This document shows positions 1 through 64,000 of a stretch of 64,000 nt of DNA, in pieces. The stretch spans positions 128,001 through 192,000 of the forward strand of contig CAWAGQ010000008.1 in NCBI GenBank assembly GCA_963781585.1. Direction: 5' to 3'. The first letter of the stretch is position 1, and each line of letters opens with the position of its first letter. The notes beneath the pieces were generated by a model. That model saw only the letters and a list, made by a program, of their open reading frames with translations, had not been told where the DNA came from and did not search any database. The position numbers and the translations under genes are program-made. Source of the DNA: an uncultured Gemmatimonadaceae bacterium. Lineage in GTDB: Bacteria > Gemmatimonadota > Gemmatimonadetes > Gemmatimonadales > Gemmatimonadaceae.

Positions 1-2
1 TC

Positions 3-746
3 GACTACCAGGGCGTCGAGGAGATGTTCTCGGCCGCCAGGGACATGGCCAAGGGAGCGGCCCTGATGACCGGCGCGCAGCTCGACACCGTCATCATCCT
101 CGGCTCCGCGTGGAACGGCTGGTTCAACCGGACGATCGCCCAGACGATGCAGAAGAACATCGAGCGCGTGGGGATGCCTTCGTGGGACGCGGCCGACGAG
201 ACGATGGCGCGCGGGCTGCAACACGAGCTGGGCGTGCGCGAGTCGGGGCTGTCCACGCAGGTCAACCAGCTGCGCGACGCCACGCCCACCGCCGGCCGAG
301 GTGGCCGCGGCGGCGGTGGAGGCGGCGGCGGTTCCGACGACATCGGCGACGTGTCGTGGACCGTGCCGACGGTGACGCTGCGCTATCCGTCGAACATCCC
401 CGGCGGGCCGGGGCACAACTGGGCGAACGCGATCTCGATGGCCACTCCCATCGCCCACAAGGGGGCGGTGACGGGAGCCAAGGTCCAGGCGCTGACCATG
501 CTGGATATTCTGCTCACGCCGAAGGTCGTGGCCGACGCGTGGGACTATTTCCGCAACATCCAGACCAGGGACATCAAGTATACGCCGTTCATCGGGCCTA
601 ACGACCAGCCGGCGATCTGGCTCAACGCCGAGATCATGGCGAAGTACCGCCCGGAGATGAAGAAGTTCTACTACGACCCGGCGAAGTTCAAAACATATCT
701 GGAGCAGCTGGGGATCAAGTATCCGACGCTGAGGTCGATTCAATAG
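3..746 (+). CDS. M20-family amidohydrolase (AbgB-like), 5'-truncated by window edge
   Basis: Open frame from window start; motifs GSDDIGDVSW.VPT, PGH.W, HKG typical of AbgB-like M20 C-termini. Confidence 0.8.
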   Translation, partial: DYQGVEEMFSAARDMAKGAALMTGAQLDTVIILGSAWNGWFNRTIAQTMQKNIERVGMPSWDAADETMARGLQHELGVRESGLSTQVNQLRDATPTAGRGGRGGGGGGGGSDDIGDVSWTVPTVTLRYPSNIPGGPGHNWANAISMATPIAHKGAVTGAKVQALTMLDILLTPKVVADAWDYFRNIQTRDIKYTPFIGPNDQPAIWLNAEIMAKYRPEMKKFYYDPAKFKTYLEQLGIKYPTLRSIQ

Positions 747-748
747 AA

Positions 749-830
749 ACAGCTGTCAGTGGGCAGTTATCAGTGATCAGCGGTGAGCTCACAGCGGTCA
801 GCAGTCAGCTGTCAGCTCTCGGTCGTCAGG
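749..830. repeat. Degenerate heptamer tandem repeat (CAGCNGT/CAGTGAT-type) between convergent genes
   Basis: cagctgt cagtggg cagttat cagtgat cagcggt ... cagcggt cagcagt cagctgt cagc. Confidence 0.75.
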
Positions 831-963
831 TCTACGTCCCAGATGCCTGTCGCTCGCGGTCAGGAGTTGTTCATCCGGCTCCCATCCACGCGCCCTGATG
901 TTCCTTGCTCACTCCCGCGTCTGGCATGTCTTTGCGAAACCGCTTGCTGTCGCGAGATCGTGT

Positions 964-2142
964 CTACGGCCTGACGATTCGTCGGAGCACAAGAGTCTCT
1001 GTTCCGTCCCCATCGACCTCGTTGAGCAGCATCTGGTCGCGGCGAATGGCCAGGGGAGTCGCGGTGATCGCCATGTTGAGGCGACCGAGTAGTGCTCCCG
1101 CCGCGTTGGTGACGAGCCAGGTTGCCGAGTCGGCGCCGGCGGGCGCGTACGCGCGGATCCAGACGTTGCCGTCTGTATCGATGCGCAACTCGGCCAACAA
1201 TGGCGCTGGCAGAGATTGCCTCCTCTTCCGCATCTCCGCACCAAGCAGCGCGCGCTGCTGCGGATCGCGCATGAATTCCAGTTCCCGCGCCACTTCCGCC
1301 TCGGTGACCCGGCGCGCGGCGAGAGGCACGGTGAAGCGCCGAAGGATCTCAGCGGTTGCCGAATACGCGACGAACTGACCGGTCATGTTCTCGCCGATAA
1401 TGAGCGTGTCGTTCGCCATGGCGACGTGCGCCTGCGCTCCGAACGGCAGTCGAATCGCGCGAAAGCTCCTCCCCGCCTCGTACACGAACCACTCCGCACC
1501 AGGTACACGCACCACGGTGTCACGCGCTTCCCCAGCGGGACTCAGCCTGACGATGCTGATCGTGTCGCGCACCACGCCGCGCACCGTCCGCGGGTCGTAC
1601 GCTCCCGCTTGCACCACCACGATGCTCCCCTCGGCAGTGAAGCCGACGGGGAACGCGCCCACAGGGGCGCCAAACATTCGTGCGAAGCGCCCCACGGGGT
1701 CGAGCACCGTGAATCGACTCGCCAGCACGTCGAACACCAGGATCGAGTCATCGATTCGCCCCATCCAGCCGACGCTGCGGAACTCACCCGGTCCGGATCC
1801 TTCCCGCCCAACGACGGTGCGCAGACGCCCATCCTTGTCGAAGATCAGCACCTGCCGCCTCCCTGAGTTTCCGACGACGATTCCGCCGTCATCACCGAGC
1901 AGAGCCGAGTTCGCGTTGAGCAACTGGAGAGGGCTCACCGGATCGCGGGATCCTATCCGGACGGCGGCGCTGGTATCGAGTGTCCACGTCACGGCCGCGG
2001 GCGGTGGTGATCTGCTCGGTTCGCAGCTCGCAAGGAAGCCCATTGCCATCGCAGCGTGGATCGCCGCACCGCCGCCGCGGCGAACCCTTGCACGAAAGCG
2101 TGTGACAGCCCGGCTGGTTCCGAGAGGCGCGCTCGAGGTCAT
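964..2142 (-). CDS. 6-bladed beta-propeller protein (TolB/NHL-like), probable lipoprotein
   Basis: GR.GSGPGEF motif, FD.DG repeats, C-terminal D.DGNVW; FLASC lipobox-like segment; start uncertain (2142 or 2049). Confidence 0.7.
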   Translation of the reverse strand: MTSSAPLGTSRAVTRFRARVRRGGGAAIHAAMAMGFLASCEPSRSPPPAAVTWTLDTSAAVRIGSRDPVSPLQLLNANSALLGDDGGIVVGNSGRRQVLIFDKDGRLRTVVGREGSGPGEFRSVGWMGRIDDSILVFDVLASRFTVLDPVGRFARMFGAPVGAFPVGFTAEGSIVVVQAGAYDPRTVRGVVRDTISIVRLSPAGEARDTVVRVPGAEWFVYEAGRSFRAIRLPFGAQAHVAMANDTLIIGENMTGQFVAYSATAEILRRFTVPLAARRVTEAEVARELEFMRDPQQRALLGAEMRKRRQSLPAPLLAELRIDTDGNVWIRAYAPAGADSATWLVTNAAGALLGRLNMAITATPLAIRRDQMLLNEVDGDGTETLVLRRIVRP

Positions 2143-2426
2143 CGAACGGCGAAGGTAAGCTCCAACGGGTTGAGCGACTCGTCGCGTAGGTGGGGGAGGG
2201 GGAACGTTTGCCCGGCGAAACGAGTTAGCAGCATGCATCAGACAGACGGCGGCAATGCCGTTCACGGCTTGTCACCATATTGGACAATCCGAAGCAGGCG
2301 TCAATGGCGACCTCCGGAATCCCGACCGGTCGCAGGGTTCCTCGCCGTCAACTCCCCCCGTTTCCGAGCATCGCCGCATTATCGCAACGACGCGCGACGC
2401 ACGCGGCCTCGCTCACTCGTGAACCA

Positions 2427-3947
2427 ATGCCTTCTTCTCTTCGCACTTCCCTCCACCAGAATCCTCTCGACATTCCGCCTGCCGAGTTCCGGCGGCTGGG
2501 ACATGCGGTCGTCGACGACCTGGCGGACTTCCTCGACGCCCTTCCGCACCGGCGCGTCACGTCCGGGGCGTCGCCCGCGACCCTCCGCACCGCGCTCGGG
2601 GGTGACGGACTTCCTGCTGAGGGCGCCGACCCGGGCGATCTGCTTCGCGAGGCCACGCGGCTGCTCGTGAAGGACTCGCTCTTCAACGGACACCCCCGGT
2701 TTCTGGGCTACATCACCTCGTCGGCATCGCCCACCGGCGCGCTCGCCGACCTGGTCGCCGCCGCGATCAATCCCAACGTGGGCGGCTTTGTCCTTTCCCC
2801 CGTTGCTACCGAGATCGAAGCCCAGGCGATACGGTGGATCGCCGAGTTGTTAGGCTGTTCGCCCTCGTGCGGCGGCCTGTTCGTGAGCGGTGGCAACATG
2901 GCGAACTTCGTCGCGTTCCTGGCCGCCAGGCGAGCGAAGGCGCCATGGGATGTCCGCGCGCTGGGGCTCCGTGGTGGCGACCGCCAGCTCGTCGCCTACG
3001 CCTCGAAGGAAACGCACACCTGGTTCCAGAAGGCGGCCGACCTCTTCGGGCTCGGACTCTCCGCCATCCGGTGGATCGAGGTGGACGCGGAGCAGCGCAT
3101 GATCGTGTCGGATCTCGAGCGGCAGATCGCGGCCGATCGTCAGGCGGGCGCGTTCCCCTTTCTGGTGGTCGGCACCGCCGGCACGGTGAGTACCGGCGCC
3201 GTCGATCCGCTGCGCGAGATCGCCGCCGTCTGCCGGACGCACGACCTCTGGTTTCACGTCGACGGCGCATACGGGGCGCCGGCGGCAGCGCTGCCCGACG
3301 CGCCTGACGATCTCAAGGCGCTCGCACTGGCGGACTCGGTGGCGGTCGATCCTCACAAGTGGCTGTACGCGCCGATCGAGGCAGGGTGCATCCTGGTCCG
3401 CGACCCGCAGCATCTCATGGATGCGTTCAGCTTTCATCCCGAGTACTACCACTTCGCCGAGATGGAGGGCGAGCAGCCGCGCAACTATTACGAGTACGGG
3501 CCACAGAATTCGCGCGGATTCCGGGCGCTCAAGGTGTGGCTGGGTCTGCGCCAGGCCGGCCGCGCCGGACACGCACAGCTGATTCGTGAAGACATCGCGC
3601 TGGCGCGTCACCTTTACGACGAAGTCCGGAAGACGCCCGAACTCGAGGTGCTGACCCACAACCTCAGCATCACGACATTCCGCTACGTCCCCCCGGATCG
3701 TCAGGCGCCCGGCGACGAATCGGCGGACTATCTCAACGACCTGAACGCGGCGCTGCTCGAGCGGCTGCAGGCCGAGGGGGAGGTGTTCCTCTCGAATGCG
3801 CTCATCGACGGGGCGTTCGTGCTGCGCGCGTGCGTGGTGAACTTCCGCACCACCCGGATCGACATCGAGGCCATCCCGGGCATCGTGGTGCGCGTGGGAC
3901 GCGAGGTACACGCGGGGATGGCTCCCTCGCGCTCCTCTTCGACCTGA
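2427..3947 (+). CDS. PLP-dependent group II (aromatic-L-amino-acid/DAB-type) decarboxylase
   Basis: WFHVDGAYG and DPHKWLY (PLP lysine) motifs, SGG.MAN, GT.STGAVDPL, SRGFRALKVW. Confidence 0.9.
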   Translation: MPSSLRTSLHQNPLDIPPAEFRRLGHAVVDDLADFLDALPHRRVTSGASPATLRTALGGDGLPAEGADPGDLLREATRLLVKDSLFNGHPRFLGYITSSASPTGALADLVAAAINPNVGGFVLSPVATEIEAQAIRWIAELLGCSPSCGGLFVSGGNMANFVAFLAARRAKAPWDVRALGLRGGDRQLVAYASKETHTWFQKAADLFGLGLSAIRWIEVDAEQRMIVSDLERQIAADRQAGAFPFLVVGTAGTVSTGAVDPLREIAAVCRTHDLWFHVDGAYGAPAAALPDAPDDLKALALADSVAVDPHKWLYAPIEAGCILVRDPQHLMDAFSFHPEYYHFAEMEGEQPRNYYEYGPQNSRGFRALKVWLGLRQAGRAGHAQLIREDIALARHLYDEVRKTPELEVLTHNLSITTFRYVPPDRQAPGDESADYLNDLNAALLERLQAEGEVFLSNALIDGAFVLRACVVNFRTTRIDIEAIPGIVVRVGREVHAGMAPSRSSST

Positions 3948-3977
3948 CTTCAAAGCGGCCAGGAATGATCTGTGGTA

Positions 3978-4048
3978 CCTGGCCTCTGGCCGCTGGCCTT
4001 TGGCCCCTGACCTGGGCCGCTGACCTTTGGCCCTTGGCCTTTGGCCTC
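3978..4048. repeat. Degenerate TGGCCTT heptamer repeat
   Basis: tggcctc tggccgc tggcctt tggcccc ... tggccct tggcctt tggcctc. Confidence 0.8.
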
Positions 4049-4155
4049 AAGCCCCATCAAACCCTTTCCGCCGAGACGGTGTCTATTATCCCGACAATGT
4101 CAGTGAAATAGCCCGCTCCTTTCGCCTTTGGCCTTTGACCCTGGACTCTCGCCCC

Positions 4156-4482
4156 GTGCCCCAGTCCCTCGGTGAATTCGAGCAGCTCGTCCTTCTCGCC
4201 CTCGCCCGGCTGGACGATGCAGCCTACGGCGTCACGGTGCAGCAGGAGATCACGCGACACGCGCGCCGCGAGGTCGGACTCGGCAGTGTCTACAAGACCC
4301 TGAGCCGCCTCGAGACCAAAGGGATGGTCGAGTCGTGGGCCGGCGAACCCCTTCCGATCCGCGGCGGTCGGCGGAAGAAACACTATCGCCTCCTCCCCGC
4401 CGGATCCCGCGAGCTCCAGCGGTCGCTGGCCGCGCTGCGCGGCATGACGCGCGGGCTCGCGCCACGGCTGGAGCTGCGATGA
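4156..4482 (+). CDS. PadR-family transcriptional regulator (Acidobacteria/Gemmatimonas type)
   Basis: LGEFEQLVLLAL...AYG...GSVY.TL.RLE.KG...GGR.KK.Y; GTG start; ATGA overlap with downstream permease. Confidence 0.9.
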   Translation: MPQSLGEFEQLVLLALARLDDAAYGVTVQQEITRHARREVGLGSVYKTLSRLETKGMVESWAGEPLPIRGGRRKKHYRLLPAGSRELQRSLAALRGMTRGLAPRLELR

Positions 4483-7142
4483 CGGACCACGAAGGGCGTG
4501 CGCTGCAACCGCCGAGCCTCGCGGTGACGCTCCTGTCGCGCCGCCTCCCCGACCTCGATCGCGAGTTCATTCTCGGCGACCTCGAGGAAGCCTTTCACAA
4601 TCGGGTGAGCGCAGTGGGTCGGCGATCGGCCCGACGCTGGTTCTGGCGCGAGGCCCTTCGGATGCTCCTTTCTCCCTGGCCATCACCTCGGGCGCCTCGC
4701 GTGCCTGACGCTCCACAGGAGACCGGTATGCGCTCGCTCCTCAGTGATCTGCGATTCGCCGTCCGCACCATCGCTCGCACGCCCGGTGTGAGCGCGCTCA
4801 TCGTACTCACGCTGGCGCTCGGCATTGGCGCGGCGAGCGGCATCTTCAGCATCGTCTATCCGGCTCTGTTCGAGCTCCCCGGCCTGCGCGACCCCTCCCG
4901 GGTGGTGCTCCTCTGGGAGCGCGAGCGCGCGGGTACCGAGAGCAACGTCGGCTACCTCACCTTCACCGACCTCCAGCGCGAGACGAAAAGCCTCGAGTCG
5001 GCCGCTGCGATGAGCTATTGGCAGCCGATCATCCGGGGAGGCAGCGAGCCCGAGCGGCTCGACGGCCAACGCGTCACCGCCCGGTTCTTCCACGTACTCG
5101 GCGTCCAGCCGTTGTTAGGCAGGGACTTCGCGCCGGAGGAGGACCGGAACGGCGCCAACCGGGTCCTCATCCTGACCTACGGCCTCTGGCAGCGCCGGTT
5201 CGGCGGCGACAGTGCCATCATCGGCCGGACGGTCCCCCTCGGCGACACGCCCTACACCGTCGTTGGCGTGCTTCCACCGGACTTCGAGAGCGTTCTCGCT
5301 CCCGGCTCGGAGATCTTCGGGCCGCTGGGATATGACGCCTCGCTCCCCTACGCCTGCCGAAGCTGCCGCCACCTCCGGGTGGTCGCCCGTGTTCGCAATG
5401 GCTTCACGATCGCCAGCGCCGAGCGCGAGCTGAGTGCGCTGATGCCCACGATCATCGCGCAGGCGCCGCAGGACTACGACGACAATGGCGTTTCGCTCGT
5501 CCCGCTGCACGACTACATGACTCGCATGGCCAGGCCGGCGCTCCTCGCCCTGGTGGGGGCCGTCGGATTCGTCCTGCTCATCGCCTGCGCAAATGCCGCA
5601 AATCTCATCCTCGGGCGCACGATTCGTCGCGAGTCGGAGTTCGCGGTGCGGACGGCGCTCGGCGCCGGCCGACGCCGCCTGGTTCGACTGATCCTGAGTG
5701 AGAGTCTGGTGCTGGCCCTGGTCGCGGGGGCGCTAGGCGCGGTTCTCGCGGTCGTGGGAGTACGCCTCTTCCTGCGATTCCAGCCCGCAGGCATACCCCG
5801 CATCGAGCACATTCGCGTCAATGGAGTCGTGCTCGCGTTCACCTTCCTGGTGGCGATGCTGACGGGGCTGGCGGCAAGTCTGCTGCCCGCGATCGCGACG
5901 GCCCGCAGCGATCTGCACGGGTTGCTGAAGGCCGGCGCGCGCGGATTGTCGCAGGGGGTGCGTCATCGTCTCCGGGCGATGCTGGTGATCACCGAAGTCG
6001 CGCTCGCCGTCACGTTGCTCGCTGGCGCGACGCTCCTGTTCGAGAGCCTCAGCCGGCTGCTCGCGGTCAATACCGGTTTCGACGTCCACAACCGCCTGAC
6101 GATGGAAGTGCAGGTTTCCGGCTCGAAGTATCGCGACAACGCGCTGGTTCAGCAGTTCTTCCACGATGCGGTGGATGCCGTCGCGGCGGTTCCCGGCGTG
6201 CTGGCGGCGGGAGCCGCGAGCGAGCTCCCGCTGGGCGGAAACATCGACATGTACGGCGTGCACAGTGATGTGAATCCGGACCCCGCTTCCGAGCGGGATC
6301 CGTCCGCCCTCCGGTACTCGATGACAGCCGATTTTCTCCAGGCGATGGGCATCTCCGTGCGCCGTGGACGCACGATCACGGCCGACGAGGTGCGTCGATC
6401 GGACCCGGTCGTGCTGATCAACCAGGTCATGGCACAGCGGCTCTACGGCGCGGCCGATCCACTCGGTCACCGCATCCATATCGGTGGTCCGGACAATCCC
6501 TGGCTGACGATCGTGGGCGTGGTGGGGAACGCGCACCATCGTGGCCTCGACTCGGGCGACGAGCTGCAGATGTATCTGCCGGTTGGCCAGCCCTACACCG
6601 ACGGCGGCATGTCCCTGGTGGCCAGGACGGCGGGCGATCCTTCGTCGTTCGCCTCAGCAATCCGGCGCGCCGTCCGGTCGGTCGATCCCAACGTGGCGAT
6701 CGAAAAGGTGGCGACGATGGAATCGCTGCTGGCGCAATCGACCTCCCAGCGACGACTCGCGCTCACCACGTTCGGGGTGTTCGCGCTGATCGCGCTGGCG
6801 CTGGCGGCGGCCGGCATTTTTGGCGTCCTCGCCACCTCGGTCGCCGAGCGGACCCGGGAGATCGGAGTTCGCACCGCGTTAGGCGCCCCGCAGTCGCGGA
6901 TCCTCGGCATGGTGGTGCGGCAGGGACTGCGGCTCACGATGGTCGGACTGCTGTTGGGCATCGGGGGTGCGCTCGCCGCCGGCCGGCTGATCGAGCGGCT
7001 GCTGTTCGGCGTGCGCCCCCACGATCCACTGGCACTCCTGCTGGTCAGCGCAGTCCTCGGCGTGATCGCGGTGGTGGCGTGTGCCATCCCGGCCTTGCGC
7101 GCCTCCCGCGTCGATCCGGTGATCGCCCTGCGGGACAGTTAG
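4479..7142 (+). CDS. ADOP-type duplicated ABC transporter permease (MacB_PCD/FtsX x2)
   Basis: GDLEE permease-prefix segment, LLIACAN.ANL, RTREIGVR.ALGA, PA.RASRVDP..ALR; follows PadR. Confidence 0.92.
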   Translation: MTDHEGRALQPPSLAVTLLSRRLPDLDREFILGDLEEAFHNRVSAVGRRSARRWFWREALRMLLSPWPSPRAPRVPDAPQETGMRSLLSDLRFAVRTIARTPGVSALIVLTLALGIGAASGIFSIVYPALFELPGLRDPSRVVLLWERERAGTESNVGYLTFTDLQRETKSLESAAAMSYWQPIIRGGSEPERLDGQRVTARFFHVLGVQPLLGRDFAPEEDRNGANRVLILTYGLWQRRFGGDSAIIGRTVPLGDTPYTVVGVLPPDFESVLAPGSEIFGPLGYDASLPYACRSCRHLRVVARVRNGFTIASAERELSALMPTIIAQAPQDYDDNGVSLVPLHDYMTRMARPALLALVGAVGFVLLIACANAANLILGRTIRRESEFAVRTALGAGRRRLVRLILSESLVLALVAGALGAVLAVVGVRLFLRFQPAGIPRIEHIRVNGVVLAFTFLVAMLTGLAASLLPAIATARSDLHGLLKAGARGLSQGVRHRLRAMLVITEVALAVTLLAGATLLFESLSRLLAVNTGFDVHNRLTMEVQVSGSKYRDNALVQQFFHDAVDAVAAVPGVLAAGAASELPLGGNIDMYGVHSDVNPDPASERDPSALRYSMTADFLQAMGISVRRGRTITADEVRRSDPVVLINQVMAQRLYGAADPLGHRIHIGGPDNPWLTIVGVVGNAHHRGLDSGDELQMYLPVGQPYTDGGMSLVARTAGDPSSFASAIRRAVRSVDPNVAIEKVATMESLLAQSTSQRRLALTTFGVFALIALALAAAGIFGVLATSVAERTREIGVRTALGAPQSRILGMVVRQGLRLTMVGLLLGIGGALAAGRLIERLLFGVRPHDPLALLLVSAVLGVIAVVACAIPALRASRVDPVIALRDS

Positions 7143-7320
7143 GTCACAGGCCAGGCCGGTCGGAGTCCATCGACCGGGCCGCGGGGCGGCGGATGACCGA
7201 CGCCCTCGGACCGGCGGGTCGGTTGGTGGCTTTGGCTTTGGCCTTTGGCCCTTCAGTTCCATTGACTCCCTTCACGGAGCAGGCTAGCGTCGTCCTGGTA
7301 CTGGCCCCGAAGGTGTTGTC

Positions 7321-9192
7321 ATGCGTCGACATCCCTGGACCGCCCTGGCGGGGCGCTGTGCGTTCGTCGCTGCCTCGGTACATCTGTTCGCCAGTCGCCC
7401 GCTCCCGGCGCAGGTCGTCACCGGGACGGTCACCGATGCCCTGTCGGGCGCCCCGGTTGGTGGCGCCGTGGTGACGCTCACCGGGCGCGCGGGGAACGCC
7501 GGCCTGCGACGCACCATCAGCGACCGGGACGGAACGTTCGCCCTCGGCGCTCCCGCCGCCGGCTCGTACGCGCTCGACATACGCGCCATCGGTTTCACAC
7601 CGTGGATCGACAGCACCATCACGTTAGGCGCCGGTGAATCACGCGTCGAACCGGTCTCCCTCAGGCCGTTCACCGTCCGGTTGGCGACCGTCCGTGTGCA
7701 GGGGCGCAGCGCCTGTCGCCGGTCCGGCGATCTCGATGTGGTCACCACCGAGGTGTGGGACAACGTGTGGGCGGCACTGGCATCCACGGAAATCGCGCAC
7801 GCCCAACAGGTCCAGGCCGATGTCTTCATGTACACCCGGGAGTACGACGCCGAGTCGGGCGTGGTGCTCCATGAGGACCACAACATTCTGCAGGTGCGGG
7901 ATGAGCGTCCGTTCCGCACCGCGCCGCCGGCCGATCTTGCCCGTTACGGCTACTGGCGCCAGACCCTCGGCGGGCAGATCAACTACTACGGGCCCGACGC
8001 GCAGGTGCTGATGTCGCCGGAGTTTCTCGCCAGCCACTGCTTCTCGCTCGTCCGCGACGACAGCGCCGCAGCCCCGCGAATCGGACTCACCTTCCGGCCC
8101 ACCCGCGCCAACACCAACGACGTGGAAGGGGTGCTGTGGATCGATGCGTTCAGCGGCGAACTGCGCGACCTCGAGTATGCCTACACCGGCCTTCAGCCGC
8201 TGCGCGGGCGCCGCGCCGAAGGCCGCATCTCGTTCTCGCGCCTGCCCAACGGCGTCTGGGTGGACGATCGCTGGCTGATTCGCCACCCGCTGCAGCAGGA
8301 TGGATCCAGGCCGCCTCGTGACGCGCGCTCGCTGGATATTCGCGAGGGCGGCGGCTTCGTGCTGACCAGCCTGTCGAGGCAGGACCATTTCGTCACCGCG
8401 GTGGGTCACATCCGGGATGGCGTGAACCAGCCGGCTCGCGGCGCGACCGTGGAGGTCATCGGCACGGACAAGCGCGTGCTGGTGGATGATGAAGGGGCGT
8501 TCCGCATCGACACGATTCTGGCTGGCACCTACGAGATACGCGTGATGCGTGCCGGCTCGGCGGAGGCCGGCGGTTTCGTATTGCGGGGCACCCTGACCTT
8601 CGAGCCCGGTGGCGCGACGCGGGTGGACGTGAGCATTCCGGACGTCGGCCACATGGCGGCGGACCTGTGTGAGGGAAAGGCACGCGGCGATGGCGTTCCC
8701 CTGTACGGAGTGCTGCGCGACATCCACTCCGGCCGGCCGATCGCCAACTACCGCATGGAGGTCGGGTGGTCCACGCTCCTCGATTCGTCGGCCGGCACGC
8801 CGGTACGTCGCCGGGCCGGCGGAACCACCGTGACGTCGGATTGGCGCGGCGCTTTCCTCGTGTGCAACGTCACCCCGCGAAGTGACGTGCGCTTCCGCGC
8901 CGCTGGCGCGAAGGAGGAGGACTGGAGCCAGTTCCTCCCGGTGGGCTCGCAGCTGTTCGTCATCGAGATCGCGGTGGACACCGCCGCGAAGGGCTCGTCG
9001 GGCATGGGGACTTCAGCCGATCCAGACGCTCGCCGAGATCCCACCGAACAGCAGGCCGTGGAAATGCAGCGGCCCCGGCGCGCGCCGGGGCCGCTGCCTG
9101 ACGAGCCGTCCCCTCCGGTCAGGGGGAACCGGGTGGCCGTCCCGGGCGACCTCCCTGCCCCGGCCCGGCGCCGAAGCCGCGACCATTCTTGA
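7321..9192 (+). CDS. Secreted carboxypeptidase-regulatory-like domain protein
   Basis: Signal peptide ending AQ, VTGTVTDA..GAPV.GA.V domain, YGPDA..L.S..F...HCF motif shared with 25965-28421. Confidence 0.75.
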   Translation: MRRHPWTALAGRCAFVAASVHLFASRPLPAQVVTGTVTDALSGAPVGGAVVTLTGRAGNAGLRRTISDRDGTFALGAPAAGSYALDIRAIGFTPWIDSTITLGAGESRVEPVSLRPFTVRLATVRVQGRSACRRSGDLDVVTTEVWDNVWAALASTEIAHAQQVQADVFMYTREYDAESGVVLHEDHNILQVRDERPFRTAPPADLARYGYWRQTLGGQINYYGPDAQVLMSPEFLASHCFSLVRDDSAAAPRIGLTFRPTRANTNDVEGVLWIDAFSGELRDLEYAYTGLQPLRGRRAEGRISFSRLPNGVWVDDRWLIRHPLQQDGSRPPRDARSLDIREGGGFVLTSLSRQDHFVTAVGHIRDGVNQPARGATVEVIGTDKRVLVDDEGAFRIDTILAGTYEIRVMRAGSAEAGGFVLRGTLTFEPGGATRVDVSIPDVGHMAADLCEGKARGDGVPLYGVLRDIHSGRPIANYRMEVGWSTLLDSSAGTPVRRRAGGTTVTSDWRGAFLVCNVTPRSDVRFRAAGAKEEDWSQFLPVGSQLFVIEIAVDTAAKGSSGMGTSADPDARRDPTEQQAVEMQRPRRAPGPLPDEPSPPVRGNRVAVPGDLPAPARRRSRDHS

Positions 9193-12100
9193 CCCGGTTG
9201 GGCACCTTCGCCCACTGGTCGGCGGTGAGGATGGCCTGCACCTGCTTCAGGGCGTCCTGCTGATTTTTCTGGAGCTTGTCGAGCTGCGGCCGGAGCTTCG
9301 GCATCAGCGCCGCCATATCGGGGTTTGCCCCGGCGTTCGACACCTGTTTCTGTACGTCCTGACCAAGCACGGTGTTCTTCGCGTTCAGTGAATCCGCGAT
9401 CACCTGCAGCTTCGCGACCTGATCATCGCTGAGCTTGAGGGTGTCTTTCATCTGAATGATGGAATTCACCGGGTTCACGTTCGCCAGCGCGGTGGCGAAG
9501 GCGGCCGGGCCGCCGCCTCCGGGGCCACCGCCACGGCCGCCGCGGCCACCGAACGCCGCGCCGCGAACCGCGTCGATCGCATCGCGCACGCGGTCGGGGC
9601 CGAGCGTGTAGCGCGCGTTGATGCCCACCTGGAACGGAATCTGGATGCCGTTCTGCCCCTGACGCGACGACCCGAAGCGCTCGTTGACCTGATAGATGTA
9701 GCTCTGCGACGACGGATCGAAGCCACGCACGTAGAGCAGCGTGTTGTCCTCGCCGCGGAACGAGCCCCAGCCATGCAGATTGTTCTTGCCGTGGAGGAGC
9801 TGGTCCATGCCGCCCAGGAAATTCTGGGTCACCACCGACACCATCAGGCGGCGGTTCAGTCCAAGCAGCGCCGGGCGCCAGTTGAGCTGGAACTCCAGGC
9901 TGGTTTGCCACGGTCCACGGCAGGAGTTGCGCTCGGCGATGGTTCCGAGGTTGTTGCTCAGGCACTCCCGCACCCCCGGCGACGCGCCGGCGAGCAGGCG
10001 CTCCATGCCGTTGGCGATCGCGGTATCGCCGACGCTGGATGGGTTGAACAGGAACGCGCGGTCGTTTCGTGCGCCGTCACCGTTGATGTCCGCGCTCACC
10101 ATCGGTGTGAACGGAGCTCCCGACGACAGCCGTCCCACGGCGGTCACTTCCATCCCGAGGTTGATCGGATAGGTGATCGATCCGGTGATCGAGTGCCGGC
10201 GATCGAAGTTGCTCACCGCCCACTCGTGCACGTTGGGGTCGCCGGCGGTGGTGGCCGACGAGAAGCCGCCGCCGCCCGAGGAGAAGCCGCCACCGGTGTT
10301 GCGCCCGAAGCCTCCGCCGCCGAATCCGCCGCCTGACGACTGGTCACGCGAAAAGCCGAGGGCGTATCCCAGGTTGAAGATCGCGCCCCGGGTGGTGATG
10401 CCGTTCAGGGACAGCGACAGCTGCTTCGATTCCGATCCGAGATTGGAGCTCGTCAGCAGCACCTGGCTGAAGTTCGGATTGAGTCGCGAGGCGAGGAGGT
10501 TGGTGGTGCCGCTGGTGGGCACGATCGAGGCTGGATCGGCGTAGACCGGCCGCCCGTCCTCCGCCGCCAGATTGAACTGCGGTGTCTCGCGCAGATTGAG
10601 GTCGCGATAGCCCGTCTGGGCCACCCCGCGCGAGTAGCTGAGGTCGGCGCTGAACGAATAGCGCTCGAAGAACCGGCGCTGAGCACCTAACGAGGCGCGC
10701 CAGGCGCGCGGAGCCTGGAAGTTCCTGTCGAACAGCGTGACGTTGGGCACGCCGGTGGGCGAATACAGATTGCCGCCGCCTGCGCACTCGCTGGGAATGC
10801 CCGACGGGTCGAGCTCGAACGCCGACCAGTCGGGCTGCGGAACGTAGGCCCCGGTGCAAACCAGCTGTGCTTCCGCATTCGCGAGGCCGGTCGCCGCCGC
10901 TGCCGCCGAGAACAGGTTGGAGCTCACCGTGCTGCGGAATTCGCCGACTCCGCCGCGCAGGATGAGCGGATTGCTCCCGCCACCACGACCGCCGAATCCA
11001 CCGCCGAATCCGCCCCCGCCACGGCCGCCGAATCCACCGCCGCCTCGACCGCCAAAGCCGCCGCCACCGCCCCCGCCACCGCGGCCGCCACCGTCCGCTC
11101 CACCAGGACCACCACCGGACGAGCCGAGCGTCATCGTGAATCCCACTCGCGGACTGACGTGCACCTCCTTCGGCAGGAAGTCGGTGCGGTGTCCAAACGC
11201 CTGCTCCACCGCCGGATTCTCCTTCGGCGCATCGCCGAAGCGTCCGCCTTCCAGCCGGCCGCCGTAAGTGACCTGCAGCGACCGCGAGACCCGCCAGACA
11301 TCTCCGAGATAGAGCGCGGCATTGATCTGCGACCCCTGTCGCACGTTAGGCTGCAGCGTCCGGGTGAAGCTCGTCGCCTGGCCGGCGTCGAAATCCGCCA
11401 GCGAGTTGAACATGTAGGTCCCGAACCGGTTCGACGTCACGTCCTGCTTGAACGTCTGCTGGTTGAACAGCCCGCCCAGCTTGAACCGGTGTCCCGGCGT
11501 GAGCCAGGAGACCTCGTCGGTGGCCTCGAATCCGGTGCTGCGTCCGTTCTGCGGCAGCCCCGTGTTTCCCCCGAAGGTGAGGGTGGAAACCGCGCGCGTG
11601 GCGCCGCTGGTCAGATCGGACGCGACCTGGACGCGGCCGGCCGGCAGCGTCAGGAACGCCCCCTGGTCCCGCTGGCTGCCGGAGTAGTACGCCTTCAGTT
11701 CGTTGATGTACTTGCCGGCGAAGATCGACGTGTACGTCGCCATCACCCCGGCGCCCCAGTTCTTCGAGGTGCCGCCCGTCTGCGGCAGGGACAGCGTCCC
11801 GACCCGCGCCGGATCCTGGTCACTCCAGTTCCCGTCCCAGCGCAGCGACAGCGAATGACCGTTCGGCATCAGCCAGTCGGTGCGGACGAGGCCGGAGAGG
11901 TTGTTGGACGTCCGGTTGGGATCGAAATACGACCCCGCCTTCATGCCGTTCTGCGCCGCGATGCTGAAGAACCGCGCCACCGAATCGGAACTCACCCCGA
12001 AGCGCGACAGCGTGGTGGCATCGGCGTTGTACAGTGACGGGAGGATGTCCTGGCGCTGGCGAAGCTGGAGCGACCCGAACGCGAACAGGTTGTCCTGCAC

Positions 12101-12985
12101 GATGGCCCGACCGAACCCGCCCGACAGCTGGTTCTGCGTATAACCCTGCGACAACGGCGACGCATCCTCGCCGCTGATCACGAGCTGATCGTCGCGGAGC
12201 TGGTAGGAGAAGTTCCCCTGCGGACGGTTCGTCCCCGACCGCGTCGTCGACGCGATGAGACCGCCCGAAAACTGCCCGCGGGTGACGTCGTAGGTGCTGG
12301 TGATCACCCGGGTGCTGCGGGTGGCCTCGGACGGAACCTCGGTGGTGCCGAAGCTCACGCCGTCCAGCGTGATGGCGTTCGCCTCGGGGCGCTGCCCCGC
12401 AACCGAGAACCCTGCCGCGGTCGTGTCGGACCCGGTGATCGCCACCACGTTAGGCGACAGGAGTGCCAGGTTCAGCAGATCGCTGGCATCCACCGGGAGC
12501 CTGGCCGCCTGGTCGGGCGTGAACGCCCGCTCGATCGACCCCGGCGTGGGGAGATCGCCGCCACGCGGGAGCGGCTGCCGCCCCGTAACGTTCACACCCT
12601 GCAGCGTGGTCGCGTTCATCGACAGCACCGCGTCGGCCACCAGCCGGTCCTCGTCGGCGATACGAGTGAGCCGCTGCGCGTTAGGCGCGAGACCGATCTG
12701 GCGGATCACCACCTGGTAGTCGCCGCCACCGTCCGGGAACAGGATCGTGTAGCGGCCCTGCGCGTTCGTGCGGGCGCGACGCGTCACGGTGGTCTCGAGC
12801 GACGTGACCTCGACGGTCGCGCCCTCGATTGGGGCGCCGTTCTCGGCCTTGACGGTCCCGGTGATGATGTCGGTGGTGACGCCGATCTGGGCGCGCGCAA
12901 CGGCGGGGGCGGCGAGAAAAAGCGCGAACAGGAGAGCAATGCGGTGCCAGCGTCGGGCGCCGAGCGCCAGGGCACGGAAATGCAC
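9119..12985 (-). CDS. Oar-like TonB-dependent receptor with N-terminal carboxypeptidase-regulatory-like domain and C-terminal helical extension
   Basis: Signal peptide; plug motifs (N.ITLDG, G.FSGG.I...TRSGTN), beta-strand-rich body, DINGDG.RNDR loop; GTG start estimated. Confidence 0.85.
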   Translation of the reverse strand: MHFRALALGARRWHRIALLFALFLAAPAVARAQIGVTTDIITGTVKAENGAPIEGATVEVTSLETTVTRRARTNAQGRYTILFPDGGGDYQVVIRQIGLAPNAQRLTRIADEDRLVADAVLSMNATTLQGVNVTGRQPLPRGGDLPTPGSIERAFTPDQAARLPVDASDLLNLALLSPNVVAITGSDTTAAGFSVAGQRPEANAITLDGVSFGTTEVPSEATRSTRVITSTYDVTRGQFSGGLIASTTRSGTNRPQGNFSYQLRDDQLVISGEDASPLSQGYTQNQLSGGFGRAIVQDNLFAFGSLQLRQRQDILPSLYNADATTLSRFGVSSDSVARFFSIAAQNGMKAGSYFDPNRTSNNLSGLVRTDWLMPNGHSLSLRWDGNWSDQDPARVGTLSLPQTGGTSKNWGAGVMATYTSIFAGKYINELKAYYSGSQRDQGAFLTLPAGRVQVASDLTSGATRAVSTLTFGGNTGLPQNGRSTGFEATDEVSWLTPGHRFKLGGLFNQQTFKQDVTSNRFGTYMFNSLADFDAGQATSFTRTLQPNVRQGSQINAALYLGDVWRVSRSLQVTYGGRLEGGRFGDAPKENPAVEQAFGHRTDFLPKEVHVSPRVGFTMTLGSSGGGPGGADGGGRGGGGGGGGFGGRGGGGFGGRGGGGFGGGFGGRGGGSNPLILRGGVGEFRSTVSSNLFSAAAAATGLANAEAQLVCTGAYVPQPDWSAFELDPSGIPSECAGGGNLYSPTGVPNVTLFDRNFQAPRAWRASLGAQRRFFERYSFSADLSYSRGVAQTGYRDLNLRETPQFNLAAEDGRPVYADPASIVPTSGTTNLLASRLNPNFSQVLLTSSNLGSESKQLSLSLNGITTRGAIFNLGYALGFSRDQSSGGGFGGGGFGRNTGGGFSSGGGGFSSATTAGDPNVHEWAVSNFDRRHSITGSITYPINLGMEVTAVGRLSSGAPFTPMVSADINGDGARNDRAFLFNPSSVGDTAIANGMERLLAGASPGVRECLSNNLGTIAERNSCRGPWQTSLEFQLNWRPALLGLNRRLMVSVVTQNFLGGMDQLLHGKNNLHGWGSFRGEDNTLLYVRGFDPSSQSYIYQVNERFGSSRQGQNGIQIPFQVGINARYTLGPDRVRDAIDAVRGAAFGGRGGRGGGPGGGGPAAFATALANVNPVNSIIQMKDTLKLSDDQVAKLQVIADSLNAKNTVLGQDVQKQVSNAGANPDMAALMPKLRPQLDKLQKNQQDALKQVQAILTADQWAKVPNRVKNGRGFGAGPGQGGRPGRPPGSP

Positions 12986-13241
12986 GGAGAAAATCCTCAC
13001 AGCCGAAGTGGGCCAGCAGGTTCTTAGACGCGCAGCCGGCACAGGATGTTAAACGTGTTCCGACGGCAACTCGCTGTGTGGCTGTCCCTTGGGCCACTCG
13101 AACCGCAGCCCGACGCCCGGGACGCGGAAGCCGCCGCCCCCCCTCACAGCCCGCGCGCCGACGCCCTGCCCCCGGCACCCCCGGGTGTGCAGCGCCAGGC
13201 ACCCCATGGGGTTGGAAGGAAGATTCGGATCCGCGACTGTT

Positions 13242-13257
13242 TGACAGGCCCCTGTCA
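13242..13257. promoter_or_regulatory. Palindrome TGACAGG-cc-CCTGTCA overlapping a TTGACA hexamer; possible operator
   Basis: 7-bp inverted arms in the divergent intergenic region. Confidence 0.35.
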
Positions 13258-13413
13258 GGTCGGCGATGCATTCTCCATGTCGCGCCCGCGAACGGAACTG
13301 GCCGGCGCCGGCGGCGCTCATACCGACCGCCAGCAGTCGGCAGGCGTGCCAGTTCGGTCCTCGGCGTGCTCACCGGTCACTGCTGGACAGATCCACGAAT
13401 CGCGACAGACCAC

Positions 13414-14628
13414 ATGCTGCTTGCCGAGATCATCGCCGTTGCCCTCGCCGCACTCCGCGCGAACAAGCTCCGTTCGCTGCTCACTATGCTCGGGATCATG
13501 ATCGGCGTCGGCTCGGTGATCACCATGGTCGCGCTCGGGAACGGGGCCGAGCGATCGGTGCGCGACCGGATCCAGCGCCTCGGAACGACCATCATCCAGA
13601 TCGATCCGCGGCGGGTGCGCCAGGGCGGCATTAGCACCGCCGACCCCGCGCGCCTGACGACGAAGGACGTGGACATGATTCTCGAGCGCGCACCGAACGT
13701 GGTTGGGGTGAACTACACGCAGGATCGGACCCTCCACGTGGTGTGGGGCGCCCACAATGCCAGCGTCCAGGTGACCGGGAGCAACGCGAACTTCCTGACG
13801 GTGCGCGGATTCCGGCTGGCCTACGGACGGATGTTCACGGAGCTGGAAGATCATCAGAAGCGGCGGGTGGCCGTGATCGGTGCGGGTGTGCTGCCCTACC
13901 TCACCGGTGACGACGGAGCCGGCCTGGTTGGAGAACAGATCCGCATCTCGGGCCGCGCCTTCACCGTGGTCGGCGTGCTGCAGAATCGGGGCGTGACAGG
14001 CGTGGGGGATGCCGACGAGCAGATCCTCATACCCTACGAGACCGGCCGCTTCGAGGTGTTCGGCCAGAACCGCATCGACGACATCTGGGCCCGCGCGGTG
14101 TCCGAGGATTCGCTCATGCGCGCCATGGCCGAGATCCAGTCTGCGCTGCGTCGATCCCAGAGGCTGCGTCCGGGGAGTCCCGACAACTTCAACATGCGCA
14201 ACCAGGCCGACTTCCTGGTCGCCCTGAGCGAGACCACCGCCGTTTTCACGCTGCTGCTGGCGGGCATCGCCGCGGTGAGCCTGCTGGTGGGTGGGATCGG
14301 CATCATGAACATCATGCTCGTCTCCGTCACGGAGCGCACGCGCGAGATCGGCGTGCGGAAGGCACTGGGCGCCACCCGCTCGAACATCCTCCTGCAGTTC
14401 CTGGCGGAGGCCGTGGTGCTCTGTCTGCTCGGCGGGGCGATCGGCATCGCGGTGGGTGTGGGTGCCTCGCAGGTGTCGCAGAGCACCATGGGGTGGAATA
14501 CGGCGGTCGACCCCTGGTCGGTCGCGGTGGCGTTCGGATTCGCGAGCGCGATTGGACTCGTGTTCGGCATCTGGCCGGCGCGGCGGGCTGCGCGCCTCGA
14601 TCCGGTCGAGGCACTGAGGTATGAATGA
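13414..14628 (+). CDS. MacB/FtsX-family ABC transporter permease
   Basis: NKLRSLLTMLGI.IGV; SLLVGGIGIMNIMLVSVTERTREIGVRKALGA; PA.RAARLDPVEALRYE. Confidence 0.93.
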   Translation: MLLAEIIAVALAALRANKLRSLLTMLGIMIGVGSVITMVALGNGAERSVRDRIQRLGTTIIQIDPRRVRQGGISTADPARLTTKDVDMILERAPNVVGVNYTQDRTLHVVWGAHNASVQVTGSNANFLTVRGFRLAYGRMFTELEDHQKRRVAVIGAGVLPYLTGDDGAGLVGEQIRISGRAFTVVGVLQNRGVTGVGDADEQILIPYETGRFEVFGQNRIDDIWARAVSEDSLMRAMAEIQSALRRSQRLRPGSPDNFNMRNQADFLVALSETTAVFTLLLAGIAAVSLLVGGIGIMNIMLVSVTERTREIGVRKALGATRSNILLQFLAEAVVLCLLGGAIGIAVGVGASQVSQSTMGWNTAVDPWSVAVAFGFASAIGLVFGIWPARRAARLDPVEALRYE

Positions 14629-14735
14629 GGCAAGGGCATGGGCCATACCATAGGTCATAGGCCATAGCCAAGGCCAGAAAGGTCATGGCGCCGCCTCGGG
14701 GTTTGGCCTCTGGCCTCGGGACTGTGGCCCATGGC
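14629..14735. repeat. Degenerate GGCCATA/GGCCAAA heptamer repeats followed by inverted copies
   Basis: ggccatac ... ggtcata ggccata gccaaggccaga ... tggcctc tggcctc. Confidence 0.6.
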
Positions 14736-14936
14736 GGTATCCAGCCTGCCATCTCGACCAGTGCCCGGTCATGCTGACAAGCCGCGTCGTACCGAGCTTG
14801 CCACGATGACAACTCCTGAGAGGTACGGCTCGTGCCTGGTCTCACGGCGGAGTCACTGAGCCGGGCCCCGTTGTGGGTCGGCCGCCTGCTGAAGTCAATC
14901 AGACCGCAACCTTATCAGCACGTCATGGAGGAAGTC

Positions 14937-15395
14937 ATGGTCACGATCTCCCCGATCAATGCGGTGCTCGATCGCATGGTCACGCTCAGCCGCGCGATGG
15001 GCGACATATCTGGACGAACGAATAGCGACGCCTCGAAGGGCAGCCTCGTGGAGCAGTACTGGGTCCCGGCGCTCGATGCCTGGGAGACTGAAAACGCTTT
15101 TCTCGTCAAGCTTGATCTGCCCGGCGTGTCCGCCGAGCACGTCGACATCAACTTCGACCGCAATACCCTGACCATTCAGGGGAATCGTGCTCCCGCGATG
15201 CAGGCGCCGGAGAACGGCGAGCTGCGCGTCTTCTTCGCCGAGCGGGCGTCGGGCTCATTCACGCGTTCGCTGCGGTTCCCGCAGTACGTGGTGGGCGACG
15301 GGATCACGGCCGACTTCACCAGCGGCGTCCTGACGATTACGGTGCCGAAGGCGGAGAGCGCGAAGCCGCGGAAGATTCTGGTCTCTGCGAAGTAG
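14937..15395 (+). CDS. Hsp20/alpha-crystallin small heat shock protein
   Basis: W.PALD..E, DLPGV, ER.SGSFTRS..FP, A.F..GVL.ITVPK.E..KPRKI; GGAGG RBS. Confidence 0.93.
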   Translation: MVTISPINAVLDRMVTLSRAMGDISGRTNSDASKGSLVEQYWVPALDAWETENAFLVKLDLPGVSAEHVDINFDRNTLTIQGNRAPAMQAPENGELRVFFAERASGSFTRSLRFPQYVVGDGITADFTSGVLTITVPKAESAKPRKILVSAK

Positions 15396-15411
15396 GGGAC
15401 TCAGGATGCGC

Positions 15412-15458
15412 AGCTCATAGCTCATAGAGCGAGTAGCGCTGTGAGCTATGCGCTATGA
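15412..15458. terminator. Hairpin between convergent genes built from heptamer units
   Basis: catagctcatag (15416-15427) pairs with ctgtgagctatg (15439-15450). Confidence 0.55.
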
Positions 15459-15478
15459 CCCGTAGTCCTCGCACCGTT

Positions 15479-17569
15479 CTACCGAGTGGAGGAGTAGACC
15501 CGCAGTCCCACCCACACCGTCCGTCCCGGCCCGGGCTCGAAGAAGCGACCGTTCGACGCGTTCGACACCACGTTCGCGGCATACGTCCTGTCGAAGATGT
15601 TGTCGATGCCGATCACGGGCTGGGCCCCCAGTCTCGTGAGCTCCAGCGCCAGTCGCGCGTTGACCACGGTGTAGGCGTTCGCGTAGTTGGCGTTCGCATC
15701 GTCGGCCGGCTGCCGCGCGGCGTGCTGCAGTTCCACGGCGACCAGGGCCCATGCCGGCCGCGCGGTGGCATAGGCGCTCAAGGTGGCCGGCGCCACGCCC
15801 GGCACGTGGTTGTCACGATAGCTGGTCCCGCTCACCACGAAATCCTGATACGTGTAGCGGAGCCATCCGCCCGACGCACCTAACGAGAAAATGCCGCGGG
15901 CCGCGGAGAGCCCGATCTCGGCGCCGCGCCGTTCGGTGTGTCCGGCGTTCCGGTAGTACCGGCGTCCGCTGCCGTCGGGGACCTCGAACGGGATCAGTTC
16001 ATCCGTCGTGGTGACACGATAGAGCGCCAGGTCGTAGCTCAACTGGCCGTGCCAGATGCCCTTGGCGCCCGCCTCGATCGTGCGTCCGTGCTGCGGCTTG
16101 AGCGCGCGATTGAGCCCACCGCTCCCGTCGGGCTGATTGGCCAACTCGGTGGTCGTCGGTGTCTCGAACGACGACGATACATTCGCGTACAGTGACGCCA
16201 GCGCCGCGACCCGCCAGTTGATCCCCGCCATCGGCGTGACGTCGCTCAGCGTGCGCGACTGTTCGCCCGGCACGCCGGTGGGGCGGTGGTCCAGTACGCC
16301 AAACCGGGTCCGATCGCCCCGCACCGTCGCGGCGAGGGACAGCCGTTCGGTAGGATCCACCTCGGCGCGGGCGTAGGCTCCCAGACCCAGCACGCGCTCG
16401 CGCTGATCCACCGTGATACTCCCCTGATCGGAGGTGCCGGGACAGGTGGCGGGACGGGTGCCGGTGAGCCCGGCGCAGTTCGCGAAGTTCTGCCGGTCGT
16501 CGTCCTGACTGAGCAGGTCGATGCCGGCGGCCAGGCGCACCGGACGCCCGGCGGCTGTGAGATTGTACTGCCCGCGCGCCGATCCGCCTAACGTCATCCG
16601 GTCGAACGACACGATCGCGAAGCTCTGCGGATTGTCGAGCGACCGCAGGCCGCCGTGCAGGTTGACGTTGAGGGAGCCCCGATCGCCGTCGTGAGACGCC
16701 TGGAGCGCCAGGATCGATTGCGTGACCGTCTTGCTCGCTTTCTTTCTGACGTTGGTGGGATCGGCGGCCGTGCGGTCGGAGGCCATTTCCGCGGCGGTGA
16801 GCGATCCCGGATTCTGTGCCAGGGGTGAATCGAACCAGCTGACCTGGGCCAGGTACCGCGTGCCGCCGGCGGCCCATCGGGCGTCGGCGTTGGCGCTGGT
16901 ATTCCGGAAGCGGGAATACTTGCGCGGCCCCTGGCCCTGGTTCCAACTGGACGTCGCCTGCATCCCGACCTTGCGGGCGCGCCCGCCCACGTAGGCCGAC
17001 GCGCGCTTCACCCCGTCGGCGTAGAACGCGCGCACACGCGCCTCGGCGCCGGAATCGGGCGGCGCCTCGGTGCGGAAGTCCACCACGCCGCCTGACGAGT
17101 TGCCGTATAGCGCGCCGGCACTGCCCCGGATGACCTCGACCGCGGCGACCGTCTCGAGGTCCAGGTAGTCGACCGCGGTCTGGCCGTCGGCCTGGGTGAG
17201 CGGAATCCCGTCGCGGAGAATGCGCACGCCGCGGATCCCGAACGCCGAGCGGGCACCGAAGCCCCGGATCGCGAGCCGGGGATCCTGAGTCGGGTTGAAC
17301 CGGTTGGCGACACTGACCCCGGGAACGAACGCCAGCATGTCGGTGAGCGACGCCCGCCTGGTGCCGGCGCGCGACGAGTCGATCGTCAGGCGCGTGAGCG
17401 CGAACGGGAGGTCGAACGTTGACCGGGCCGCATCGCGGGTGACGGTGACGCGCACCGGCGTGATTCGGACGGCGGCGGAGTCCTGGCATTCCACCGGCGG
17501 TGCGCGCAGGACCAGCAGGAGCGCGACAACGCCGCCGGCAACGCGGACTCGCGCGAATATGTCAGGCAC
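15479..17569 (-). CDS. TonB-dependent receptor (YncD/PqqU-like)
   Basis: N..QD.R..IRGFGARS.FGIRG.R...DGIP.T..DGQ plug, EVIRG..GALYGN.SGGV, ETPT..EL, FEPGPGR. Confidence 0.9.
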   Translation of the reverse strand: MPDIFARVRVAGGVVALLLVLRAPPVECQDSAAVRITPVRVTVTRDAARSTFDLPFALTRLTIDSSRAGTRRASLTDMLAFVPGVSVANRFNPTQDPRLAIRGFGARSAFGIRGVRILRDGIPLTQADGQTAVDYLDLETVAAVEVIRGSAGALYGNSSGGVVDFRTEAPPDSGAEARVRAFYADGVKRASAYVGGRARKVGMQATSSWNQGQGPRKYSRFRNTSANADARWAAGGTRYLAQVSWFDSPLAQNPGSLTAAEMASDRTAADPTNVRKKASKTVTQSILALQASHDGDRGSLNVNLHGGLRSLDNPQSFAIVSFDRMTLGGSARGQYNLTAAGRPVRLAAGIDLLSQDDDRQNFANCAGLTGTRPATCPGTSDQGSITVDQRERVLGLGAYARAEVDPTERLSLAATVRGDRTRFGVLDHRPTGVPGEQSRTLSDVTPMAGINWRVAALASLYANVSSSFETPTTTELANQPDGSGGLNRALKPQHGRTIEAGAKGIWHGQLSYDLALYRVTTTDELIPFEVPDGSGRRYYRNAGHTERRGAEIGLSAARGIFSLGASGGWLRYTYQDFVVSGTSYRDNHVPGVAPATLSAYATARPAWALVAVELQHAARQPADDANANYANAYTVVNARLALELTRLGAQPVIGIDNIFDRTYAANVVSNASNGRFFEPGPGRTVWVGLRVYSSTR

Positions 17570-17980
17570 GATGAGATATCGCCCGGGTCAGGAGTTGGCG
17601 TGCCGCCACCATCGGCATGATGGGGCGACTGTCGCTGCCCGGAACGGTGCACCGATGAATCACGTCACGGAAGATGTTCTCTGCGGCTGTGCGGGGCCTG
17701 ACCGACAGCTTTCGCTCGATGCGCTATCCGGCCGTGCACCCGGACCGGATTCCAGAAGCCGGACGCAACGGGCGCGCCAGGTCCGAGGTGAACGATGGGG
17801 CTCACCATGCGGGTCGTGCTGGTGCTGGCGGCCGTTCTCGCCGTGCTCGCCCTCGATCCGACTGACCCGTCCAAGCTGGCTGTTCCAGTCGGCGTCCCGC
17901 TCAAACCCGCGGGCTCTTGTGGTTGTCCTATTATTCGAGTCACCTGCTTGATTCGAGTCGTCTACCCGGGAACCGCCACG

Positions 17981-18907
17981 ATGCGAACACTTGCTCTTGT
18001 CAGCGCCGCCATGGTGGGCCTCGCCACCACCGCGGCCCTCACCGCGCTCGCACCGATGGCGTCGGCGCAGAACGTGGTCGGGCGCAGTCAGGACGTCTGG
18101 ACCTGGTCCGACCGTGTCGCGCCCGGCGAGTGGTTTCGCTTCAATGCCAGCATGGGCGGTGTGGAAGTGACCGAGGGGTCGAGCGACCAGGTGGAGGTGC
18201 GCGCCGAGAAGGTGCTGAGACGAGGTCGCGCCACGGACATCGGCTTTATCGTCATGCACGGCAACGACGGCACCACCATCTGCGCCGTGTACGAGGATGA
18301 TGACGCGTGCGACACGGACGGGATCCACGGTGGGCGCACGCGCTCATGGCGCGATCGCGCCAGCCTGCGCGTGACCATCCGGCTGCCACACGGCGTGCGT
18401 ATCCGCGCCGCCTCCGGGAACGGCGACGTGAGCGTGAGCGGCGCAACCGACGAAGTGGTGGCCGCCAGCGGGAACGGACGCGTACGCGTGAACGGCTCGG
18501 GCGGCGCGGTGCACGCCTCGTCAGGCAACGGCGCCGTAACCGTGGAAGGAGCGCGTGGTTCGGTCGATGCCAACTCCGGCAACGGCGACGTGTCGATCGC
18601 GACGTCGGTCGGTCCGGTGTCGGCGAACTCCGGGAATGGGGACATCACGGTTTCCATGGACGCGCTGCGCAGCACCGAGGCGATGACCTTCACCACGGGC
18701 AACGGACGGATCACGATCACGCTGCCGTCGGACTATTCGGCCGACCTCGACGCCTCGACGGGGAATGGCAGCATCGAGAGCGATTTCCCGATCACGGTGT
18801 CGGGCCGGATCACCCAGTCCCACGTGCGCGGCACGATCGGCAAGGGCGGCCCCCGCCTGCGGCTGGTGTCGGGGAACGGCCGCATCGAGCTGCGAAAGGG
18901 ACGCTGA
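17981..18907 (+). CDS. DUF4097-family beta-strand repeat (adhesin-like) secreted protein
   Basis: Signal peptide; repeated (A/N)SGNG.V units; G.IG.GG..LRL.SGNG.IE.RK C-terminus. Confidence 0.85.
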   Translation: MRTLALVSAAMVGLATTAALTALAPMASAQNVVGRSQDVWTWSDRVAPGEWFRFNASMGGVEVTEGSSDQVEVRAEKVLRRGRATDIGFIVMHGNDGTTICAVYEDDDACDTDGIHGGRTRSWRDRASLRVTIRLPHGVRIRAASGNGDVSVSGATDEVVAASGNGRVRVNGSGGAVHASSGNGAVTVEGARGSVDANSGNGDVSIATSVGPVSANSGNGDITVSMDALRSTEAMTFTTGNGRITITLPSDYSADLDASTGNGSIESDFPITVSGRITQSHVRGTIGKGGPRLRLVSGNGRIELRKGR

Positions 18908-18980
18908 GTCCGCGCGGACATCTCCGCGCCGGGCGAAACGTGTGTTCGCGTTCCGCCGAAGGAGGGCCGGGGTAGCGGCA

Positions 18981-20165
18981 TCAGGGAATCGCCGCCCCCG
19001 CGAGATCCCTTCGCAGCGCGAGGAATCCCACCGCCGCCGCGACTTTCAGGATGACCCCGAACACCACGAGTGCGACAATCGAGTGATCGTAGAGGCGGCC
19101 CATGATCACGCTGCCCACGAACCAGAGCACCCCGTACACACCGTTGAAGCTGCCGAATGCCGTTCCGCGCTTGTGCATCGAGACCACGCGCGCAATCCCC
19201 GGCCTGAGGGTCGCATCGGCGGCGCCAAGGCCGATCCCCCAGCAGGTCACGGCAACCGCCACCTCGCCGGGACCACCGAGGAATCCCAGCGGCAGCGCGA
19301 ATACGGAGACGAGTATTCCGGCCGACAGCACGGCTATGCCGTAGCGGTCGAACAGCCGCCCAAATAGCAGCGCCGCGGCGCCGTTCACGGCCATCGCCCC
19401 CGCGTAGAACAGCGGAATCGTCGGCGCGGAGACGAGCGCGGTCTTCTCGAGGTGATACGCGAGCAGGGCGAAGTCGACGAAGCCGCACGCCATGAGTCCG
19501 GCCACCGCGCAGTAGATCCAGAAGACGCGCGGGAGGGATTGCTGGTGGATCGCCGGGGGCGGCGGCGCGCCGCGCGACGGGTGCGTGATGCGAGCCAGCA
19601 CGAGCGCGACGATGCAGGCCACCGCCGGCACGGCAAGGACGAGGAAACCCGGCGCGAAGCGCTGCGAGCGGGCAACGACGGCCGCGACCACGAGCGGACC
19701 CAGCACCGCGCCCGTCTGATCGAGCGCCGTGTGCAGCCCGAAGCCCCAGCCGTGTCCCACCTCCTGGGTGGCTTCGGACAGCAGCACATCCCTCGCCGGT
19801 CCACGCACGCTCTTGCCGAATCGCTCGGCGACCACGAGGAGCGCGGCGGCCTGCCAGCTTCCGGCGAACGCCAGCGCCGGAACGACGATCAGGTTGAGCG
19901 CGTAGCCGCCGATGGTGATTGGCCAGTACGCCCGTGTGCGATCGGCCAGCCGGCCGGTGAAGAAACGAAGGCCCGCCGCGACCATCTCGCCGAACCCCGC
20001 CACGAAGCCCACCTGCATCGCGCTGGCGCCGAACTCGCTCAGGTAGGGGCCGATGATGCTGCGCGCCCCTTCGTAGGTCATGTCGGCGAGCAGGCTGACG
20101 ATGCCCAGCCAGACGATGAAGCGGGTGGCGGCTCGGCGGGCGTCGTGGGAGGGCGTGGCGGTCAC
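18981..20165 (-). CDS. MFS transporter
   Basis: About 12 hydrophobic segments; G.LADR and GRLFDR motifs; ERFGK..RGPARD. Confidence 0.9.
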   Translation of the reverse strand: MTATPSHDARRAATRFIVWLGIVSLLADMTYEGARSIIGPYLSEFGASAMQVGFVAGFGEMVAAGLRFFTGRLADRTRAYWPITIGGYALNLIVVPALAFAGSWQAAALLVVAERFGKSVRGPARDVLLSEATQEVGHGWGFGLHTALDQTGAVLGPLVVAAVVARSQRFAPGFLVLAVPAVACIVALVLARITHPSRGAPPPPAIHQQSLPRVFWIYCAVAGLMACGFVDFALLAYHLEKTALVSAPTIPLFYAGAMAVNGAAALLFGRLFDRYGIAVLSAGILVSVFALPLGFLGGPGEVAVAVTCWGIGLGAADATLRPGIARVVSMHKRGTAFGSFNGVYGVLWFVGSVIMGRLYDHSIVALVVFGVILKVAAAVGFLALRRDLAGAAIP

Positions 20166-20246
20166 CGAATGTCCCGGGGACGGCAGCCCGGCGCTCTCGC
20201 CGTATCGTGTGTGTGGGTTACCATTTCTCCGGGCGACGAGCACACC

Positions 20247-20420
20247 GTGAGCGACCTGTCCTCGACATTATGCGACGCACGCTCCGGCCGCTACACGATC
20301 GACCAGGAGATTGGACGCGGGGCGAAAACCGCAAGATCACCCGCACCCATATTCGTCTTGTCGGCCGGCCCTTCGGACCAGGAGAAGATCTCTCTGCTGA
20401 GCGCCGGGGCCGACGAGGAT
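20247..20420 (+). pseudogene. Chimeric remnant: kinase N-terminus fused to a response-regulator receiver fragment
   Basis: VSDLSSTLCDARSGRYTIDQEIGRG mirrors the kinase start at 20533; followed by PIFVLSA...QEKISLLSAGADE. Confidence 0.65.
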
Positions 20421-20532
20421 GCGGCAGGTGCTCGATTCCCACTTCCTCCGCCACGGACGGACAGAGATACTATGGGCGCCGCGGCACGCGCGTCCGGCGC
20501 GTGGCCGGAGTGGCCCATCTCCGCCTCCCGTC

Positions 20533-22918
20533 GTGTCAGATCTCGTCTCCGCATTGCGAGATGCCCTCGCCGGCCGATATACAATCGACCGCGAGATCGG
20601 CCGTGGAGGCATGGCGAGCGTGCTGCTGGCGCATGACGTGCGGCACGACCGTCCGGTCGCGGTCAAGGTGCTTCACCCCCAGATCGCCGCGGCGGTAGGA
20701 TCCGAGCGCTTCCTTCGCGAGATCCAGGTAGCGGCTCGGCTGCGACACCCGCATATCCTGCCGCTGTTCGACTCCGGCGAGGCCGCGGGTCTGCTCTTCT
20801 ACGTGATGCCGTACGTGGGCGGCGAGTCGCTGCGCGAGCGGCTGCGGCGTGTGGGCGCGCTTCCCCTGGCGGACGCGCTGCGGATCGCGCGCGAGGTGGC
20901 GGACGCGCTCGACTACGCGCATCAGCACGGAGTGGTGCATCGCGACATCAAACCGGACAACGTGCTCCTCGACGACCGGCACGCGCTGATCACGGATTTC
21001 GGCATCGCGCGCGCCGTCACGCCCGACGAGACGAGTGAGATGCTCACGTCCACGGGTCTGCTGGTGGGGACGCCGGCGTACATGAGCCCCGAGCAGGTGA
21101 GTGGCGACCGGCTGCTCGATGGCCGGAGCGACCTCTACGCACTGGGGTGCGTGCTACACGAAATGCTCACCGGCGAACCGCCGTTTTCCGGTCCGACGGC
21201 GCAGGCGATCATGGCAAAGCGCTTCGCCGGCGCCGCGCCGGCCATGCCGGCTGGCATCCCGCCGCCGGTGAGGGCGATCGTCGCTACCGCGATGCAGGTG
21301 ACCCCCGAGAAGCGCTACGGCTCCGGGCGGGACATGGCAGATGCTCTCGACGCCGCGGAGAGCGCGAACCGCGGCGTCGTGGCGACGCCCGCGACGACGG
21401 CGGTGAAGCCGCCGCTGCTGCGCCGGCCCGGCGTCGTGCTGGGGGCGGGCGCCGTCCTCGTTGCGGTGACCCTGTCCGCCGTGCTGCTGAGGCAGCACGA
21501 ATCCGTACCCGCACTGCCGGTGCGGGCCGCGTCGATCATCCCCTCGGTGGGCGTGCTCCCGTTCGCGAATCGCAGCGACAGCCGGGAGATGGAGTACTTC
21601 AGTGACGGCGTCACCGACGAGCTCATCACCGCTCTCTCGCGGGTGAACGGCATACAGGTGGCCGGCCGCACATCGTCGTTCTCGCTGAAGAACAAGGGGC
21701 TCACCGCCCAGCAATCGGCCGACACGCTGCACGTGAAATTGCTGATCGACGGCAGCGTGCGAAGCAGCGGCCCCAATGTGCGCGTGACCTGGGGCTTGAT
21801 CGACGGGGCGACCGGGCGGAGTCTCAACACCGGCGATTTCGACGGCGAAATGCGCAACGTGATCGCGCTGCAGGATTCGCTCGCCCACACCATCGTGGCG
21901 CAGCTCCAGCCGGCGTTAGGCATCACGGTCACCGCCTCCACGCCCCGCCATACCACCGCGAACTTCGAGGCGTACAATCTCTATCTGCAGGGGCACTACT
22001 ACTGGAACCAGCGAACGCCAGCCAGCATGCGGCGCGGCATCGACTACTTCAAGCAGGCGATCGCGCGGGATTCCGGCTACGCCCTGGCCTGGGCCGAGCT
22101 TTCCAGCGCCTACACGCTCGAGGCCGGGTTCGGCGACATGCGCCCGGGCGAGGTGCGGGAGGTCGCCCGGTCGGCCGCCGAGCGCGCGGTCCGTCTCGAC
22201 TCCACGCTGTCGGAAGGATACACGGCGTTAGGCATCTGGCATTCGCTGGCCAACCAGGATTGGGCGACGGCGCTGCCCTACCTGGACCGGGCGGTGGCGC
22301 TCGACTCGGCCAACCCGTTCCCGCATCTCTTTCGCACCTGGGCCCTGCTGGCACTGGGACGCGGCGACGAAGCCCTGGCCGAGGTTCGGAAGGCCGTGGC
22401 CCTCGACCCGCTGGCGCCCACCCAGAACGCGCGGCTGGGCACGGTCCTCATCTGCCTGCGTCGTTACGACGAGGCGATCGCCCAGCTGCGGCACGCCCTC
22501 GAGGTCGACCCCTCGAACGTGCAGGCCCGATTCGAACTCGGACATGCGTACGCCATGAAAGGGGCAGTTCGACGAGGCATTCAAGGCATATCCCGACGCG
22601 ATCGAATCGCAGGCCGGCTTCTCCACGGGATGGCTGGCCGCTTCTCTCGGACGGGCAGGGCGGCAGTCGCAGGCCCGTGCGCTCTACGACCGGTTGCTGG
22701 CGCTTTCCAAACAACGCCACGTCACCCACGAGGCGCTTGCCCTCAGCGCACTTGGCGCCGGTGACACCTCGCTCGCCCTCGACTGGCTGGAACGCGGGGT
22801 GCGCGAGCATTCGTTCTATCTCGTTTTTCTGAATGACGATCCCCTGTTCGACCCGCTGCGCAACGAGCCACGGTTCAAGGCGATGCTCCGGCAACTGCGT
22901 TTCCCCCCTGCGGGATAG
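20533..22918 (+). CDS. Ser/Thr protein kinase with TM, TolB-like and TPR domains; apparent +1 frameshift near 22558-22564
   Basis: GRGGMA, VAVK, HRDIKPDN, DFG, GTPAYMSPEQ, LPF.N..YFSDG; C-terminal DP.FDPLR..PRF motif lies in another frame ending 22918. Confidence 0.88.
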
Positions 22919-23085
22919 GTCCGTCGGGATCAGCGCCGCGAGCAGCGCGACCAAATCCGAACGGTCCAGCGCGACCAGACCGAGCAGCCGGGTGCGACCA
23001 AGCCGGGGCGGTGCGGGCGGCCAGGTCCTCCGCCGTGGCGCGCGGCGTGGCAGATTCAGAATCCACTCCATCCGGCATCCCCACG

Positions 23086-24675
23086 ATGACGTCCGTTCCG
23101 TCGAGCACCCGCCCACCGCTGGTCGTCTCACTCGTCTGTGCGGCGACCTTCGCGATCCCCATCCCCGCGCAATCGCCCTCCGGCGCCGAGGCGCGCGCGG
23201 CAGCCCGGACGTACCGCGAGGCCAACGAAGCCAAGCTGGTACGCGATTTCGCGACCCTGCTCGCCATGCCTAACGTGGCATCGAATCTCGCCAACGTGCG
23301 TCGGAACGCCGACTATCTGTCGGGCCTGCTGCGCGCCCGTGGCATCACGCCCCGGCTGCTGGAGGTGCCCGACGCCCCTCCAGTGGTGTACGGCGAGCTC
23401 GCCACGCCAGGCGCTACGCGAACCGTAGTCCTTTACGCACACTACGACGGCCAGCCGGTGGATCCGAAGCAATGGTCCGGGGCGCCGTGGACGCCGGCGC
23501 TTCGCGACAAGCCGCTGACCCAGGGCGGCCACGATGTCCCGTTCCCCGCCGTCGGCCAGACGGTGAACGGCGAGTGGCGGATCTACGCCCGCTCGGCCGG
23601 CGACGACAAGGCGTCGATCATGGCGATGCTGACCGCGCTCGACGCGATGCGCGCGGCGAAACTGGCGCCGTCTTTGAACGTCAAGTTCTTCTTCGAGGGC
23701 GAGGAGGAAGCCGGCTCGGGCCACCTCGAGGCCATCCTGCGCAAGTACAAGGACCTGCTGCGCGCCGACGCCTGGCTCTTCTGCGACGGCCCCGAGCACC
23801 AGACCGGGCGGCAGCAGGTGCTGTTCGGGCAGCGCGGGGTGGTGGATCTCGAGCTCACCGTCTACGGGCCCACGCGGCCATTGCACAGCGGCCACTACGG
23901 CAACTGGGCGCCCAACCCGGCGGCGCTGCTGGCCAACCTGATCGCGTCGATGCGCGACGACGACGGGCATATCCGGATCGCCGGCTACTACGACGACGTG
24001 CGTCCGATCAGCGCCGCAGAGCGGCAGGCCCTGGCCGCGTTGCCGGCGATCGACCCCATGCTGCGCGCCTCGTTAGGCCTGGCGCACACCGAGGCCGGGG
24101 ACGCGCCGCTGGTGGAGCGGATCATGATGCCGGCGCTCAACGTGCGCGGGCTGCGCGCTGGCGGGGTGGAGGAGACGTCGGCCAACGTGATCTCTACCGA
24201 AGCACTGGCGTCGTTCGATTTCCGGCTGGTGCCCGATCAGACGCCCGAACACGTGAAGCAGCTTGTCGAGCGGCACATCGCCGCGCAGGGATACCACGTC
24301 GTTCGCGACGTGCCTGACTCGGCCACCCGGGTGACGTACCCGAAGATCGTGCGGATGCGGTGGGGGAGCGGGTATCCGGCGCAGCGGGCGTCGCTTGACG
24401 ATGCATTCGGCCGCGCGCTCATCGCCGCGATTTCCGACGGGGCGCCGCAGGCACCGCTCGTGCTGCCCACCTCGGGCGGGAGCGGGCCGAGCTATCTGTT
24501 CGCGGAGATCCTGGGCGCGCCGGTGGTGGGGCTGCCGATCGCCAACTACGACGACAACCAGCATGCGGCGAACGAGAATCTGCGTCTGCAGAATCTGTGG
24601 GACGGGATCGAGTTATATGCAGGGCTGCTGGTGCAGCTGGGCGCCACGTGGAGGAGCGCCGGCGCGACGCCATGA
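23086..24675 (+). CDS. Secreted M20/M25/M40 metallo-hydrolase
   Basis: YAHYDGQP, RSAGDDK, EGEEEAGS, LHSGHYGN, NQHAANEN. Confidence 0.92.
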   Translation: MTSVPSSTRPPLVVSLVCAATFAIPIPAQSPSGAEARAAARTYREANEAKLVRDFATLLAMPNVASNLANVRRNADYLSGLLRARGITPRLLEVPDAPPVVYGELATPGATRTVVLYAHYDGQPVDPKQWSGAPWTPALRDKPLTQGGHDVPFPAVGQTVNGEWRIYARSAGDDKASIMAMLTALDAMRAAKLAPSLNVKFFFEGEEEAGSGHLEAILRKYKDLLRADAWLFCDGPEHQTGRQQVLFGQRGVVDLELTVYGPTRPLHSGHYGNWAPNPAALLANLIASMRDDDGHIRIAGYYDDVRPISAAERQALAALPAIDPMLRASLGLAHTEAGDAPLVERIMMPALNVRGLRAGGVEETSANVISTEALASFDFRLVPDQTPEHVKQLVERHIAAQGYHVVRDVPDSATRVTYPKIVRMRWGSGYPAQRASLDDAFGRALIAAISDGAPQAPLVLPTSGGSGPSYLFAEILGAPVVGLPIANYDDNQHAANENLRLQNLWDGIELYAGLLVQLGATWRSAGATP

Positions 24676-24748
24676 TCGAGGGGCACCAGCCGGGAATATT
24701 GGATACGTAGGGCTCCTGCGCCTTAGCGTGCAGTTAGGCGCGCGTTTC

Positions 24749-25858
24749 TCACCCACGGCGCAGCCTGTAGAGAGTCACATGCGGTTCGCCGACGCGATCC
24801 TCGTACGTACCGAGAATGTAGTCGTCGGCAATGTCGAATACTGTGAGGCCGGTCGGTATCCGGACGTCACCCAGCAAACGACCGTCGTCCGCCAACGCCA
24901 ACAGCCGTGTCTCGACGTCTCTCGGCAAGTAGAGTGACACCCACAGTGTACCGGCCCGATCAGTGAATAGCGCTGTGTACGGGGGTACAGTGGCTGGCAT
25001 CGGCCCTTCCAACTCGAGCTCTTTCATTCGCTGCCGAGTCTGTGCATCCTGCCCGTACATGGCGAGAGCGTCTGCGGATGCTTCGTACTGCGCTCTCGAT
25101 GGTCTGCGCGGTCGTACCGGCACACGGATGGATCCGCGTCGCTGGCCATCCAGCGCGAACACTTCAATCACGGCCGAATCGGCGGTGCCTACGTAGAGGC
25201 GATCGTCGGATATGGCTATCACCGGTGCACGACCCAAGGGTCGTGGGACCGCCGCGCCTATGTGCGTGATGCTGTATTCCGGTCCCGGTACCATGCCAAT
25301 CACCGCCAGGGTACTGTCAGCGCCATTCACGACTCGCAGTTTCGCCCGCTCACGCGCAGACACAACGCCTGGTTTCGGAGGCTGAGAAAAGTTCGGTCGA
25401 TCGTGCAGCGCAAATTGGCCTTTGCGATTGCAGCGGATCAGATAAGGCGCGGGATCGAGCCTTCCCGCCGACGGGATGATAAGCTGACGTCCCATGCGCC
25501 CACTCTTGTCAAGCGCTGTCAGTCGCTCATGGAAGAAGTCCCAGACGAAGAGACTGTCTGCTGCGCACTGGCCGAGCCAGGAGATGAGGCGGAATTCTCC
25601 AGGTCCATCACCCGAACGCCCAACAGTGCGCAGCAGCTGCCCTCTGGTGTCAAAGAAGCTGATCCTGTCGCCTCGTCCGTCTGCGATCACAATGGTGCCG
25701 TCCTGCTGTCGAACACCCGCTACCGGCAACTCGAGCAACGGGGCCCCGGTCGGAGACACGCCGTGAATATCAACGGTGGGAACAGAGTCGACGGACCAAT
25801 GCGTTTGTGCGAGTGCGCAAGTTGCTGTAGCAGCGTGCAGTAGTGCGCAGACCACCAC
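24749..25858 (-). CDS. 6-bladed beta-propeller protein (paralog of 964-2142)
   Basis: GRSGDGPGEF motif, D.AG.LWV; start uncertain; visibly more A/T-rich than neighbours. Confidence 0.7.
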   Translation of the reverse strand: MVVCALLHAATATCALAQTHWSVDSVPTVDIHGVSPTGAPLLELPVAGVRQQDGTIVIADGRGDRISFFDTRGQLLRTVGRSGDGPGEFRLISWLGQCAADSLFVWDFFHERLTALDKSGRMGRQLIIPSAGRLDPAPYLIRCNRKGQFALHDRPNFSQPPKPGVVSARERAKLRVVNGADSTLAVIGMVPGPEYSITHIGAAVPRPLGRAPVIAISDDRLYVGTADSAVIEVFALDGQRRGSIRVPVRPRRPSRAQYEASADALAMYGQDAQTRQRMKELELEGPMPATVPPYTALFTDRAGTLWVSLYLPRDVETRLLALADDGRLLGDVRIPTGLTVFDIADDYILGTYEDRVGEPHVTLYRLRRG

Positions 25859-25964
25859 CAGTGATGTTAGGGATCGAGAGCACGGCGATGACTCGCCCGC
25901 GATGGACGAACTATAGAAAGAACCCGCCGCCTCAAATCCGTTGTCCTGGCGCGGTAGCAGGGGA

Positions 25965-28421
25965 TCACGGCGCCCGAGTCCACAATACAATCGTCCCGCA
26001 CGCCGCCCCGGTCCCTCCAAACTGGATGGGCGTATTCGCCGGTCCCGGGTAGAGTTCGATCGCCTCGACGCCATTCGGTGCAAAGTCGTCGATATTGGGC
26101 GGCTTCACGAGCCCGCCCGGTTGAAAAATCACCGCTCCGTCCAGGTAGATCTGGAAATAGCACCGGTTCAAGCCATAGGAGCCGTCCGGAAGGGCCTCTG
26201 TCGACTGTCGATCGAGAGTCGACGCGAAAGCTGAGCGGGTGCTCTCGAGAAAGACCGTATTATCAGGCCGGCGCACGAGCTTTACCCCGGGCACCGAGCG
26301 CAGGATGTCGCTCAGGCGCGAGTGCTCGCGTGCGGCGAGTTGCGCCCGGGTGATGAAGTGTCCCCCGGCATTCATCGCGCGCCGCTCCTCGAACCCCCGC
26401 ATCTTCGCCGCCACGGCTGTTCCCGTCACCACCACGCCGGGCAGTTCGGTCACGTTGGGCGTCAGCACGAACTCGCGCACCGCGTCCGCCGGCTGCGGCA
26501 GCGTCACGCGCGCCAGCACCGGCCGGTAGCCCACCGCGCGCACCACCACCGTGTATGTCCCCCAGGGCAGCATCGCGAAGGCGAAGGCGCCGTCGGGCGC
26601 CGGCCGCGCCGCACGGGACATGCCGGGCAGCAGCACCTCCGCCGCCACGGCCGGCCGCATGGTAGAGTCTTGCCTCACGACTACCCGCCCTCGCAGCGTC
26701 GTCGCCTTCGCCGCCGCCGCGCTCAACGCCAGCTCCACCTCGACCGCGCTTGTGGTGTCGTCCGCGGCCACGGTGCGGTCCCCGATTGCCCCGCCCAGTT
26801 CCGCGTGCAGCCGCACGAGGTCCACCCGCGGCGGCCGGCAGAAGGTCACGATCCCGGCCTCGTCGGACTCGGTCTCGATGGTCGAGTCGCTCACTGACGC
26901 ACTCACCATCTCCGTTGCCGCCTGGACGGCGAGCCGCCGCCACGACAGCAACGTTCGCGCCCCGGGGACCGGAGCGTGCGTGAGTGAGTCGACGACGTAC
27001 CCGATAATGAGCTGGGGCCGCTCCCCGCGACCGGCCTCGGCACCGCAATAGCGTGCACGTAGCGTCGCCGCACTCGACACCGTCCAGTTGGCGACCGACT
27101 CGCTCCCCCGGGAGAGCACGACCTCCTGCTGCGCTCCGTGCGTACCGAAGCGCACGAGTCGCGGGTCGTCGGTGGCAAGGATGTAGCGCCCCGCCAAGAC
27201 ACTCCGGAGCCGGTACCGGCCCACGCTATCGGTCACCGCCTCGGCCACTCCGCGTGCCAGGCTGAGGTGCGCGCTCGACATGGGGACTCCGCGCAGACTG
27301 TCGAACGCCACCCCGGTCAGCGCCGGCAGGTCGGCCGGCGCCTCCCGGCCAGCGGCGAGCGCGGCCCACCCGCCCTCCTCACGGTAGCCGAGCAGACTGT
27401 CGCGGGCAGGCACGGTGAGCGCGCCGACGCGTGCCGCGCCCACGCGGCCCAGCCGCGGGAGCCGGATGTACCACTGGCCCACAATCCACTGGCCGTTAGG
27501 CAGGGCTACGAACTCCAGCCGCCCGCCGGCGCGCCCCGCCTCGTTGCGCATGGGCAGGTGCGTGTACGTGTAGTCCAGCCACCGCAGTTCCGCGCTCGGC
27601 TGCTCGACCCAGAGCACCCCGCTCACGTCGCTCACCGTGCGCCCGGGAGCCGGCTCGAAAGCAAGCCCGATCAGCGCGTCGGTCCCGGCGAGCTCCTTCA
27701 CGGCGAAGCAGTGGTCCTGCGTGAAGCGGTCCGACAGGAGGAGCCCCGCGTCGGGGGCGAAGAAGGTGAGCGTACCGTCCACGTCGTGGGCAAAGCCCAG
27801 GCGCGAGAGCTCCTCCGGCGAGGCGGTCGCGAACGGCATCCCTCCCGGAATTCCGTGCGAGGAGGTGGTCTCGGCGACCACGCGCAGCGCCTGGTCGAGG
27901 GTGCGCGTGTAGCGCAAGACCTGGATGGGGAGCCCCTGCGGCGCCGAGAGGACCGTGGCGTCGAGCGCCTTGCGCACTTCCGCCCACAGCCGGGCCGCCG
28001 CCGGGCCGGTCGCCGAATCAAGCCGGCAAGAACGGCGTGCGCGGACGTCCACCTTCTCGAGCGTGAGGGGGCGCGCGACGAGGGCGAGGCGCACCGCCAG
28101 GGGATCGGCCTCCACCACCAGGAGCGCGGAGCTGTCGGCCGCGTACCCAATGCGCTCGGCGCGGATCCGGACGCGGGCGCCTAACGTGGCATGCAGGGTG
28201 GCGCGCCCTTGTTCGTCGGTGAGTGCGGCAGCGGGGCGCGAGCCGTCGGCGAGCACCAGCGAGGCGATCGCGCCCACGAGCGGCGTGTCAGACGCCCGGT
28301 CCACCACCAGCACGCGAACGCTCTGCGCTAACAGGCCACAGCCCGGTAACCCAACCGTGAGGATGGAGGCGATGAGCCCACATACCGCGCGGCGCACTAC
28401 TCTGACTCGCTGCCGGCGCAT
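25965..28421 (-). CDS. Carboxypeptidase-regulatory-like repeats plus C-terminal TonB plug-like domain (no barrel)
   Basis: GFEERR..G.FITR..L, IYLDG, VEAIELY.GPA..P.QF, CG.IVLWTR terminal motif. Confidence 0.8.
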   Translation of the reverse strand: MRRQRVRVVRRAVCGLIASILTVGLPGCGLLAQSVRVLVVDRASDTPLVGAIASLVLADGSRPAAALTDEQGRATLHATLGARVRIRAERIGYAADSSALLVVEADPLAVRLALVARPLTLEKVDVRARRSCRLDSATGPAAARLWAEVRKALDATVLSAPQGLPIQVLRYTRTLDQALRVVAETTSSHGIPGGMPFATASPEELSRLGFAHDVDGTLTFFAPDAGLLLSDRFTQDHCFAVKELAGTDALIGLAFEPAPGRTVSDVSGVLWVEQPSAELRWLDYTYTHLPMRNEAGRAGGRLEFVALPNGQWIVGQWYIRLPRLGRVGAARVGALTVPARDSLLGYREEGGWAALAAGREAPADLPALTGVAFDSLRGVPMSSAHLSLARGVAEAVTDSVGRYRLRSVLAGRYILATDDPRLVRFGTHGAQQEVVLSRGSESVANWTVSSAATLRARYCGAEAGRGERPQLIIGYVVDSLTHAPVPGARTLLSWRRLAVQAATEMVSASVSDSTIETESDEAGIVTFCRPPRVDLVRLHAELGGAIGDRTVAADDTTSAVEVELALSAAAAKATTLRGRVVVRQDSTMRPAVAAEVLLPGMSRAARPAPDGAFAFAMLPWGTYTVVVRAVGYRPVLARVTLPQPADAVREFVLTPNVTELPGVVVTGTAVAAKMRGFEERRAMNAGGHFITRAQLAAREHSRLSDILRSVPGVKLVRRPDNTVFLESTRSAFASTLDRQSTEALPDGSYGLNRCYFQIYLDGAVIFQPGGLVKPPNIDDFAPNGVEAIELYPGPANTPIQFGGTGAACGTIVLWTRAP

Positions 28422-28927
28422 GGTGAATAGCCCTCCGTTCGACCGCCTAGCTGTCCTTCATCAGGGCGCCCTGCTCCCTGAAGTGTGCTTCTGACCCCGG
28501 CCACAGGCTTATGGCAATTCCTTGTAGCGCCGTGCTGGCTGGGTTCCGAACGGCGCCTTCCCCTCGAGGAACTCCGTAATCACATGCTCGAGCTCGGTCG
28601 AATCCGGAATGCTGCGGAACCACCAAGGCTGTCAACGGGAACCGCAACTGGTTGACACGGACCCTTGTTACCTCCTTGCGAATTGTGAGCCTTTCCATCA
28701 GTCGGCGCATTGCATGGGTGCACCTGGCGGTCAAGGCAGAAGGACAGGCGTATCTGAGGATGCTCCATTGTGAGTCACATCACGCTGCTGCGCCATGGAT
28801 CATTGATCTACGCCGACAGCACGATCCTTCAAAGCACCGCAGCTTGTCGCTCGGTGTGGTCGGCTAGCTGCTCGGGCCGACGCGTCCACTCCACAGCGGG
28901 CATTACGGAACTGGGCGCGTAGTCCGA

Positions 28928-29309
28928 CTACCCCCCACTCAGCGGATTGACCACCCGAAGGAACGGGAACTGATGGAAGTCGGTGTCGGCGGTGCGGACT
29001 TCGGAAAGTCCGTGCTCCAGCATCAACGCCGCGGTGTGCAGATCGTGCACGGGATTCCCCGCCAGCCGCGGATGCCGCCCCGCGAGCTCGCGCACGACGT
29101 CGGGATGACGCTCGGTTTCCGTGAGGATGCGACAGCCGGGGCTCGCCCGCACGGCTGATACCCATGACCAGGCCCGCTCGAGGGAGAGCGGCCGGTCGAA
29201 CACCGTGCGATGGGTACTGAGGCGGAGGAATTCGTAGATCACGCCCCAGGTGAGGAACCACAGGTCGTTGCCGCGTCGGTAACGCGCCTGCTGCTTCCGG
29301 GCTCTGTCG
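28928..29309 (-). pseudogene. N-terminally truncated PIN-domain (VapC-like) toxin
   Basis: TW..IYEFLR.STH..VF, GN.VHD.H.AALM.EHG...T.D.DF..F; the first D-T-N catalytic strand and an antitoxin gene are absent. Confidence 0.8.
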
Positions 29310-30221
29310 CTACTCCTCCATCGTCACCGCCTGGTGCCTGACCAACACCAGCATGCTCGCGCCGGCCACGATCGTCACCGCGCCGGCCACCGTCCACACG
29401 GTGAACCGCTCGCCGAAGAGCAGCACCGCCCACGCTACCGCGAACACGATCTGCAGATATCCAGTCGTAGTTGCCCGCGCGGTGCGCTCGATCTGCAGCC
29501 CGCGCGTCATGTACATCTGGGCCAGCTGCGTCGCACACCCCGCCCCGATCAAGAGCGCCCACTCCGCCACGCCGGGCATCCGCCAGTGCAATGCCACGAA
29601 CGGCAGCGCCATCGGGATCTGCACCAGCGGCAGGTAGAAGACCACCACCATGGGGTGCTCGACCTCGAGCCGGCGAATGGTGGCGTAGGCGGCGCCGCTG
29701 CAGGCCGCGCCCATGAGCGCGATCCCCGCCCAGGCCGGCGGAATGTCGCTCGAGGCGCCGCCGAACAGCAGCGCGGGCCGGGTGATGAGCAGCACCCCCA
29801 CCAGAGACGCCCCCAGTGCCAGCAGCTCGCGCGTTCCGACGTGCTCGTGATACCAGAGCGACGCCAGGATGATCGCGAACACCGGATTGGTGTACTGGAT
29901 CAGCGTTGCCTCGCCTAACGGGAGATGGGTGAGCGAGAAGATGAAGCAGGCCAGCGCCAGCGACCCCCAGATGCCCCGCAGGATCAGCAGCCGCCGCTGG
30001 ACGCCGAAGATCGCCCGTCCCCGCACCCCCCGGCGTCGCAGCACCAGGTAGCTCAGGCCGAGCGTCACCAGACCGCGATACAGGACGATGTCCATGCTCG
30101 GCACGGTCCGGCCGGCGAGCTTCACCAGCACACTCATCACGCTGAACCAGAACGCGCCGATCGCCATGAAGCGGATCCCCGACGGGACGTCGGCCACCGC
30201 GTGGGTGATGGTGCGCGTCAT
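29310..30221 (-). CDS. DMT/EamA-family transporter
   Basis: Two EamA halves, LPLGEAT.I.YT.P, LFGE; GGAGG RBS before ATG 30221. Confidence 0.9.
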   Translation of the reverse strand: MTRTITHAVADVPSGIRFMAIGAFWFSVMSVLVKLAGRTVPSMDIVLYRGLVTLGLSYLVLRRRGVRGRAIFGVQRRLLILRGIWGSLALACFIFSLTHLPLGEATLIQYTNPVFAIILASLWYHEHVGTRELLALGASLVGVLLITRPALLFGGASSDIPPAWAGIALMGAACSGAAYATIRRLEVEHPMVVVFYLPLVQIPMALPFVALHWRMPGVAEWALLIGAGCATQLAQMYMTRGLQIERTARATTTGYLQIVFAVAWAVLLFGERFTVWTVAGAVTIVAGASMLVLVRHQAVTMEE

Positions 30222-30439
30222 CGCCTCCAGCGGCGCCACCAGCAACGTTACGCGACCCACCACCGGCCGGTCGCGGCGCGCGCCGTCAGCGTCGCCGTCG
30301 GGGATGTCCGATGCAGGGTCAGTCATTCAGGCAGGCTTGGCTTCGCGCAACCGGTCATCGGCGCGAACAAGCCGGGGCTGGCCCGGGAACCACCGACCGC
30401 GTCGCATCCGCGCGCCCTTGCCGCCCCACGCAACCTTCG

Positions 30440-32485
30440 TCAGGCATTCGGCCGCTGCTCGCCCGCCTCAGCCGACGCGGCCATCACGCCGTTCGCCGGG
30501 GTCGGGGCCGCGCTCCGCAGCCGCGCCGCCGCGGTCTCCAGCGACCGCGGCTCACCCACCAGCACTACCTCGTCGCGCGGCTGCAGTCGGGTATCGTCAT
30601 CCACGTCGTAATGCACGACCCCGTCCCGGATGATCGCCACCGCACTCACCCCCGCCGGGCGGCGCAGCTCAAGCGCACCGAGCGATCCGCCCGCGGCCTG
30701 TGTGCCGGCGGCGACCGGCACCGTCTTCAGTTCCACGCGTGAGGCGAACGGTGACAGGAAGCCGTCCACCCTGGTGAAGTTGGTCCCCCGCTCGCGCAGC
30801 AGCTCGTAGTGATGGCGCCGGGCCTCTTCGGCCTGCTCGCGAATGCTGCTCTCGGGGATGCTGAACCGGCGCATCACGCGGGCGAAGATCTCGAGCGACG
30901 TCTCGAATTCCTCCGGCACCACCTCGTTCGCCCCAAGAGTGTACAGTTCCTCGATGTCGGCCACATACCGAGTGCGGGCCACGATGTGGACGCGCGGGTT
31001 GAGGTGCCGGGCCACCACGATCCCGCGCTTCTCGTCCTGGTGGGAGGCGATGGCGAACACCAGCACCCGTGCCCGGCGGATGCCCACCCGCTCCAGCATT
31101 TCACCCCGCGTGCCGTCGCCGAAGAAGATCGGCTCGCGGTCGAGGCGCGCCTGCCGCACCACCTGCCCGTTCGACTCGATCACCGCGTACGAGATCCCTG
31201 CGCTGCGCAGCGCTCGCGTCAGGTTCCGCCCGTTGAGCCCGTATCCGATGATCAGCACGTGGTCCTGCAGCGGACTGGCCGCCTGCACCTCCCGGGTGGC
31301 GAACTCCATGGTCGGCAGCCGCCGGAACGACAGCAGCCACTCGGCGATCGCGGGCGCGGCATCCACCAGGAACGGCGCGGCGAGCATGGTCACGACGGCG
31401 GCGCCGAGGAAGACCTGGTACTCCTCGCTCCCCATGAGGCCCAGCGTGAGGGCCACGGAGGCCAGGACGAACGAGAACTCGCCCACCTGCGCTACTCCCA
31501 GTCCGGCGATCAGCCCCACCCGCGACGACCGGCGCACGCCCCGCACGACGCCGTAGCCGGCGGCTGCCTTGAGCACCACCACGCCTGACGCCACTCCGGT
31601 CACCAGCAGTGCATGCGACGCGAAGAAGCGGACGTCGAGCAACATTCCCACCGATGTGAAGAAGATCCCGCTGAAGGTGTCGCGGAACGGAAGGACGTCG
31701 GACAGCGCCTGGAGGCCGTACTCCGACTCGGCGATGATCAGCCCCGCCAGGAACGCGCCGAGGGCGAGTGAAAGCCCGAACAGGGAGGTCAGGAACGCCG
31801 CGCCCAGTCCGATGCCGAGCACGCACAGCGTGAAGATCTCCTGATTGCGCAGCGTCGCCACGCGTTCCAGCGCCTTCGGGACCAGCACCCGGCCGGCCAG
31901 GACCATGCCGCCGGTGACGGCGATGGTCACCGCGACCGCCCGCACCACCGCGAACCAGCCCTGCTGGGTCCCGGCCAGGAGCGGGAGGAGCACCATCAGC
32001 GGCACCACACACAGATCCTGGAAAAGCAGGATCGCCACCACCACGCGGCCGTGCGTGGAGTCCAGCTCGCCGCGGTCGGCGTAGATCTTGAGGACGATCG
32101 CCGTGGACGACAGGGCGATCAACGCCCCCCAGAGCACCGCGTGATTCACCGGCTCGTGCACCGCCACCGCCACCAGCGCGACGATCAGGATGGTGGCGCC
32201 CATCTGGATCGCGCCGCCGCGCAGCACATACTTGCCCAGCCTGACGATGCGCGAGAGGGACAGCTCCAGACCGACCGCGAACAACAGCAGTACTGCTCCG
32301 ACCTGCGCGAGCTCGTCTACCGTCTGGAGGTCCCGGATCAGTCCCAGCGCGTGCGGTCCGATCACGATGCCGGTGAGCAGGAAGCCCACCAGCGTCGGGA
32401 CCTTCAGCCGATGCGCGACGATGACGACCGGAATCGCGACCGCGACCAGGATGACGAGGTCGCGGAGGAGGGGGATCTGCTCCAT
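30440..32485 (-). CDS. CPA2 cation:proton antiporter (Kef-like) with TrkA-N and TrkA-C domains
   Basis: LSSTAIV, LLFQDL, AQVGEFSFV, IIGYGLNG, V.EEFETS. Confidence 0.92.
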   Translation of the reverse strand: MEQIPLLRDLVILVAVAIPVVIVAHRLKVPTLVGFLLTGIVIGPHALGLIRDLQTVDELAQVGAVLLLFAVGLELSLSRIVRLGKYVLRGGAIQMGATILIVALVAVAVHEPVNHAVLWGALIALSSTAIVLKIYADRGELDSTHGRVVVAILLFQDLCVVPLMVLLPLLAGTQQGWFAVVRAVAVTIAVTGGMVLAGRVLVPKALERVATLRNQEIFTLCVLGIGLGAAFLTSLFGLSLALGAFLAGLIIAESEYGLQALSDVLPFRDTFSGIFFTSVGMLLDVRFFASHALLVTGVASGVVVLKAAAGYGVVRGVRRSSRVGLIAGLGVAQVGEFSFVLASVALTLGLMGSEEYQVFLGAAVVTMLAAPFLVDAAPAIAEWLLSFRRLPTMEFATREVQAASPLQDHVLIIGYGLNGRNLTRALRSAGISYAVIESNGQVVRQARLDREPIFFGDGTRGEMLERVGIRRARVLVFAIASHQDEKRGIVVARHLNPRVHIVARTRYVADIEELYTLGANEVVPEEFETSLEIFARVMRRFSIPESSIREQAEEARRHHYELLRERGTNFTRVDGFLSPFASRVELKTVPVAAGTQAAGGSLGALELRRPAGVSAVAIIRDGVVHYDVDDDTRLQPRDEVVLVGEPRSLETAAARLRSAAPTPANGVMAASAEAGEQRPNA

Positions 32486-32491
32486 GCGGGA

Positions 32492-32628
32492 AAGCTATCA
32501 GCGGACAGGCCGACAGCTAACAAGTAGAGCGGGCAGCTACCAGCGACAGACCGTCAGCTGACAAATAGAGCGGTCAGCCGCCAGCGGTCAGCAGTCCGGG
32601 GTTGCCGAGTGCTGACCGCTGATCGCTG
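32492..32628. repeat. Degenerate CAGCGGT-type heptamer repeats ending in a 12-bp hairpin
   Basis: cagcggtcagca (32582-32593) is the reverse complement of tgctgaccgctg (32610-32621). Confidence 0.7.
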
Positions 32629-32702
32629 CCAAACCGTCCGCCCCGGCCCCCGTTGCGGGAACCGGGGCGGCGAAGACCCCGAACGACGACCCGAGCCGGC
32701 GA

Positions 32703-33245
32703 CTACGACGCCAGCAGCTTCCGAATCTCCGGAACCCGGTTCCGGAAATTCCTCGAGAGCGTCAGGCGCTCGCCGTTCCGCGTGATGATCGTGAAATCGC
32801 CGGTGCGGCGCGAATGCAGCTCGCGCACCACGTCGACGTTCACGATCACCGAACGATGGATCCGCACGAAGCGGCTCGGATCGAGGCGCGCTTCGAACGA
32901 CGTCAGTGTCCCCCGTACCGTGTGCACGGAATCGGCGCCGACTCCGCCGGTCACCGCCTCGCGCAGATGAAAGCGCACGTAGTTCCCGTACGCTTCCAGC
33001 CAGGCGACCTCACTGGTGTCGAGAAACAGGATCCGGTTGCGCGAGCGGACCGCGATCCGCTCGAGGGGCGCGCCTCCCCGCTCCGCGGGGGAAGGCTCGG
33101 GCATCGCCGCGAGCGCGGCACCCCGTCCATTGGGCTCGTTCACCAGCGAGAGCGGCATCCGGACGTCGTAATCGCCCGTGACTGTCGCTATCCCACCGGC
33201 CCTCAAATACGGAGCTCCAGATATCGACCGACCATTCAGGCTCAT
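32703..33245 (-). CDS. Stand-alone LytTR DNA-binding domain protein (no receiver)
   Basis: WLEA.GNYV..H, LDP..FVRIHRS.IVN, G..L.LSR; AGGAGG RBS. Confidence 0.88.
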   Translation of the reverse strand: MSLNGRSISGAPYLRAGGIATVTGDYDVRMPLSLVNEPNGRGAALAAMPEPSPAERGGAPLERIAVRSRNRILFLDTSEVAWLEAYGNYVRFHLREAVTGGVGADSVHTVRGTLTSFEARLDPSRFVRIHRSVIVNVDVVRELHSRRTGDFTIITRNGERLTLSRNFRNRVPEIRKLLAS

Positions 33246-33541
33246 GAGTCCTCCTAACGAGTAGTGGGGTGCGACGTAGCGGAACGGGCTGTCCCATTCC
33301 GGTGGTGTACCCTCCCGGCACGGACGCGGGTCCGAGGCCGGTGAGGGCAAAGAGAGGATGTATGCGCGGTTGAAAAGTCATGGGCGAACGGTTCGACCCA
33401 TTCACGATAATTCCAATCAGTCGCATGGAGAGCGCCGGGGGGGGAGGGCGCGCACCATCACAACCATCGGACGGACTCGGCTGGGGCGAAACGACGCACC
33501 CCTCCTTCGGCACCGAAACCTGCTGCCGAAGACTGTGCAAT

Positions 33542-36500
33542 CTATCGCAAAATGTCCACCAGCTGACGCTCGGCCGCCGCCAGCGCTGCCCGCACCTGGC
33601 CCACCTGCGCCCGCTGGGTACTGGTCGGAGGATACAGGCTGCCTTGCTGCTCACCACTCCCGTTGAAGGCGTTGGCAATGCCGCCGAGCCGCCCCGCGGC
33701 GCCGCCGCGTCCACCGGCCACTTCGCGCGCGACACTCGTTAGGCGCTGGAGCATCGAGTCGGCGGCGGCCCGCTCAGCGCTCCCCTCGGCCGCCGCGTCG
33801 CGGCGCGCTGCCGCGTCGCGGGTCGCGGTCGCCACCCGCCGGCTGAACGCCTGCAGCCGCTGCTGCAGCGCGGCAACATCCATCAGGAATGTCTCCCGTT
33901 CCTTGTACTGCTGCAGCGTGAGCGGCAGCAGCGGATCGGGCCCGACCCGCACCGATGTGCGCGCCTGCGCTCCTTCGGCCGTCACCGTGACGGTGTACGT
34001 CCCCGGCGAAACGAACGGTCCGCGGGGACCGATGTCGTGCGGCAGCGCCGCGCGCTGCTCTGCTGCCAGACGTGCTGCTTCCGGATCGACCGCCCCGCGC
34101 CCGCCACCGCCCCCGCCCCCACCACCCCCACGTCCACCCCGGCCACCTCGACCACCACGTCCTCCTCCCACCTCGATATCGGCACCAGCCGCTCCACCCG
34201 TCTCTTCTGCCGCAACGAATCCACCGCTGAATCCCGCCGCAGCCGGCGGCTCATGACGCAGATCCCAGTTCACCCGGAGGAGCGTTCCCCCCACCCCCGG
34301 ACCGGTCAGCGTGCGCACCGACTGGCCATTGGCGTCGCTGATTGCTACCGAAACCGACTTCGCCGGCTCCTTGAGTACGTAGGTGATCAGCGCTCCCTCG
34401 GCCGGATTCTCGGCAGCGTACTCGCCCTGCCCCCAGTTGGAGTAGTCCGCCCAGTACTGCATGAGCGTGGCGGCACGCACCGGAAACAGGTGCACCCGTT
34501 CCGCGGCGACTGACGGGGTCCACGCCGCGAGCGGACTCGCGTCATCGAGGATCCAGATGCTTCGCCCGTGCGTCCCCAGGATCAGGTCCTTGGTGCGTGG
34601 ATGCACCAGGATGTCATCGTAGCGCGTGGTGGGCAGGTTGGCCGCGAGCTTCGACCACGACCGCGCCGTGTCGGTCGACAGGTACAGGCCGAACTCCGTG
34701 CCGGCGAACACCACCCGCGGCTGGCCCGGGTATTCGCGAACCGAACGTACCGACTGCGCCTCGGGCAGCCCCGCAACGACTTTCTTCCAGGTGCGCCCGA
34801 AGTCGGTGGTGCGGAAGATGTACGGTGCGAAGTCGCCCGACCGATGCCCATCGAACGACGCGTACGCCACGCCGCGACCGGCCGACGAACCCGCCACGCG
34901 GCTCAGGCTCGTCCCGTCAGGCACACCGCTCACGTTGTGCGAGACCTCGGTCCAGGTCGCTCCGCCGTCGCGCGACACCTGCACGTTGCCGTCATCGGTG
35001 CCCACCCACACGATCTGCCCATCCAGCGGAGACTCGGCGATCGTCGTGATCTCGCTGAACGACGATTCCCCGTCGTTCTTCGACAGCATCGCCTCGCGAC
35101 CGGACACCCCCATGATGCTGAGCGTATCGCGATTCACGCGCCGCGTAAGGTCCTTCGTTGGCGTCCAGCTGGAACCGTGGTCGTGTGAGATGAACAACCG
35201 GTTGCCACCCGCATACACCACGCCTTTGGTGTGGCGTGAGGCGAGGATCGGCGCCGCCCAGTCGAATCGATAGGCCGAGTCTCCGATCGCCGGCGTCGGC
35301 TTGATGTCGAGACGATCGCCGGTCTCGATGTCGACGCGCTGGAGATTCTGCTCGTCGCTGTTGCTGTACACCCACCGCGGCATGAACGGATCGGGCTGCT
35401 GATAGACGCCGTCGCTGAATCCGATCTGCTTCCAATCGGTGTTCACGATGCCGAGCCAGTGCCGGGTGGCGCTGGGTCCCATCCACGAGTGGTTGTCCTG
35501 CATGCCGCCGTACACCCAGTATGGATCCCGGTCGTCGGCGCCGATCGCGTAGAACTGGCCGATCGGAATGTTGTTCAGGCGGATGAAGCTGTTGGCGGCA
35601 TCCCACGACTCGAACAGTCCACCATCGCCTCCGAGATAGAGATGCTGCGGGTTCGTCGGATCGATCCACAGCGCGTGGTGATCGGTCTTGAGCCCCACGT
35701 CGTAGGTGGGCTGGGTCGGCGAATTCCGGAACGTGCGGCCGCCATCGTCGCTGATCTGGACGCCATTACCGAGGATGTAGACGCGCGCATCGTTGGTTGG
35801 GTCGATGTAGATCGCGCTGTAGTACATCGGCCGGGGATTGACCCGGCTCACGCGTGTCCAGCTCTCACCTCCGTTGTCGGTGCGATACGTGCCCGTCTCG
35901 GTGGCGTGCTCGATGGTGGCGAGGATGTAGTTGCTGTTGGTCGCCGACATCGCGAGGCCGATGCGACCCAGGGCACCCGCCGGAATCCCGTTGGTGAGAC
36001 GGTGCCAGGTGGTGCCCCCGTCGGTGGTCTTGTAGATCCCGCTTCCCGGTCCGCCGCCGTTGAATCCCCACGGCGTGCGCAACCTTTGATATGTGGCAGC
36101 GACGAGCGAGTTGGGATTGTTGGGGTCCATCACCAGGTCGGTCACCCCGGTGAGCGTGTCGACGAACAGGGATTTCGTCCACGTGCGTCCGCCGTCGGTG
36201 GTCTTGAAGACACCGCGTTCCGCACTCGGCTTCCAGAGATTCCCGAGCGCCGCGACGTACGCGACGTTGGGATCGGATGGGTGGAGCCGGATCCGCCCGA
36301 TCGCGCGGGTCTGTTCCAGGCCGACATGCGTCCAGGTAGCGCCGCCGTCGGTGGAGCGGTAGACGCCATCACCCCACGACGAGCTCTGTCGATTGTTCTG
36401 CTCGCCCGTTCCGACCCAGACGACGTTCGGATCGTGAGCAAAGATCGCCACGACTCCGAACGTGGCCGTTCCCTCATGATCGAAGACGGGGGTCCAGGTG

Positions 36501-36730
36501 GTTGCCTTGTTGGTCGACTTCCACAGTCCGCCTGACGCCGCGGCGATGTAGACGGTCGATGGGTCCCTCGGGAGCGCTTCGATGTCGTGGATGCGCCCGC
36601 CGAGCGCCGCGGGTCCAATGGATCGGAAGTGAAGGGAGTCGAAAGGCGATTGCGCGCCGACCGGGCGAGTGCCGGCCAGGCAGACACTCAGCGCGAGTGT
36701 CGAGCGGAGGCGAAAGGTGGCAGGACTCAT
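33542..36730 (-). CDS. Secreted VPS10/sortilin-like BNR-repeat protein (annotated 'glycosyl hydrolase' family)
   Basis: RSIGPA..GGRI, multiple S.DGG.TW Asp-boxes, GG.QDN, THGR.IWILDD. Confidence 0.9.
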   Translation of the reverse strand: MSPATFRLRSTLALSVCLAGTRPVGAQSPFDSLHFRSIGPAALGGRIHDIEALPRDPSTVYIAAASGGLWKSTNKATTWTPVFDHEGTATFGVVAIFAHDPNVVWVGTGEQNNRQSSSWGDGVYRSTDGGATWTHVGLEQTRAIGRIRLHPSDPNVAYVAALGNLWKPSAERGVFKTTDGGRTWTKSLFVDTLTGVTDLVMDPNNPNSLVAATYQRLRTPWGFNGGGPGSGIYKTTDGGTTWHRLTNGIPAGALGRIGLAMSATNSNYILATIEHATETGTYRTDNGGESWTRVSRVNPRPMYYSAIYIDPTNDARVYILGNGVQISDDGGRTFRNSPTQPTYDVGLKTDHHALWIDPTNPQHLYLGGDGGLFESWDAANSFIRLNNIPIGQFYAIGADDRDPYWVYGGMQDNHSWMGPSATRHWLGIVNTDWKQIGFSDGVYQQPDPFMPRWVYSNSDEQNLQRVDIETGDRLDIKPTPAIGDSAYRFDWAAPILASRHTKGVVYAGGNRLFISHDHGSSWTPTKDLTRRVNRDTLSIMGVSGREAMLSKNDGESSFSEITTIAESPLDGQIVWVGTDDGNVQVSRDGGATWTEVSHNVSGVPDGTSLSRVAGSSAGRGVAYASFDGHRSGDFAPYIFRTTDFGRTWKKVVAGLPEAQSVRSVREYPGQPRVVFAGTEFGLYLSTDTARSWSKLAANLPTTRYDDILVHPRTKDLILGTHGRSIWILDDASPLAAWTPSVAAERVHLFPVRAATLMQYWADYSNWGQGEYAAENPAEGALITYVLKEPAKSVSVAISDANGQSVRTLTGPGVGGTLLRVNWDLRHEPPAAAGFSGGFVAAEETGGAAGADIEVGGGRGGRGGRGGRGGGGGGGGGGRGAVDPEAARLAAEQRAALPHDIGPRGPFVSPGTYTVTVTAEGAQARTSVRVGPDPLLPLTLQQYKERETFLMDVAALQQRLQAFSRRVATATRDAAARRDAAAEGSAERAAADSMLQRLTSVAREVAGGRGGAAGRLGGIANAFNGSGEQQGSLYPPTSTQRAQVGQVRAALAAAERQLVDILR

Positions 36731-36831
36731 CTGTGCGAGTGGAGAAGGAGGGGTGGGGTCCTTGACGCTCGACGACGTGTCGGGGGGAGGCGGGGGCGAT
36801 AGTGCCGGAGATAGCACGAAAAGAGGCCGGA

Positions 36832-36910
36832 GGCCATAGGGCATGGGCCATAGGCCGAAAAGGCCAAAGGCCAAAGGCCAAAGGCCAAAGGCCAAAGGCC
36901 AAAGGCCAAT
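36832..36910. repeat. GGCCAAA tandem repeat (6 perfect units plus degenerate ones) starting at the nhaA stop codon
   Basis: ggccaaa x6 at 36862-36903. Confidence 0.95.
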
Positions 36911-38259
36911 CAAGGTGCGATCGTCGAAGCCGCGCGCCTCACCAGCCACCATCCGACCACGCCGGCGATGGACGAGGCCACAATGACGCCCGCCTTGGCG
37001 GCATCGAGCATCCGGCCCTCGCCAAAGGCAAGGTCGGCCACGAACAGCGACATGGTGAATCCGATGCCGCCCAGCCAGGCCGCGCCGTGCAGCATCGACC
37101 AGCTCACCCGCTCGGGCAGACGGGCCAGACCGGTGCGCAGCGCCAGCCAGCTGACGGTCAGGATGCCAAGCGGCTTGCCCACCACCAGGCCCAGTCCCGC
37201 GCCTAACGTGACCTGGCTGGTGACAAACTCGCCCGCCCCGGTCAGGGCCACACCGGCGTTAGCGACCGCGAACAGCGGCATGATTCCGTACGACACCACG
37301 CCGTGCAGCGCGTGCTCGAGGCGCAGCAGCGACCCCTGCACGCTCTCGCTGGCGATGCGCAGCGCGTGGATGGCTTCCTGTTGGCCCTTGCTGCTGAGCA
37401 CCAGCAGATCTCCCGTCTCGGAGCGATCGAACCCGTCCATCAGGCGCCGCACTCGCGTCGAGAATTCCGCCGCGTTGATCTCGGTGCGGGTGGGGATGGT
37501 GAGGGCGAGCAGCACACCGGCGATCGTGGCGTGCACGCCCGAGGACAGCAGGGCCAGCCAGAGCCCGACTCCCACCAGCAGGTAGGGGCCCAGCTGGCGC
37601 ACGCCGAAGACATTGAGCAGCACGAGGACGGCCAGCGCCAAGGCGGCAGCGGCGAGCGACAGCCAGTGGATGGCGGCGGTGTAGAAGATCGCGATCACCA
37701 GGACGGCGCCCATGTCGTCCACGATCGCCAGCGCGGTGAGGAAGACCTTGAGGCCCACCGGCACCCGCGCGCCGAGGATGGCCAGGACGCCGAGGGCAAA
37801 GGCGATGTCAGTGGCCATCGGGATGCCCCACCCCGCCGCGCCTGCGCCCCGCGCGTTCACCAGCGCGTACACCAGTGCCGGAACCACCATCCCGCCTAAC
37901 GCGGCGGCGATCGGCAGGGCCGCCTGGCGCGGAGAAGACAGCTCGCCGACCAGGAGTTCGCGCTTGATCTCGAGCCCCATCAGCAGGAAGAAGAGGGACA
38001 TCAGGCCGTCGTTGATCCAGTGTCGGAGGGTGCCGGTGAACGGGTCCCGTACCAGTCCGATCGCGAGCTCAGCATGCCAGACGCGGAAGTAGCTGTCGCG
38101 CCACGGCGAGTTCGCCCAGGCCAGGGCCAGCGCGGTACACACGAGCAGCAGGACGCCGCTGGTGGCACCGACCCGCGTGAATTCCTGGAACGGACGCAGG
38201 GCGTTCACCAGCAGACGCGCCGGGATGCGGGCCGCGGACCTTTTGCTCGGCTCGGTCAT
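36910..38259 (-). CDS. nhaA: Na+/H+ antiporter NhaA
   Basis: WINDGLM.LFF..GLEIKRE, GWGIPMATDIAFA, LAIVDD, GVHAT.AG, GIGFTMSLF. Confidence 0.97.
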   Translation of the reverse strand: MTEPSKRSAARIPARLLVNALRPFQEFTRVGATSGVLLLVCTALALAWANSPWRDSYFRVWHAELAIGLVRDPFTGTLRHWINDGLMSLFFLLMGLEIKRELLVGELSSPRQAALPIAAALGGMVVPALVYALVNARGAGAAGWGIPMATDIAFALGVLAILGARVPVGLKVFLTALAIVDDMGAVLVIAIFYTAAIHWLSLAAAALALAVLVLLNVFGVRQLGPYLLVGVGLWLALLSSGVHATIAGVLLALTIPTRTEINAAEFSTRVRRLMDGFDRSETGDLLVLSSKGQQEAIHALRIASESVQGSLLRLEHALHGVVSYGIMPLFAVANAGVALTGAGEFVTSQVTLGAGLGLVVGKPLGILTVSWLALRTGLARLPERVSWSMLHGAAWLGGIGFTMSLFVADLAFGEGRMLDAAKAGVIVASSIAGVVGWWLVRRAASTIAP

Positions 38260-38294
38260 TCCGGCAACCTATCGCGCCAGCGCCCGAAATTGGC

Positions 38295-38355
38295 GCCCGA
38301 AATTGGGGTCAGACTCGAGTTACCGCACAATTCGAGTCTGACCCCAATTTCGGGC
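38295..38355. repeat. REP-like 24-bp perfect inverted repeat
   Basis: gcccgaaattggggtcagactcga / tcgagtctgaccccaatttcgggc with a 13-nt loop. Confidence 0.9.
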
Positions 38356-38415
38356 CAGTTTCGCCGGCTCTCGCTCTCGCCGGCTGATCGAACGTCACTG
38401 TGCCGGGTGCCGGCG

Positions 38416-38952
38416 CTAGTGCCTGTCCGGCGCTCCCTTGGACGACTTCGCGCTCGATGCCGCCTGACGATTGGCGGTCAGGAAGTTGAGGTCGAAGACG
38501 TCTCCCTGATACATGGCCTTCTCGCTCGAGGGGGTGCCACCGAACCACCGGATCAACGCCACCTCGAACTCCCGCGACGGATGGTCGTGGGGCAGCTTGG
38601 GCATCTCGCGCAGACCACTGCGGGAAAGGGTAGGGAGCAGCACGATGTCATCCTTGGCATCGATGCGGGCCCTCCCCACGGGCACCAGCACGTCCCACGC
38701 CACGGTCACGTCGGGGCCAACGGCTTGGGGATCGATCTTCACGTCGAGGTAGCGCAGTTCGTGCGCCGAGCAGTCCATGAACAGGCGGTCGACTTTCCCG
38801 ATCTCCGTCCCGTCACTGGACCGGACCCTCCAACCACGCACGTCAGGCGCGTCGTGCAGCTGGACGTCCTTCATTTCGCGGAGGGGGGCCACATTGGATG
38901 ACGAAGATGATTCGGATCCCGGGGTGTTCGGCGTTCGCGCGTTCTGGGTCAT
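38416..38952 (-). CDS. PRC-barrel domain protein
   Basis: PDVRGW.V.SSDG..IGKV..L.D....RYLDV, VLVPVG.A; AAGGAG RBS. Confidence 0.85.
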   Translation of the reverse strand: MTQNARTPNTPGSESSSSSNVAPLREMKDVQLHDAPDVRGWRVRSSDGTEIGKVDRLFMDCSAHELRYLDVKIDPQAVGPDVTVAWDVLVPVGRARIDAKDDIVLLPTLSRSGLREMPKLPHDHPSREFEVALIRWFGGTPSSEKAMYQGDVFDLNFLTANRQAASSAKSSKGAPDRH

Positions 38953-39000
38953 CGCGGATCTCCTTTTGGCAAGGGAATAGGCCAAAGGCCATAGGCCTTA

Positions 39001-39220
39001 CGTGCGATGGCGCGTTCCGCGGCCAGCTGACCGACGGCAACCGTCGTCGACGCGCTACCTCGCGGATTCCACCACGCGCGCACTCAAGACAGGGTGCGCG
39101 AAGCCAAGGGGTGCTGCCGCGGACCTTCTCTGCCTTCGTCTGGAGACATCAGCGCACTGCTGCAGAGAAGCGACCGCGATTCGCGGGGAGCGCTGCGACC
39201 AGGGCTCGGACCATCGCACG
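39001..39220 (-). ncRNA. Candidate structured RNA or long 5' leader (unassigned family)
   Basis: 10-bp terminal inverted repeat cgtgcgatgg/ccatcgcacg enclosing several internal stems; begins just after a sigma70-like promoter. Confidence 0.5.
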
Positions 39221-39236
39221 AACGGGGTCTACTCGC

Positions 39237-39265
39237 ACAGTACCGCGACGGGACATCATTGTCAA
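39237..39265 (-). promoter_or_regulatory. Sigma70-type promoter
   Basis: Minus strand TTGACA-17 nt-TACTGT. Confidence 0.7.
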
Positions 39266-39502
39266 CACATTCACCAACAATGAGTTAGCGTACCATTGAC
39301 GCCGCCGGCACGCGAGCGGATGAGCTGGGTGTGAATATGCGGCCGCGAGTGTGCCCGCCTGGCTGGCTCGCGCCATGTTCGCGACGCAGCTCGGCGGCGA
39401 CCTGGTCCAATCGCATCGATCTTGATGATCCGTGATCCCACCGATAACGTCGCCTTGCACGTTGCACCCCGGATCCCGTTGAATTCTGCCGGAGGCCTCT
39501 GC

Positions 39503-40963
39503 ATGCGACGATCCTCTCTCGCTGCGCGGCTGCTTGCCGCGACGGTGACCTCACTCGCGCCTCCCGTCCTGCTCGCCCAGAGCATGTCGGTGGACGTCGA
39601 GAGCGGGACGTGGGCGCTCACCAACGCGCGGATCGAGACTGTCACCAAGGGCACGATTGCGAAGGGCACCATCGTCATTCGGAATGGTGTGATCGACGCG
39701 GTCGGTGACAATATCACGCCACCGCCCGATGCCCGGGTGATGGATCTCTCCGGCAAGACTGTGTATCCGGGTTTCATCGATCTCACGTCGACGATGGGGC
39801 TGACGGCGGAGACGCCGGCTGGTGGACGGGGTGGCCGAGGGGGGGGCGGGTTGAACCTCCCTCCCGGTGTGACCCCCGAGATGGTGGCGGCCTTTCTCGG
39901 TCAGGCACCAACGCAGCAGGAGGGCCCGCGGAATGTGGGACTCGAGCCAGGGCGCGAGGTGGCCACCGAGATCAATCCGTCGGCGAACGATGTGCGCGCG
40001 GCGCGTGACCAGGGAGTGACTGCGGTGCTGGTGGCGCCGGGGCGCGGACTGTTCCGCGGCCGGTCGGCACTGGTCCCGATGCGGGACGACACCGCGTCGC
40101 ACTGGATCGTGAAGACCCCGGTGTCGCTGAGCGTGGGTTATCAGGGCGTACCGGGCCAGTACCCGGGGACGCTGCTGGGTGTGATCGCCTATCAACGGCA
40201 GTCTCTCTACGACGCCCGCCGGCACGCCATGGTCCTGGACCGGTACAAGGCGAACCCGCGCGGCATGCCGAGGGAGGAGTACAATCCCGATCTCGACGCG
40301 CTGGTGCCGGTGGTGCGTGGCGAGCTGCCGATGTTCATCGCGGCCAGCAACGAGAATGAGATCCGCCGCGCGCTGGCCCTGGCGAAGGAGTTCGACATCA
40401 AGGCGACGGTGGTGGGCGCCACCGAGGGATTCGAGGCGATCGATGCGCTCAAGTCGGCGCGGCCGCCGGTGGTCTCGGTGAACTTTCCCGATCCGCAGCA
40501 GGTGACCGGATGGGACTATGCTTTCGCCACGCGCCCCGGGTTTGCGATGGACAGCGCGGCGCGGGTGGCGGCGGTCCGGAAGGACGTGGAAGGAAACGCC
40601 GCGGCGCTGAACTCGGCCGGCATCAGATTCGCGCTCGCCTCGGGCGGCCTCGCGCCTAACGCATTCATGACCAATGTGAGGAAGGCGATCGCGGCGGGGC
40701 TGCCCCGCCAGACGGCGCTCGAAGCGCTCACCATCCGTCCGGCGGAGATCGCGGGGGTGGACCAGCAGCTCGGGAGCATCGAGCCCGGCAAGATCGCTGA
40801 CCTGGTCATCACCGAGGGAGACGCATTGACCGACGGCGGGCACGTTCGCACCGTCTTCGTCGACGGGATCGACTACACCGTGGTACCGGCGCCGGCTGCT
40901 GGCGGTCGGGGCGGCCGCGCCGGCGGCAATTCCATACCTCCGAATCCACAGGAGAGACCATGA
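39503..40963 (+). CDS. Secreted amidohydrolase-superfamily protein (lacks HxH)
   Basis: D.SGK.VYPGFID, AL.ALTI.PA.I.G, GSIEPGK.ADLV; GGAGG RBS. Confidence 0.88.
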   Translation: MRRSSLAARLLAATVTSLAPPVLLAQSMSVDVESGTWALTNARIETVTKGTIAKGTIVIRNGVIDAVGDNITPPPDARVMDLSGKTVYPGFIDLTSTMGLTAETPAGGRGGRGGGGLNLPPGVTPEMVAAFLGQAPTQQEGPRNVGLEPGREVATEINPSANDVRAARDQGVTAVLVAPGRGLFRGRSALVPMRDDTASHWIVKTPVSLSVGYQGVPGQYPGTLLGVIAYQRQSLYDARRHAMVLDRYKANPRGMPREEYNPDLDALVPVVRGELPMFIAASNENEIRRALALAKEFDIKATVVGATEGFEAIDALKSARPPVVSVNFPDPQQVTGWDYAFATRPGFAMDSAARVAAVRKDVEGNAAALNSAGIRFALASGGLAPNAFMTNVRKAIAAGLPRQTALEALTIRPAEIAGVDQQLGSIEPGKIADLVITEGDALTDGGHVRTVFVDGIDYTVVPAPAAGGRGGRAGGNSIPPNPQERP

Positions 40964-42402
40964 CGCCGATGAGCATGTCTGACGGCCGGGGCGGCGTCCG
41001 TTGGGGATCGCGCCCGATATCCTGTTTCACCTCCCGCGCGGTGGCGACGGCGTTCCTGTTCGGCGCGTCGGTCGGATGGGCGCAGGATGCGCCGCAGGCG
41101 GCCGGCGGCTTCGATCCCCTGACGCTGCCGACGCCGGCGGCCGGGACCCTGGTGGCGATCACCCACGCCAACATCATGACCGCGAGCCATGGCAACATTA
41201 TGAACGGCACGATCCTGATCCGGAACGGCAAGATCGCCGAGGTCGGGACCAACGTGCAGGTGCCGGCGGGCGCGAAGATCATCGACGCCACCAACAAGTG
41301 GGTCACGCCGGGTATCATCGACGAGCATTCGCACACCGGCCCGGAATCGATCAACGAGGGCACGCAATCGATCACCGCCGAAGTCCGCATCGGCGACGTG
41401 CTCAAGGAGGATGGGATTTCCTTCTACCGCCAGCTCGCCGGCGGCACCACGACCATCAACGTGCTCCACGGGTCGGCCAACACCATCGGCGGGCAGAACC
41501 AGGTGATCAAGCTGCGGTTCGGCCTCCCGGTGGACAGCATGCGGCTGGCCGGCGCACCCCCAGGCATCAAGTTCGCGTTAGGCGAAAACGTGCGGCAGAC
41601 CACCCGCGCCGACAATACCCGGTACCCGCGCTCTCGCATGGGACAGGAAGACGTGCTTCGCGAAGCCTTCACCCGGGCCCGCGAATACCAGCACGAGTGG
41701 CAGGCCTACGACAAGGCCAAAGCTGATTACGACAAGACGAAGAAGGGAGCGGCACCCATCCCGCCGCACAAGGACCTGGAGCTCGACGCCCTGGTGGAGG
41801 TGCTCGAAGGGAAGCGGCTGGTCCACGCGCACTCGTACCGCGCCGACGAGATCCTGATGCTGCTGCGGGTGGCGAAGGATTTCGGGTTCCGGGTCGCGTC
41901 GCTGCAGCACGTGCTGGAGGGCTACAAGATCGCCGACGAGATCGCGGCAGCCGGGACCGGCGCCAGCACGTTCGCCGACATGTGGGGCTACAAGGCCGAG
42001 GCCTGGGACGCCATTCCCTACAACGCGGCCCTGATGGCCGAGCGCGGCGTAAACGTGACCGTCAACTCCGACAGCGATGAGCGGGCCCGCCGGCTGAATC
42101 AGGAGGCAGCCAAGGCGATGCGGTTCGGCGGCGCGTCGGAGGAAACGGCGCTCCGCATGATCACCCTCAACGCCGCGATGCAGCTCGGCATCGACAAGAT
42201 GGTCGGGTCTATCGACGTGGGGAAAGACGCCGACATCGCGATCTTCAGCGCGCATCCGTTCTCGCCGATGGCGCGGGTGGACATGACGCTGATCGATGGC
42301 CGGGTCTTCTTCGACCGCAACACGGCACCGACACTCGAGTGGCTGATGCAGCAGATGAAGGCGAAGGGCAAGATCGCGTCCGATCTGGAGGGTGGGCGAT
42401 GA
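40960..42402 (+). CDS. Secreted metal-dependent amidohydrolase
   Basis: PGIIDEHSH, K.A.GEN, HSYRADE, QH.LEG, NSD, GSI.VGKDAD; ATGA coupling. Confidence 0.9.
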   Translation: MTPMSMSDGRGGVRWGSRPISCFTSRAVATAFLFGASVGWAQDAPQAAGGFDPLTLPTPAAGTLVAITHANIMTASHGNIMNGTILIRNGKIAEVGTNVQVPAGAKIIDATNKWVTPGIIDEHSHTGPESINEGTQSITAEVRIGDVLKEDGISFYRQLAGGTTTINVLHGSANTIGGQNQVIKLRFGLPVDSMRLAGAPPGIKFALGENVRQTTRADNTRYPRSRMGQEDVLREAFTRAREYQHEWQAYDKAKADYDKTKKGAAPIPPHKDLELDALVEVLEGKRLVHAHSYRADEILMLLRVAKDFGFRVASLQHVLEGYKIADEIAAAGTGASTFADMWGYKAEAWDAIPYNAALMAERGVNVTVNSDSDERARRLNQEAAKAMRFGGASEETALRMITLNAAMQLGIDKMVGSIDVGKDADIAIFSAHPFSPMARVDMTLIDGRVFFDRNTAPTLEWLMQQMKAKGKIASDLEGGR

Positions 42403-43772
42403 TTCCTTCAGGCCACAGTCCGCAGGCCACAGGTCAGCGCGCTTGGGGCTCGATGCTACTGGCCGGATTCGTGGTCGCTCTGGTCAGCAGGCTGGCTCTG
42501 GCGCAGGGTCCGGTCGTCATCCGCAACGCCACCGTGATCCCGGTCTCCGGTCCGCGGATGCAGAACGCATCGGTAGTGATGCAGGACGGGAAGATCGCGG
42601 CGGTCGGGGCGAACGTGCAGGTGCCGGCCGGCGCACAGGTCATCGACGCCACCGGGATGTTCGTCTATCCGGGCCTGATCAACGCCGGCACCAATCTGGG
42701 ACTGGTGGAGATCGGCGGGGTGCCGGGCCCGGTCGACACGCGCGAACTGGGCGACTTCAATCCGCAGGACGTGGTCATGACGGCGGTGAACGCGCAGTCG
42801 GAGCACATCGCCATCACCCGGGCGAACGGCATCACCAGCGCGGTCACGGTGGCCGGCGGATCGGTCATGTCGGGACTCGCCGCCCTGATCAACCTGTACG
42901 GGTACACGAACCGCGACATGATCGCGAAGGAGAAGCTGGCGCTCCTCCTCTCGTGGCCTAACGCGGGCGGCGGAGGGGGGCGCGGACGGGGCGGGGGGGG
43001 AGGCCGGTTCGGGGGCCTGGGGGGCGGCGGGAGCGCGGCCGAGCGAATGGCCGCCTACCAGCGTCAGGTGCGCCAGATCTACGACTGGTTCGGTGATGCC
43101 AAAGCGTATGCCGACGTGAAGTCGCGCATGACCGCCAACGGGGCGCAGCTGCCGATCTCGTTCCACGAGAACCTGAAGTACGATGCCATGACACCGGCGA
43201 TCCGTGGCCAGATGCCGGTGCTGGTGGATGCCAACACCGTCGAGCAGATGCGGGACGTGATCCGGTTCGCGGACAGCCTGAACGTAAAGGTCGTCATCCA
43301 CGGCGCGCGCGAAGGGTGGAAGTATGCGGACACGCTGGCCATGAAGCACATTCCGGTGGTCGTGCCGCCGCTCACCTCCGAACCGCCGAGCGACGATCCC
43401 TACGACGAGGTGTACGCCAATCCGGGCGTGATGGCCAAGGCCGGGGTGATGCTCGCCTTCGAGACCGGCGGTGCGTCGAGCGCGCGGGACCTGCCCTACG
43501 AAGTGGGGCTCGCAGAAGCGTACGGACTCGACCCGGAAGAAGCGCTGAGGGGGATCACCATCAACCCGGCGAAGATGTTCGGTGTGGACAACGAGTACGG
43601 ATCGATCGAGGTCGGGAAAGTGGCGAACGTCATCGTGACCACGGGCGATCCGATCGATATCCGCTCGCTGATCAAGGAGATCTTCATTCGAGGGGAGCGT
43701 ATGAAGTTCGATGACCGGCATACGCTGGAATACGAGAAGTTCCGGGCGCGGCCGAAGCCGAAGAAGCCGTAA
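42399..43772 (+). CDS. Secreted amidohydrolase-superfamily protein (lacks HxH)
   Basis: VYPGLINAGT, AL..IT.NPA..FG, GSIEVGK.AN; ATGA coupling. Confidence 0.88.
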   Translation: MIPSGHSPQATGQRAWGSMLLAGFVVALVSRLALAQGPVVIRNATVIPVSGPRMQNASVVMQDGKIAAVGANVQVPAGAQVIDATGMFVYPGLINAGTNLGLVEIGGVPGPVDTRELGDFNPQDVVMTAVNAQSEHIAITRANGITSAVTVAGGSVMSGLAALINLYGYTNRDMIAKEKLALLLSWPNAGGGGGRGRGGGGGRFGGLGGGGSAAERMAAYQRQVRQIYDWFGDAKAYADVKSRMTANGAQLPISFHENLKYDAMTPAIRGQMPVLVDANTVEQMRDVIRFADSLNVKVVIHGAREGWKYADTLAMKHIPVVVPPLTSEPPSDDPYDEVYANPGVMAKAGVMLAFETGGASSARDLPYEVGLAEAYGLDPEEALRGITINPAKMFGVDNEYGSIEVGKVANVIVTTGDPIDIRSLIKEIFIRGERMKFDDRHTLEYEKFRARPKPKKP

Positions 43773-43815
43773 CCGCAGAGGTGGCGCTCGAAGCGCCGAA
43801 CAAGGGTTGTTTTCG

Positions 43816-43864
43816 CACTCGAAGGCCCACCGGTTCGCACGGCGAATCGGAGGGCCTTCGTGTG
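43816..43864. terminator. Long GC-rich hairpin after the amidohydrolase operon
   Basis: cgaaggccc/gggccttcg outer stem plus ccggttcgc/gcgaatcgg inner stem. Confidence 0.5.
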
Positions 43865-44042
43865 TATCCGCGGCTGACGCCCGCTCCTCGTGGATCGCAG
43901 AGAACCCTGCCAACCGCGCCACCGGACCCCCCTTCCCTGAGACGTGTCCTCCGCCAACTTCCCTGAATCCCGGAGCCGCACGAGGCTGCTGTTGCCGCAG
44001 CCCGGTCGTCTTTCGCCATCCCGAATTACCGTGGAGCACGGA

Positions 44043-47000
44043 ATGACTCGCCTGACCGCCTCCATCCGCCAATCCGCCATCACGGTGGCATTCCTCCCTG
44101 CGGTTCTCCTCGCACAGGGCAGACCACGTCCCGCGTCGTCACCGGCCACCAGACCGGCTGCGGATTCCACGCCCGCGTACAAAGGACCGTTCACCAGCGA
44201 CGTCTTCGCGGGCCTGCACGCGCGATCGATCGGGCCTGCGGTGACTTCGGGACGGATCATGTCCGTTGCCGTGCATCCCACGAATCACGCCATCATCTAC
44301 GTCGGATCGGCGAGCGGCGGCGTGTGGAAGACGGTGAACGGCGGTGCGAGCTGGCAGCCGCTCTTCGACCATCAGGGCTCGTACTCCATCGGCTGGGTCA
44401 CGCTCGATCCCACCAACCCGAATGTGGTCTGGGTCGGCACTGGAGAGGGCGACTCGCAGCGCTCGGTGAGCTACGGCGACGGCGTCTACAAGAGCGAAGA
44501 CGGCGGGAAGACCTGGAAGAACATGGGGCTGAAAGAGAGTGAGCACATCAGCCGGATCGCCGTCAACCCGAAAGATCCGAACATCGTCTACGTCGCCGCG
44601 CAGGGACCGCTGTGGGGACCGGGGGGCGACCGCGGCCTCTACAAGACCACCGACGGCGGAAAGACGTGGGAGCAGGTGCTCAAGATCAGCGAGAACACCG
44701 GCGTCAGCGACGTCGTCCTCGACCCACGCAATCCCGACATCGTTCTCGCCACCGCCTATCAGCGACGCCGCCATCAGTGGACGATGGTAGACGGCGGCCC
44801 CGAAAGCTCGGTCCAGCGGTCCACCGACGGCGGCAAGACCTGGACCAAACTGAGTGGCTTCCCTAACGAGGAGCTGGGCCGGATCGGCCTCGCCATCTCG
44901 CCGGTGAATCCGGACGTCGTGTATGCGATTGTGGAAGCGGCCAACGACAAGGGTGGCATCTACCGTTCCGCCGACAACGGTGTCACCTGGGAGCGCCGCT
45001 CGGACTACAACCAGGGCGCCATGTACTACGGCTCCATCTTCGCCGACCCGTTCGACGTGGACCGCATCTATATAATGGATGTGGTCATCCAGATCTCCGA
45101 CGACGGCGGCCGGACCCTGCACTCCATCGGCAGCCGCTACATGCACGTGGACATGCACGTCATCTGGGTCGATCCCACCAACCGCGACCACTATCTGGTT
45201 GGCAATGACGGCGGCCTCTATCAGTCGTGGGACGGCGCCGCGACCTGGACGTTCTTCGCCAATCTTCCGGTCACGCAGTTCTACGATGTGGACGTGGACA
45301 GCGACGTGCCGTTCTACCACGTCATGGGCGGCACCCAGGACAACTACTCGCTGCGCGGGCCCGCGCGCACACGTTCCGGTCACGGGATCCTCAACCAGGA
45401 CTGGATGGTGACCCAGGGTGGCGACGGATTCACCTCGCACCCCGATCCGAAGGAGCCCAACATCGTCTACGCCGAATCCCAGAATGGCGGGATCGCGCGC
45501 AACGATCTGCGCACCGGTGAGCGCCTGGGCGTGCAGCCGCGCGAGGACCGGGGCGATCCGGCAGCCCGCTGGAACTGGGACGCTCCGTTCATTGTCTCGT
45601 CGCACAACAACAACCGCCTGTACATGGGATCGCAATTCCTGTATCGCAGCGACGATCGCGCGGCCAGCTGGAAGAAGATTTCTCCCGACCTGACGCGGAA
45701 GATCGACGTCAACACCCTTCCCCTCATGGGAAAGCTCTGGGGTCCCGACGCGGTGGCCAAGAACACGTCCACCGCGCTGTATTCAAACATCTCCGCGGTC
45801 GCCGAATCACCGAAGAACGAACGGCTCCTCTACGTCGGAACCGACGATGGGCTGATCGAGGTGACCGAGGACGGCGGCACCACCTGGCGCAAGGTCGAGA
45901 ACTTTCCGGGCGTTACCAGCGACCGGCCGTACGTGAGCCGGATCAAGGCGAGTGTGAACGACGAACGTTCGGTCTACACCACGCTCGAGAACCACCAGAG
46001 CGCCGACTTCGCTCCCTACGTGTTCAAGAGCACCGACGCCGGCCGTACGTGGACGTCCATTGTCGGAGACCTGCCGAAGAAGGGCTCGGTGTATGCGTTC
46101 GCCGAGGACCATGTCGATCCGTCGCTGCTGTTCGTGGGAACCGAGTCCGGCGCGTACTTCACCAAAGACGGCGGTTCGCATTGGGTGAAGATCGCGGGAC
46201 TGCCGACGATCGCGGTGCGTGACCTGGCCATTCAGCGGGAGGAGAACGATCTGGCGATGGCCACCTTCGGCCGGGGCTTCTACGTCCTCGATGACTACTC
46301 GCCGCTGCGCGCGACAACCGCCGCGACCGTGGCCAACGCCGCGACGCTCTATCCGGTCCGCGACGCGATGTTGTACGTCCAGACGCAGCAGTATGGAGGC
46401 GGCGGGAATGCCTTCCAGGGCGAGGCGTTGTACTCAGCGAACAATCCACCGTACGGGGCGGAAATCACCTGGTATATGAAGGATGGACTGAAGACCCTCA
46501 AGGAGAAGCGTGTCGAGGCGGAGAAGGCGGCCGAGAAGGCCGGAAAGCCTATTCAGTATCCGACGGCGGACCAGCTGCGGGCAGAGGAGGAGGAAGAAGC
46601 GCCGGCCGTGCTGGTGACGATCGCGGACGCGTCGGGCAAGGAGATCCGCACCATGACCGGACCGGTTGGCAAGGGAATGCAGCGGGTATCGTGGGATCTT
46701 CGCGGGACCGGCGCGAGCATCCCGCTAGGCGGTGGCAGCGGCGGACGGGGAGGTGGGGGAGGTGGCGGCGGGGGCGGAGGCGGAGGACGCGGTGGTGGCC
46801 CCCCGGGCCCGTACGTGGTACCGGGGACGTACAGCGCCACCCTCTCGACGCGCGTGCAAGGAGTGGAGAAGCAGATCGCCGGACCGGTGACGTTCAACGT
46901 CGTCGGTGATCCGGCAAACCCTGTCACCATCGCGGACCAGCAGTCACGGTGGGAGTTTCAGCACAAGGCAACGGTGCTGGGGCGTCAGGTCAACGCGGCG

Positions 47001-47402
47001 CTCGATGTGGCCACTCTGAACAGTACGAAGCTCGACCAGATGCGCCGTGCCCTCGACGCCACGCCGAACGCACCAAAGGCGCTGCGCGACCAGGTGGTGG
47101 GGTACGACAAACGGCTCTCGGCGATTCTGTTCGCGCTGCGCGGGGACGTGGTGCTGGGAGCACGGAGCGACCCCGATCCGATGTCGATCCAGCAGCGGGC
47201 CGGGGCGGCCGGCGCGTTCGGTTCCTGGTTAGGCAGGCCGACCGGGGCGATGGAGGAGCAGTACGCGATCGCAACCGAACTGTTCGGGGCGCAGCTGCCG
47301 AAACTCAAGCAACTCGTAGAGACGGACATTCCAGCGCTCGAGCGCGAGCTCGAACGGATCGGAGCGCCGTACACGAGCGGGAGGCTGCCGGGCCCGCCGT
47401 AG
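44043..47402 (+). CDS. Secreted VPS10/sortilin-like BNR-repeat protein (paralog of 33542-36730)
   Basis: RSIGPA..SGRI, S.DGG.TW repeats, GGTQDN, RWNWDAP, TFGRGFYVLDD. Confidence 0.9.
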   Translation: MTRLTASIRQSAITVAFLPAVLLAQGRPRPASSPATRPAADSTPAYKGPFTSDVFAGLHARSIGPAVTSGRIMSVAVHPTNHAIIYVGSASGGVWKTVNGGASWQPLFDHQGSYSIGWVTLDPTNPNVVWVGTGEGDSQRSVSYGDGVYKSEDGGKTWKNMGLKESEHISRIAVNPKDPNIVYVAAQGPLWGPGGDRGLYKTTDGGKTWEQVLKISENTGVSDVVLDPRNPDIVLATAYQRRRHQWTMVDGGPESSVQRSTDGGKTWTKLSGFPNEELGRIGLAISPVNPDVVYAIVEAANDKGGIYRSADNGVTWERRSDYNQGAMYYGSIFADPFDVDRIYIMDVVIQISDDGGRTLHSIGSRYMHVDMHVIWVDPTNRDHYLVGNDGGLYQSWDGAATWTFFANLPVTQFYDVDVDSDVPFYHVMGGTQDNYSLRGPARTRSGHGILNQDWMVTQGGDGFTSHPDPKEPNIVYAESQNGGIARNDLRTGERLGVQPREDRGDPAARWNWDAPFIVSSHNNNRLYMGSQFLYRSDDRAASWKKISPDLTRKIDVNTLPLMGKLWGPDAVAKNTSTALYSNISAVAESPKNERLLYVGTDDGLIEVTEDGGTTWRKVENFPGVTSDRPYVSRIKASVNDERSVYTTLENHQSADFAPYVFKSTDAGRTWTSIVGDLPKKGSVYAFAEDHVDPSLLFVGTESGAYFTKDGGSHWVKIAGLPTIAVRDLAIQREENDLAMATFGRGFYVLDDYSPLRATTAATVANAATLYPVRDAMLYVQTQQYGGGGNAFQGEALYSANNPPYGAEITWYMKDGLKTLKEKRVEAEKAAEKAGKPIQYPTADQLRAEEEEEAPAVLVTIADASGKEIRTMTGPVGKGMQRVSWDLRGTGASIPLGGGSGGRGGGGGGGGGGGGGRGGGPPGPYVVPGTYSATLSTRVQGVEKQIAGPVTFNVVGDPANPVTIADQQSRWEFQHKATVLGRQVNAALDVATLNSTKLDQMRRALDATPNAPKALRDQVVGYDKRLSAILFALRGDVVLGARSDPDPMSIQQRAGAAGAFGSWLGRPTGAMEEQYAIATELFGAQLPKLKQLVETDIPALERELERIGAPYTSGRLPGPP

Positions 47403-47650
47403 CCTGGTCACGAAGTCGTGGTGATAGTCGTCCGGCACGCGCGCCACTCACCCGTCCGGCGCCGCGACCTCTCCTCGCCACGGCTGGGTCCCCAGCCGGG
47501 AACGACGGCATGGGGTTCAGTTCGGTCGCCTTGCCGATCGGACCGAACCGCCCTAGCATGGATTCGCAGCGTTGCGCGTGAACCGGGGTAGCAGCTGATC
47601 ACGCCGTACCCAGGTCCGACGCCGCGACAACGTCCTCTGGGACCGATATC

Positions 47651-48118
47651 ATGTTCAACCTCTCGCGCTGGCGACCACGGCATCTGGTTCTCGCGTGGAG
47701 CGCCTACTGGGTATCGCTCGGACTGATCACGCTCGGCCCGGCCCTCGCTGCGATCCTGCGGATGACTGCGCCCGGCGGCAAGGGCAGCGTCAACGGAAGC
47801 ATTACGGATGGCGTGTTCAGCCTGAGTGTTTTGCGTGACGGCGTGAATCTCTGGAACGGCTCGGCAGGTTTGCTCTCGATCGCGGCCTGGGTTGCCGGCC
47901 CACCGATCGCCCTCTTCCTCCTCTGGCTTGCCCGGCGGCCATCCCCAGGCGGGGCCTTGTTGCACGCTGACGTGGAGCAGGTCAACGCCGCCGAGCCAGG
48001 CAGCCCGGCGGCGGGACTCCTGAAAGAACCGACGCCCGGAGTCGCGGGGTTGAGGCGTCCCCGCGAGCGTGCGGCTCCGGACCAGGGCACCGGCGGGCGG
48101 CACGTCACACCGCTGTAG
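47651..48118 (+). CDS. Hypothetical membrane protein
   Basis: Two hydrophobic segments (HLVLAWSAYW.., W.AGPP.ALFLLWL). Confidence 0.6.
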   Translation: MFNLSRWRPRHLVLAWSAYWVSLGLITLGPALAAILRMTAPGGKGSVNGSITDGVFSLSVLRDGVNLWNGSAGLLSIAAWVAGPPIALFLLWLARRPSPGGALLHADVEQVNAAEPGSPAAGLLKEPTPGVAGLRRPRERAAPDQGTGGRHVTPL

Positions 48119-48370
48119 CGTTAGGCCGGTGACCCCGCGGACCTGTCGCGGTCAGCAGGGGCGGAGGCATCCCGCTTCTGCCGTATCACCGGCGGCCCCG
48201 ACGATTGAGCGCCTGACTATTGACGAGTCCGCCCGGGCGCACGCATCATCTCGTGCCGAGCCGTTTGATCCGCGCTCCGGATCACTCCGCCGCTGCATGA
48301 TCGCCGGCCCGGTGGAAGGCCGGTGCAGCCTGTCGGCGCCGTCTTCACTCACACACCGATCCTCGAAACG

Positions 48371-50137
48371 ATGAAGCGCATCCCGATTCTTCCGCTCGCG
48401 TTAGGTCTCTGCGGCGTGCTCCTTGCGCGCGCTCCACTCGCCGCTCAGAACCCCCGGCGCACGGCCACTCCCCGGTCGGCGGCGGCGCCGGCGTTCTCGG
48501 TCGTGGAGGCGACCATCGCCGACATGCGGACGGCGCTCGCGCAGAAGCGAACCACGTCGCACGAGATCGTCGTGCAGTCGCTCACGCGCATCGCGCTGTA
48601 CGAGGACCGGCTGCACGCGGTGATCACCGTGAATCCGAGGGCGCTCGCGATCGCCGACTCGCTCGACCGTCTGCGCGCTGCCGGGCGGATTGTCGGTCCT
48701 TTGCATGGCATCCCGGTCGCACTCAAGGACAACATCCAGACCACGGATATGCCCACCACTGGCGGCGCGCTGGCCTTCGACGGCCTGGTGCCGCCCTACG
48801 AAGCCACCCTGGCGAGGAACCTCGAAGCGGCAGGTGCCATCATCCTCGCCAAGACGCAGCTCACCGAGCTCGCCAACTGGGTGGCGAGCGGCATGCCGGG
48901 GAACTACAACGCGCTCAACGGCTACGGGATGAACCCCTGGGACCCGCGGCGCGACCCACGTCCCAACTCCTTCGACGGACGTCCGGTGCTCTCGACCGGG
49001 GGCTCGAGCTCGGGGGTGGGCACGAACGTGAGCTTCTGGGCGGCGAACGTCGGCACCGAGACCTCGGGCTCGATCCTCAGTCCTTCGAATCAGAACATGC
49101 TCGTGGGCATCAAGCCCACGGTGGGCCGCGTGAGTCGCTACGGCGTCATTCCCATCACCGCCGATCAGGACACGCCGGGACCGATGGCCCGCACGGTCTC
49201 CGACGCGGCGATCATGCTCGGAGCCCTCGAAGGTGCCCAGCCGGATCCTAACGATCCTGCAACCACCAGGTGCCCTCCGCCCGCCGGCCGGGACTACACG
49301 CGATTCCTCAACGCGAAGGGGCTGCAGGGCGCGCGCATCGGGATTCCCCGGGCGTTCTTCTACGAGCGCACGCCGGTGCCGGGGAGCACCAACCCGCGCG
49401 GCGGGCTGAACGACGCGCAGCGGAAGATCATGGACGATGCGATCGCCGCCCTGAAGGCGCAGGGCGCGGTCATTGTGGATCCGGCCGACATCCCGAGCGT
49501 GGTCGACACGAACGCGACCGGCAACTTCCTCAACTGGAACCCGTGCAGCGGGCTGGGAGAGGGCAAGGGGCTCGACGCCGACTGCTCGATCGCCTTCAAG
49601 TACGGAATGAAGCGCGATTTCAACGCCTGGCTCAGATCGTTAGGCGACCGGGCGCCGGTCAGCACCCTGACCGAGCTCCGGGAGTGGAATATCGCGCACC
49701 AGCGGGCCGGCGCCATCAAGTACGGTCAGGCGGAGCTCGACATCTCGGATGAGATGAACGTCCAGGCGGATCGCGAGCGGTACGAAGCCGACCGGCGCAA
49801 GGACATCCTCCTCTCGGCCACCAACGGCATCGACGCCGCGCTCAAGGCCAACCGGCTGGACGCCCTGCTCTTCCCCGGTGTGAGCAGCGCCAACATCGGC
49901 GCACGCCCGGGTTATCCCACCGTCACGGTGCCGTTCGGCTTCGTGCCCGTGGGGGCAGGCGCCGGGACCGGGCGTGGTGGTGGCGGTGCCGCGTTCCCGC
50001 CCGGTTTCGACCCCAAGCCGTCCCCGTTCAACGTGAGCTTCACCGGGACCGCGTGCAGCGAACCGAAGCTGATCGAGATCGCCTACGCGTTCGAGCAGGC
50101 GACGAAGAAGCGGATGGCGCCACCCGAGTTTCCCTGA
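48371..50137 (+). CDS. Secreted amidase-signature family protein
   Basis: GPLHGIP..LKDN, GGSSSG, GTETSGSI..PS, VG.KPT.G. Confidence 0.93.
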   Translation: MKRIPILPLALGLCGVLLARAPLAAQNPRRTATPRSAAAPAFSVVEATIADMRTALAQKRTTSHEIVVQSLTRIALYEDRLHAVITVNPRALAIADSLDRLRAAGRIVGPLHGIPVALKDNIQTTDMPTTGGALAFDGLVPPYEATLARNLEAAGAIILAKTQLTELANWVASGMPGNYNALNGYGMNPWDPRRDPRPNSFDGRPVLSTGGSSSGVGTNVSFWAANVGTETSGSILSPSNQNMLVGIKPTVGRVSRYGVIPITADQDTPGPMARTVSDAAIMLGALEGAQPDPNDPATTRCPPPAGRDYTRFLNAKGLQGARIGIPRAFFYERTPVPGSTNPRGGLNDAQRKIMDDAIAALKAQGAVIVDPADIPSVVDTNATGNFLNWNPCSGLGEGKGLDADCSIAFKYGMKRDFNAWLRSLGDRAPVSTLTELREWNIAHQRAGAIKYGQAELDISDEMNVQADRERYEADRRKDILLSATNGIDAALKANRLDALLFPGVSSANIGARPGYPTVTVPFGFVPVGAGAGTGRGGGGAAFPPGFDPKPSPFNVSFTGTACSEPKLIEIAYAFEQATKKRMAPPEFP

Positions 50138-50209
50138 GACCGCGAGCATGGTAACATGCGGTCCACGAGACGGCTTGCGCCGTCCAAAAAACCATGGGAG
50201 GTATCCCTC

Positions 50210-50377
50210 ATGTCGAAGAGACGAAAGGCGAACATACCGCAGTTCGGCAGGTCGCGGACGCCCGGTGGTCCCGTCAAACCGGGACAGGCCATCGCTCCGC
50301 ACCCCGCGAAACCGCCTGTTCCTCAAGTCAAGCCTCACTCCAATCCGGTGAAGTCGTCGGGTCACCGCGGCGCGTAG
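50210..50377 (+). CDS. Small basic Pro/Lys-rich hypothetical protein (55 aa)
   Basis: GGAGGT RBS before ATG; MSKRRKANIPQFGRS...KSSGHRGA. Confidence 0.6.
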   Translation: MSKRRKANIPQFGRSRTPGGPVKPGQAIAPHPAKPPVPQVKPHSNPVKSSGHRGA

Positions 50378-50451
50378 GACCAGCCGCGCGTCGCGCGGTG
50401 GCTCACGCCGGGGAGCGCAGACGACGGGAGCCTGGCAGGCCGTGGGCGCCC

Positions 50452-51189
50452 GTGCCGGTCTCCCGGTGGGGATCGCGCCCGACCAGGGACCGGAGTCCGG
50501 CAGCGAGCCTGCGGCGGGTGTGGGCGCTGGCGCTCCTGTTCGTTCCCGGCTGCGTGCACACCGTCAGGACTGACGAGCCTGGCGCCAATCCGGATCGTCT
50601 GGCACTGCTGCTCGATCCGTCCGATCCGGAGTGGCGCAGTCCCGCACCGGCGGTCTCACACCTGCGCTTCGAGACGTCAAGAGGCGTCTTCGTACTTGAG
50701 CTGATTCGCGCGTGGGGGCCGATCGGCGCCGATCGCCTCTACAACCTGGCACGCCTCGGCTACTACGACGATACACGGTTCCACCGCGTCCGGGCACACT
50801 ACATCGCGCAATTCGGACTGCACGGCAATCCCGCCGTGAACGCAGCGTGGAGGGATCAATATCTCCCGGACGACCCACCGAGATCGGACAACCAACGGGG
50901 CACGTTTGCCTTCGCCTACAAGGCGGAGCCCAACACACGGAACACCCAGATCTACATCAACCTTGCCGATAATGCGCGCAACGACGCGGAGCCCTTCACC
51001 GTCCTCGGCACGGTGGTCGAAGGGATGGCGGTGGTCGACAGCCTCTACGCGGGATACGGCGAGAATTCCGGCAGCGGGATGCGCCAGGGACGTCAGGGGC
51101 CGCTTGCCGATGGCGGTAACGCCTACATGGACCGCGAGTTCCCCTTGCTCGATCGCATCCTGCGCGTCACGGTGACGGCGGTGCGGTAG
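50452..51189 (+). CDS. Cyclophilin-type peptidyl-prolyl isomerase, probable lipoprotein
   Basis: FHRV...IAQFG..G.P, N.RGT.AFA, R.TQ.YINL.DN, G.VVEGM.VVD; start uncertain. Confidence 0.85.
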   Translation: MPVSRWGSRPTRDRSPAASLRRVWALALLFVPGCVHTVRTDEPGANPDRLALLLDPSDPEWRSPAPAVSHLRFETSRGVFVLELIRAWGPIGADRLYNLARLGYYDDTRFHRVRAHYIAQFGLHGNPAVNAAWRDQYLPDDPPRSDNQRGTFAFAYKAEPNTRNTQIYINLADNARNDAEPFTVLGTVVEGMAVVDSLYAGYGENSGSGMRQGRQGPLADGGNAYMDREFPLLDRILRVTVTAVR

Positions 51190-52363
51190 CTGTTGTCACG
51201 CGCCGGAACACATCCCGCAGCCAATCCACGTGGTGCGTCAAATCGTGCCGGGCCAGAACGGCCTTGCTGTACTCGTCAGGCACCCCTGCCTTCAGCTGGC
51301 GCCCGGTGGCCACGTCGACGAGGCACCCCGCCAGCGCGCCGGCATCGCCATTGGGAAAGAGTAGCCCGGTCACACCATTCTCTACGCTCCCGGCCAACCC
51401 CCCTGTCGCACTCGCGATCACCGGCACTCCGCGTACGATCGCCTCGAGGGCATTGAGGCCGAGCGGCTCCGCCCAGCGCGACGGCGCAACGAGCGCCCAG
51501 GCGTCGGCCATCCGCCCTTCGACCTGCTCGAAGGGAACCCACCCGGTGAACTCGACCGCGTCGCCCAGAGCGAGTGCCGCCGCCGTCTGCTCCAGCGACG
51601 ATCGGAGGGGGCCATCGCCCACCACGCGCAGGCGAATTCCCGGCATCTGCCCGCGCGCGAGCGACAGTGCGTGCAAGAGCGTTCCCACCCCTTTCTCCCG
51701 CGCCAGTCGTCCCGTGAACACAAACAGCGGATCCTGAGAGGGGGCGCGGCGGAAGGTCGCCGCCGGTGGCGCGATCGGCATCGGCGACCAGCTCGACGCG
51801 ATGCCGGCATCGGCCAGCGCACGTTGCATCCACCCGCTGCAGGTGACGACGGCTGCCGCCCGGTGCACTGCATGGCGGATGCGCGCATAACGAGGGCGGT
51901 CGCGCAGCCAGTGCGCCAGGGGAAAACATCCGCCACGCCAGCACACGAGACCGGCCGGTGACGTGCAGAGCGAGTCGTCAGGCAGGAGCTTGAGCCCGTT
52001 CGGACAGATCGGTTTGTAGTACAGGATGCTGTGCACCATGGGCACGGCGCCGACGGCGGCCACCACCGACGGCGACAGGTGCATCTCGAACATGGTCACG
52101 TGTACCACATCGGGCCTGAAGGCGGCCACCGCGCGGCGCATCGTGCGGGCCGCTGCCGGATTCACGATCTGGAGCACGCTCTGAAACACCGGACTGCGCG
52201 ATCCGGCGGCGACGTAATCGGCAACCGCCGCGCCACTCCCGACGCTGCTGGTGAGCAAGCGCACCTCCTCGCCTGCGGCTTCCAACCCTCGCATCAGGAG
52301 CGTCAGGTACGTCTCCACTCCCCCTCCCTCACCGCCCCAGTCGGTCACGAACAGAATCCGCAT
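51167..52363 (-). CDS. GT4-family glycosyltransferase
   Basis: GG.ETY, F.GRL..EKG, PS.W.EP.GL..LEA...G.PVIAS..GG; TGATG coupling. Confidence 0.92.
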   Translation of the reverse strand: MRILFVTDWGGEGGGVETYLTLLMRGLEAAGEEVRLLTSSVGSGAAVADYVAAGSRSPVFQSVLQIVNPAAARTMRRAVAAFRPDVVHVTMFEMHLSPSVVAAVGAVPMVHSILYYKPICPNGLKLLPDDSLCTSPAGLVCWRGGCFPLAHWLRDRPRYARIRHAVHRAAAVVTCSGWMQRALADAGIASSWSPMPIAPPAATFRRAPSQDPLFVFTGRLAREKGVGTLLHALSLARGQMPGIRLRVVGDGPLRSSLEQTAAALALGDAVEFTGWVPFEQVEGRMADAWALVAPSRWAEPLGLNALEAIVRGVPVIASATGGLAGSVENGVTGLLFPNGDAGALAGCLVDVATGRQLKAGVPDEYSKAVLARHDLTHHVDWLRDVFRRVTTATAPPSP

Positions 52364-53346
52364 CAATCGACTCCGGCGGCGCGTTCACAGTTCGCAACGA
52401 TCTCCAGGCTGCGGAGCCCGTCATCGAAGGTGGGCAACTCGACGTCATGCCCCCGAATGCGGCGAACGAAAGCGTGAAACGCGTACTTCCAGGAGGGCTC
52501 GGTCTGAGGACGAATGAGCGCGCGGGCACGCCAGGCCAATACCGGCATCGTGATGGTCCGGGCACGCGCGCCCCGCACCACCAGCGAACGCGCGTATCGA
52601 TCGACCCGAAGGGCACCGCGGTCGCCGGTCAGTTCGATCCAATCGGCGCGGCCGGCGCGAAGCGAGAAGAATGACGACGCCACACAGCCACCATCGAAGT
52701 GAAGGCGCACCGATGCCGAGTCGTGTTCGGTGGCTTCGGAACGAATCGTCGCCTCGGTCCGGCACACTTCCTCACCCAGGAGCCAGCGCGCGAGATCGAA
52801 GTGGTGCGAACCCAGATCGAGCAACACGCCACCCCCCTGGTCGCGCCGCGCTTTCCAATCGGGTACTGGCGCGGGCTCCGAGAACTCGGACGACATGGTG
52901 TGCACCGTGCCGATCACACCATCCCGGATCAACTGGCGGGCTCGCGCAATCAGCGGTTGGAATCGCCAGTTGAATCCGATCATCGTCACGCGATTTGTGG
53001 TTCGCGCGACTGCTGCCAGGTGTTGGCCCTGCTCCAGGGTGGACGCGATCGGCTTCTCGAGGTACAGATGGCGTCGGCGCTGGAGCGCCGCCAGCGCGAG
53101 CCCGGCGTGGAGCCCGCTCGGCACTGCTACCACCACCGCATCCACGTCGTCGCGATCGAGCAGGCTCTCGGCGTCGGCGAGAGCCGCAGCCTGTGGCACC
53201 ATCCGCCGCGCGCGGTCGCGTGCATCGGACTCCGGATCGGCGATTGCCGTGACCCGCACGCCCGGCATGGCGCGGAGGACACGGAGATGGACCGCAGTGA
53301 CGATCGCGCCGCAGCCGATCACGCCGACACGCAGCGGCGGCGCCAT
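52363..53346 (-). CDS. Gfo/Idh/MocA NAD(P)-dependent oxidoreductase
   Basis: GVIGCG, EKP, GFN.RF, GGG.LLDLGSH.FD. Confidence 0.92.
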   Translation of the reverse strand: MAPPLRVGVIGCGAIVTAVHLRVLRAMPGVRVTAIADPESDARDRARRMVPQAAALADAESLLDRDDVDAVVVAVPSGLHAGLALAALQRRRHLYLEKPIASTLEQGQHLAAVARTTNRVTMIGFNWRFQPLIARARQLIRDGVIGTVHTMSSEFSEPAPVPDWKARRDQGGGVLLDLGSHHFDLARWLLGEEVCRTEATIRSEATEHDSASVRLHFDGGCVASSFFSLRAGRADWIELTGDRGALRVDRYARSLVVRGARARTITMPVLAWRARALIRPQTEPSWKYAFHAFVRRIRGHDVELPTFDDGLRSLEIVANCERAAGVD

Positions 53347-54278
53347 CAGATATATCGCGATCGGTGGACTTCGTATTCCGCGAGCTGCAGCGCCGCTTTG
53401 CCGCCGCCGGCCAGGTACCCCGTGGCCTCGCCAGCGGCCGTCACCATCGCGCTGAGAAGAATGAGCGCCAGTGTTCCCGCGGGCGCTCGCGATTTCTGAT
53501 ACGCCCACTGGACCGAACGCAGGGGCTTGCCAGCGATCAGGACGGCGGCGATCGGCGTGGCGAGGAAATACAGCAGGCGGCGCGAAGCGGACCATCCTCG
53601 CGAGCGGGCCGTTCCCCAGAATCTCCCCGTCAGAAAACGCTCCGGCAGCCAGCCGCGGAACGTTGCCACATTGAGGTGCGCCAGGCGTGCCGCGGGCTCG
53701 ATCAGAAAGCGCCCGCCGCGGTCACGAAGCAGCGCGTCCAACCCACTGCCATAGTCGAGCATTTCTGCCAGGCGCTCCCCGAGATCCACCAGTGCCTGAC
53801 GACGGAAGCATCCGTTGTAGGTGGCGATGGTCTCGATCTCCGTGCGGACTGCCGGATCTATCCAGTGCCGGTACGTCAACATCAGCAGCGCCCAGCTCAG
53901 CGCCTTTGTCGGATTGCCGTTTTCGATCACCGGCATGACCACGGCGTAGTCGCCGCCGGCGTGCGCGGCGAGCAGCGCCTGGAGACAGTCGGGCGCCGGA
54001 TAGGAGTGGGTCTCGCCGATGAAGACCAGTGGACACGAGGCCGCTCGGACACCCGCGGCGCGTGCTGGAGAGAGCGGCATGATCGCTTCAGCCTCGACCA
54101 CCCGGACTGCGCCGATTCCCGCGGTCTCCCGCGGGTCGAGCTCCAACTCCGCTCCTGACCGGCAGACGATGACGAGCTCGATGGCTGGAGAGATGGACTG
54201 CGCCCGCACCGCACGCACCACGTCGCGGATCGTGGCGAAGGTATCGGTCACTACCACGAAGGAGAGCTCGAGGCTCAC
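53346..54278 (-). CDS. GT2-like glycosyltransferase
   Basis: LSFVVVT N-terminal strand, RAAGV.AA, N..FRR..L; GTGA coupling. Confidence 0.75.
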   Translation of the reverse strand: MSLELSFVVVTDTFATIRDVVRAVRAQSISPAIELVIVCRSGAELELDPRETAGIGAVRVVEAEAIMPLSPARAAGVRAASCPLVFIGETHSYPAPDCLQALLAAHAGGDYAVVMPVIENGNPTKALSWALLMLTYRHWIDPAVRTEIETIATYNGCFRRQALVDLGERLAEMLDYGSGLDALLRDRGGRFLIEPAARLAHLNVATFRGWLPERFLTGRFWGTARSRGWSASRRLLYFLATPIAAVLIAGKPLRSVQWAYQKSRAPAGTLALILLSAMVTAAGEATGYLAGGGKAALQLAEYEVHRSRYI

Positions 54279-55204
54279 GCGTACCGCTCCTTGTGCAGCT
54301 CGTACTCGAGCATTCTCGCCTCGGACCGGCCCTCTCCCACCAGGTATCCTGCCGCCTCGCCGATCCCCCAGAGTACGCTTCCACCGGCCACCGCCACCAG
54401 CGTGCCCCTCGGGAGGCGGTTGTCGCTGCCGGCCAGCGCGACCGCCGGACGCGTCCTCGCGAAGCGGATCAGGGGAACCAGCGCCGAGCCGCAGAAGTAG
54501 ACCACTCTCCGGGCGAGCGACCACTCCCGGCTTCGGTGCGACCCGAACAGCCGGCCGCCCCAATAGCGTTCGGCCGCCCACGCGAACCAGGGCGCAACAT
54601 TCAGGTGCGCCACACGCGCGTCGGGCACGTGACAGAACCGCGCGCCGCGTGCAGCCAGCGCTGCATCCAGCGGTCCACCCGGCTCCAGCATGTGCGTGAG
54701 TCCGTCGCCCGCGCTCAGCAGCAGGTCGCGCTTCCAGGCGGCGTTGTAGGCCGGCGGCTCGGCGATCGGTCCCGCTGGACGTTCGGCGAGAAAGCGGCCG
54801 TAATCCATGACCAGTCCACTCCAGCTTCGCGCAGTACGCGGATTCCCGTTCGCCATTCCCGGCGCCACCGCATCCCACGGTCCCTCGAGCGCCTGGAGGA
54901 ACTTTTCGGCCCACGCGGGCGCCGGGAATGCGTGCGTCTCGCCAAGGACGACGACCGGCGCGTGCGCGGCGCGAACGCCCGCTGCCCGCGCCACGCCCAT
55001 CGGCACGAGCGGGCTTTCGACGAGTGTAACGCCGGAAAGCGCAGCAGCCACTTCCGCTGGTACCTCGCAGTTCGTCGCTGACGGGCACACCGCCACCAGC
55101 TCGATCTCACGCGCGAGCGTCTGGGCGCACAGATGGCTCGTCACGCGATGGATCGTCGCGTAGTCGTCGGTGAGGATGACGATCGAGAGCCGGGGGGCAG
55201 GCAT
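54275..55204 (-). CDS. GT2-like glycosyltransferase (paralog of the adjacent gene)
   Basis: LSIVI, RAAGV.AA, N.AW.RD.L. Confidence 0.75.
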   Translation of the reverse strand: MPAPRLSIVILTDDYATIHRVTSHLCAQTLAREIELVAVCPSATNCEVPAEVAAALSGVTLVESPLVPMGVARAAGVRAAHAPVVVLGETHAFPAPAWAEKFLQALEGPWDAVAPGMANGNPRTARSWSGLVMDYGRFLAERPAGPIAEPPAYNAAWKRDLLLSAGDGLTHMLEPGGPLDAALAARGARFCHVPDARVAHLNVAPWFAWAAERYWGGRLFGSHRSREWSLARRVVYFCGSALVPLIRFARTRPAVALAGSDNRLPRGTLVAVAGGSVLWGIGEAAGYLVGEGRSEARMLEYELHKERYA

Positions 55205-55222
55205 AGGCGGGAGGAGTCCAGA

Positions 55223-55348
55223 GGCCAAAGGCCAAAGGCCAAGGGCCAAAGGCCAAAGGCCAAAGGCCAAAGGCCAAAGGCCAAAGGCCAAAGGCCAAAG
55301 GCCAAAGGCCAAAGGCCAAAGGCCAAAGGCCAAAGGCCAAAGGCCAAA
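55223..55348. repeat. GGCCAAA heptamer VNTR, 18 units (17 perfect)
   Basis: 126 bp read directly from the sequence. Confidence 0.97.
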
Positions 55349-55569
55349 GTACGTCGGAAGATGCGCCAAACCATGGCTTTGCCGCCACTTGGTTGGCCAC
55401 GGGGCGCACCGCGAAAGGACTGCCTCACGTGCGCCACGGTCATCGCCGGCTCATTCGCAAACGCAAGGATCGTGCGCACCGCGCCTGACTCGCGGTAGCC
55501 GGGCGCACCTCTTTGCGTTGGGAACCGATTCGGGTCGCGCTCCGCACCCCCGACCACGACCTGCCGGAC

Positions 55570-55974
55570 CTACAGCAGCAGCAGGCCGCGCCTCACACCC
55601 GCCGCAACCGCTTCGGCACGAGACGAGACCGAGAGCTTCTCGAAGAGCAGCTCCAGGTGCGTCTTCACCGTGTTGGTGGAGATGCCGAGTCGTGCCGCGA
55701 TCTGCTTGTTTCCAAGTCCCTCGGCCAGGTAGCCGAGAATCTCGCGCTCCCGATTGGTGAGCACCGGTCCCACGATGGTGTCGGCGCGAGGGCGCGCCGT
55801 CACGAGCCGTTGATCATCAGGCGCGTGCGCCACGAGAACCAGGTCGGTCGTTTCGGACACCTCCTCCTCGGACGCCACGGCGCCTACGACATCAAAGGCG
55901 GCGTCGGCCCGGAGTGCGGCCGCCAGTTCCGCGCGCAGCCTCTCGGGCGAGGCCACGATGACGACCCGTGTCAC
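55570..55974 (-). CDS. LuxR-type HTH regulator with a shortened receiver-like N-terminus
   Basis: LT.REREIL..LAEG..NKQIA.RL.IS..TVK.H. Confidence 0.88.
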   Translation of the reverse strand: MTRVVIVASPERLRAELAAALRADAAFDVVGAVASEEEVSETTDLVLVAHAPDDQRLVTARPRADTIVGPVLTNREREILGYLAEGLGNKQIAARLGISTNTVKTHLELLFEKLSVSSRAEAVAAGVRRGLLLL

Positions 55975-55989
55975 GGGCAGGCCCGCGCG

Positions 55990-56589
55990 TCAGGCGGCGC
56001 GCCGCGACAGTGCGCGTTCCACAAAACGCCGCACCAGCCTGGCCGGAATGGCCACACCCAGGCCATTGACGACCATGCTGTTGACGCCCACCAGGCGCCC
56101 TTCGGCGTCCACCAGCGGGCCACCGGAGTTGCCCGGCGCCAGACGCACGTCCGCCACCACCCAGCGCGGTTCGTCGGTGCGTGGGTCGCGCGCGACCGCG
56201 TGCACCACGCCCATCGCCAGGGCGTCAGGGATCCCGAGCGGATGGCCATGAGCGAACACCAACTCGCCCACCCGTAACGAGCCGGTGTCCCGGACCTCGA
56301 GCAGAGGCCCGGCCACCGATGGCGCGGCGAGAAGCGCGAGATCATGATCCGGATGGTACGCGATGGCGGTGGCGTCGCGCCACGTGGTACCGACGCGTAC
56401 CGCGAGACGAGTCCGGCGCGGCACACAGTGCGCATTCGTCACGACGAGTCCGGCGCCACCCCAGATGATCCCGGTGCCGCTGCCGGTATCGCCGCTGCGA
56501 ACCTCCACCACCGCCTGACGCAGGAGCTCGCTCAGCCCAACGAGGCCGGAGGCCACCGCGCGCGCCGGACCTGACGATGTCGCGATCAT
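55990..56589 (-). CDS. Trypsin-like (S1C) serine protease without PDZ
   Basis: VTNAHC, DLALL, PGNSGGPL. Confidence 0.9.
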   Translation of the reverse strand: MIATSSGPARAVASGLVGLSELLRQAVVEVRSGDTGSGTGIIWGGAGLVVTNAHCVPRRTRLAVRVGTTWRDATAIAYHPDHDLALLAAPSVAGPLLEVRDTGSLRVGELVFAHGHPLGIPDALAMGVVHAVARDPRTDEPRWVVADVRLAPGNSGGPLVDAEGRLVGVNSMVVNGLGVAIPARLVRRFVERALSRRAA

Positions 56590-57536
56590 GATCGCCCCCC
56601 GCGGTCGATCGGCACGATCGAGACCTCCTTCACGGCGCCGCCGCGCAGCACCTTGAGCGCGACTGTCGAACCATCGTTCACGCCGGCGAGGACGTCGAGC
56701 AGGTCGGTGGGATGGCGCAGGACGTGCCCATTCGCCTCGACCAGGGCATCTCCGACGAACAGCCCTCCGCGCTCGGCTGGAGACCCGTCGCCAACTGACA
56801 GGATCAGCAGAGCGGTGTCGTTCGCGAGCTGATGCTGCCTGACGAGGGCGGAGGGAAGCATCACGGGCTGGACCGCGACCCCGATGAACGGGCGCGGTAC
56901 GTGACCCCGCGTGATGAGTTCGTCGATCACGCGATCGACGGCGAACGCCGGCAACGCCATGGGCATTCCGCGTCCCAGGGCGGAATTGTCGATGCCGAGC
57001 AGCGCGCCGCTGGCGTCCAGCAGCGGACCGCCGGAGAACCCGTCGTAGATCGCGAGGTCGAGTCGCAGCACCCTGTCAATCCGTGCGCCTCCACCACCAC
57101 CCTGCCAGGTACGCCATCCCTCGCGAATGGCGCTGATGACACCGAAGCTCGCGGTGACGTCGCGGCCGGGCCGGCCCGCGGCGATCACCAGCGCGCCTAC
57201 TCGCGTGGTTTCGGAGCCGCCCGGGGACGCCAGCAATGGCTTTGCACTTCCCGCCGCAATGCGGAGCGCGATCAGGTCCGTTGCAGCGTCCCGGCCGATG
57301 ACGGTCGACGTGGTGGACGCGCCGTCGGGAAGGGTGATGCCGATGTCGTCATCCTTGCGTACGGTATGGCTCGCGCTCACGATCACGCCGTCCCGCCAGA
57401 CGATTCCGCTTGATGGAATGCGCCGGCGTGCGTGAATGGCAACGATGGAGCCGGACGCAGCCTGGACCGCGTCAGCAAGCTCTGTTGAAAGCTGACTGAG
57501 CGTGCTCCCGGTCCTTCCCGTCTTCGATGGTGTCAT
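56586..57536 (-). CDS. S1C serine protease with C-terminal PDZ
   Basis: SASH, D..TDL, GFSGGPL, SPA..GGL..GD; AGGAG RBS. Confidence 0.9.
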   Translation of the reverse strand: MTPSKTGRTGSTLSQLSTELADAVQAASGSIVAIHARRRIPSSGIVWRDGVIVSASHTVRKDDDIGITLPDGASTTSTVIGRDAATDLIALRIAAGSAKPLLASPGGSETTRVGALVIAAGRPGRDVTASFGVISAIREGWRTWQGGGGGARIDRVLRLDLAIYDGFSGGPLLDASGALLGIDNSALGRGMPMALPAFAVDRVIDELITRGHVPRPFIGVAVQPVMLPSALVRQHQLANDTALLILSVGDGSPAERGGLFVGDALVEANGHVLRHPTDLLDVLAGVNDGSTVALKVLRGGAVKEVSIVPIDRGGRS

Positions 57537-57791
57537 GTCGCTCCTGCTGCGCAATGGGTTCGTCTGCAGTCAAACCCAATCGCAGCATCCGCACCATCGG
57601 ACAAATGGGGGAGGCAGGACCGGCGAGGATTGGTCGCGAACCGCAGACCGCATGCTGCCTCTGTTCAGGCTTCCGGAACGCCGAAGACAACGTCGGCGGG
57701 GTCGCTCAGGCAGCGACACCGCCGACGCATCCACGCCCGATCCGCGCGTCCTCCCGGGAGCGGAGAACCGGCGCGGAATTACGGTAACGGA

Positions 57792-58313
57792 CTACTGCTT
57801 CTTCGCCGTTGGAGGAAGCTGGCCGTTGAGCCGCAGGTAGATCGCGGCCTGGCTGTAATGGTCAGCCCAGTCTCCGGTCGTCATCGTCATCACAGCAGCA
57901 CGAGACATGGTGCTGCCGAACATCGACAGCTGTTCGGAGAGCTTGGAGTCGTCCAGGCTCGCCAGCACCTTGTCGCAGAAATCGAACGTCTCCTTCAGCC
58001 GGGCAACCAGGATGGCCTTGCTGTCAGTCGGTGCGACCTTCGAGCGTGTCGGCGCTTTCGTGCTGCTGATCGCGCCGCAGAAGAGGTCGTTGCCGCCAGC
58101 CAGGTGCGTCACTACCTGGCCGAAGGTCATTTGGGCATCGGTCGGCTTGAATCCATATTTGTCGGCGGGCATCGCCTCCGCCGCCGCCACGAGGATCTTC
58201 CCCTCGTGCATGGCGTCGTCACGAAACGCCTGAGCCACGGGCGACGACTGGGCAAGGGAGAGCGAGGGGACGAGGGCCGTGGCGAGCACGGCGGTGTAGA
58301 CGCGAATGTTCAT
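57792..58313 (-). CDS. Secreted DinB-family protein
   Basis: AEAMP.DKY.FKPT, FG..V.H, HY.Q...YLRL.G..PP. Confidence 0.88.
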   Translation of the reverse strand: MNIRVYTAVLATALVPSLSLAQSSPVAQAFRDDAMHEGKILVAAAEAMPADKYGFKPTDAQMTFGQVVTHLAGGNDLFCGAISSTKAPTRSKVAPTDSKAILVARLKETFDFCDKVLASLDDSKLSEQLSMFGSTMSRAAVMTMTTGDWADHYSQAAIYLRLNGQLPPTAKKQ

Positions 58314-58396
58314 GGGAGCTGCTCGGGGTTAGTGATACATCCATACTGTATTTGATCGGGCTCGGCGTCCAGACCGGCAGGAGCGGGCCCTTGGCA

Positions 58397-58445
58397 GGAA
58401 ATTGGAGTCAGACTCGTCGGAAATTGGGCTCAGACTCGAATTTCC
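58397..58445. repeat. Two direct copies of the REP-like unit seen at 38295
   Basis: ggaaattggagtcagactcg and ggaaattgggctcagactcgaatttcc. Confidence 0.8.
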
Positions 58446-58449
58446 GAGC

Positions 58450-60153
58450 CTACTGCGTGACTCGCATGAACGGCAGGTCGCGCATCCGTGATGCGCCGAC
58501 GTGCAGCGTTGTCACGCGTCCCGAGGCGTCGCGGGTGAACCATATCACCCGCCCGCCACCCTGCCGCGGACCGAAGTGATCGCGATACAGGGGCCGGAGC
58601 GGCAGCTTCGTATCGGGACGCTGTTCGATCTCGAGTCCCCCATCCACGACCGCGAGTGTGAACGTCGCATCGGCCTCGTCGCTATGCCAGACGCCGGCGA
58701 ATTCGGCGAGCTGTGACGCCGTCGGCATCCACGGCGTTTCCGCCACGAGGTGGTCCTCGCCGTCCGGACGATAGCGTGTCGCGTGGGCCGGCTTGCCGCC
58801 GGCGGCGGGCTCGAATCGCCACCGGATCGGTCCTTGTGCGGCGAGAAACTCGCCGTCGCGGAGAGGATGCAGTACGGCACCGGCTCGGAGGGATCCGTTC
58901 TCCACCGTGATCTGTATGGGCATGTGGGTGGCAACGTCCCGCCAGAGGCCCGCCCACTTCTGGAGTTCCTGCGCCGGCAGTGACACGGTGTCGGGGGCGG
59001 CCGGGGCCGGGAGCGGACCGGCGATCTCGTCGACCAGCCGCATGGCGAGTTGGCCCGGATTCGGCGAGGGGGCGTTGCACATCACTGCGATCGACAGGGC
59101 GGGCCCCGGGAATCGGGTGAGAAACGTCGTGTATCCGGCGGTCGAGCCGCTATGTGCCACCTGACGCAGACCTTTGTAGGTCGTGACCTCCAGTCCCAGT
59201 GCGTAGGCGATCTCGCGTCCGTCGTTGAGCCGGCCCTGCCGTTCCAGCGAATCCACCAGCGCGCCGACGTTCTTCCCGCCGAGGGTGCGCGTGTCGAGCA
59301 TGGCGTTCCACTTCAACCAGTCGCCCACCGTGGTGAGCAGACCACCGTTGCCGTAGACGTTCATGAACGGCATGTCCAGTTTCCAGGCCCCCTGACCGGC
59401 ACGCGCGTACGCCTGGGCGCGTCCGGGGACCAGCGTGGTGTAGTCGGTGCGCCATTGCGAGTGCGTCATGCCTAACGGCTTGAAGAACCGCTCGGCGGTG
59501 AATGCCGGCAGGCTCTGCTTCGAGACGCGTTCGACGATCGTCGACAGCAGCGTATAGCCGCTGTTGGAGTACGAGTACTCGGCGCCCGGGGTGAAATCGA
59601 GGCCGTGCTGGTGCACGATCACATCAAGGGCCAGCGCCTGCGACACGACGCGATCGCCGCGTCCGTAGCCGGTGAGCCCAAGCACCGAGCCCCAATCGCG
59701 GATTCCGCTGGTGTGGTTGAGGAGATTCCGGATGGTGAGCGGGGCGCCATAGTCGGGAAGCTCGGGGATGTACTTCTTCACCGGATCGTCGAGCCGCAAC
59801 TTCCCTTCGAGGGCCAGCAGCACGATCGAGGCGGCGGTGAATTGCTTGGCCACCGATCCCGACTCGAAGATCGTCTGTGGCGTATTGGCGATGCCGAATT
59901 CCAGATCGGCCATTCCGAATGCCCGTTCATAGACCGGCCGATTGTCGTGCGCGATACCCACCGCGCACCCGGGGGCGGGGGCGGTCCCCGACGCCGACGT
60001 GACCGCCGAGAGCACTTGATCGGCCCGCGCGGCGATCGTGGCGGAGTCGGGCATCTGCGCCCCGGTCCGGAGCGGAACGGCGCACGCCAACGTGAGGCCC
60101 GCGAACGCGAGGCCGAGGGATGCGAACACCCGCTCTGTTCTGGCAATCTGCAT
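58450..60153 (-). CDS. Serine hydrolase, beta-lactamase/AmpC-like family
   Basis: GSVAKQF (SxxK), YSN (YxN), HSG, LL.HTSG. Confidence 0.92.
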   Translation of the reverse strand: MQIARTERVFASLGLAFAGLTLACAVPLRTGAQMPDSATIAARADQVLSAVTSASGTAPAPGCAVGIAHDNRPVYERAFGMADLEFGIANTPQTIFESGSVAKQFTAASIVLLALEGKLRLDDPVKKYIPELPDYGAPLTIRNLLNHTSGIRDWGSVLGLTGYGRGDRVVSQALALDVIVHQHGLDFTPGAEYSYSNSGYTLLSTIVERVSKQSLPAFTAERFFKPLGMTHSQWRTDYTTLVPGRAQAYARAGQGAWKLDMPFMNVYGNGGLLTTVGDWLKWNAMLDTRTLGGKNVGALVDSLERQGRLNDGREIAYALGLEVTTYKGLRQVAHSGSTAGYTTFLTRFPGPALSIAVMCNAPSPNPGQLAMRLVDEIAGPLPAPAAPDTVSLPAQELQKWAGLWRDVATHMPIQITVENGSLRAGAVLHPLRDGEFLAAQGPIRWRFEPAAGGKPAHATRYRPDGEDHLVAETPWMPTASQLAEFAGVWHSDEADATFTLAVVDGGLEIEQRPDTKLPLRPLYRDHFGPRQGGGRVIWFTRDASGRVTTLHVGASRMRDLPFMRVTQ

Positions 60154-60263
60154 TTTCGACCACGCCTGTGGTGATGGGTTTTCGACTGTTCGTGCCTAGT
60201 GTGGACCGGCGTACCGGCCGCGTCAAGCGCCGGTGCTCGACAGGAACATCAACCTGCGCGTTC

Positions 60264-60490
60264 GTTAGGCGTCCAGCACCTCGCGGACGTCGGCGTACGT
60301 CTGATCGAGGTCCGCCGTGGCAGTCTCGATGGTGAGACGGCCTCCCGCGGCCATCGCATCACGGGCGTTGACCACCAGGTTCAGCAGCACCTGCTCGAGT
60401 TGTCCCGGATCGGCCTTTATCCGGGAAGCCCGGCATCCAGCGTCGTGGTCAGGATGAGCCATCCGGGCATCGATTCCACACCGATGTTCG
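60264..60490 (-). pseudogene. Hybrid histidine kinase remnant (HATPase N-box fragment joined to a receiver C-terminus)
   Basis: [31 protein letters not shown] followed by VREVLDA*; upstream LTTTLD segment is out of frame. Confidence 0.8.
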
Positions 60491-60809
60491 ACCGACTGCG
60501 CCGGTGCATGGAGCAGCGCACGGACGCGCGAACGCATGCCCGCGCTCGCGTGAACTTCGTGCAACCGGGCCCAGGGGAATCCGGCGTCGCTGAGGCCGCG
60601 TAATCGCAGGCGACACGGGCACCTTCGTTCACGAGGCTGGCACTAAAATCCGTTTGAAACGGCTCAGTGCAGGCCGGAGACCATCCGGGTACTAGTGCCT
60701 GCGAGACACGGTGGTCACGCCGGCAACCTGGCGGACTTGTCATTGCGGGTTCGCTTCGACCGACCGCGAAGCACCGGTCCCGCATTACGACGCAAATCAC
60801 GGAGGAGCT

Positions 60810-61577
60810 ATGTGGCGATACCGATTCAAGGGCACCTCGGCCACGCTTCTTGTTGCCGGCCTGCTGGCAGGCGCCGGCGCACAGCCGGCGGAGGCCCAGA
60901 ACAACAGCCGGCCGCTCTTCGAATGGAGCGGACGGGTGGATCGCGAGATCCAGCTCACGATGCGGGGACGCAACGTGTGGACGCGGGCGTACGGTCAGGC
61001 TGATGACCGTCTCCCCGGTCCGGACATCATCTCCGCGCTCCCGCAGGACGACGGCGTCGTCCGGGTTCTGCTCGAGCGCGGATTGGGAGAGGTTCAGGTG
61101 GTCCAGCAACCCACCAGCGAGAACGACTACACAACCATTGTCCGCGTTCGTGATCGCAGCAACAGCGGTGAGCCCAACCGGATCATGGTGTCGTGGCTGC
61201 CGTATGCCTCGAGCGGCGGCGAAGTGGTTGAACGGAGCGACGCGGCGTCTCCACGAGGCCGGTATCCCGGTGAGCGTACGGTGCTGCACTGGACCGGACG
61301 GGTGGACGACGCGCTGGAGATCCGCATCCGCGGGCAGCAGATCGACTATCGCACGCTGAGCGGCGACGAGCCTGAGGACATCCACTCCAACCTGGCGCCG
61401 TATGGCCTGCCGATGGACTACGCCAGTGTCCGCCTCCATCAACTCGAGGGGCGCGGTACGGTGACCCTGGTGCAGCAGCCAAGTGCGGAGAACAACTTCA
61501 TGGCCGTCCTGCGGATCTACGATCCACAGCCGCGAGCCGGCTTCTACGACTTCGACCTCACGGTCCCGAACCGGTAG
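60810..61577 (+). CDS. Secreted hypothetical protein with a tandem duplicated domain
   Basis: GGAGG RBS, signal peptide, two W.GRVD...G.G.V..VQQP..EN units. Confidence 0.8.
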   Translation: MWRYRFKGTSATLLVAGLLAGAGAQPAEAQNNSRPLFEWSGRVDREIQLTMRGRNVWTRAYGQADDRLPGPDIISALPQDDGVVRVLLERGLGEVQVVQQPTSENDYTTIVRVRDRSNSGEPNRIMVSWLPYASSGGEVVERSDAASPRGRYPGERTVLHWTGRVDDALEIRIRGQQIDYRTLSGDEPEDIHSNLAPYGLPMDYASVRLHQLEGRGTVTLVQQPSAENNFMAVLRIYDPQPRAGFYDFDLTVPNR

Positions 61578-61788
61578 CGGTGTTCGACTCGCGCAGGTCG
61601 AGAGGCCTGCGTGGTACGTGAAAGACGCGCGCCGTCGGGGAGCAATCTCCGGCGGCGCCTGTCATCCTGCTGGAGCGCGACGCATTCCGGAACCGTGCGA
61701 TGCCGACCCCGCGGGACGCTACGGTGCAGGGTGACGAGCTGACGGGCCGCGGCTTGACGCGATGCCCGGGGTGAGCCATAGGTAGCAG

Positions 61789-62355
61789 ATGGTTCCTCGA
61801 CTCAATCTCTTCACCGTCATCGCGGCCGGTCTCTGCGCTGCCTGTGCTTCGGCGTCACGCACCGCGCCGCGCGTTCCAACCACCGCGTACGACGCCTCCG
61901 TCACCTCCGATCTGCAGCGCCTGCGCGCGGCCACTGACAGGTTTCACTCGCTCGACTCCGCCGTCGCCGCCGGGTATGTGCGCGATGTACCGGCGTGCCT
62001 CGTGCACGAGCGGCACGGTGCGATGGGCTACCACCACACCAATGCCGCGTACATGGACGCCAGGGTCGACGTGGAGCGTCCGGAGATTCTGCTGTACGAA
62101 CGGATGCCCGACGGCGCCTATCGTCTGAACGGCGTGGAGTTCATCGTCCCCTATCGGGCCTGGTCACGCGACTCCATAGCTCCGGTCATCATGGGACAGC
62201 GCCTCAGGTACGAGGACAACCTCAAACTCTGGTATCTCCATGTGTGGGCGTGGCGGACCAATCCCGACGGGCTGTTCGCCGACTTCCACCCGGACGTGCA
62301 GTGCCCGGACAGCGCCCGCAAGGTGTTCATGCCCTACGTGCAGCCGCCGCGGTGA
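61789..62355 (+). CDS. Hypothetical lipoprotein with GAMG.H / LH.W / NP.G.F motifs
   Basis: LCAAC lipobox; PEILLYE, GVE.IVP. Confidence 0.75.
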   Translation: MVPRLNLFTVIAAGLCAACASASRTAPRVPTTAYDASVTSDLQRLRAATDRFHSLDSAVAAGYVRDVPACLVHERHGAMGYHHTNAAYMDARVDVERPEILLYERMPDGAYRLNGVEFIVPYRAWSRDSIAPVIMGQRLRYEDNLKLWYLHVWAWRTNPDGLFADFHPDVQCPDSARKVFMPYVQPPR

Positions 62356-62506
62356 CCTGCCGATCGCCCGGGGTACAATCGCCGAGGTCCGCAGTCGGTG
62401 GGTGACGGTCGGTGGTGTCAGGTGCATCTCGGGCGATCGCCGCAGCAGCGCCGAGCCTAACGAGGCGATCCGGACGCGGCGGTAGCGGATCGCTGCTCCC
62501 TGATCG

Positions 62507-63172
62507 TCAGAGCAGATTCTCGCGCACCGCCCTCGCCACCGCCCCGCTGCGATTGTTCACGTGCAGCTTCGCGTAGATGTTGCGCACGTGACCGTCGATG
62601 GTGTGCGGGCTCAGGCGCAGCTCCGCCGCGATGTCGTTCTTCGTCAGCCCATCCACCAGCCGCTGGAGGATCTGCCGCTCGCGCTCGGAGAGCCCGTAGT
62701 CAGCCTGCGGCGTCACCATCCGCGCGAACATCTCGAGCACCCGGCGCGCGATCTGCGCGTCCATCGCCGCACCGCCATCAAGCACTTTCTCGATCCCGCC
62801 CATGATCTCGTCCCGGGGCGACGACTTGAGCAGGTACCCGGACGCACCCGCGCACACGGCCTCGAAGATCTTCTCGTTGCTCTGGTGCACGGTGAGCATG
62901 ACCACCGGGATCGAAGGATTGGTCTTCCGGATGGATCGCACGCAGTCGGTCCCGCTCATGCCCGGCAGGGCCAGATCCATCAGGATCAGGCGGGGCAGTT
63001 CCTTCCCGTCGCCTAACGCATCGAGCGCGGACTCGGCATCGGCGAACAGCTCGGTGCAGGTGAACCGGTCACTCTGGTCGAGCAGCTCGCCCAGGGTGCG
63101 CCGATACATCGCACTGTCCTCCACCACCCAGATGGGCGCCCGATGATTCGCAGTACGACCGACCCCGCTCAT
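62507..63172 (-). CDS. NarL/FixJ-family response regulator
   Basis: VED, LMD..LPG, GASGYLLK, LuxR HTH. Confidence 0.93.
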   Translation of the reverse strand: MSGVGRTANHRAPIWVVEDSAMYRRTLGELLDQSDRFTCTELFADAESALDALGDGKELPRLILMDLALPGMSGTDCVRSIRKTNPSIPVVMLTVHQSNEKIFEAVCAGASGYLLKSSPRDEIMGGIEKVLDGGAAMDAQIARRVLEMFARMVTPQADYGLSERERQILQRLVDGLTKNDIAAELRLSPHTIDGHVRNIYAKLHVNNRSGAVARAVRENLL

Positions 63173-63215
63173 GTCGCCCAAGGTAGACCCCGGGCCCGGT
63201 GCGCGCACGACGCGT

Positions 63216-64000
63216 TCACGTCGTCTTCACCGTGACCCGCGCCGTCGTCCCCCCTCCCGGCTGGCTGGTCAGTTCCAGATCCCCGCCCAGTCGCGCCGCC
63301 CGCTCGCGTACGCTCTTCAGGCCGGTGCCGGAACGCGTCCCGTTCGGACTCAATCCCACGCCATTGTCCGACACCGTCAACTCGATCCCGCGCCCGCGGG
63401 GCGCCACCGCGATGTGCACTTCGGTCGCCCGGGCATGCCTGACGATGTTGTGCAGCAGCTCCTTGTACAACAGCAGGAGGTCGCGCCGATCCGCCATCCC
63501 AACGTGCTCCGGGAGCGCGCCCACCACCGGCGCGTCGAACGTCACCCGGATATCCCGCAGCAGTCCGGCAGCGACGTCCTTCATGCGAGTGACGACGTCA
63601 TCGAGCCGGTCGGCATCCGGATCAATCGCCCACACGATGTCGCGCAGGTCGTCCACCATCTCACGCGCCGACTGGCCGATCCGCTGGAGCTGCAGACGCT
63701 CGGGCCCGGCCGCCGAGCCGCCGCGTTCCCGGGAATCGGACAACAGGGCGATGCTGCTCAGCCCCGCGCCGATCTCGTCATGCAGATCGCGGGAAATGCG
63801 GAGCCGGAGCCGTTCGGTCGCGACCGCCTGACGCAGACGAACCCGGTGCGCCCCCCACAACAACGCGGCGAACAGCAGGAGGATCAGGCCACGAAACCAC
63901 GCCGTGCGCCAGACCGGCGGCACCACCTGAAGCCGAATCGCGCCGCCTGGCGTGCTCCACCCTCCGTCCGAACCACCCGCCACCTGTACCTGGAACGTGT
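63216..64000 (-). CDS. HisKA_3 sensor histidine kinase, 5' part outside the window
   Basis: PP.W...WF TM, RISRDLHDEIG, KE.LHN..RHA, DNG.G, G.GL. Confidence 0.92.
   Translation of the reverse strand, partial: TFQVQVAGGSDGGWSTPGGAIRLQVVPPVWRTAWFRGLILLLFAALLWGAHRVRLRQAVATERLRLRISRDLHDEIGAGLSSIALLSDSRERGGSAAGPERLQLQRIGQSAREMVDDLRDIVWAIDPDADRLDDVVTRMKDVAAGLLRDIRVTFDAPVVGALPEHVGMADRRDLLLLYKELLHNIVRHARATEVHIAVAPRGRGIELTVSDNGVGLSPNGTRSGTGLKSVRERAARLGGDLELTSQPGGGTTARVTVKTT

Follow-up and report, generated by a model that had tools for sequence, protein, structure and literature searches.

Results

The window analyzed here, a 64-kb stretch of DNA from a soil Gemmatimonadaceae bacterium, carries genes on both strands, nhaA among them, and through these genes the word CGTTAGGC recurs in both directions at about one copy per kilobase, as it does in a cultured relative. 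Coding sequences (CDS) were called with a purpose-made simple codon-score caller; its starts are approximate, and copies classed as intergenic are therefore slightly over-counted (Table 1).

Table 1. Copies of the word in the window: T variant CGTTAGG (8th base in brackets) and C variant CGTCAGGC
Variant	Coordinates	Strand	Location	Reading
CGTTAGG(C)	597..603	-	CDS 3-746(+), opposite strand	CCT-AAC-G (Pro-Asn)
CGTTAGG(C)	6877..6883	+	CDS 4728-7142(+)	GCG-TTA-GGC (Ala-Leu-Gly)
CGTTAGG(C)	7622..7628	+	CDS 7321-9192(+)	ACG-TTA-GGC
CGTTAGG(T)	10686..10692	-	CDS 9119-12985(-)	TCG-TTA-GGT
CGTTAGG(C)	11344..11350	+	CDS 9119-12985(-), opposite strand	CCT-AAC-G
CGTTAGG(C)	12448..12454	+	CDS 9119-12985(-), opposite strand	CCT-AAC-G
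CGTTAGG(C)	12679..12685	+	CDS 9119-12985(-), opposite strand	CCT-AAC-G
CGTTAGG(T)	15879..15885	-	CDS 15479-17569(-)	TCG-TTA-GGT
CGTTAGG(C)	16587..16593	-	CDS 15479-17569(-)	ACG-TTA-GGC
CGTTAGG(C)	21914..21920	+	CDS 20611-22764(+)	GCG-TTA-GGC
CGTTAGG(C)	22226..22232	+	CDS 20611-22764(+)	GCG-TTA-GGC
CGTTAGG(C)	23269..23275	-	CDS 23086-24675(+), opposite strand	CCT-AAC-G
CGTTAGG(C)	24071..24077	+	CDS 23086-24675(+)	TCG-TTA-GGC
CGTTAGG(C)	27494..27500	+	CDS 25965-28397(-), opposite strand	CCT-AAC-G
CGTTAGG(C)	28180..28186	-	CDS 25965-28397(-)	ACG-TTA-GGC
CGTTAGG(C)	29914..29920	-	CDS 29310-30326(-)	CCG-TTA-GGC
CGTTAGG(A), 8th base off-consensus	33253..33259	-	intergenic as called	
CGTTAGG(C), sole other-phase copy	33737..33743	+	CDS 33542-36730(-), opposite strand	C-CTA-ACG (Leu-Thr)
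CGTTAGG(C)	37202..37208	-	nhaA	ACG-TTA-GGC
CGTTAGG(C)	37895..37901	-	nhaA	GCG-TTA-GGC
CGTTAGG(C)	40655..40661	-	CDS 39545-40963(+), opposite strand	CCT-AAC-G
CGTTAGG(C)	41576..41582	+	CDS 41041-42402(+)	GCG-TTA-GGC
CGTTAGG(C)	42957..42963	-	CDS 42453-43772(+), opposite strand	CCT-AAC-G
CGTTAGG(G)	44862..44868	-	CDS 44271-47402(+), opposite strand	CCT-AAC-G
CGTTAGG(C)	48119..48125	+	intergenic	
CGTTAGG(T)	48399..48405	+	CDS 48323-50137(+)	GCG-TTA-GGT
CGTTAGG(A)	49247..49253	-	CDS 48323-50137(+), opposite strand	CCT-AAC-G
CGTTAGG(C)	49638..49644	+	CDS 48323-50137(+)	TCG-TTA-GGC
CGTTAGG(C)	59471..59477	-	CDS 58450-60129(-)	CCG-TTA-GGC
CGTTAGG(C)	60263..60269	+	intergenic	
CGTTAGG(C)	62456..62462	-	intergenic	
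CGTTAGG(C)	63012..63018	-	CDS 62507-63127(-)	GCG-TTA-GGC
CGTCAGGC	969..976	-	CDS 964-1938(-)	ATC-GTC-AGG-C
CGTCAGGC	1545..1552	-	CDS 964-1938(-)	ATC-GTC-AGG-C
CGTCAGGC	3138..3145	+	CDS 2427-3947(+)	CGT-CAG-GC
CGTCAGGC	3302..3309	-	CDS 2427-3947(+), opposite strand	G-CCT-GAC-G
CGTCAGGC	3699..3706	+	CDS 2427-3947(+)	CGT-CAG-GC
CGTCAGGC	4703..4710	-	intergenic as called	
CGTCAGGC	6094..6101	-	CDS 4728-7142(+), opposite strand	GC-CTG-ACG
CGTCAGGC	9096..9103	-	CDS 7321-9192(+), opposite strand	G-CCT-GAC-G
CGTCAGGC	10331..10338	-	CDS 9119-12985(-)	TCG-TCA-GGC
CGTCAGGC	13652..13659	-	CDS 13414-14628(+), opposite strand	GC-CTG-ACG
CGTCAGGC	17090..17097	-	CDS 15479-17569(-)	TCG-TCA-GGC
CGTCAGGC	17384..17391	+	CDS 15479-17569(-), opposite strand	GC-CTG-ACG
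CGTCAGGC	18519..18526	+	CDS 18011-18907(+)	TCG-TCA-GGC
CGTCAGGC	30438..30445	+	3' edge of CDS 30440-32485(-); counted intergenic	
CGTCAGGC	31583..31590	-	CDS 30440-32485(-)	GCG-TCA-GGC
CGTCAGGC	32239..32246	-	CDS 30440-32485(-)	ATC-GTC-AGG-C
CGTCAGGC	32760..32767	+	CDS 32703-33158(-), opposite strand	GC-CTG-ACG
CGTCAGGC	34915..34922	+	CDS 33542-36730(-), opposite strand	G-CCT-GAC-G
CGTCAGGC	36530..36537	-	CDS 33542-36730(-)	GCG-TCA-GGC
CGTCAGGC	38462..38469	-	CDS 38416-38892(-)	CGT-CAG-GC
CGTCAGGC	38841..38848	+	CDS 38416-38892(-), opposite strand	G-CCT-GAC-G
CGTCAGGC	51274..51281	+	CDS 51167-52363(-), opposite strand	G-CCT-GAC-G
CGTCAGGC	51976..51983	+	CDS 51167-52363(-), opposite strand	G-CCT-GAC-G
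CGTCAGGC	53794..53801	-	CDS 53346-54278(-)	CGT-CAG-GC
CGTCAGGC	55988..55995	+	between called CDS 55570-55974 and 55990-56556	
CGTCAGGC	56513..56520	-	CDS 55990-56556(-)	CGT-CAG-GC
CGTCAGGC	56837..56844	-	CDS 56586-57386(-)	CTC-GTC-AGG-C
CGTCAGGC	63437..63444	-	CDS 63216-63998(-)	ATC-GTC-AGG-C
CGTCAGGC	63826..63833	-	CDS 63216-63998(-)	CGT-CAG-GC

All 32 CGTTAGG coordinates and strands in the preliminary description of this DNA proved exact (15 on +, 17 on -), as did six further GTTAGG cores (2849, 5114, 7138, 24733, 25866 and 47228), for a GTTAGG total of 38; TTAG/CTAA tetramers are scarce elsewhere, as it had said, with 38 of 48 lying inside GTTAGG. Its claim of enrichment stands, and its chance estimate of 7 copies was too high: dinucleotide-preserving shuffles of the window gave 2.63 (sd 1.56, largest 6; 0/100 reached 32). 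The codon-aware check that it had proposed left the 28 copies in called CDS far from an observed/expected ratio of about 1, with 2.19 expected upon synonymous-codon shuffling within genes and 1.22 upon codon permutation (0/1000 reached 28 in each).

The base following CGTTAGG is C in 26 of the 32 copies, and under a first-order Markov model of the window CGTTAGGC occurs 26 times versus 0.97 expected and its sister word CGTCAGGC 29 times versus 6.0, the remaining single-base variants lying near expectation except for T at the 8th base. Together, CGTYAGGC has 55 copies versus 6.71 expected (0/100 shuffles reached 55), with a consensus close to K-CGTYAGGC-R, an orientation ratio of 25:30, and one copy per 1.16 kb. 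Since CGTCAGGC is enriched too, the word is wider and its spacing in the window is about 1.2 kb rather than the 2 kb first proposed. The core spans just 7 to 8 bp, and fold-enrichment ranges from 8x to 42x. The C variant, the spacing rule and lineage "dialects" described below, and the ~1.2-kb period were absent from the preliminary description.

The two reading frames previously assigned to CGTTAGG account for 17 (xCG-TTA-GGn, Leu-Gly) and 10 (CCT-AAC-G, Pro-Asn) of the 32 copies; one is read as C-CTA-ACG and four are intergenic, of which 33253..33259 runs into AGGAGG-N4-ATG on the - strand and may thus have arisen by chance at a ribosome-binding site. The word draws on the rarest codons: in the called genes it contains 17 of 24 TTA and 10 of 67 CCT codons, and neither TTA nor CCT-AAC is as common outside it. 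Positions 2, 5, and 8 of the T variant are wobble bases in both favored phases, and the C variant is found in all five stop-free phases. In nhaA, the copy at 37202..37208 encodes T351-L352-G353, with L in 26 and G in 35 of 35 aligned sequences, so the recoding here is synonymous; the copy at 37895..37901 encodes A120-L121-G122, where A and G are invariant and the middle residue is L in 14/35, I in 13/35, and V in 7/35.

A second Gemmatimonadaceae genome carries the signal too, as the proposal of a genome-wide motif would have it. In the cultured species Gemmatirosa kalamazoonensis, the two megaplasmids carry 214 copies in 350 kb versus 5.1 expected (162 in CDS versus 5.8 after synonymous shuffling), 112 on + and 102 on - (P=0.54). 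Density is similar in both Gemmatimonadaceae genomes (~1 per 1.2-1.4 kb), and the variants differ, CGTYAGGC in the window and YGTTAGGC (YGTTAGGC-R) in Gemmatirosa. In the latter, 113 of 121 TTA codons lie within YG-TTA-GGC, 30/214 copies are intergenic, and some stop codons come from the word, 22/214 copies forming the gene's own TAG or TAA. No such iteration is seen in 80 comparison loci, 4 of them from other Gemmatimonadales and 76 from other phyla, which hold 11 copies in all; 70 of these loci have none. The word also raises Pro-Asn tripeptide frequency: PN[VADEG] reaches 1.65 per 1000 amino acids in the window and 1.19 in Gemmatirosa, compared with 0.47 across other loci of high GC content; reversing the tripeptide gives 0.54 in Gemmatirosa. 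A by-product of codon or peptide usage is ruled out by survival of the codon-aware shuffles and by occurrence on both gene strands, in intergenic DNA, and as Gemmatirosa stops. The data thus support a DNA-level, genome-wide, strand-neutral iterated signal imposed on coding sequence.

Copies are spaced more evenly than chance would give (for counts in 5-kb bins, variance/mean is 0.63; P=0.008), and word-encoding tripeptides avoid each other, 4.2% lying <200 bp apart versus 9.9% under a null of tripeptides able to encode the word (P=0.0025); for the 22 sites of the window alone this spacing is not significant, and some measures are weaker. In the window, not one T copy lies within 300 bp of a C copy (0/26 versus 6.4; 0/5000 circular shifts as low), the lowest value among 138 control 8-mers. 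The minor forms that are enriched in Gemmatirosa, T/A-GTTAGGC, keep clear of the major one (4/38 within 300 bp versus 12.9, P=0.0007), whereas the nonenriched CGTCAGGC (16/44 versus 14.5) and CGTGAGGC (16/41 versus 13.6) do not, and only 6/235 neighbor pairs in that genome are inverted pairs <300 bp apart. In each genome, only enriched variants shun one another below ~400 bp; exclusion between copies therefore tracks function rather than sequence likeness.

Discussion

Enrichment at the DNA level, orientation neutrality, a spacing rule, dialects within a narrow range, and a proteome footprint characterize this word, of which a literature search found no published description, in agreement with what had been stated for the lineage. 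These features suggest that some protein reads it in a process that would be DNA uptake or recombination. The explanation we favor, tentatively and as short of probable, is that the word serves to recognize self-DNA in the manner of an uptake sequence, akin to the USS of Pasteurellaceae and the DUS of Neisseriaceae. Findlay & Redfield 2009 (PMC2817400) report that uptake sequences are more evenly spaced than random, equally oriented, and roughly double the frequency of their tripeptides; orientations are likewise balanced here (in the window, 15:17 for CGTTAGG and 25:30 for CGTYAGGC; in Gemmatirosa, 112:102), and the PN[VADEG] rise is comparable in size. DUS also show dialects and a narrow range. 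Orientation neutrality sets the word apart from the strand-skewed Chi and KOPS, a contrast already drawn in the preliminary description.

Other comparisons count against uptake. According to the same source, USS and DUS are depleted from coding DNA and frequently occur as closely spaced inverted pairs acting as terminators, and its authors judged USS drive to be about on a par with codon selection and no stronger (PMC2817400), whereas 28/32 copies here lie in CDS, the Gemmatirosa word avoids close pairs, and very strong codon bias is overridden. Close copies are avoided here, unlike in Haemophilus influenzae, where 23% of USS are reported to lie within 100 bp of another (PMC7811141). No competent member of Gemmatimonadota is known, and our literature search found no report of natural competence in the phylum, which also speaks against uptake. 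So do the short core of 7 to 8 bp and the extent of enrichment, which is higher for USS and DUS than the values obtained here.

Among the functions originally listed, uptake and a binding site for a chromosome-organizing protein both stand. The latter is the main rival, since a structural site predicts the same statistics as an uptake word, and the present data cannot separate the two. A methylation- or repair-driven motif is weakened: the Gemmatirosa SMRT methylome lists only RGATCY, ATGCAC, and CCAGN7TCA (PMC3974934), the word not being among them, and repair bias, if site-autonomous, predicts no interference between neighboring copies, whereas interference is observed.

Read as an uptake sequence, the word would be a lineage-specific double-stranded DNA recognition word marking the organism's own DNA about every 1.2 kb. 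The transformation machinery would include a DNA receptor that binds it in either orientation, and conspecific fragments carrying it would be preferentially taken up and recombined. A single copy per fragment would be enough and every copy would cost rare codons, so a further copy at a distance of a few hundred base pairs or less would bring no gain and would not be fixed, which would account for the observed spacing. Uptake bias, as molecular drive plus weak selection, may thereby write the word wherever coding tolerates it.

RESULTS

A dispersed word in two forms

Every one of the 32 copies of CGTTAGG that the preliminary description had counted across the window proved exact on searching (15 on the plus and 17 on the minus strand), and its six further GTTAGG cores were all found. 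Dinucleotide-preserving shuffles led us to expect 2.63 copies (SD, 1.56; largest, 6), and none of 100 reached 32. TTAG/CTAA had been described as scarce in other contexts, and 38 of the 48 such tetramers in the window indeed sit inside GTTAGG. G+C content stays at 65 to 69% all along the window. Its genes were called with our own simple codon-score caller (40 genes and one added by hand; approximately 80% coding; starts approximate), and 36 of the 41 proteins have Pfam matches. They include PadR regulators with MacB/FtsX-type permeases, CarboxypepD_reg TonB-type outer membrane proteins, sortilin/BNR proteins, Ser/Thr kinases with TPR repeats, and amidohydrolases.

Called genes hold 28 CGTTAGG copies, versus 2.19 after shuffling synonymous codons within each gene and 1.22 after permuting codons; 0 of 1,000 shuffles under either model reached 28. 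The null errs on the conservative side, since the shuffles retain those TTA and CCT codons that the word itself has introduced. As the preliminary description had it, the word is written in codons that are otherwise rare, holding 17 of the 24 TTA and 10 of the 67 CCT codons of the called genes. The enrichment is therefore confirmed: the observed/expected ratio does not fall near 1, and the codons involved are not equally common elsewhere.

The notion of a single iterated word stands for CGTTAGG and is too narrow in one respect. A second dispersed word, CGTCAGGC, with C instead of T at position 4 (hereafter the C form, as opposed to the T form), is also enriched, with 29 copies versus about 6 expected in a table of all 6- to 10-mers. 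When every single-base variant of both words was tested in the window, enrichment was confined to T or C at position 4 and, less so, to T at position 8, all other variants being at expectation. C is the eighth base in 26 of the 32 CGTTAGG copies, which makes CGTTAGGC the main T form. Taken together as CGTYAGGC, the two forms occur 55 times versus 6.71 expected (reached by 0 of 100 shuffles), or once per 1.16 kb. The flanks add little information: T or G tends to precede the word and G or A to follow it, the C form frequently reads ATCGTCAGGC (10 copies in coding sequences versus 0.7), and beyond positions -1 and +9 the information content is at most 0.23 bit both here and in the Gemmatirosa sample described below.

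The heptamers heading the k-mer table (AAAGGCCAA and the like) were rejected as candidates, as they form tandem arrays rather than dispersed copies. The array units include AGGCCAA/CCAAAGG (11 and 18.9 copies), CTGGCCT, and CAGCTGT. Four arrays (around 4126, 7236, 36860, and 55228) lie just upstream of a gene, with CTTTGGC on that gene's coding strand. We take these arrays to resemble the STRR heptamer repeats of cyanobacteria.

Occurrence of the word in other genomes

The closest homologue of the NhaA protein encoded in the window is 91% identical, and the next is at most 70% identical. Scanning contigs with the NhaA alignment yielded 80 listed loci from many phyla, four of them (L003, L006, L008, and L012) Gemmatimonadales with NhaA at 52 to 60% identity. 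Among these listed loci, the word is enriched neither in the four Gemmatimonadales nor in the 76 from other phyla; CGTTAGGC occurs 11 times altogether and is missing from 70 loci, and CGTTAGG reaches at most 4 copies per locus. No other iterated word was found in the four Gemmatimonadales loci, whose top k-mers look codon driven.

The word recurs in the cultured relative Gemmatirosa kalamazoonensis KBS708. Our sample of this genome covers plasmid DNA only: seven stretches of 50 kb each from its two megaplasmids (six on plasmid 1, one on plasmid 2), or 350 kb out of roughly 2.15 Mb. It contains 214 copies of CGTTAGGC versus 5.1 expected under a first-order Markov model, at 20 to 38 per stretch, and its called coding sequences hold 162 versus 5.8 after synonymous shuffling (maximum of 12 in 200 shuffles). 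Approximately 3 kb of the sample is duplicated by a 53-kb tandem repeat, so that about two sites are counted twice. A tblastn search of the 41 window proteins against these 350 kb gave paralogue-level matches alone (28 to 45% identity). The MacB/FtsX-type permease has 23 matching places on the two plasmids (11 and 12) and thus belongs to a large paralogous family; in PLSDB, the ADOP permease match returned two records, both from Gemmatirosa, and no other Gemmatimonadota record.

In the Gemmatirosa sample, GTTAGG is always followed by C. CGTCAGGC is not enriched there (44 versus 40 expected), and two minor forms are: TGTTAGGC (28 versus 1.2) and AGTTAGGC (10 versus 1.2). These differences in the enriched variants indicate that the core is common to the window organism and Gemmatirosa and that the accepted variants differ. 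With two positive genomes and a small sample, the dialects can be stated as CGTCAGGC enriched in the window organism only and T/A-GTTAGGC in Gemmatirosa only. Near-misses that keep the TTAG core are almost absent from Gemmatirosa (CGTTAGGA/G/T, 0 versus 6.9; CGTTANGC, 1 versus 21), as judged by first-order Markov expectations, which are unreliable for TAG/TAA-containing words in coding DNA.

Reading frames, codons, and encoded residues

The frames in which the preliminary description had read the word are those that predominate in the window, CGTTAGG being read as xCG-TTA-GGn 17 times and, on the other strand, as CCT-AAC-G 10 times; one copy reads C-CTA-ACG and four are intergenic. The T form meets an in-frame stop in one phase per strand, which leaves two phases per strand, and both favored phases put its positions 2, 5, and 8 at the wobble position of a codon. 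The C form is found in all five stop-free phases, in part written with rare codons (e.g., ATC-GTC-AGG or xCG-TCA-GGC). In the phase that places position 4 on the wobble base, C occurs nine times and T once in the window; evidently, T and C are equivalent to the cells at this position, and the choice follows the G+C3 preference. We rejected the idea that the C form is a decayed T form, because it fills phases such as CGT-CAG, in which T would make a stop codon.

Gemmatirosa repeats the frames of the window. Among its 214 CGTTAGGC copies, 162 lie in coding sequences (xCG-TTA-GGC, 93; G-CCT-AAC-G, 57; the other two phases, 12) and 30 are intergenic, whereas 22 supply a gene's own stop, accounting for 10 of 42 TAG and 12 of 25 TAA stops. 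Overall, 76 to 88% of the copies are within genes in Gemmatirosa and the window. Stops of the called window genes (n = 41) are TGA in 24 cases, TAG in 16, and TAA in 1, TAG being unusually frequent for 67% G+C; unlike in Gemmatirosa, no called stop is supplied by a copy of the word.

In the Gemmatirosa sample, YG-TTA-GGC takes 113 of the 121 TTA codons, and the word writes 26% of [SPTA]-Leu-Gly (93/358) and 47% of Pro-Asn-[VADEG] tripeptides (57/121). Both copies in the window's NhaA gene fall on Ala/Thr-Leu-Gly tripeptides that most NhaA homologues also have, which indicates that the word was made there by synonymous recoding. The proteome is affected as well. Pro-Asn-[VADEG] occurs 1.65 times per 1,000 residues in the window and 1.19 times in Gemmatirosa, compared with 0.47 in a set of eight high-GC loci from other phyla, 0.08 in L006 and L012 together (a small sample of 12,752 residues), and 0.54 in Gemmatirosa when the tripeptide is reversed; [SPTA]LG is merely 1.3 times as frequent as its reverse. 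The share of TTA codons and TAA stops taken by the word in Gemmatirosa and the more than doubled frequency of Pro-Asn-X tripeptides are evidence of a strong driving force.

Orientation and spacing

The lack of strand bias already described for CGTTAGG extends to CGTYAGGC in the window (25:30) and to Gemmatirosa (112:102; P = 0.54), where orientation heterogeneity across the seven stretches of two replicons, with ori/ter positions unmapped, gave a P value of 0.12. Gene orientation was discarded as a source of strand bias, since the two do not correlate (8 samples; Spearman, -0.29; P = 0.49).

The density set-point is about 1.2 to 1.4 kb in both genomes, which differ in G+C content. Counts in 5-kb bins have a variance/mean ratio of 0.63 in Gemmatirosa (P = 0.008) and of 0.58 over the 16 bins of the window (P = 0.11). 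For the 252 HGTTAGGC sites of Gemmatirosa (H is A, C, or T), 31 distances are shorter than 400 bp versus 61 expected, and 25 exceed 2.5 kb versus 40 expected. When an equal number of sites was picked at random among the tripeptides able to encode the word, 9.9% of them lay within 200 bp of each other, versus 4.2% for the realized Gemmatirosa sites (P = 0.0025); for the 22 sites available in the window this test was not significant. In the window itself, 1 of 54 distances is shorter than 200 bp versus 8.5 expected (P = 0.001). Close inverted pairs are not in excess, as 6 of 235 neighbor pairs in Gemmatirosa are inverted and less than 300 bp apart.

The exclusion also operates across variants. 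None of the 26 CGTTAGGC copies of the window has a CGTCAGGC copy within 300 bp, whereas circular shifts give 6.4; 0 of 5,000 shifts were as low, and none of 138 other 8-mers of similar abundance gave zero. In Gemmatirosa, the enriched minor forms lie within 300 bp of the major form in 4 of 38 cases versus 12.9 expected (P = 0.0007), and words that are not enriched keep no distance (CGTCAGGC, 16/44 versus 14.5; CGTGAGGC, 16/41 versus 13.6). Thus, the words that keep their distance are those enriched in that genome.

Long gaps and neighboring features are collected in the table. By a rough estimate, the longest T-form-free gap of the window does not reach significance when treated as the maximum of 31 gaps. 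In Gemmatirosa, genes in word-free gaps of at least 3.5 kb mostly have a G+C3 of 0.93 to 0.98, one low-GC gap having 0.88 to 0.90, and the sample contains no IS-like repeats. The six SusC/SusD-like genes in its three longest gaps offer 16 word-capable tripeptides and carry 1 copy versus about 6 expected, at a normal G+C3 (0.97 to 0.98). They may be highly expressed and avoid rare codons, or they may be later arrivals.

Coordinates of features in the window and in stretches of the Gemmatirosa plasmids (L081 to L084 and L087)
Sequence	Coordinates	Strand	Feature
Window	750-817		Intergenic tandem array, period 7
Window	3979-4048		Intergenic tandem array, period 7
Window	4118-4137		Intergenic tandem array, period 7
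Window	4156-7142		PadR-family regulator followed by duplicated MacB/FtsX-type permease
Window	7227-7250		Intergenic tandem array, period 7
Window	13414-14628		Second, single-unit permease
Window	14633-14735		Intergenic tandem array, period 7
Window	28928-29242	-	PIN-domain gene; small, of toxin-antitoxin type like the BrnA-antitoxin-like gene of Gemmatirosa
Window	36831-36909		Intergenic tandem array, period 7
Window	38979-38997		Intergenic tandem array, period 7
Window	49645-59470		Longest T-form-free stretch (9.8 kb), with 6 CGTCAGGC copies; covers a glycosyltransferase/oxidoreductase cluster whose coding scores are low
Window	55218-55349		Intergenic tandem array, period 7
L081	1-3059		99.97% identical to L083 46941-50000 at a 53-kb offset on plasmid 1; the tandem repeat mentioned in the genome paper
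L082	22514-31287		Word-free gap with SusC-like TonB receptor and SusD-like pair
L083	18022-18477	+	BrnA-antitoxin-like gene bordering a word-free stretch of 3.6 kb with low GC (0.64), in which none of the larger ORFs matched Pfam
L083	46941-50000		Counterpart of L081 1-3059
L084	4452-11434		Word-free gap with SusC-like TonB receptor and SusD-like pair
L087	40168-44890		Word-free gap with SusC-like TonB receptor and SusD-like pair

DISCUSSION

By analogy with the uptake sequences of Pasteurellaceae (USS) and Neisseriaceae (DUS), we tentatively read the word as an uptake or self-recognition word. The data call for something that reads double-stranded DNA irrespective of orientation and whose recognition set varies a little from genus to genus. 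Beyond one copy in several hundred base pairs no further benefit would be gained, and each copy would have its coding cost. USS and DUS are asymmetric words that occur equally often in either orientation and are spread more evenly than random, and they show a frame bias arising from codon cost and a doubling of their own tripeptides (available text of Findlay and Redfield, 2009, PMC2817400); they also occur as dialects (Frye et al., 2013, in the part available). Like them (PMC2817400 and PMC3630211, as far as their accessible portions go), the word is short and non-palindromic and occurs about once per kilobase in equal orientations, with spacing more even than random and frame usage shaped by the encoded residues. 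Its tripeptides are raised about 2-fold, and it has dialects in related lineages and is missing from other relatives.

The likeness to USS and DUS has its limits. The core of the word is 7 to 8 bp rather than 9 to 12 bp, it uses the rarest codons, and it is not underrepresented in coding DNA (28 of 32 copies in the roughly 80% of the window that is coding). It forms no inverted terminator pairs and avoids close pairs, which USS have in number: in Haemophilus influenzae, 23% of USS are less than 100 bp from another (accessible section of PMC7811141). There is no known receptor and no known competence in the phylum; the literature searched contained no report of natural competence in Gemmatimonadota, nor does the available part of PMC6299819 mention it. 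The more specific proposal, which we regard as possible and put forward with somewhat greater reserve, is that Gemmatimonadaceae have a system for DNA uptake or self-recognition that uses a word of its own (CGTTAGGC and its dialects). It would be the first outside Pasteurellaceae and Neisseriaceae, would have originated independently in a phylum with no known transformable member, and would follow a rule of one copy per segment (about 400 bp minimum) that is stricter than in USS and DUS.

Alternatively, although we consider it rather unlikely, the word could be where an abundant chromosome-structuring protein binds or nucleates, its copies being kept at regular intervals for nucleoid organization. 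Orientation neutrality, an even density in coding and noncoding DNA, and a set-point shared despite differing G+C contents would suit such a site, and the short-range exclusion between functional variants could reflect a footprint, or a zone of spreading, that covers a few hundred base pairs. The word also departs from USS and DUS in lacking terminator-like pairs and avoidance of coding sequences. However, no candidate protein is known, and the known bacterial nucleoid proteins that have sites in the thousands show weak specificity, whereas hardly any variation is tolerated in this word. Nor would an essential architecture be expected to be missing from all four other Gemmatimonadales loci listed, to change its accepted variants between genera, or to leave the SusC/SusD-like genes nearly word-free. 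A structural function has been proposed for HIP1 (GCGATCGC) of cyanobacteria, likewise a hyperabundant 8-mer found in and between genes and overrepresented tens-fold. In the available text of Xu, Lawrence, and Durand (2018, PMC5861425), HIP1 is 15- to 300-fold overrepresented, its service to chromosome structure is argued from conservation and periodicity, and selection is favored over repair bias, its function being unresolved after decades. Unlike the word, which is asymmetric and matches no reported methylated motif of Gemmatirosa, HIP1 is a palindrome and contains the targets of two orphan methyltransferases (PMC4390886, in the part available). The uptake and structural readings may not exclude each other, since HIP1 raises transformation efficiency in Synechococcus (2024 preprint, as far as its available text goes).

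Repair mechanisms have long been discussed for HIP1 (PMC4390886 and PMC5861425, accessible portions), and the near absence of TTAG-core near-misses in Gemmatirosa looks as if they had been swept into the word by sequence-specific repair or biased gene conversion of the very-short-patch kind, acting on near-matches and leaving a neutral by-product without function. We find this improbable. A site-autonomous bias predicts that neighbors are independent and does not account for interference below 400 bp, which is seen only between variants enriched in that genome, and the near-miss counts themselves lean on the Markov expectations that are unreliable for TAG/TAA-containing neighbors. Moreover, very-short-patch repair enriches one word at the expense of its single transition neighbor, whereas here that neighbor, CGTCAGGC, is co-enriched in the window and unaffected in Gemmatirosa, and the word makes A/T pairs and the rarest codons despite a G+C3 of 0.85 to 0.97. 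A Chi-type recombination signal, read by a RecBCD- or AddAB-like enzyme to spare or repair self DNA, is quite improbable too. The word resembles Chi, KOPS, and architecture-imparting words, all read by DNA-tracking enzymes, in being short, asymmetric, overrepresented, and lineage specific, and its frequency of about one per 2.5 to 3 kb in each orientation is within the range of Chi sites. Chi and KOPS are, however, strongly co-oriented with replication, a skew that is reportedly a defining property used in Chi prediction and that the word lacks in the window and over the Gemmatirosa sample as a whole. In addition, Chi words are made of common codons and this one of the rarest, and a minimum-spacing rule would be unexpected for Chi. 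Modification of the word by methylation or phosphorothioation, or its use as a restriction-modification target, appears very unlikely. Non-palindromic 6- to 8-mers with one degenerate base are typical of Type IIG, Type III, or BREX-like recognition sites, a form that the word fits. The SMRT methylome of Gemmatirosa (PMC3974934) lists three m6A motifs, RGATCY, ATGCAC, and CCAGN7TCA; none resembles the word, which argues against m6A at it, whereas m5C and backbone modifications such as phosphorothioation, being outside that study, would have escaped it. Restriction targets are, furthermore, normally avoided rather than enriched 8- to 42-fold, and modification alone does not explain the spacing. 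The chance that codon usage, common peptides, or a dispersed repeat element produces the signal is negligible. Two frames do dominate the T form (27 of 28 coding copies in the window), because the word contains two in-frame stops; codon-aware shuffles in the window and Gemmatirosa refute such an artifact, and the codons used (TTA, CCT, AGG, and TCA) are rare. Like REP, BIME, and MITE repeats, the word exists in many dispersed copies, but those elements are longer, palindromic, and intergenic with conserved flanks, whereas only 8 to 10 bases are conserved here, mostly within genes; the uninformative flanks beyond one base on either side also speak against a mobile repeat. No Rfam family matched the window, which rules out an RNA element.

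A hyperabundant genome-wide word is a known kind of feature. As far as we can tell, this particular word, its phylum, the dialect-specific mutual exclusion, and the strict minimum spacing are new. No description of the word was found in the literature searched, from which most subscription journals were missing, and the accessible part of a survey of abundant bacterial octamers (PMC2843746) does not mention it. Genome-wide iterated words are rare, and each of USS, DUS, Chi, KOPS, and HIP1 has either exposed a major DNA transaction or stayed a long-standing puzzle. This one occurs in a poorly studied yet abundant soil phylum and is common to an uncultured lineage and a cultured type strain with a finished genome (KBS708), which makes it testable at the bench. 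The mutual exclusion further provides a functional readout that requires no experiment, i.e., the variants that count as the word are those that keep their distance, and the same approach is applicable to HIP1 or USS.

In these genomes, binning and the recognition of foreign DNA can use the word as a compositional marker, and it may be needed on constructs for the genetic tractability of these bacteria. If it is a structural site, it would offer a sharply defined handle on nucleoid organization. If it is an uptake sequence, self-preferring natural transformation would extend beyond the two proteobacterial families in which it is known.
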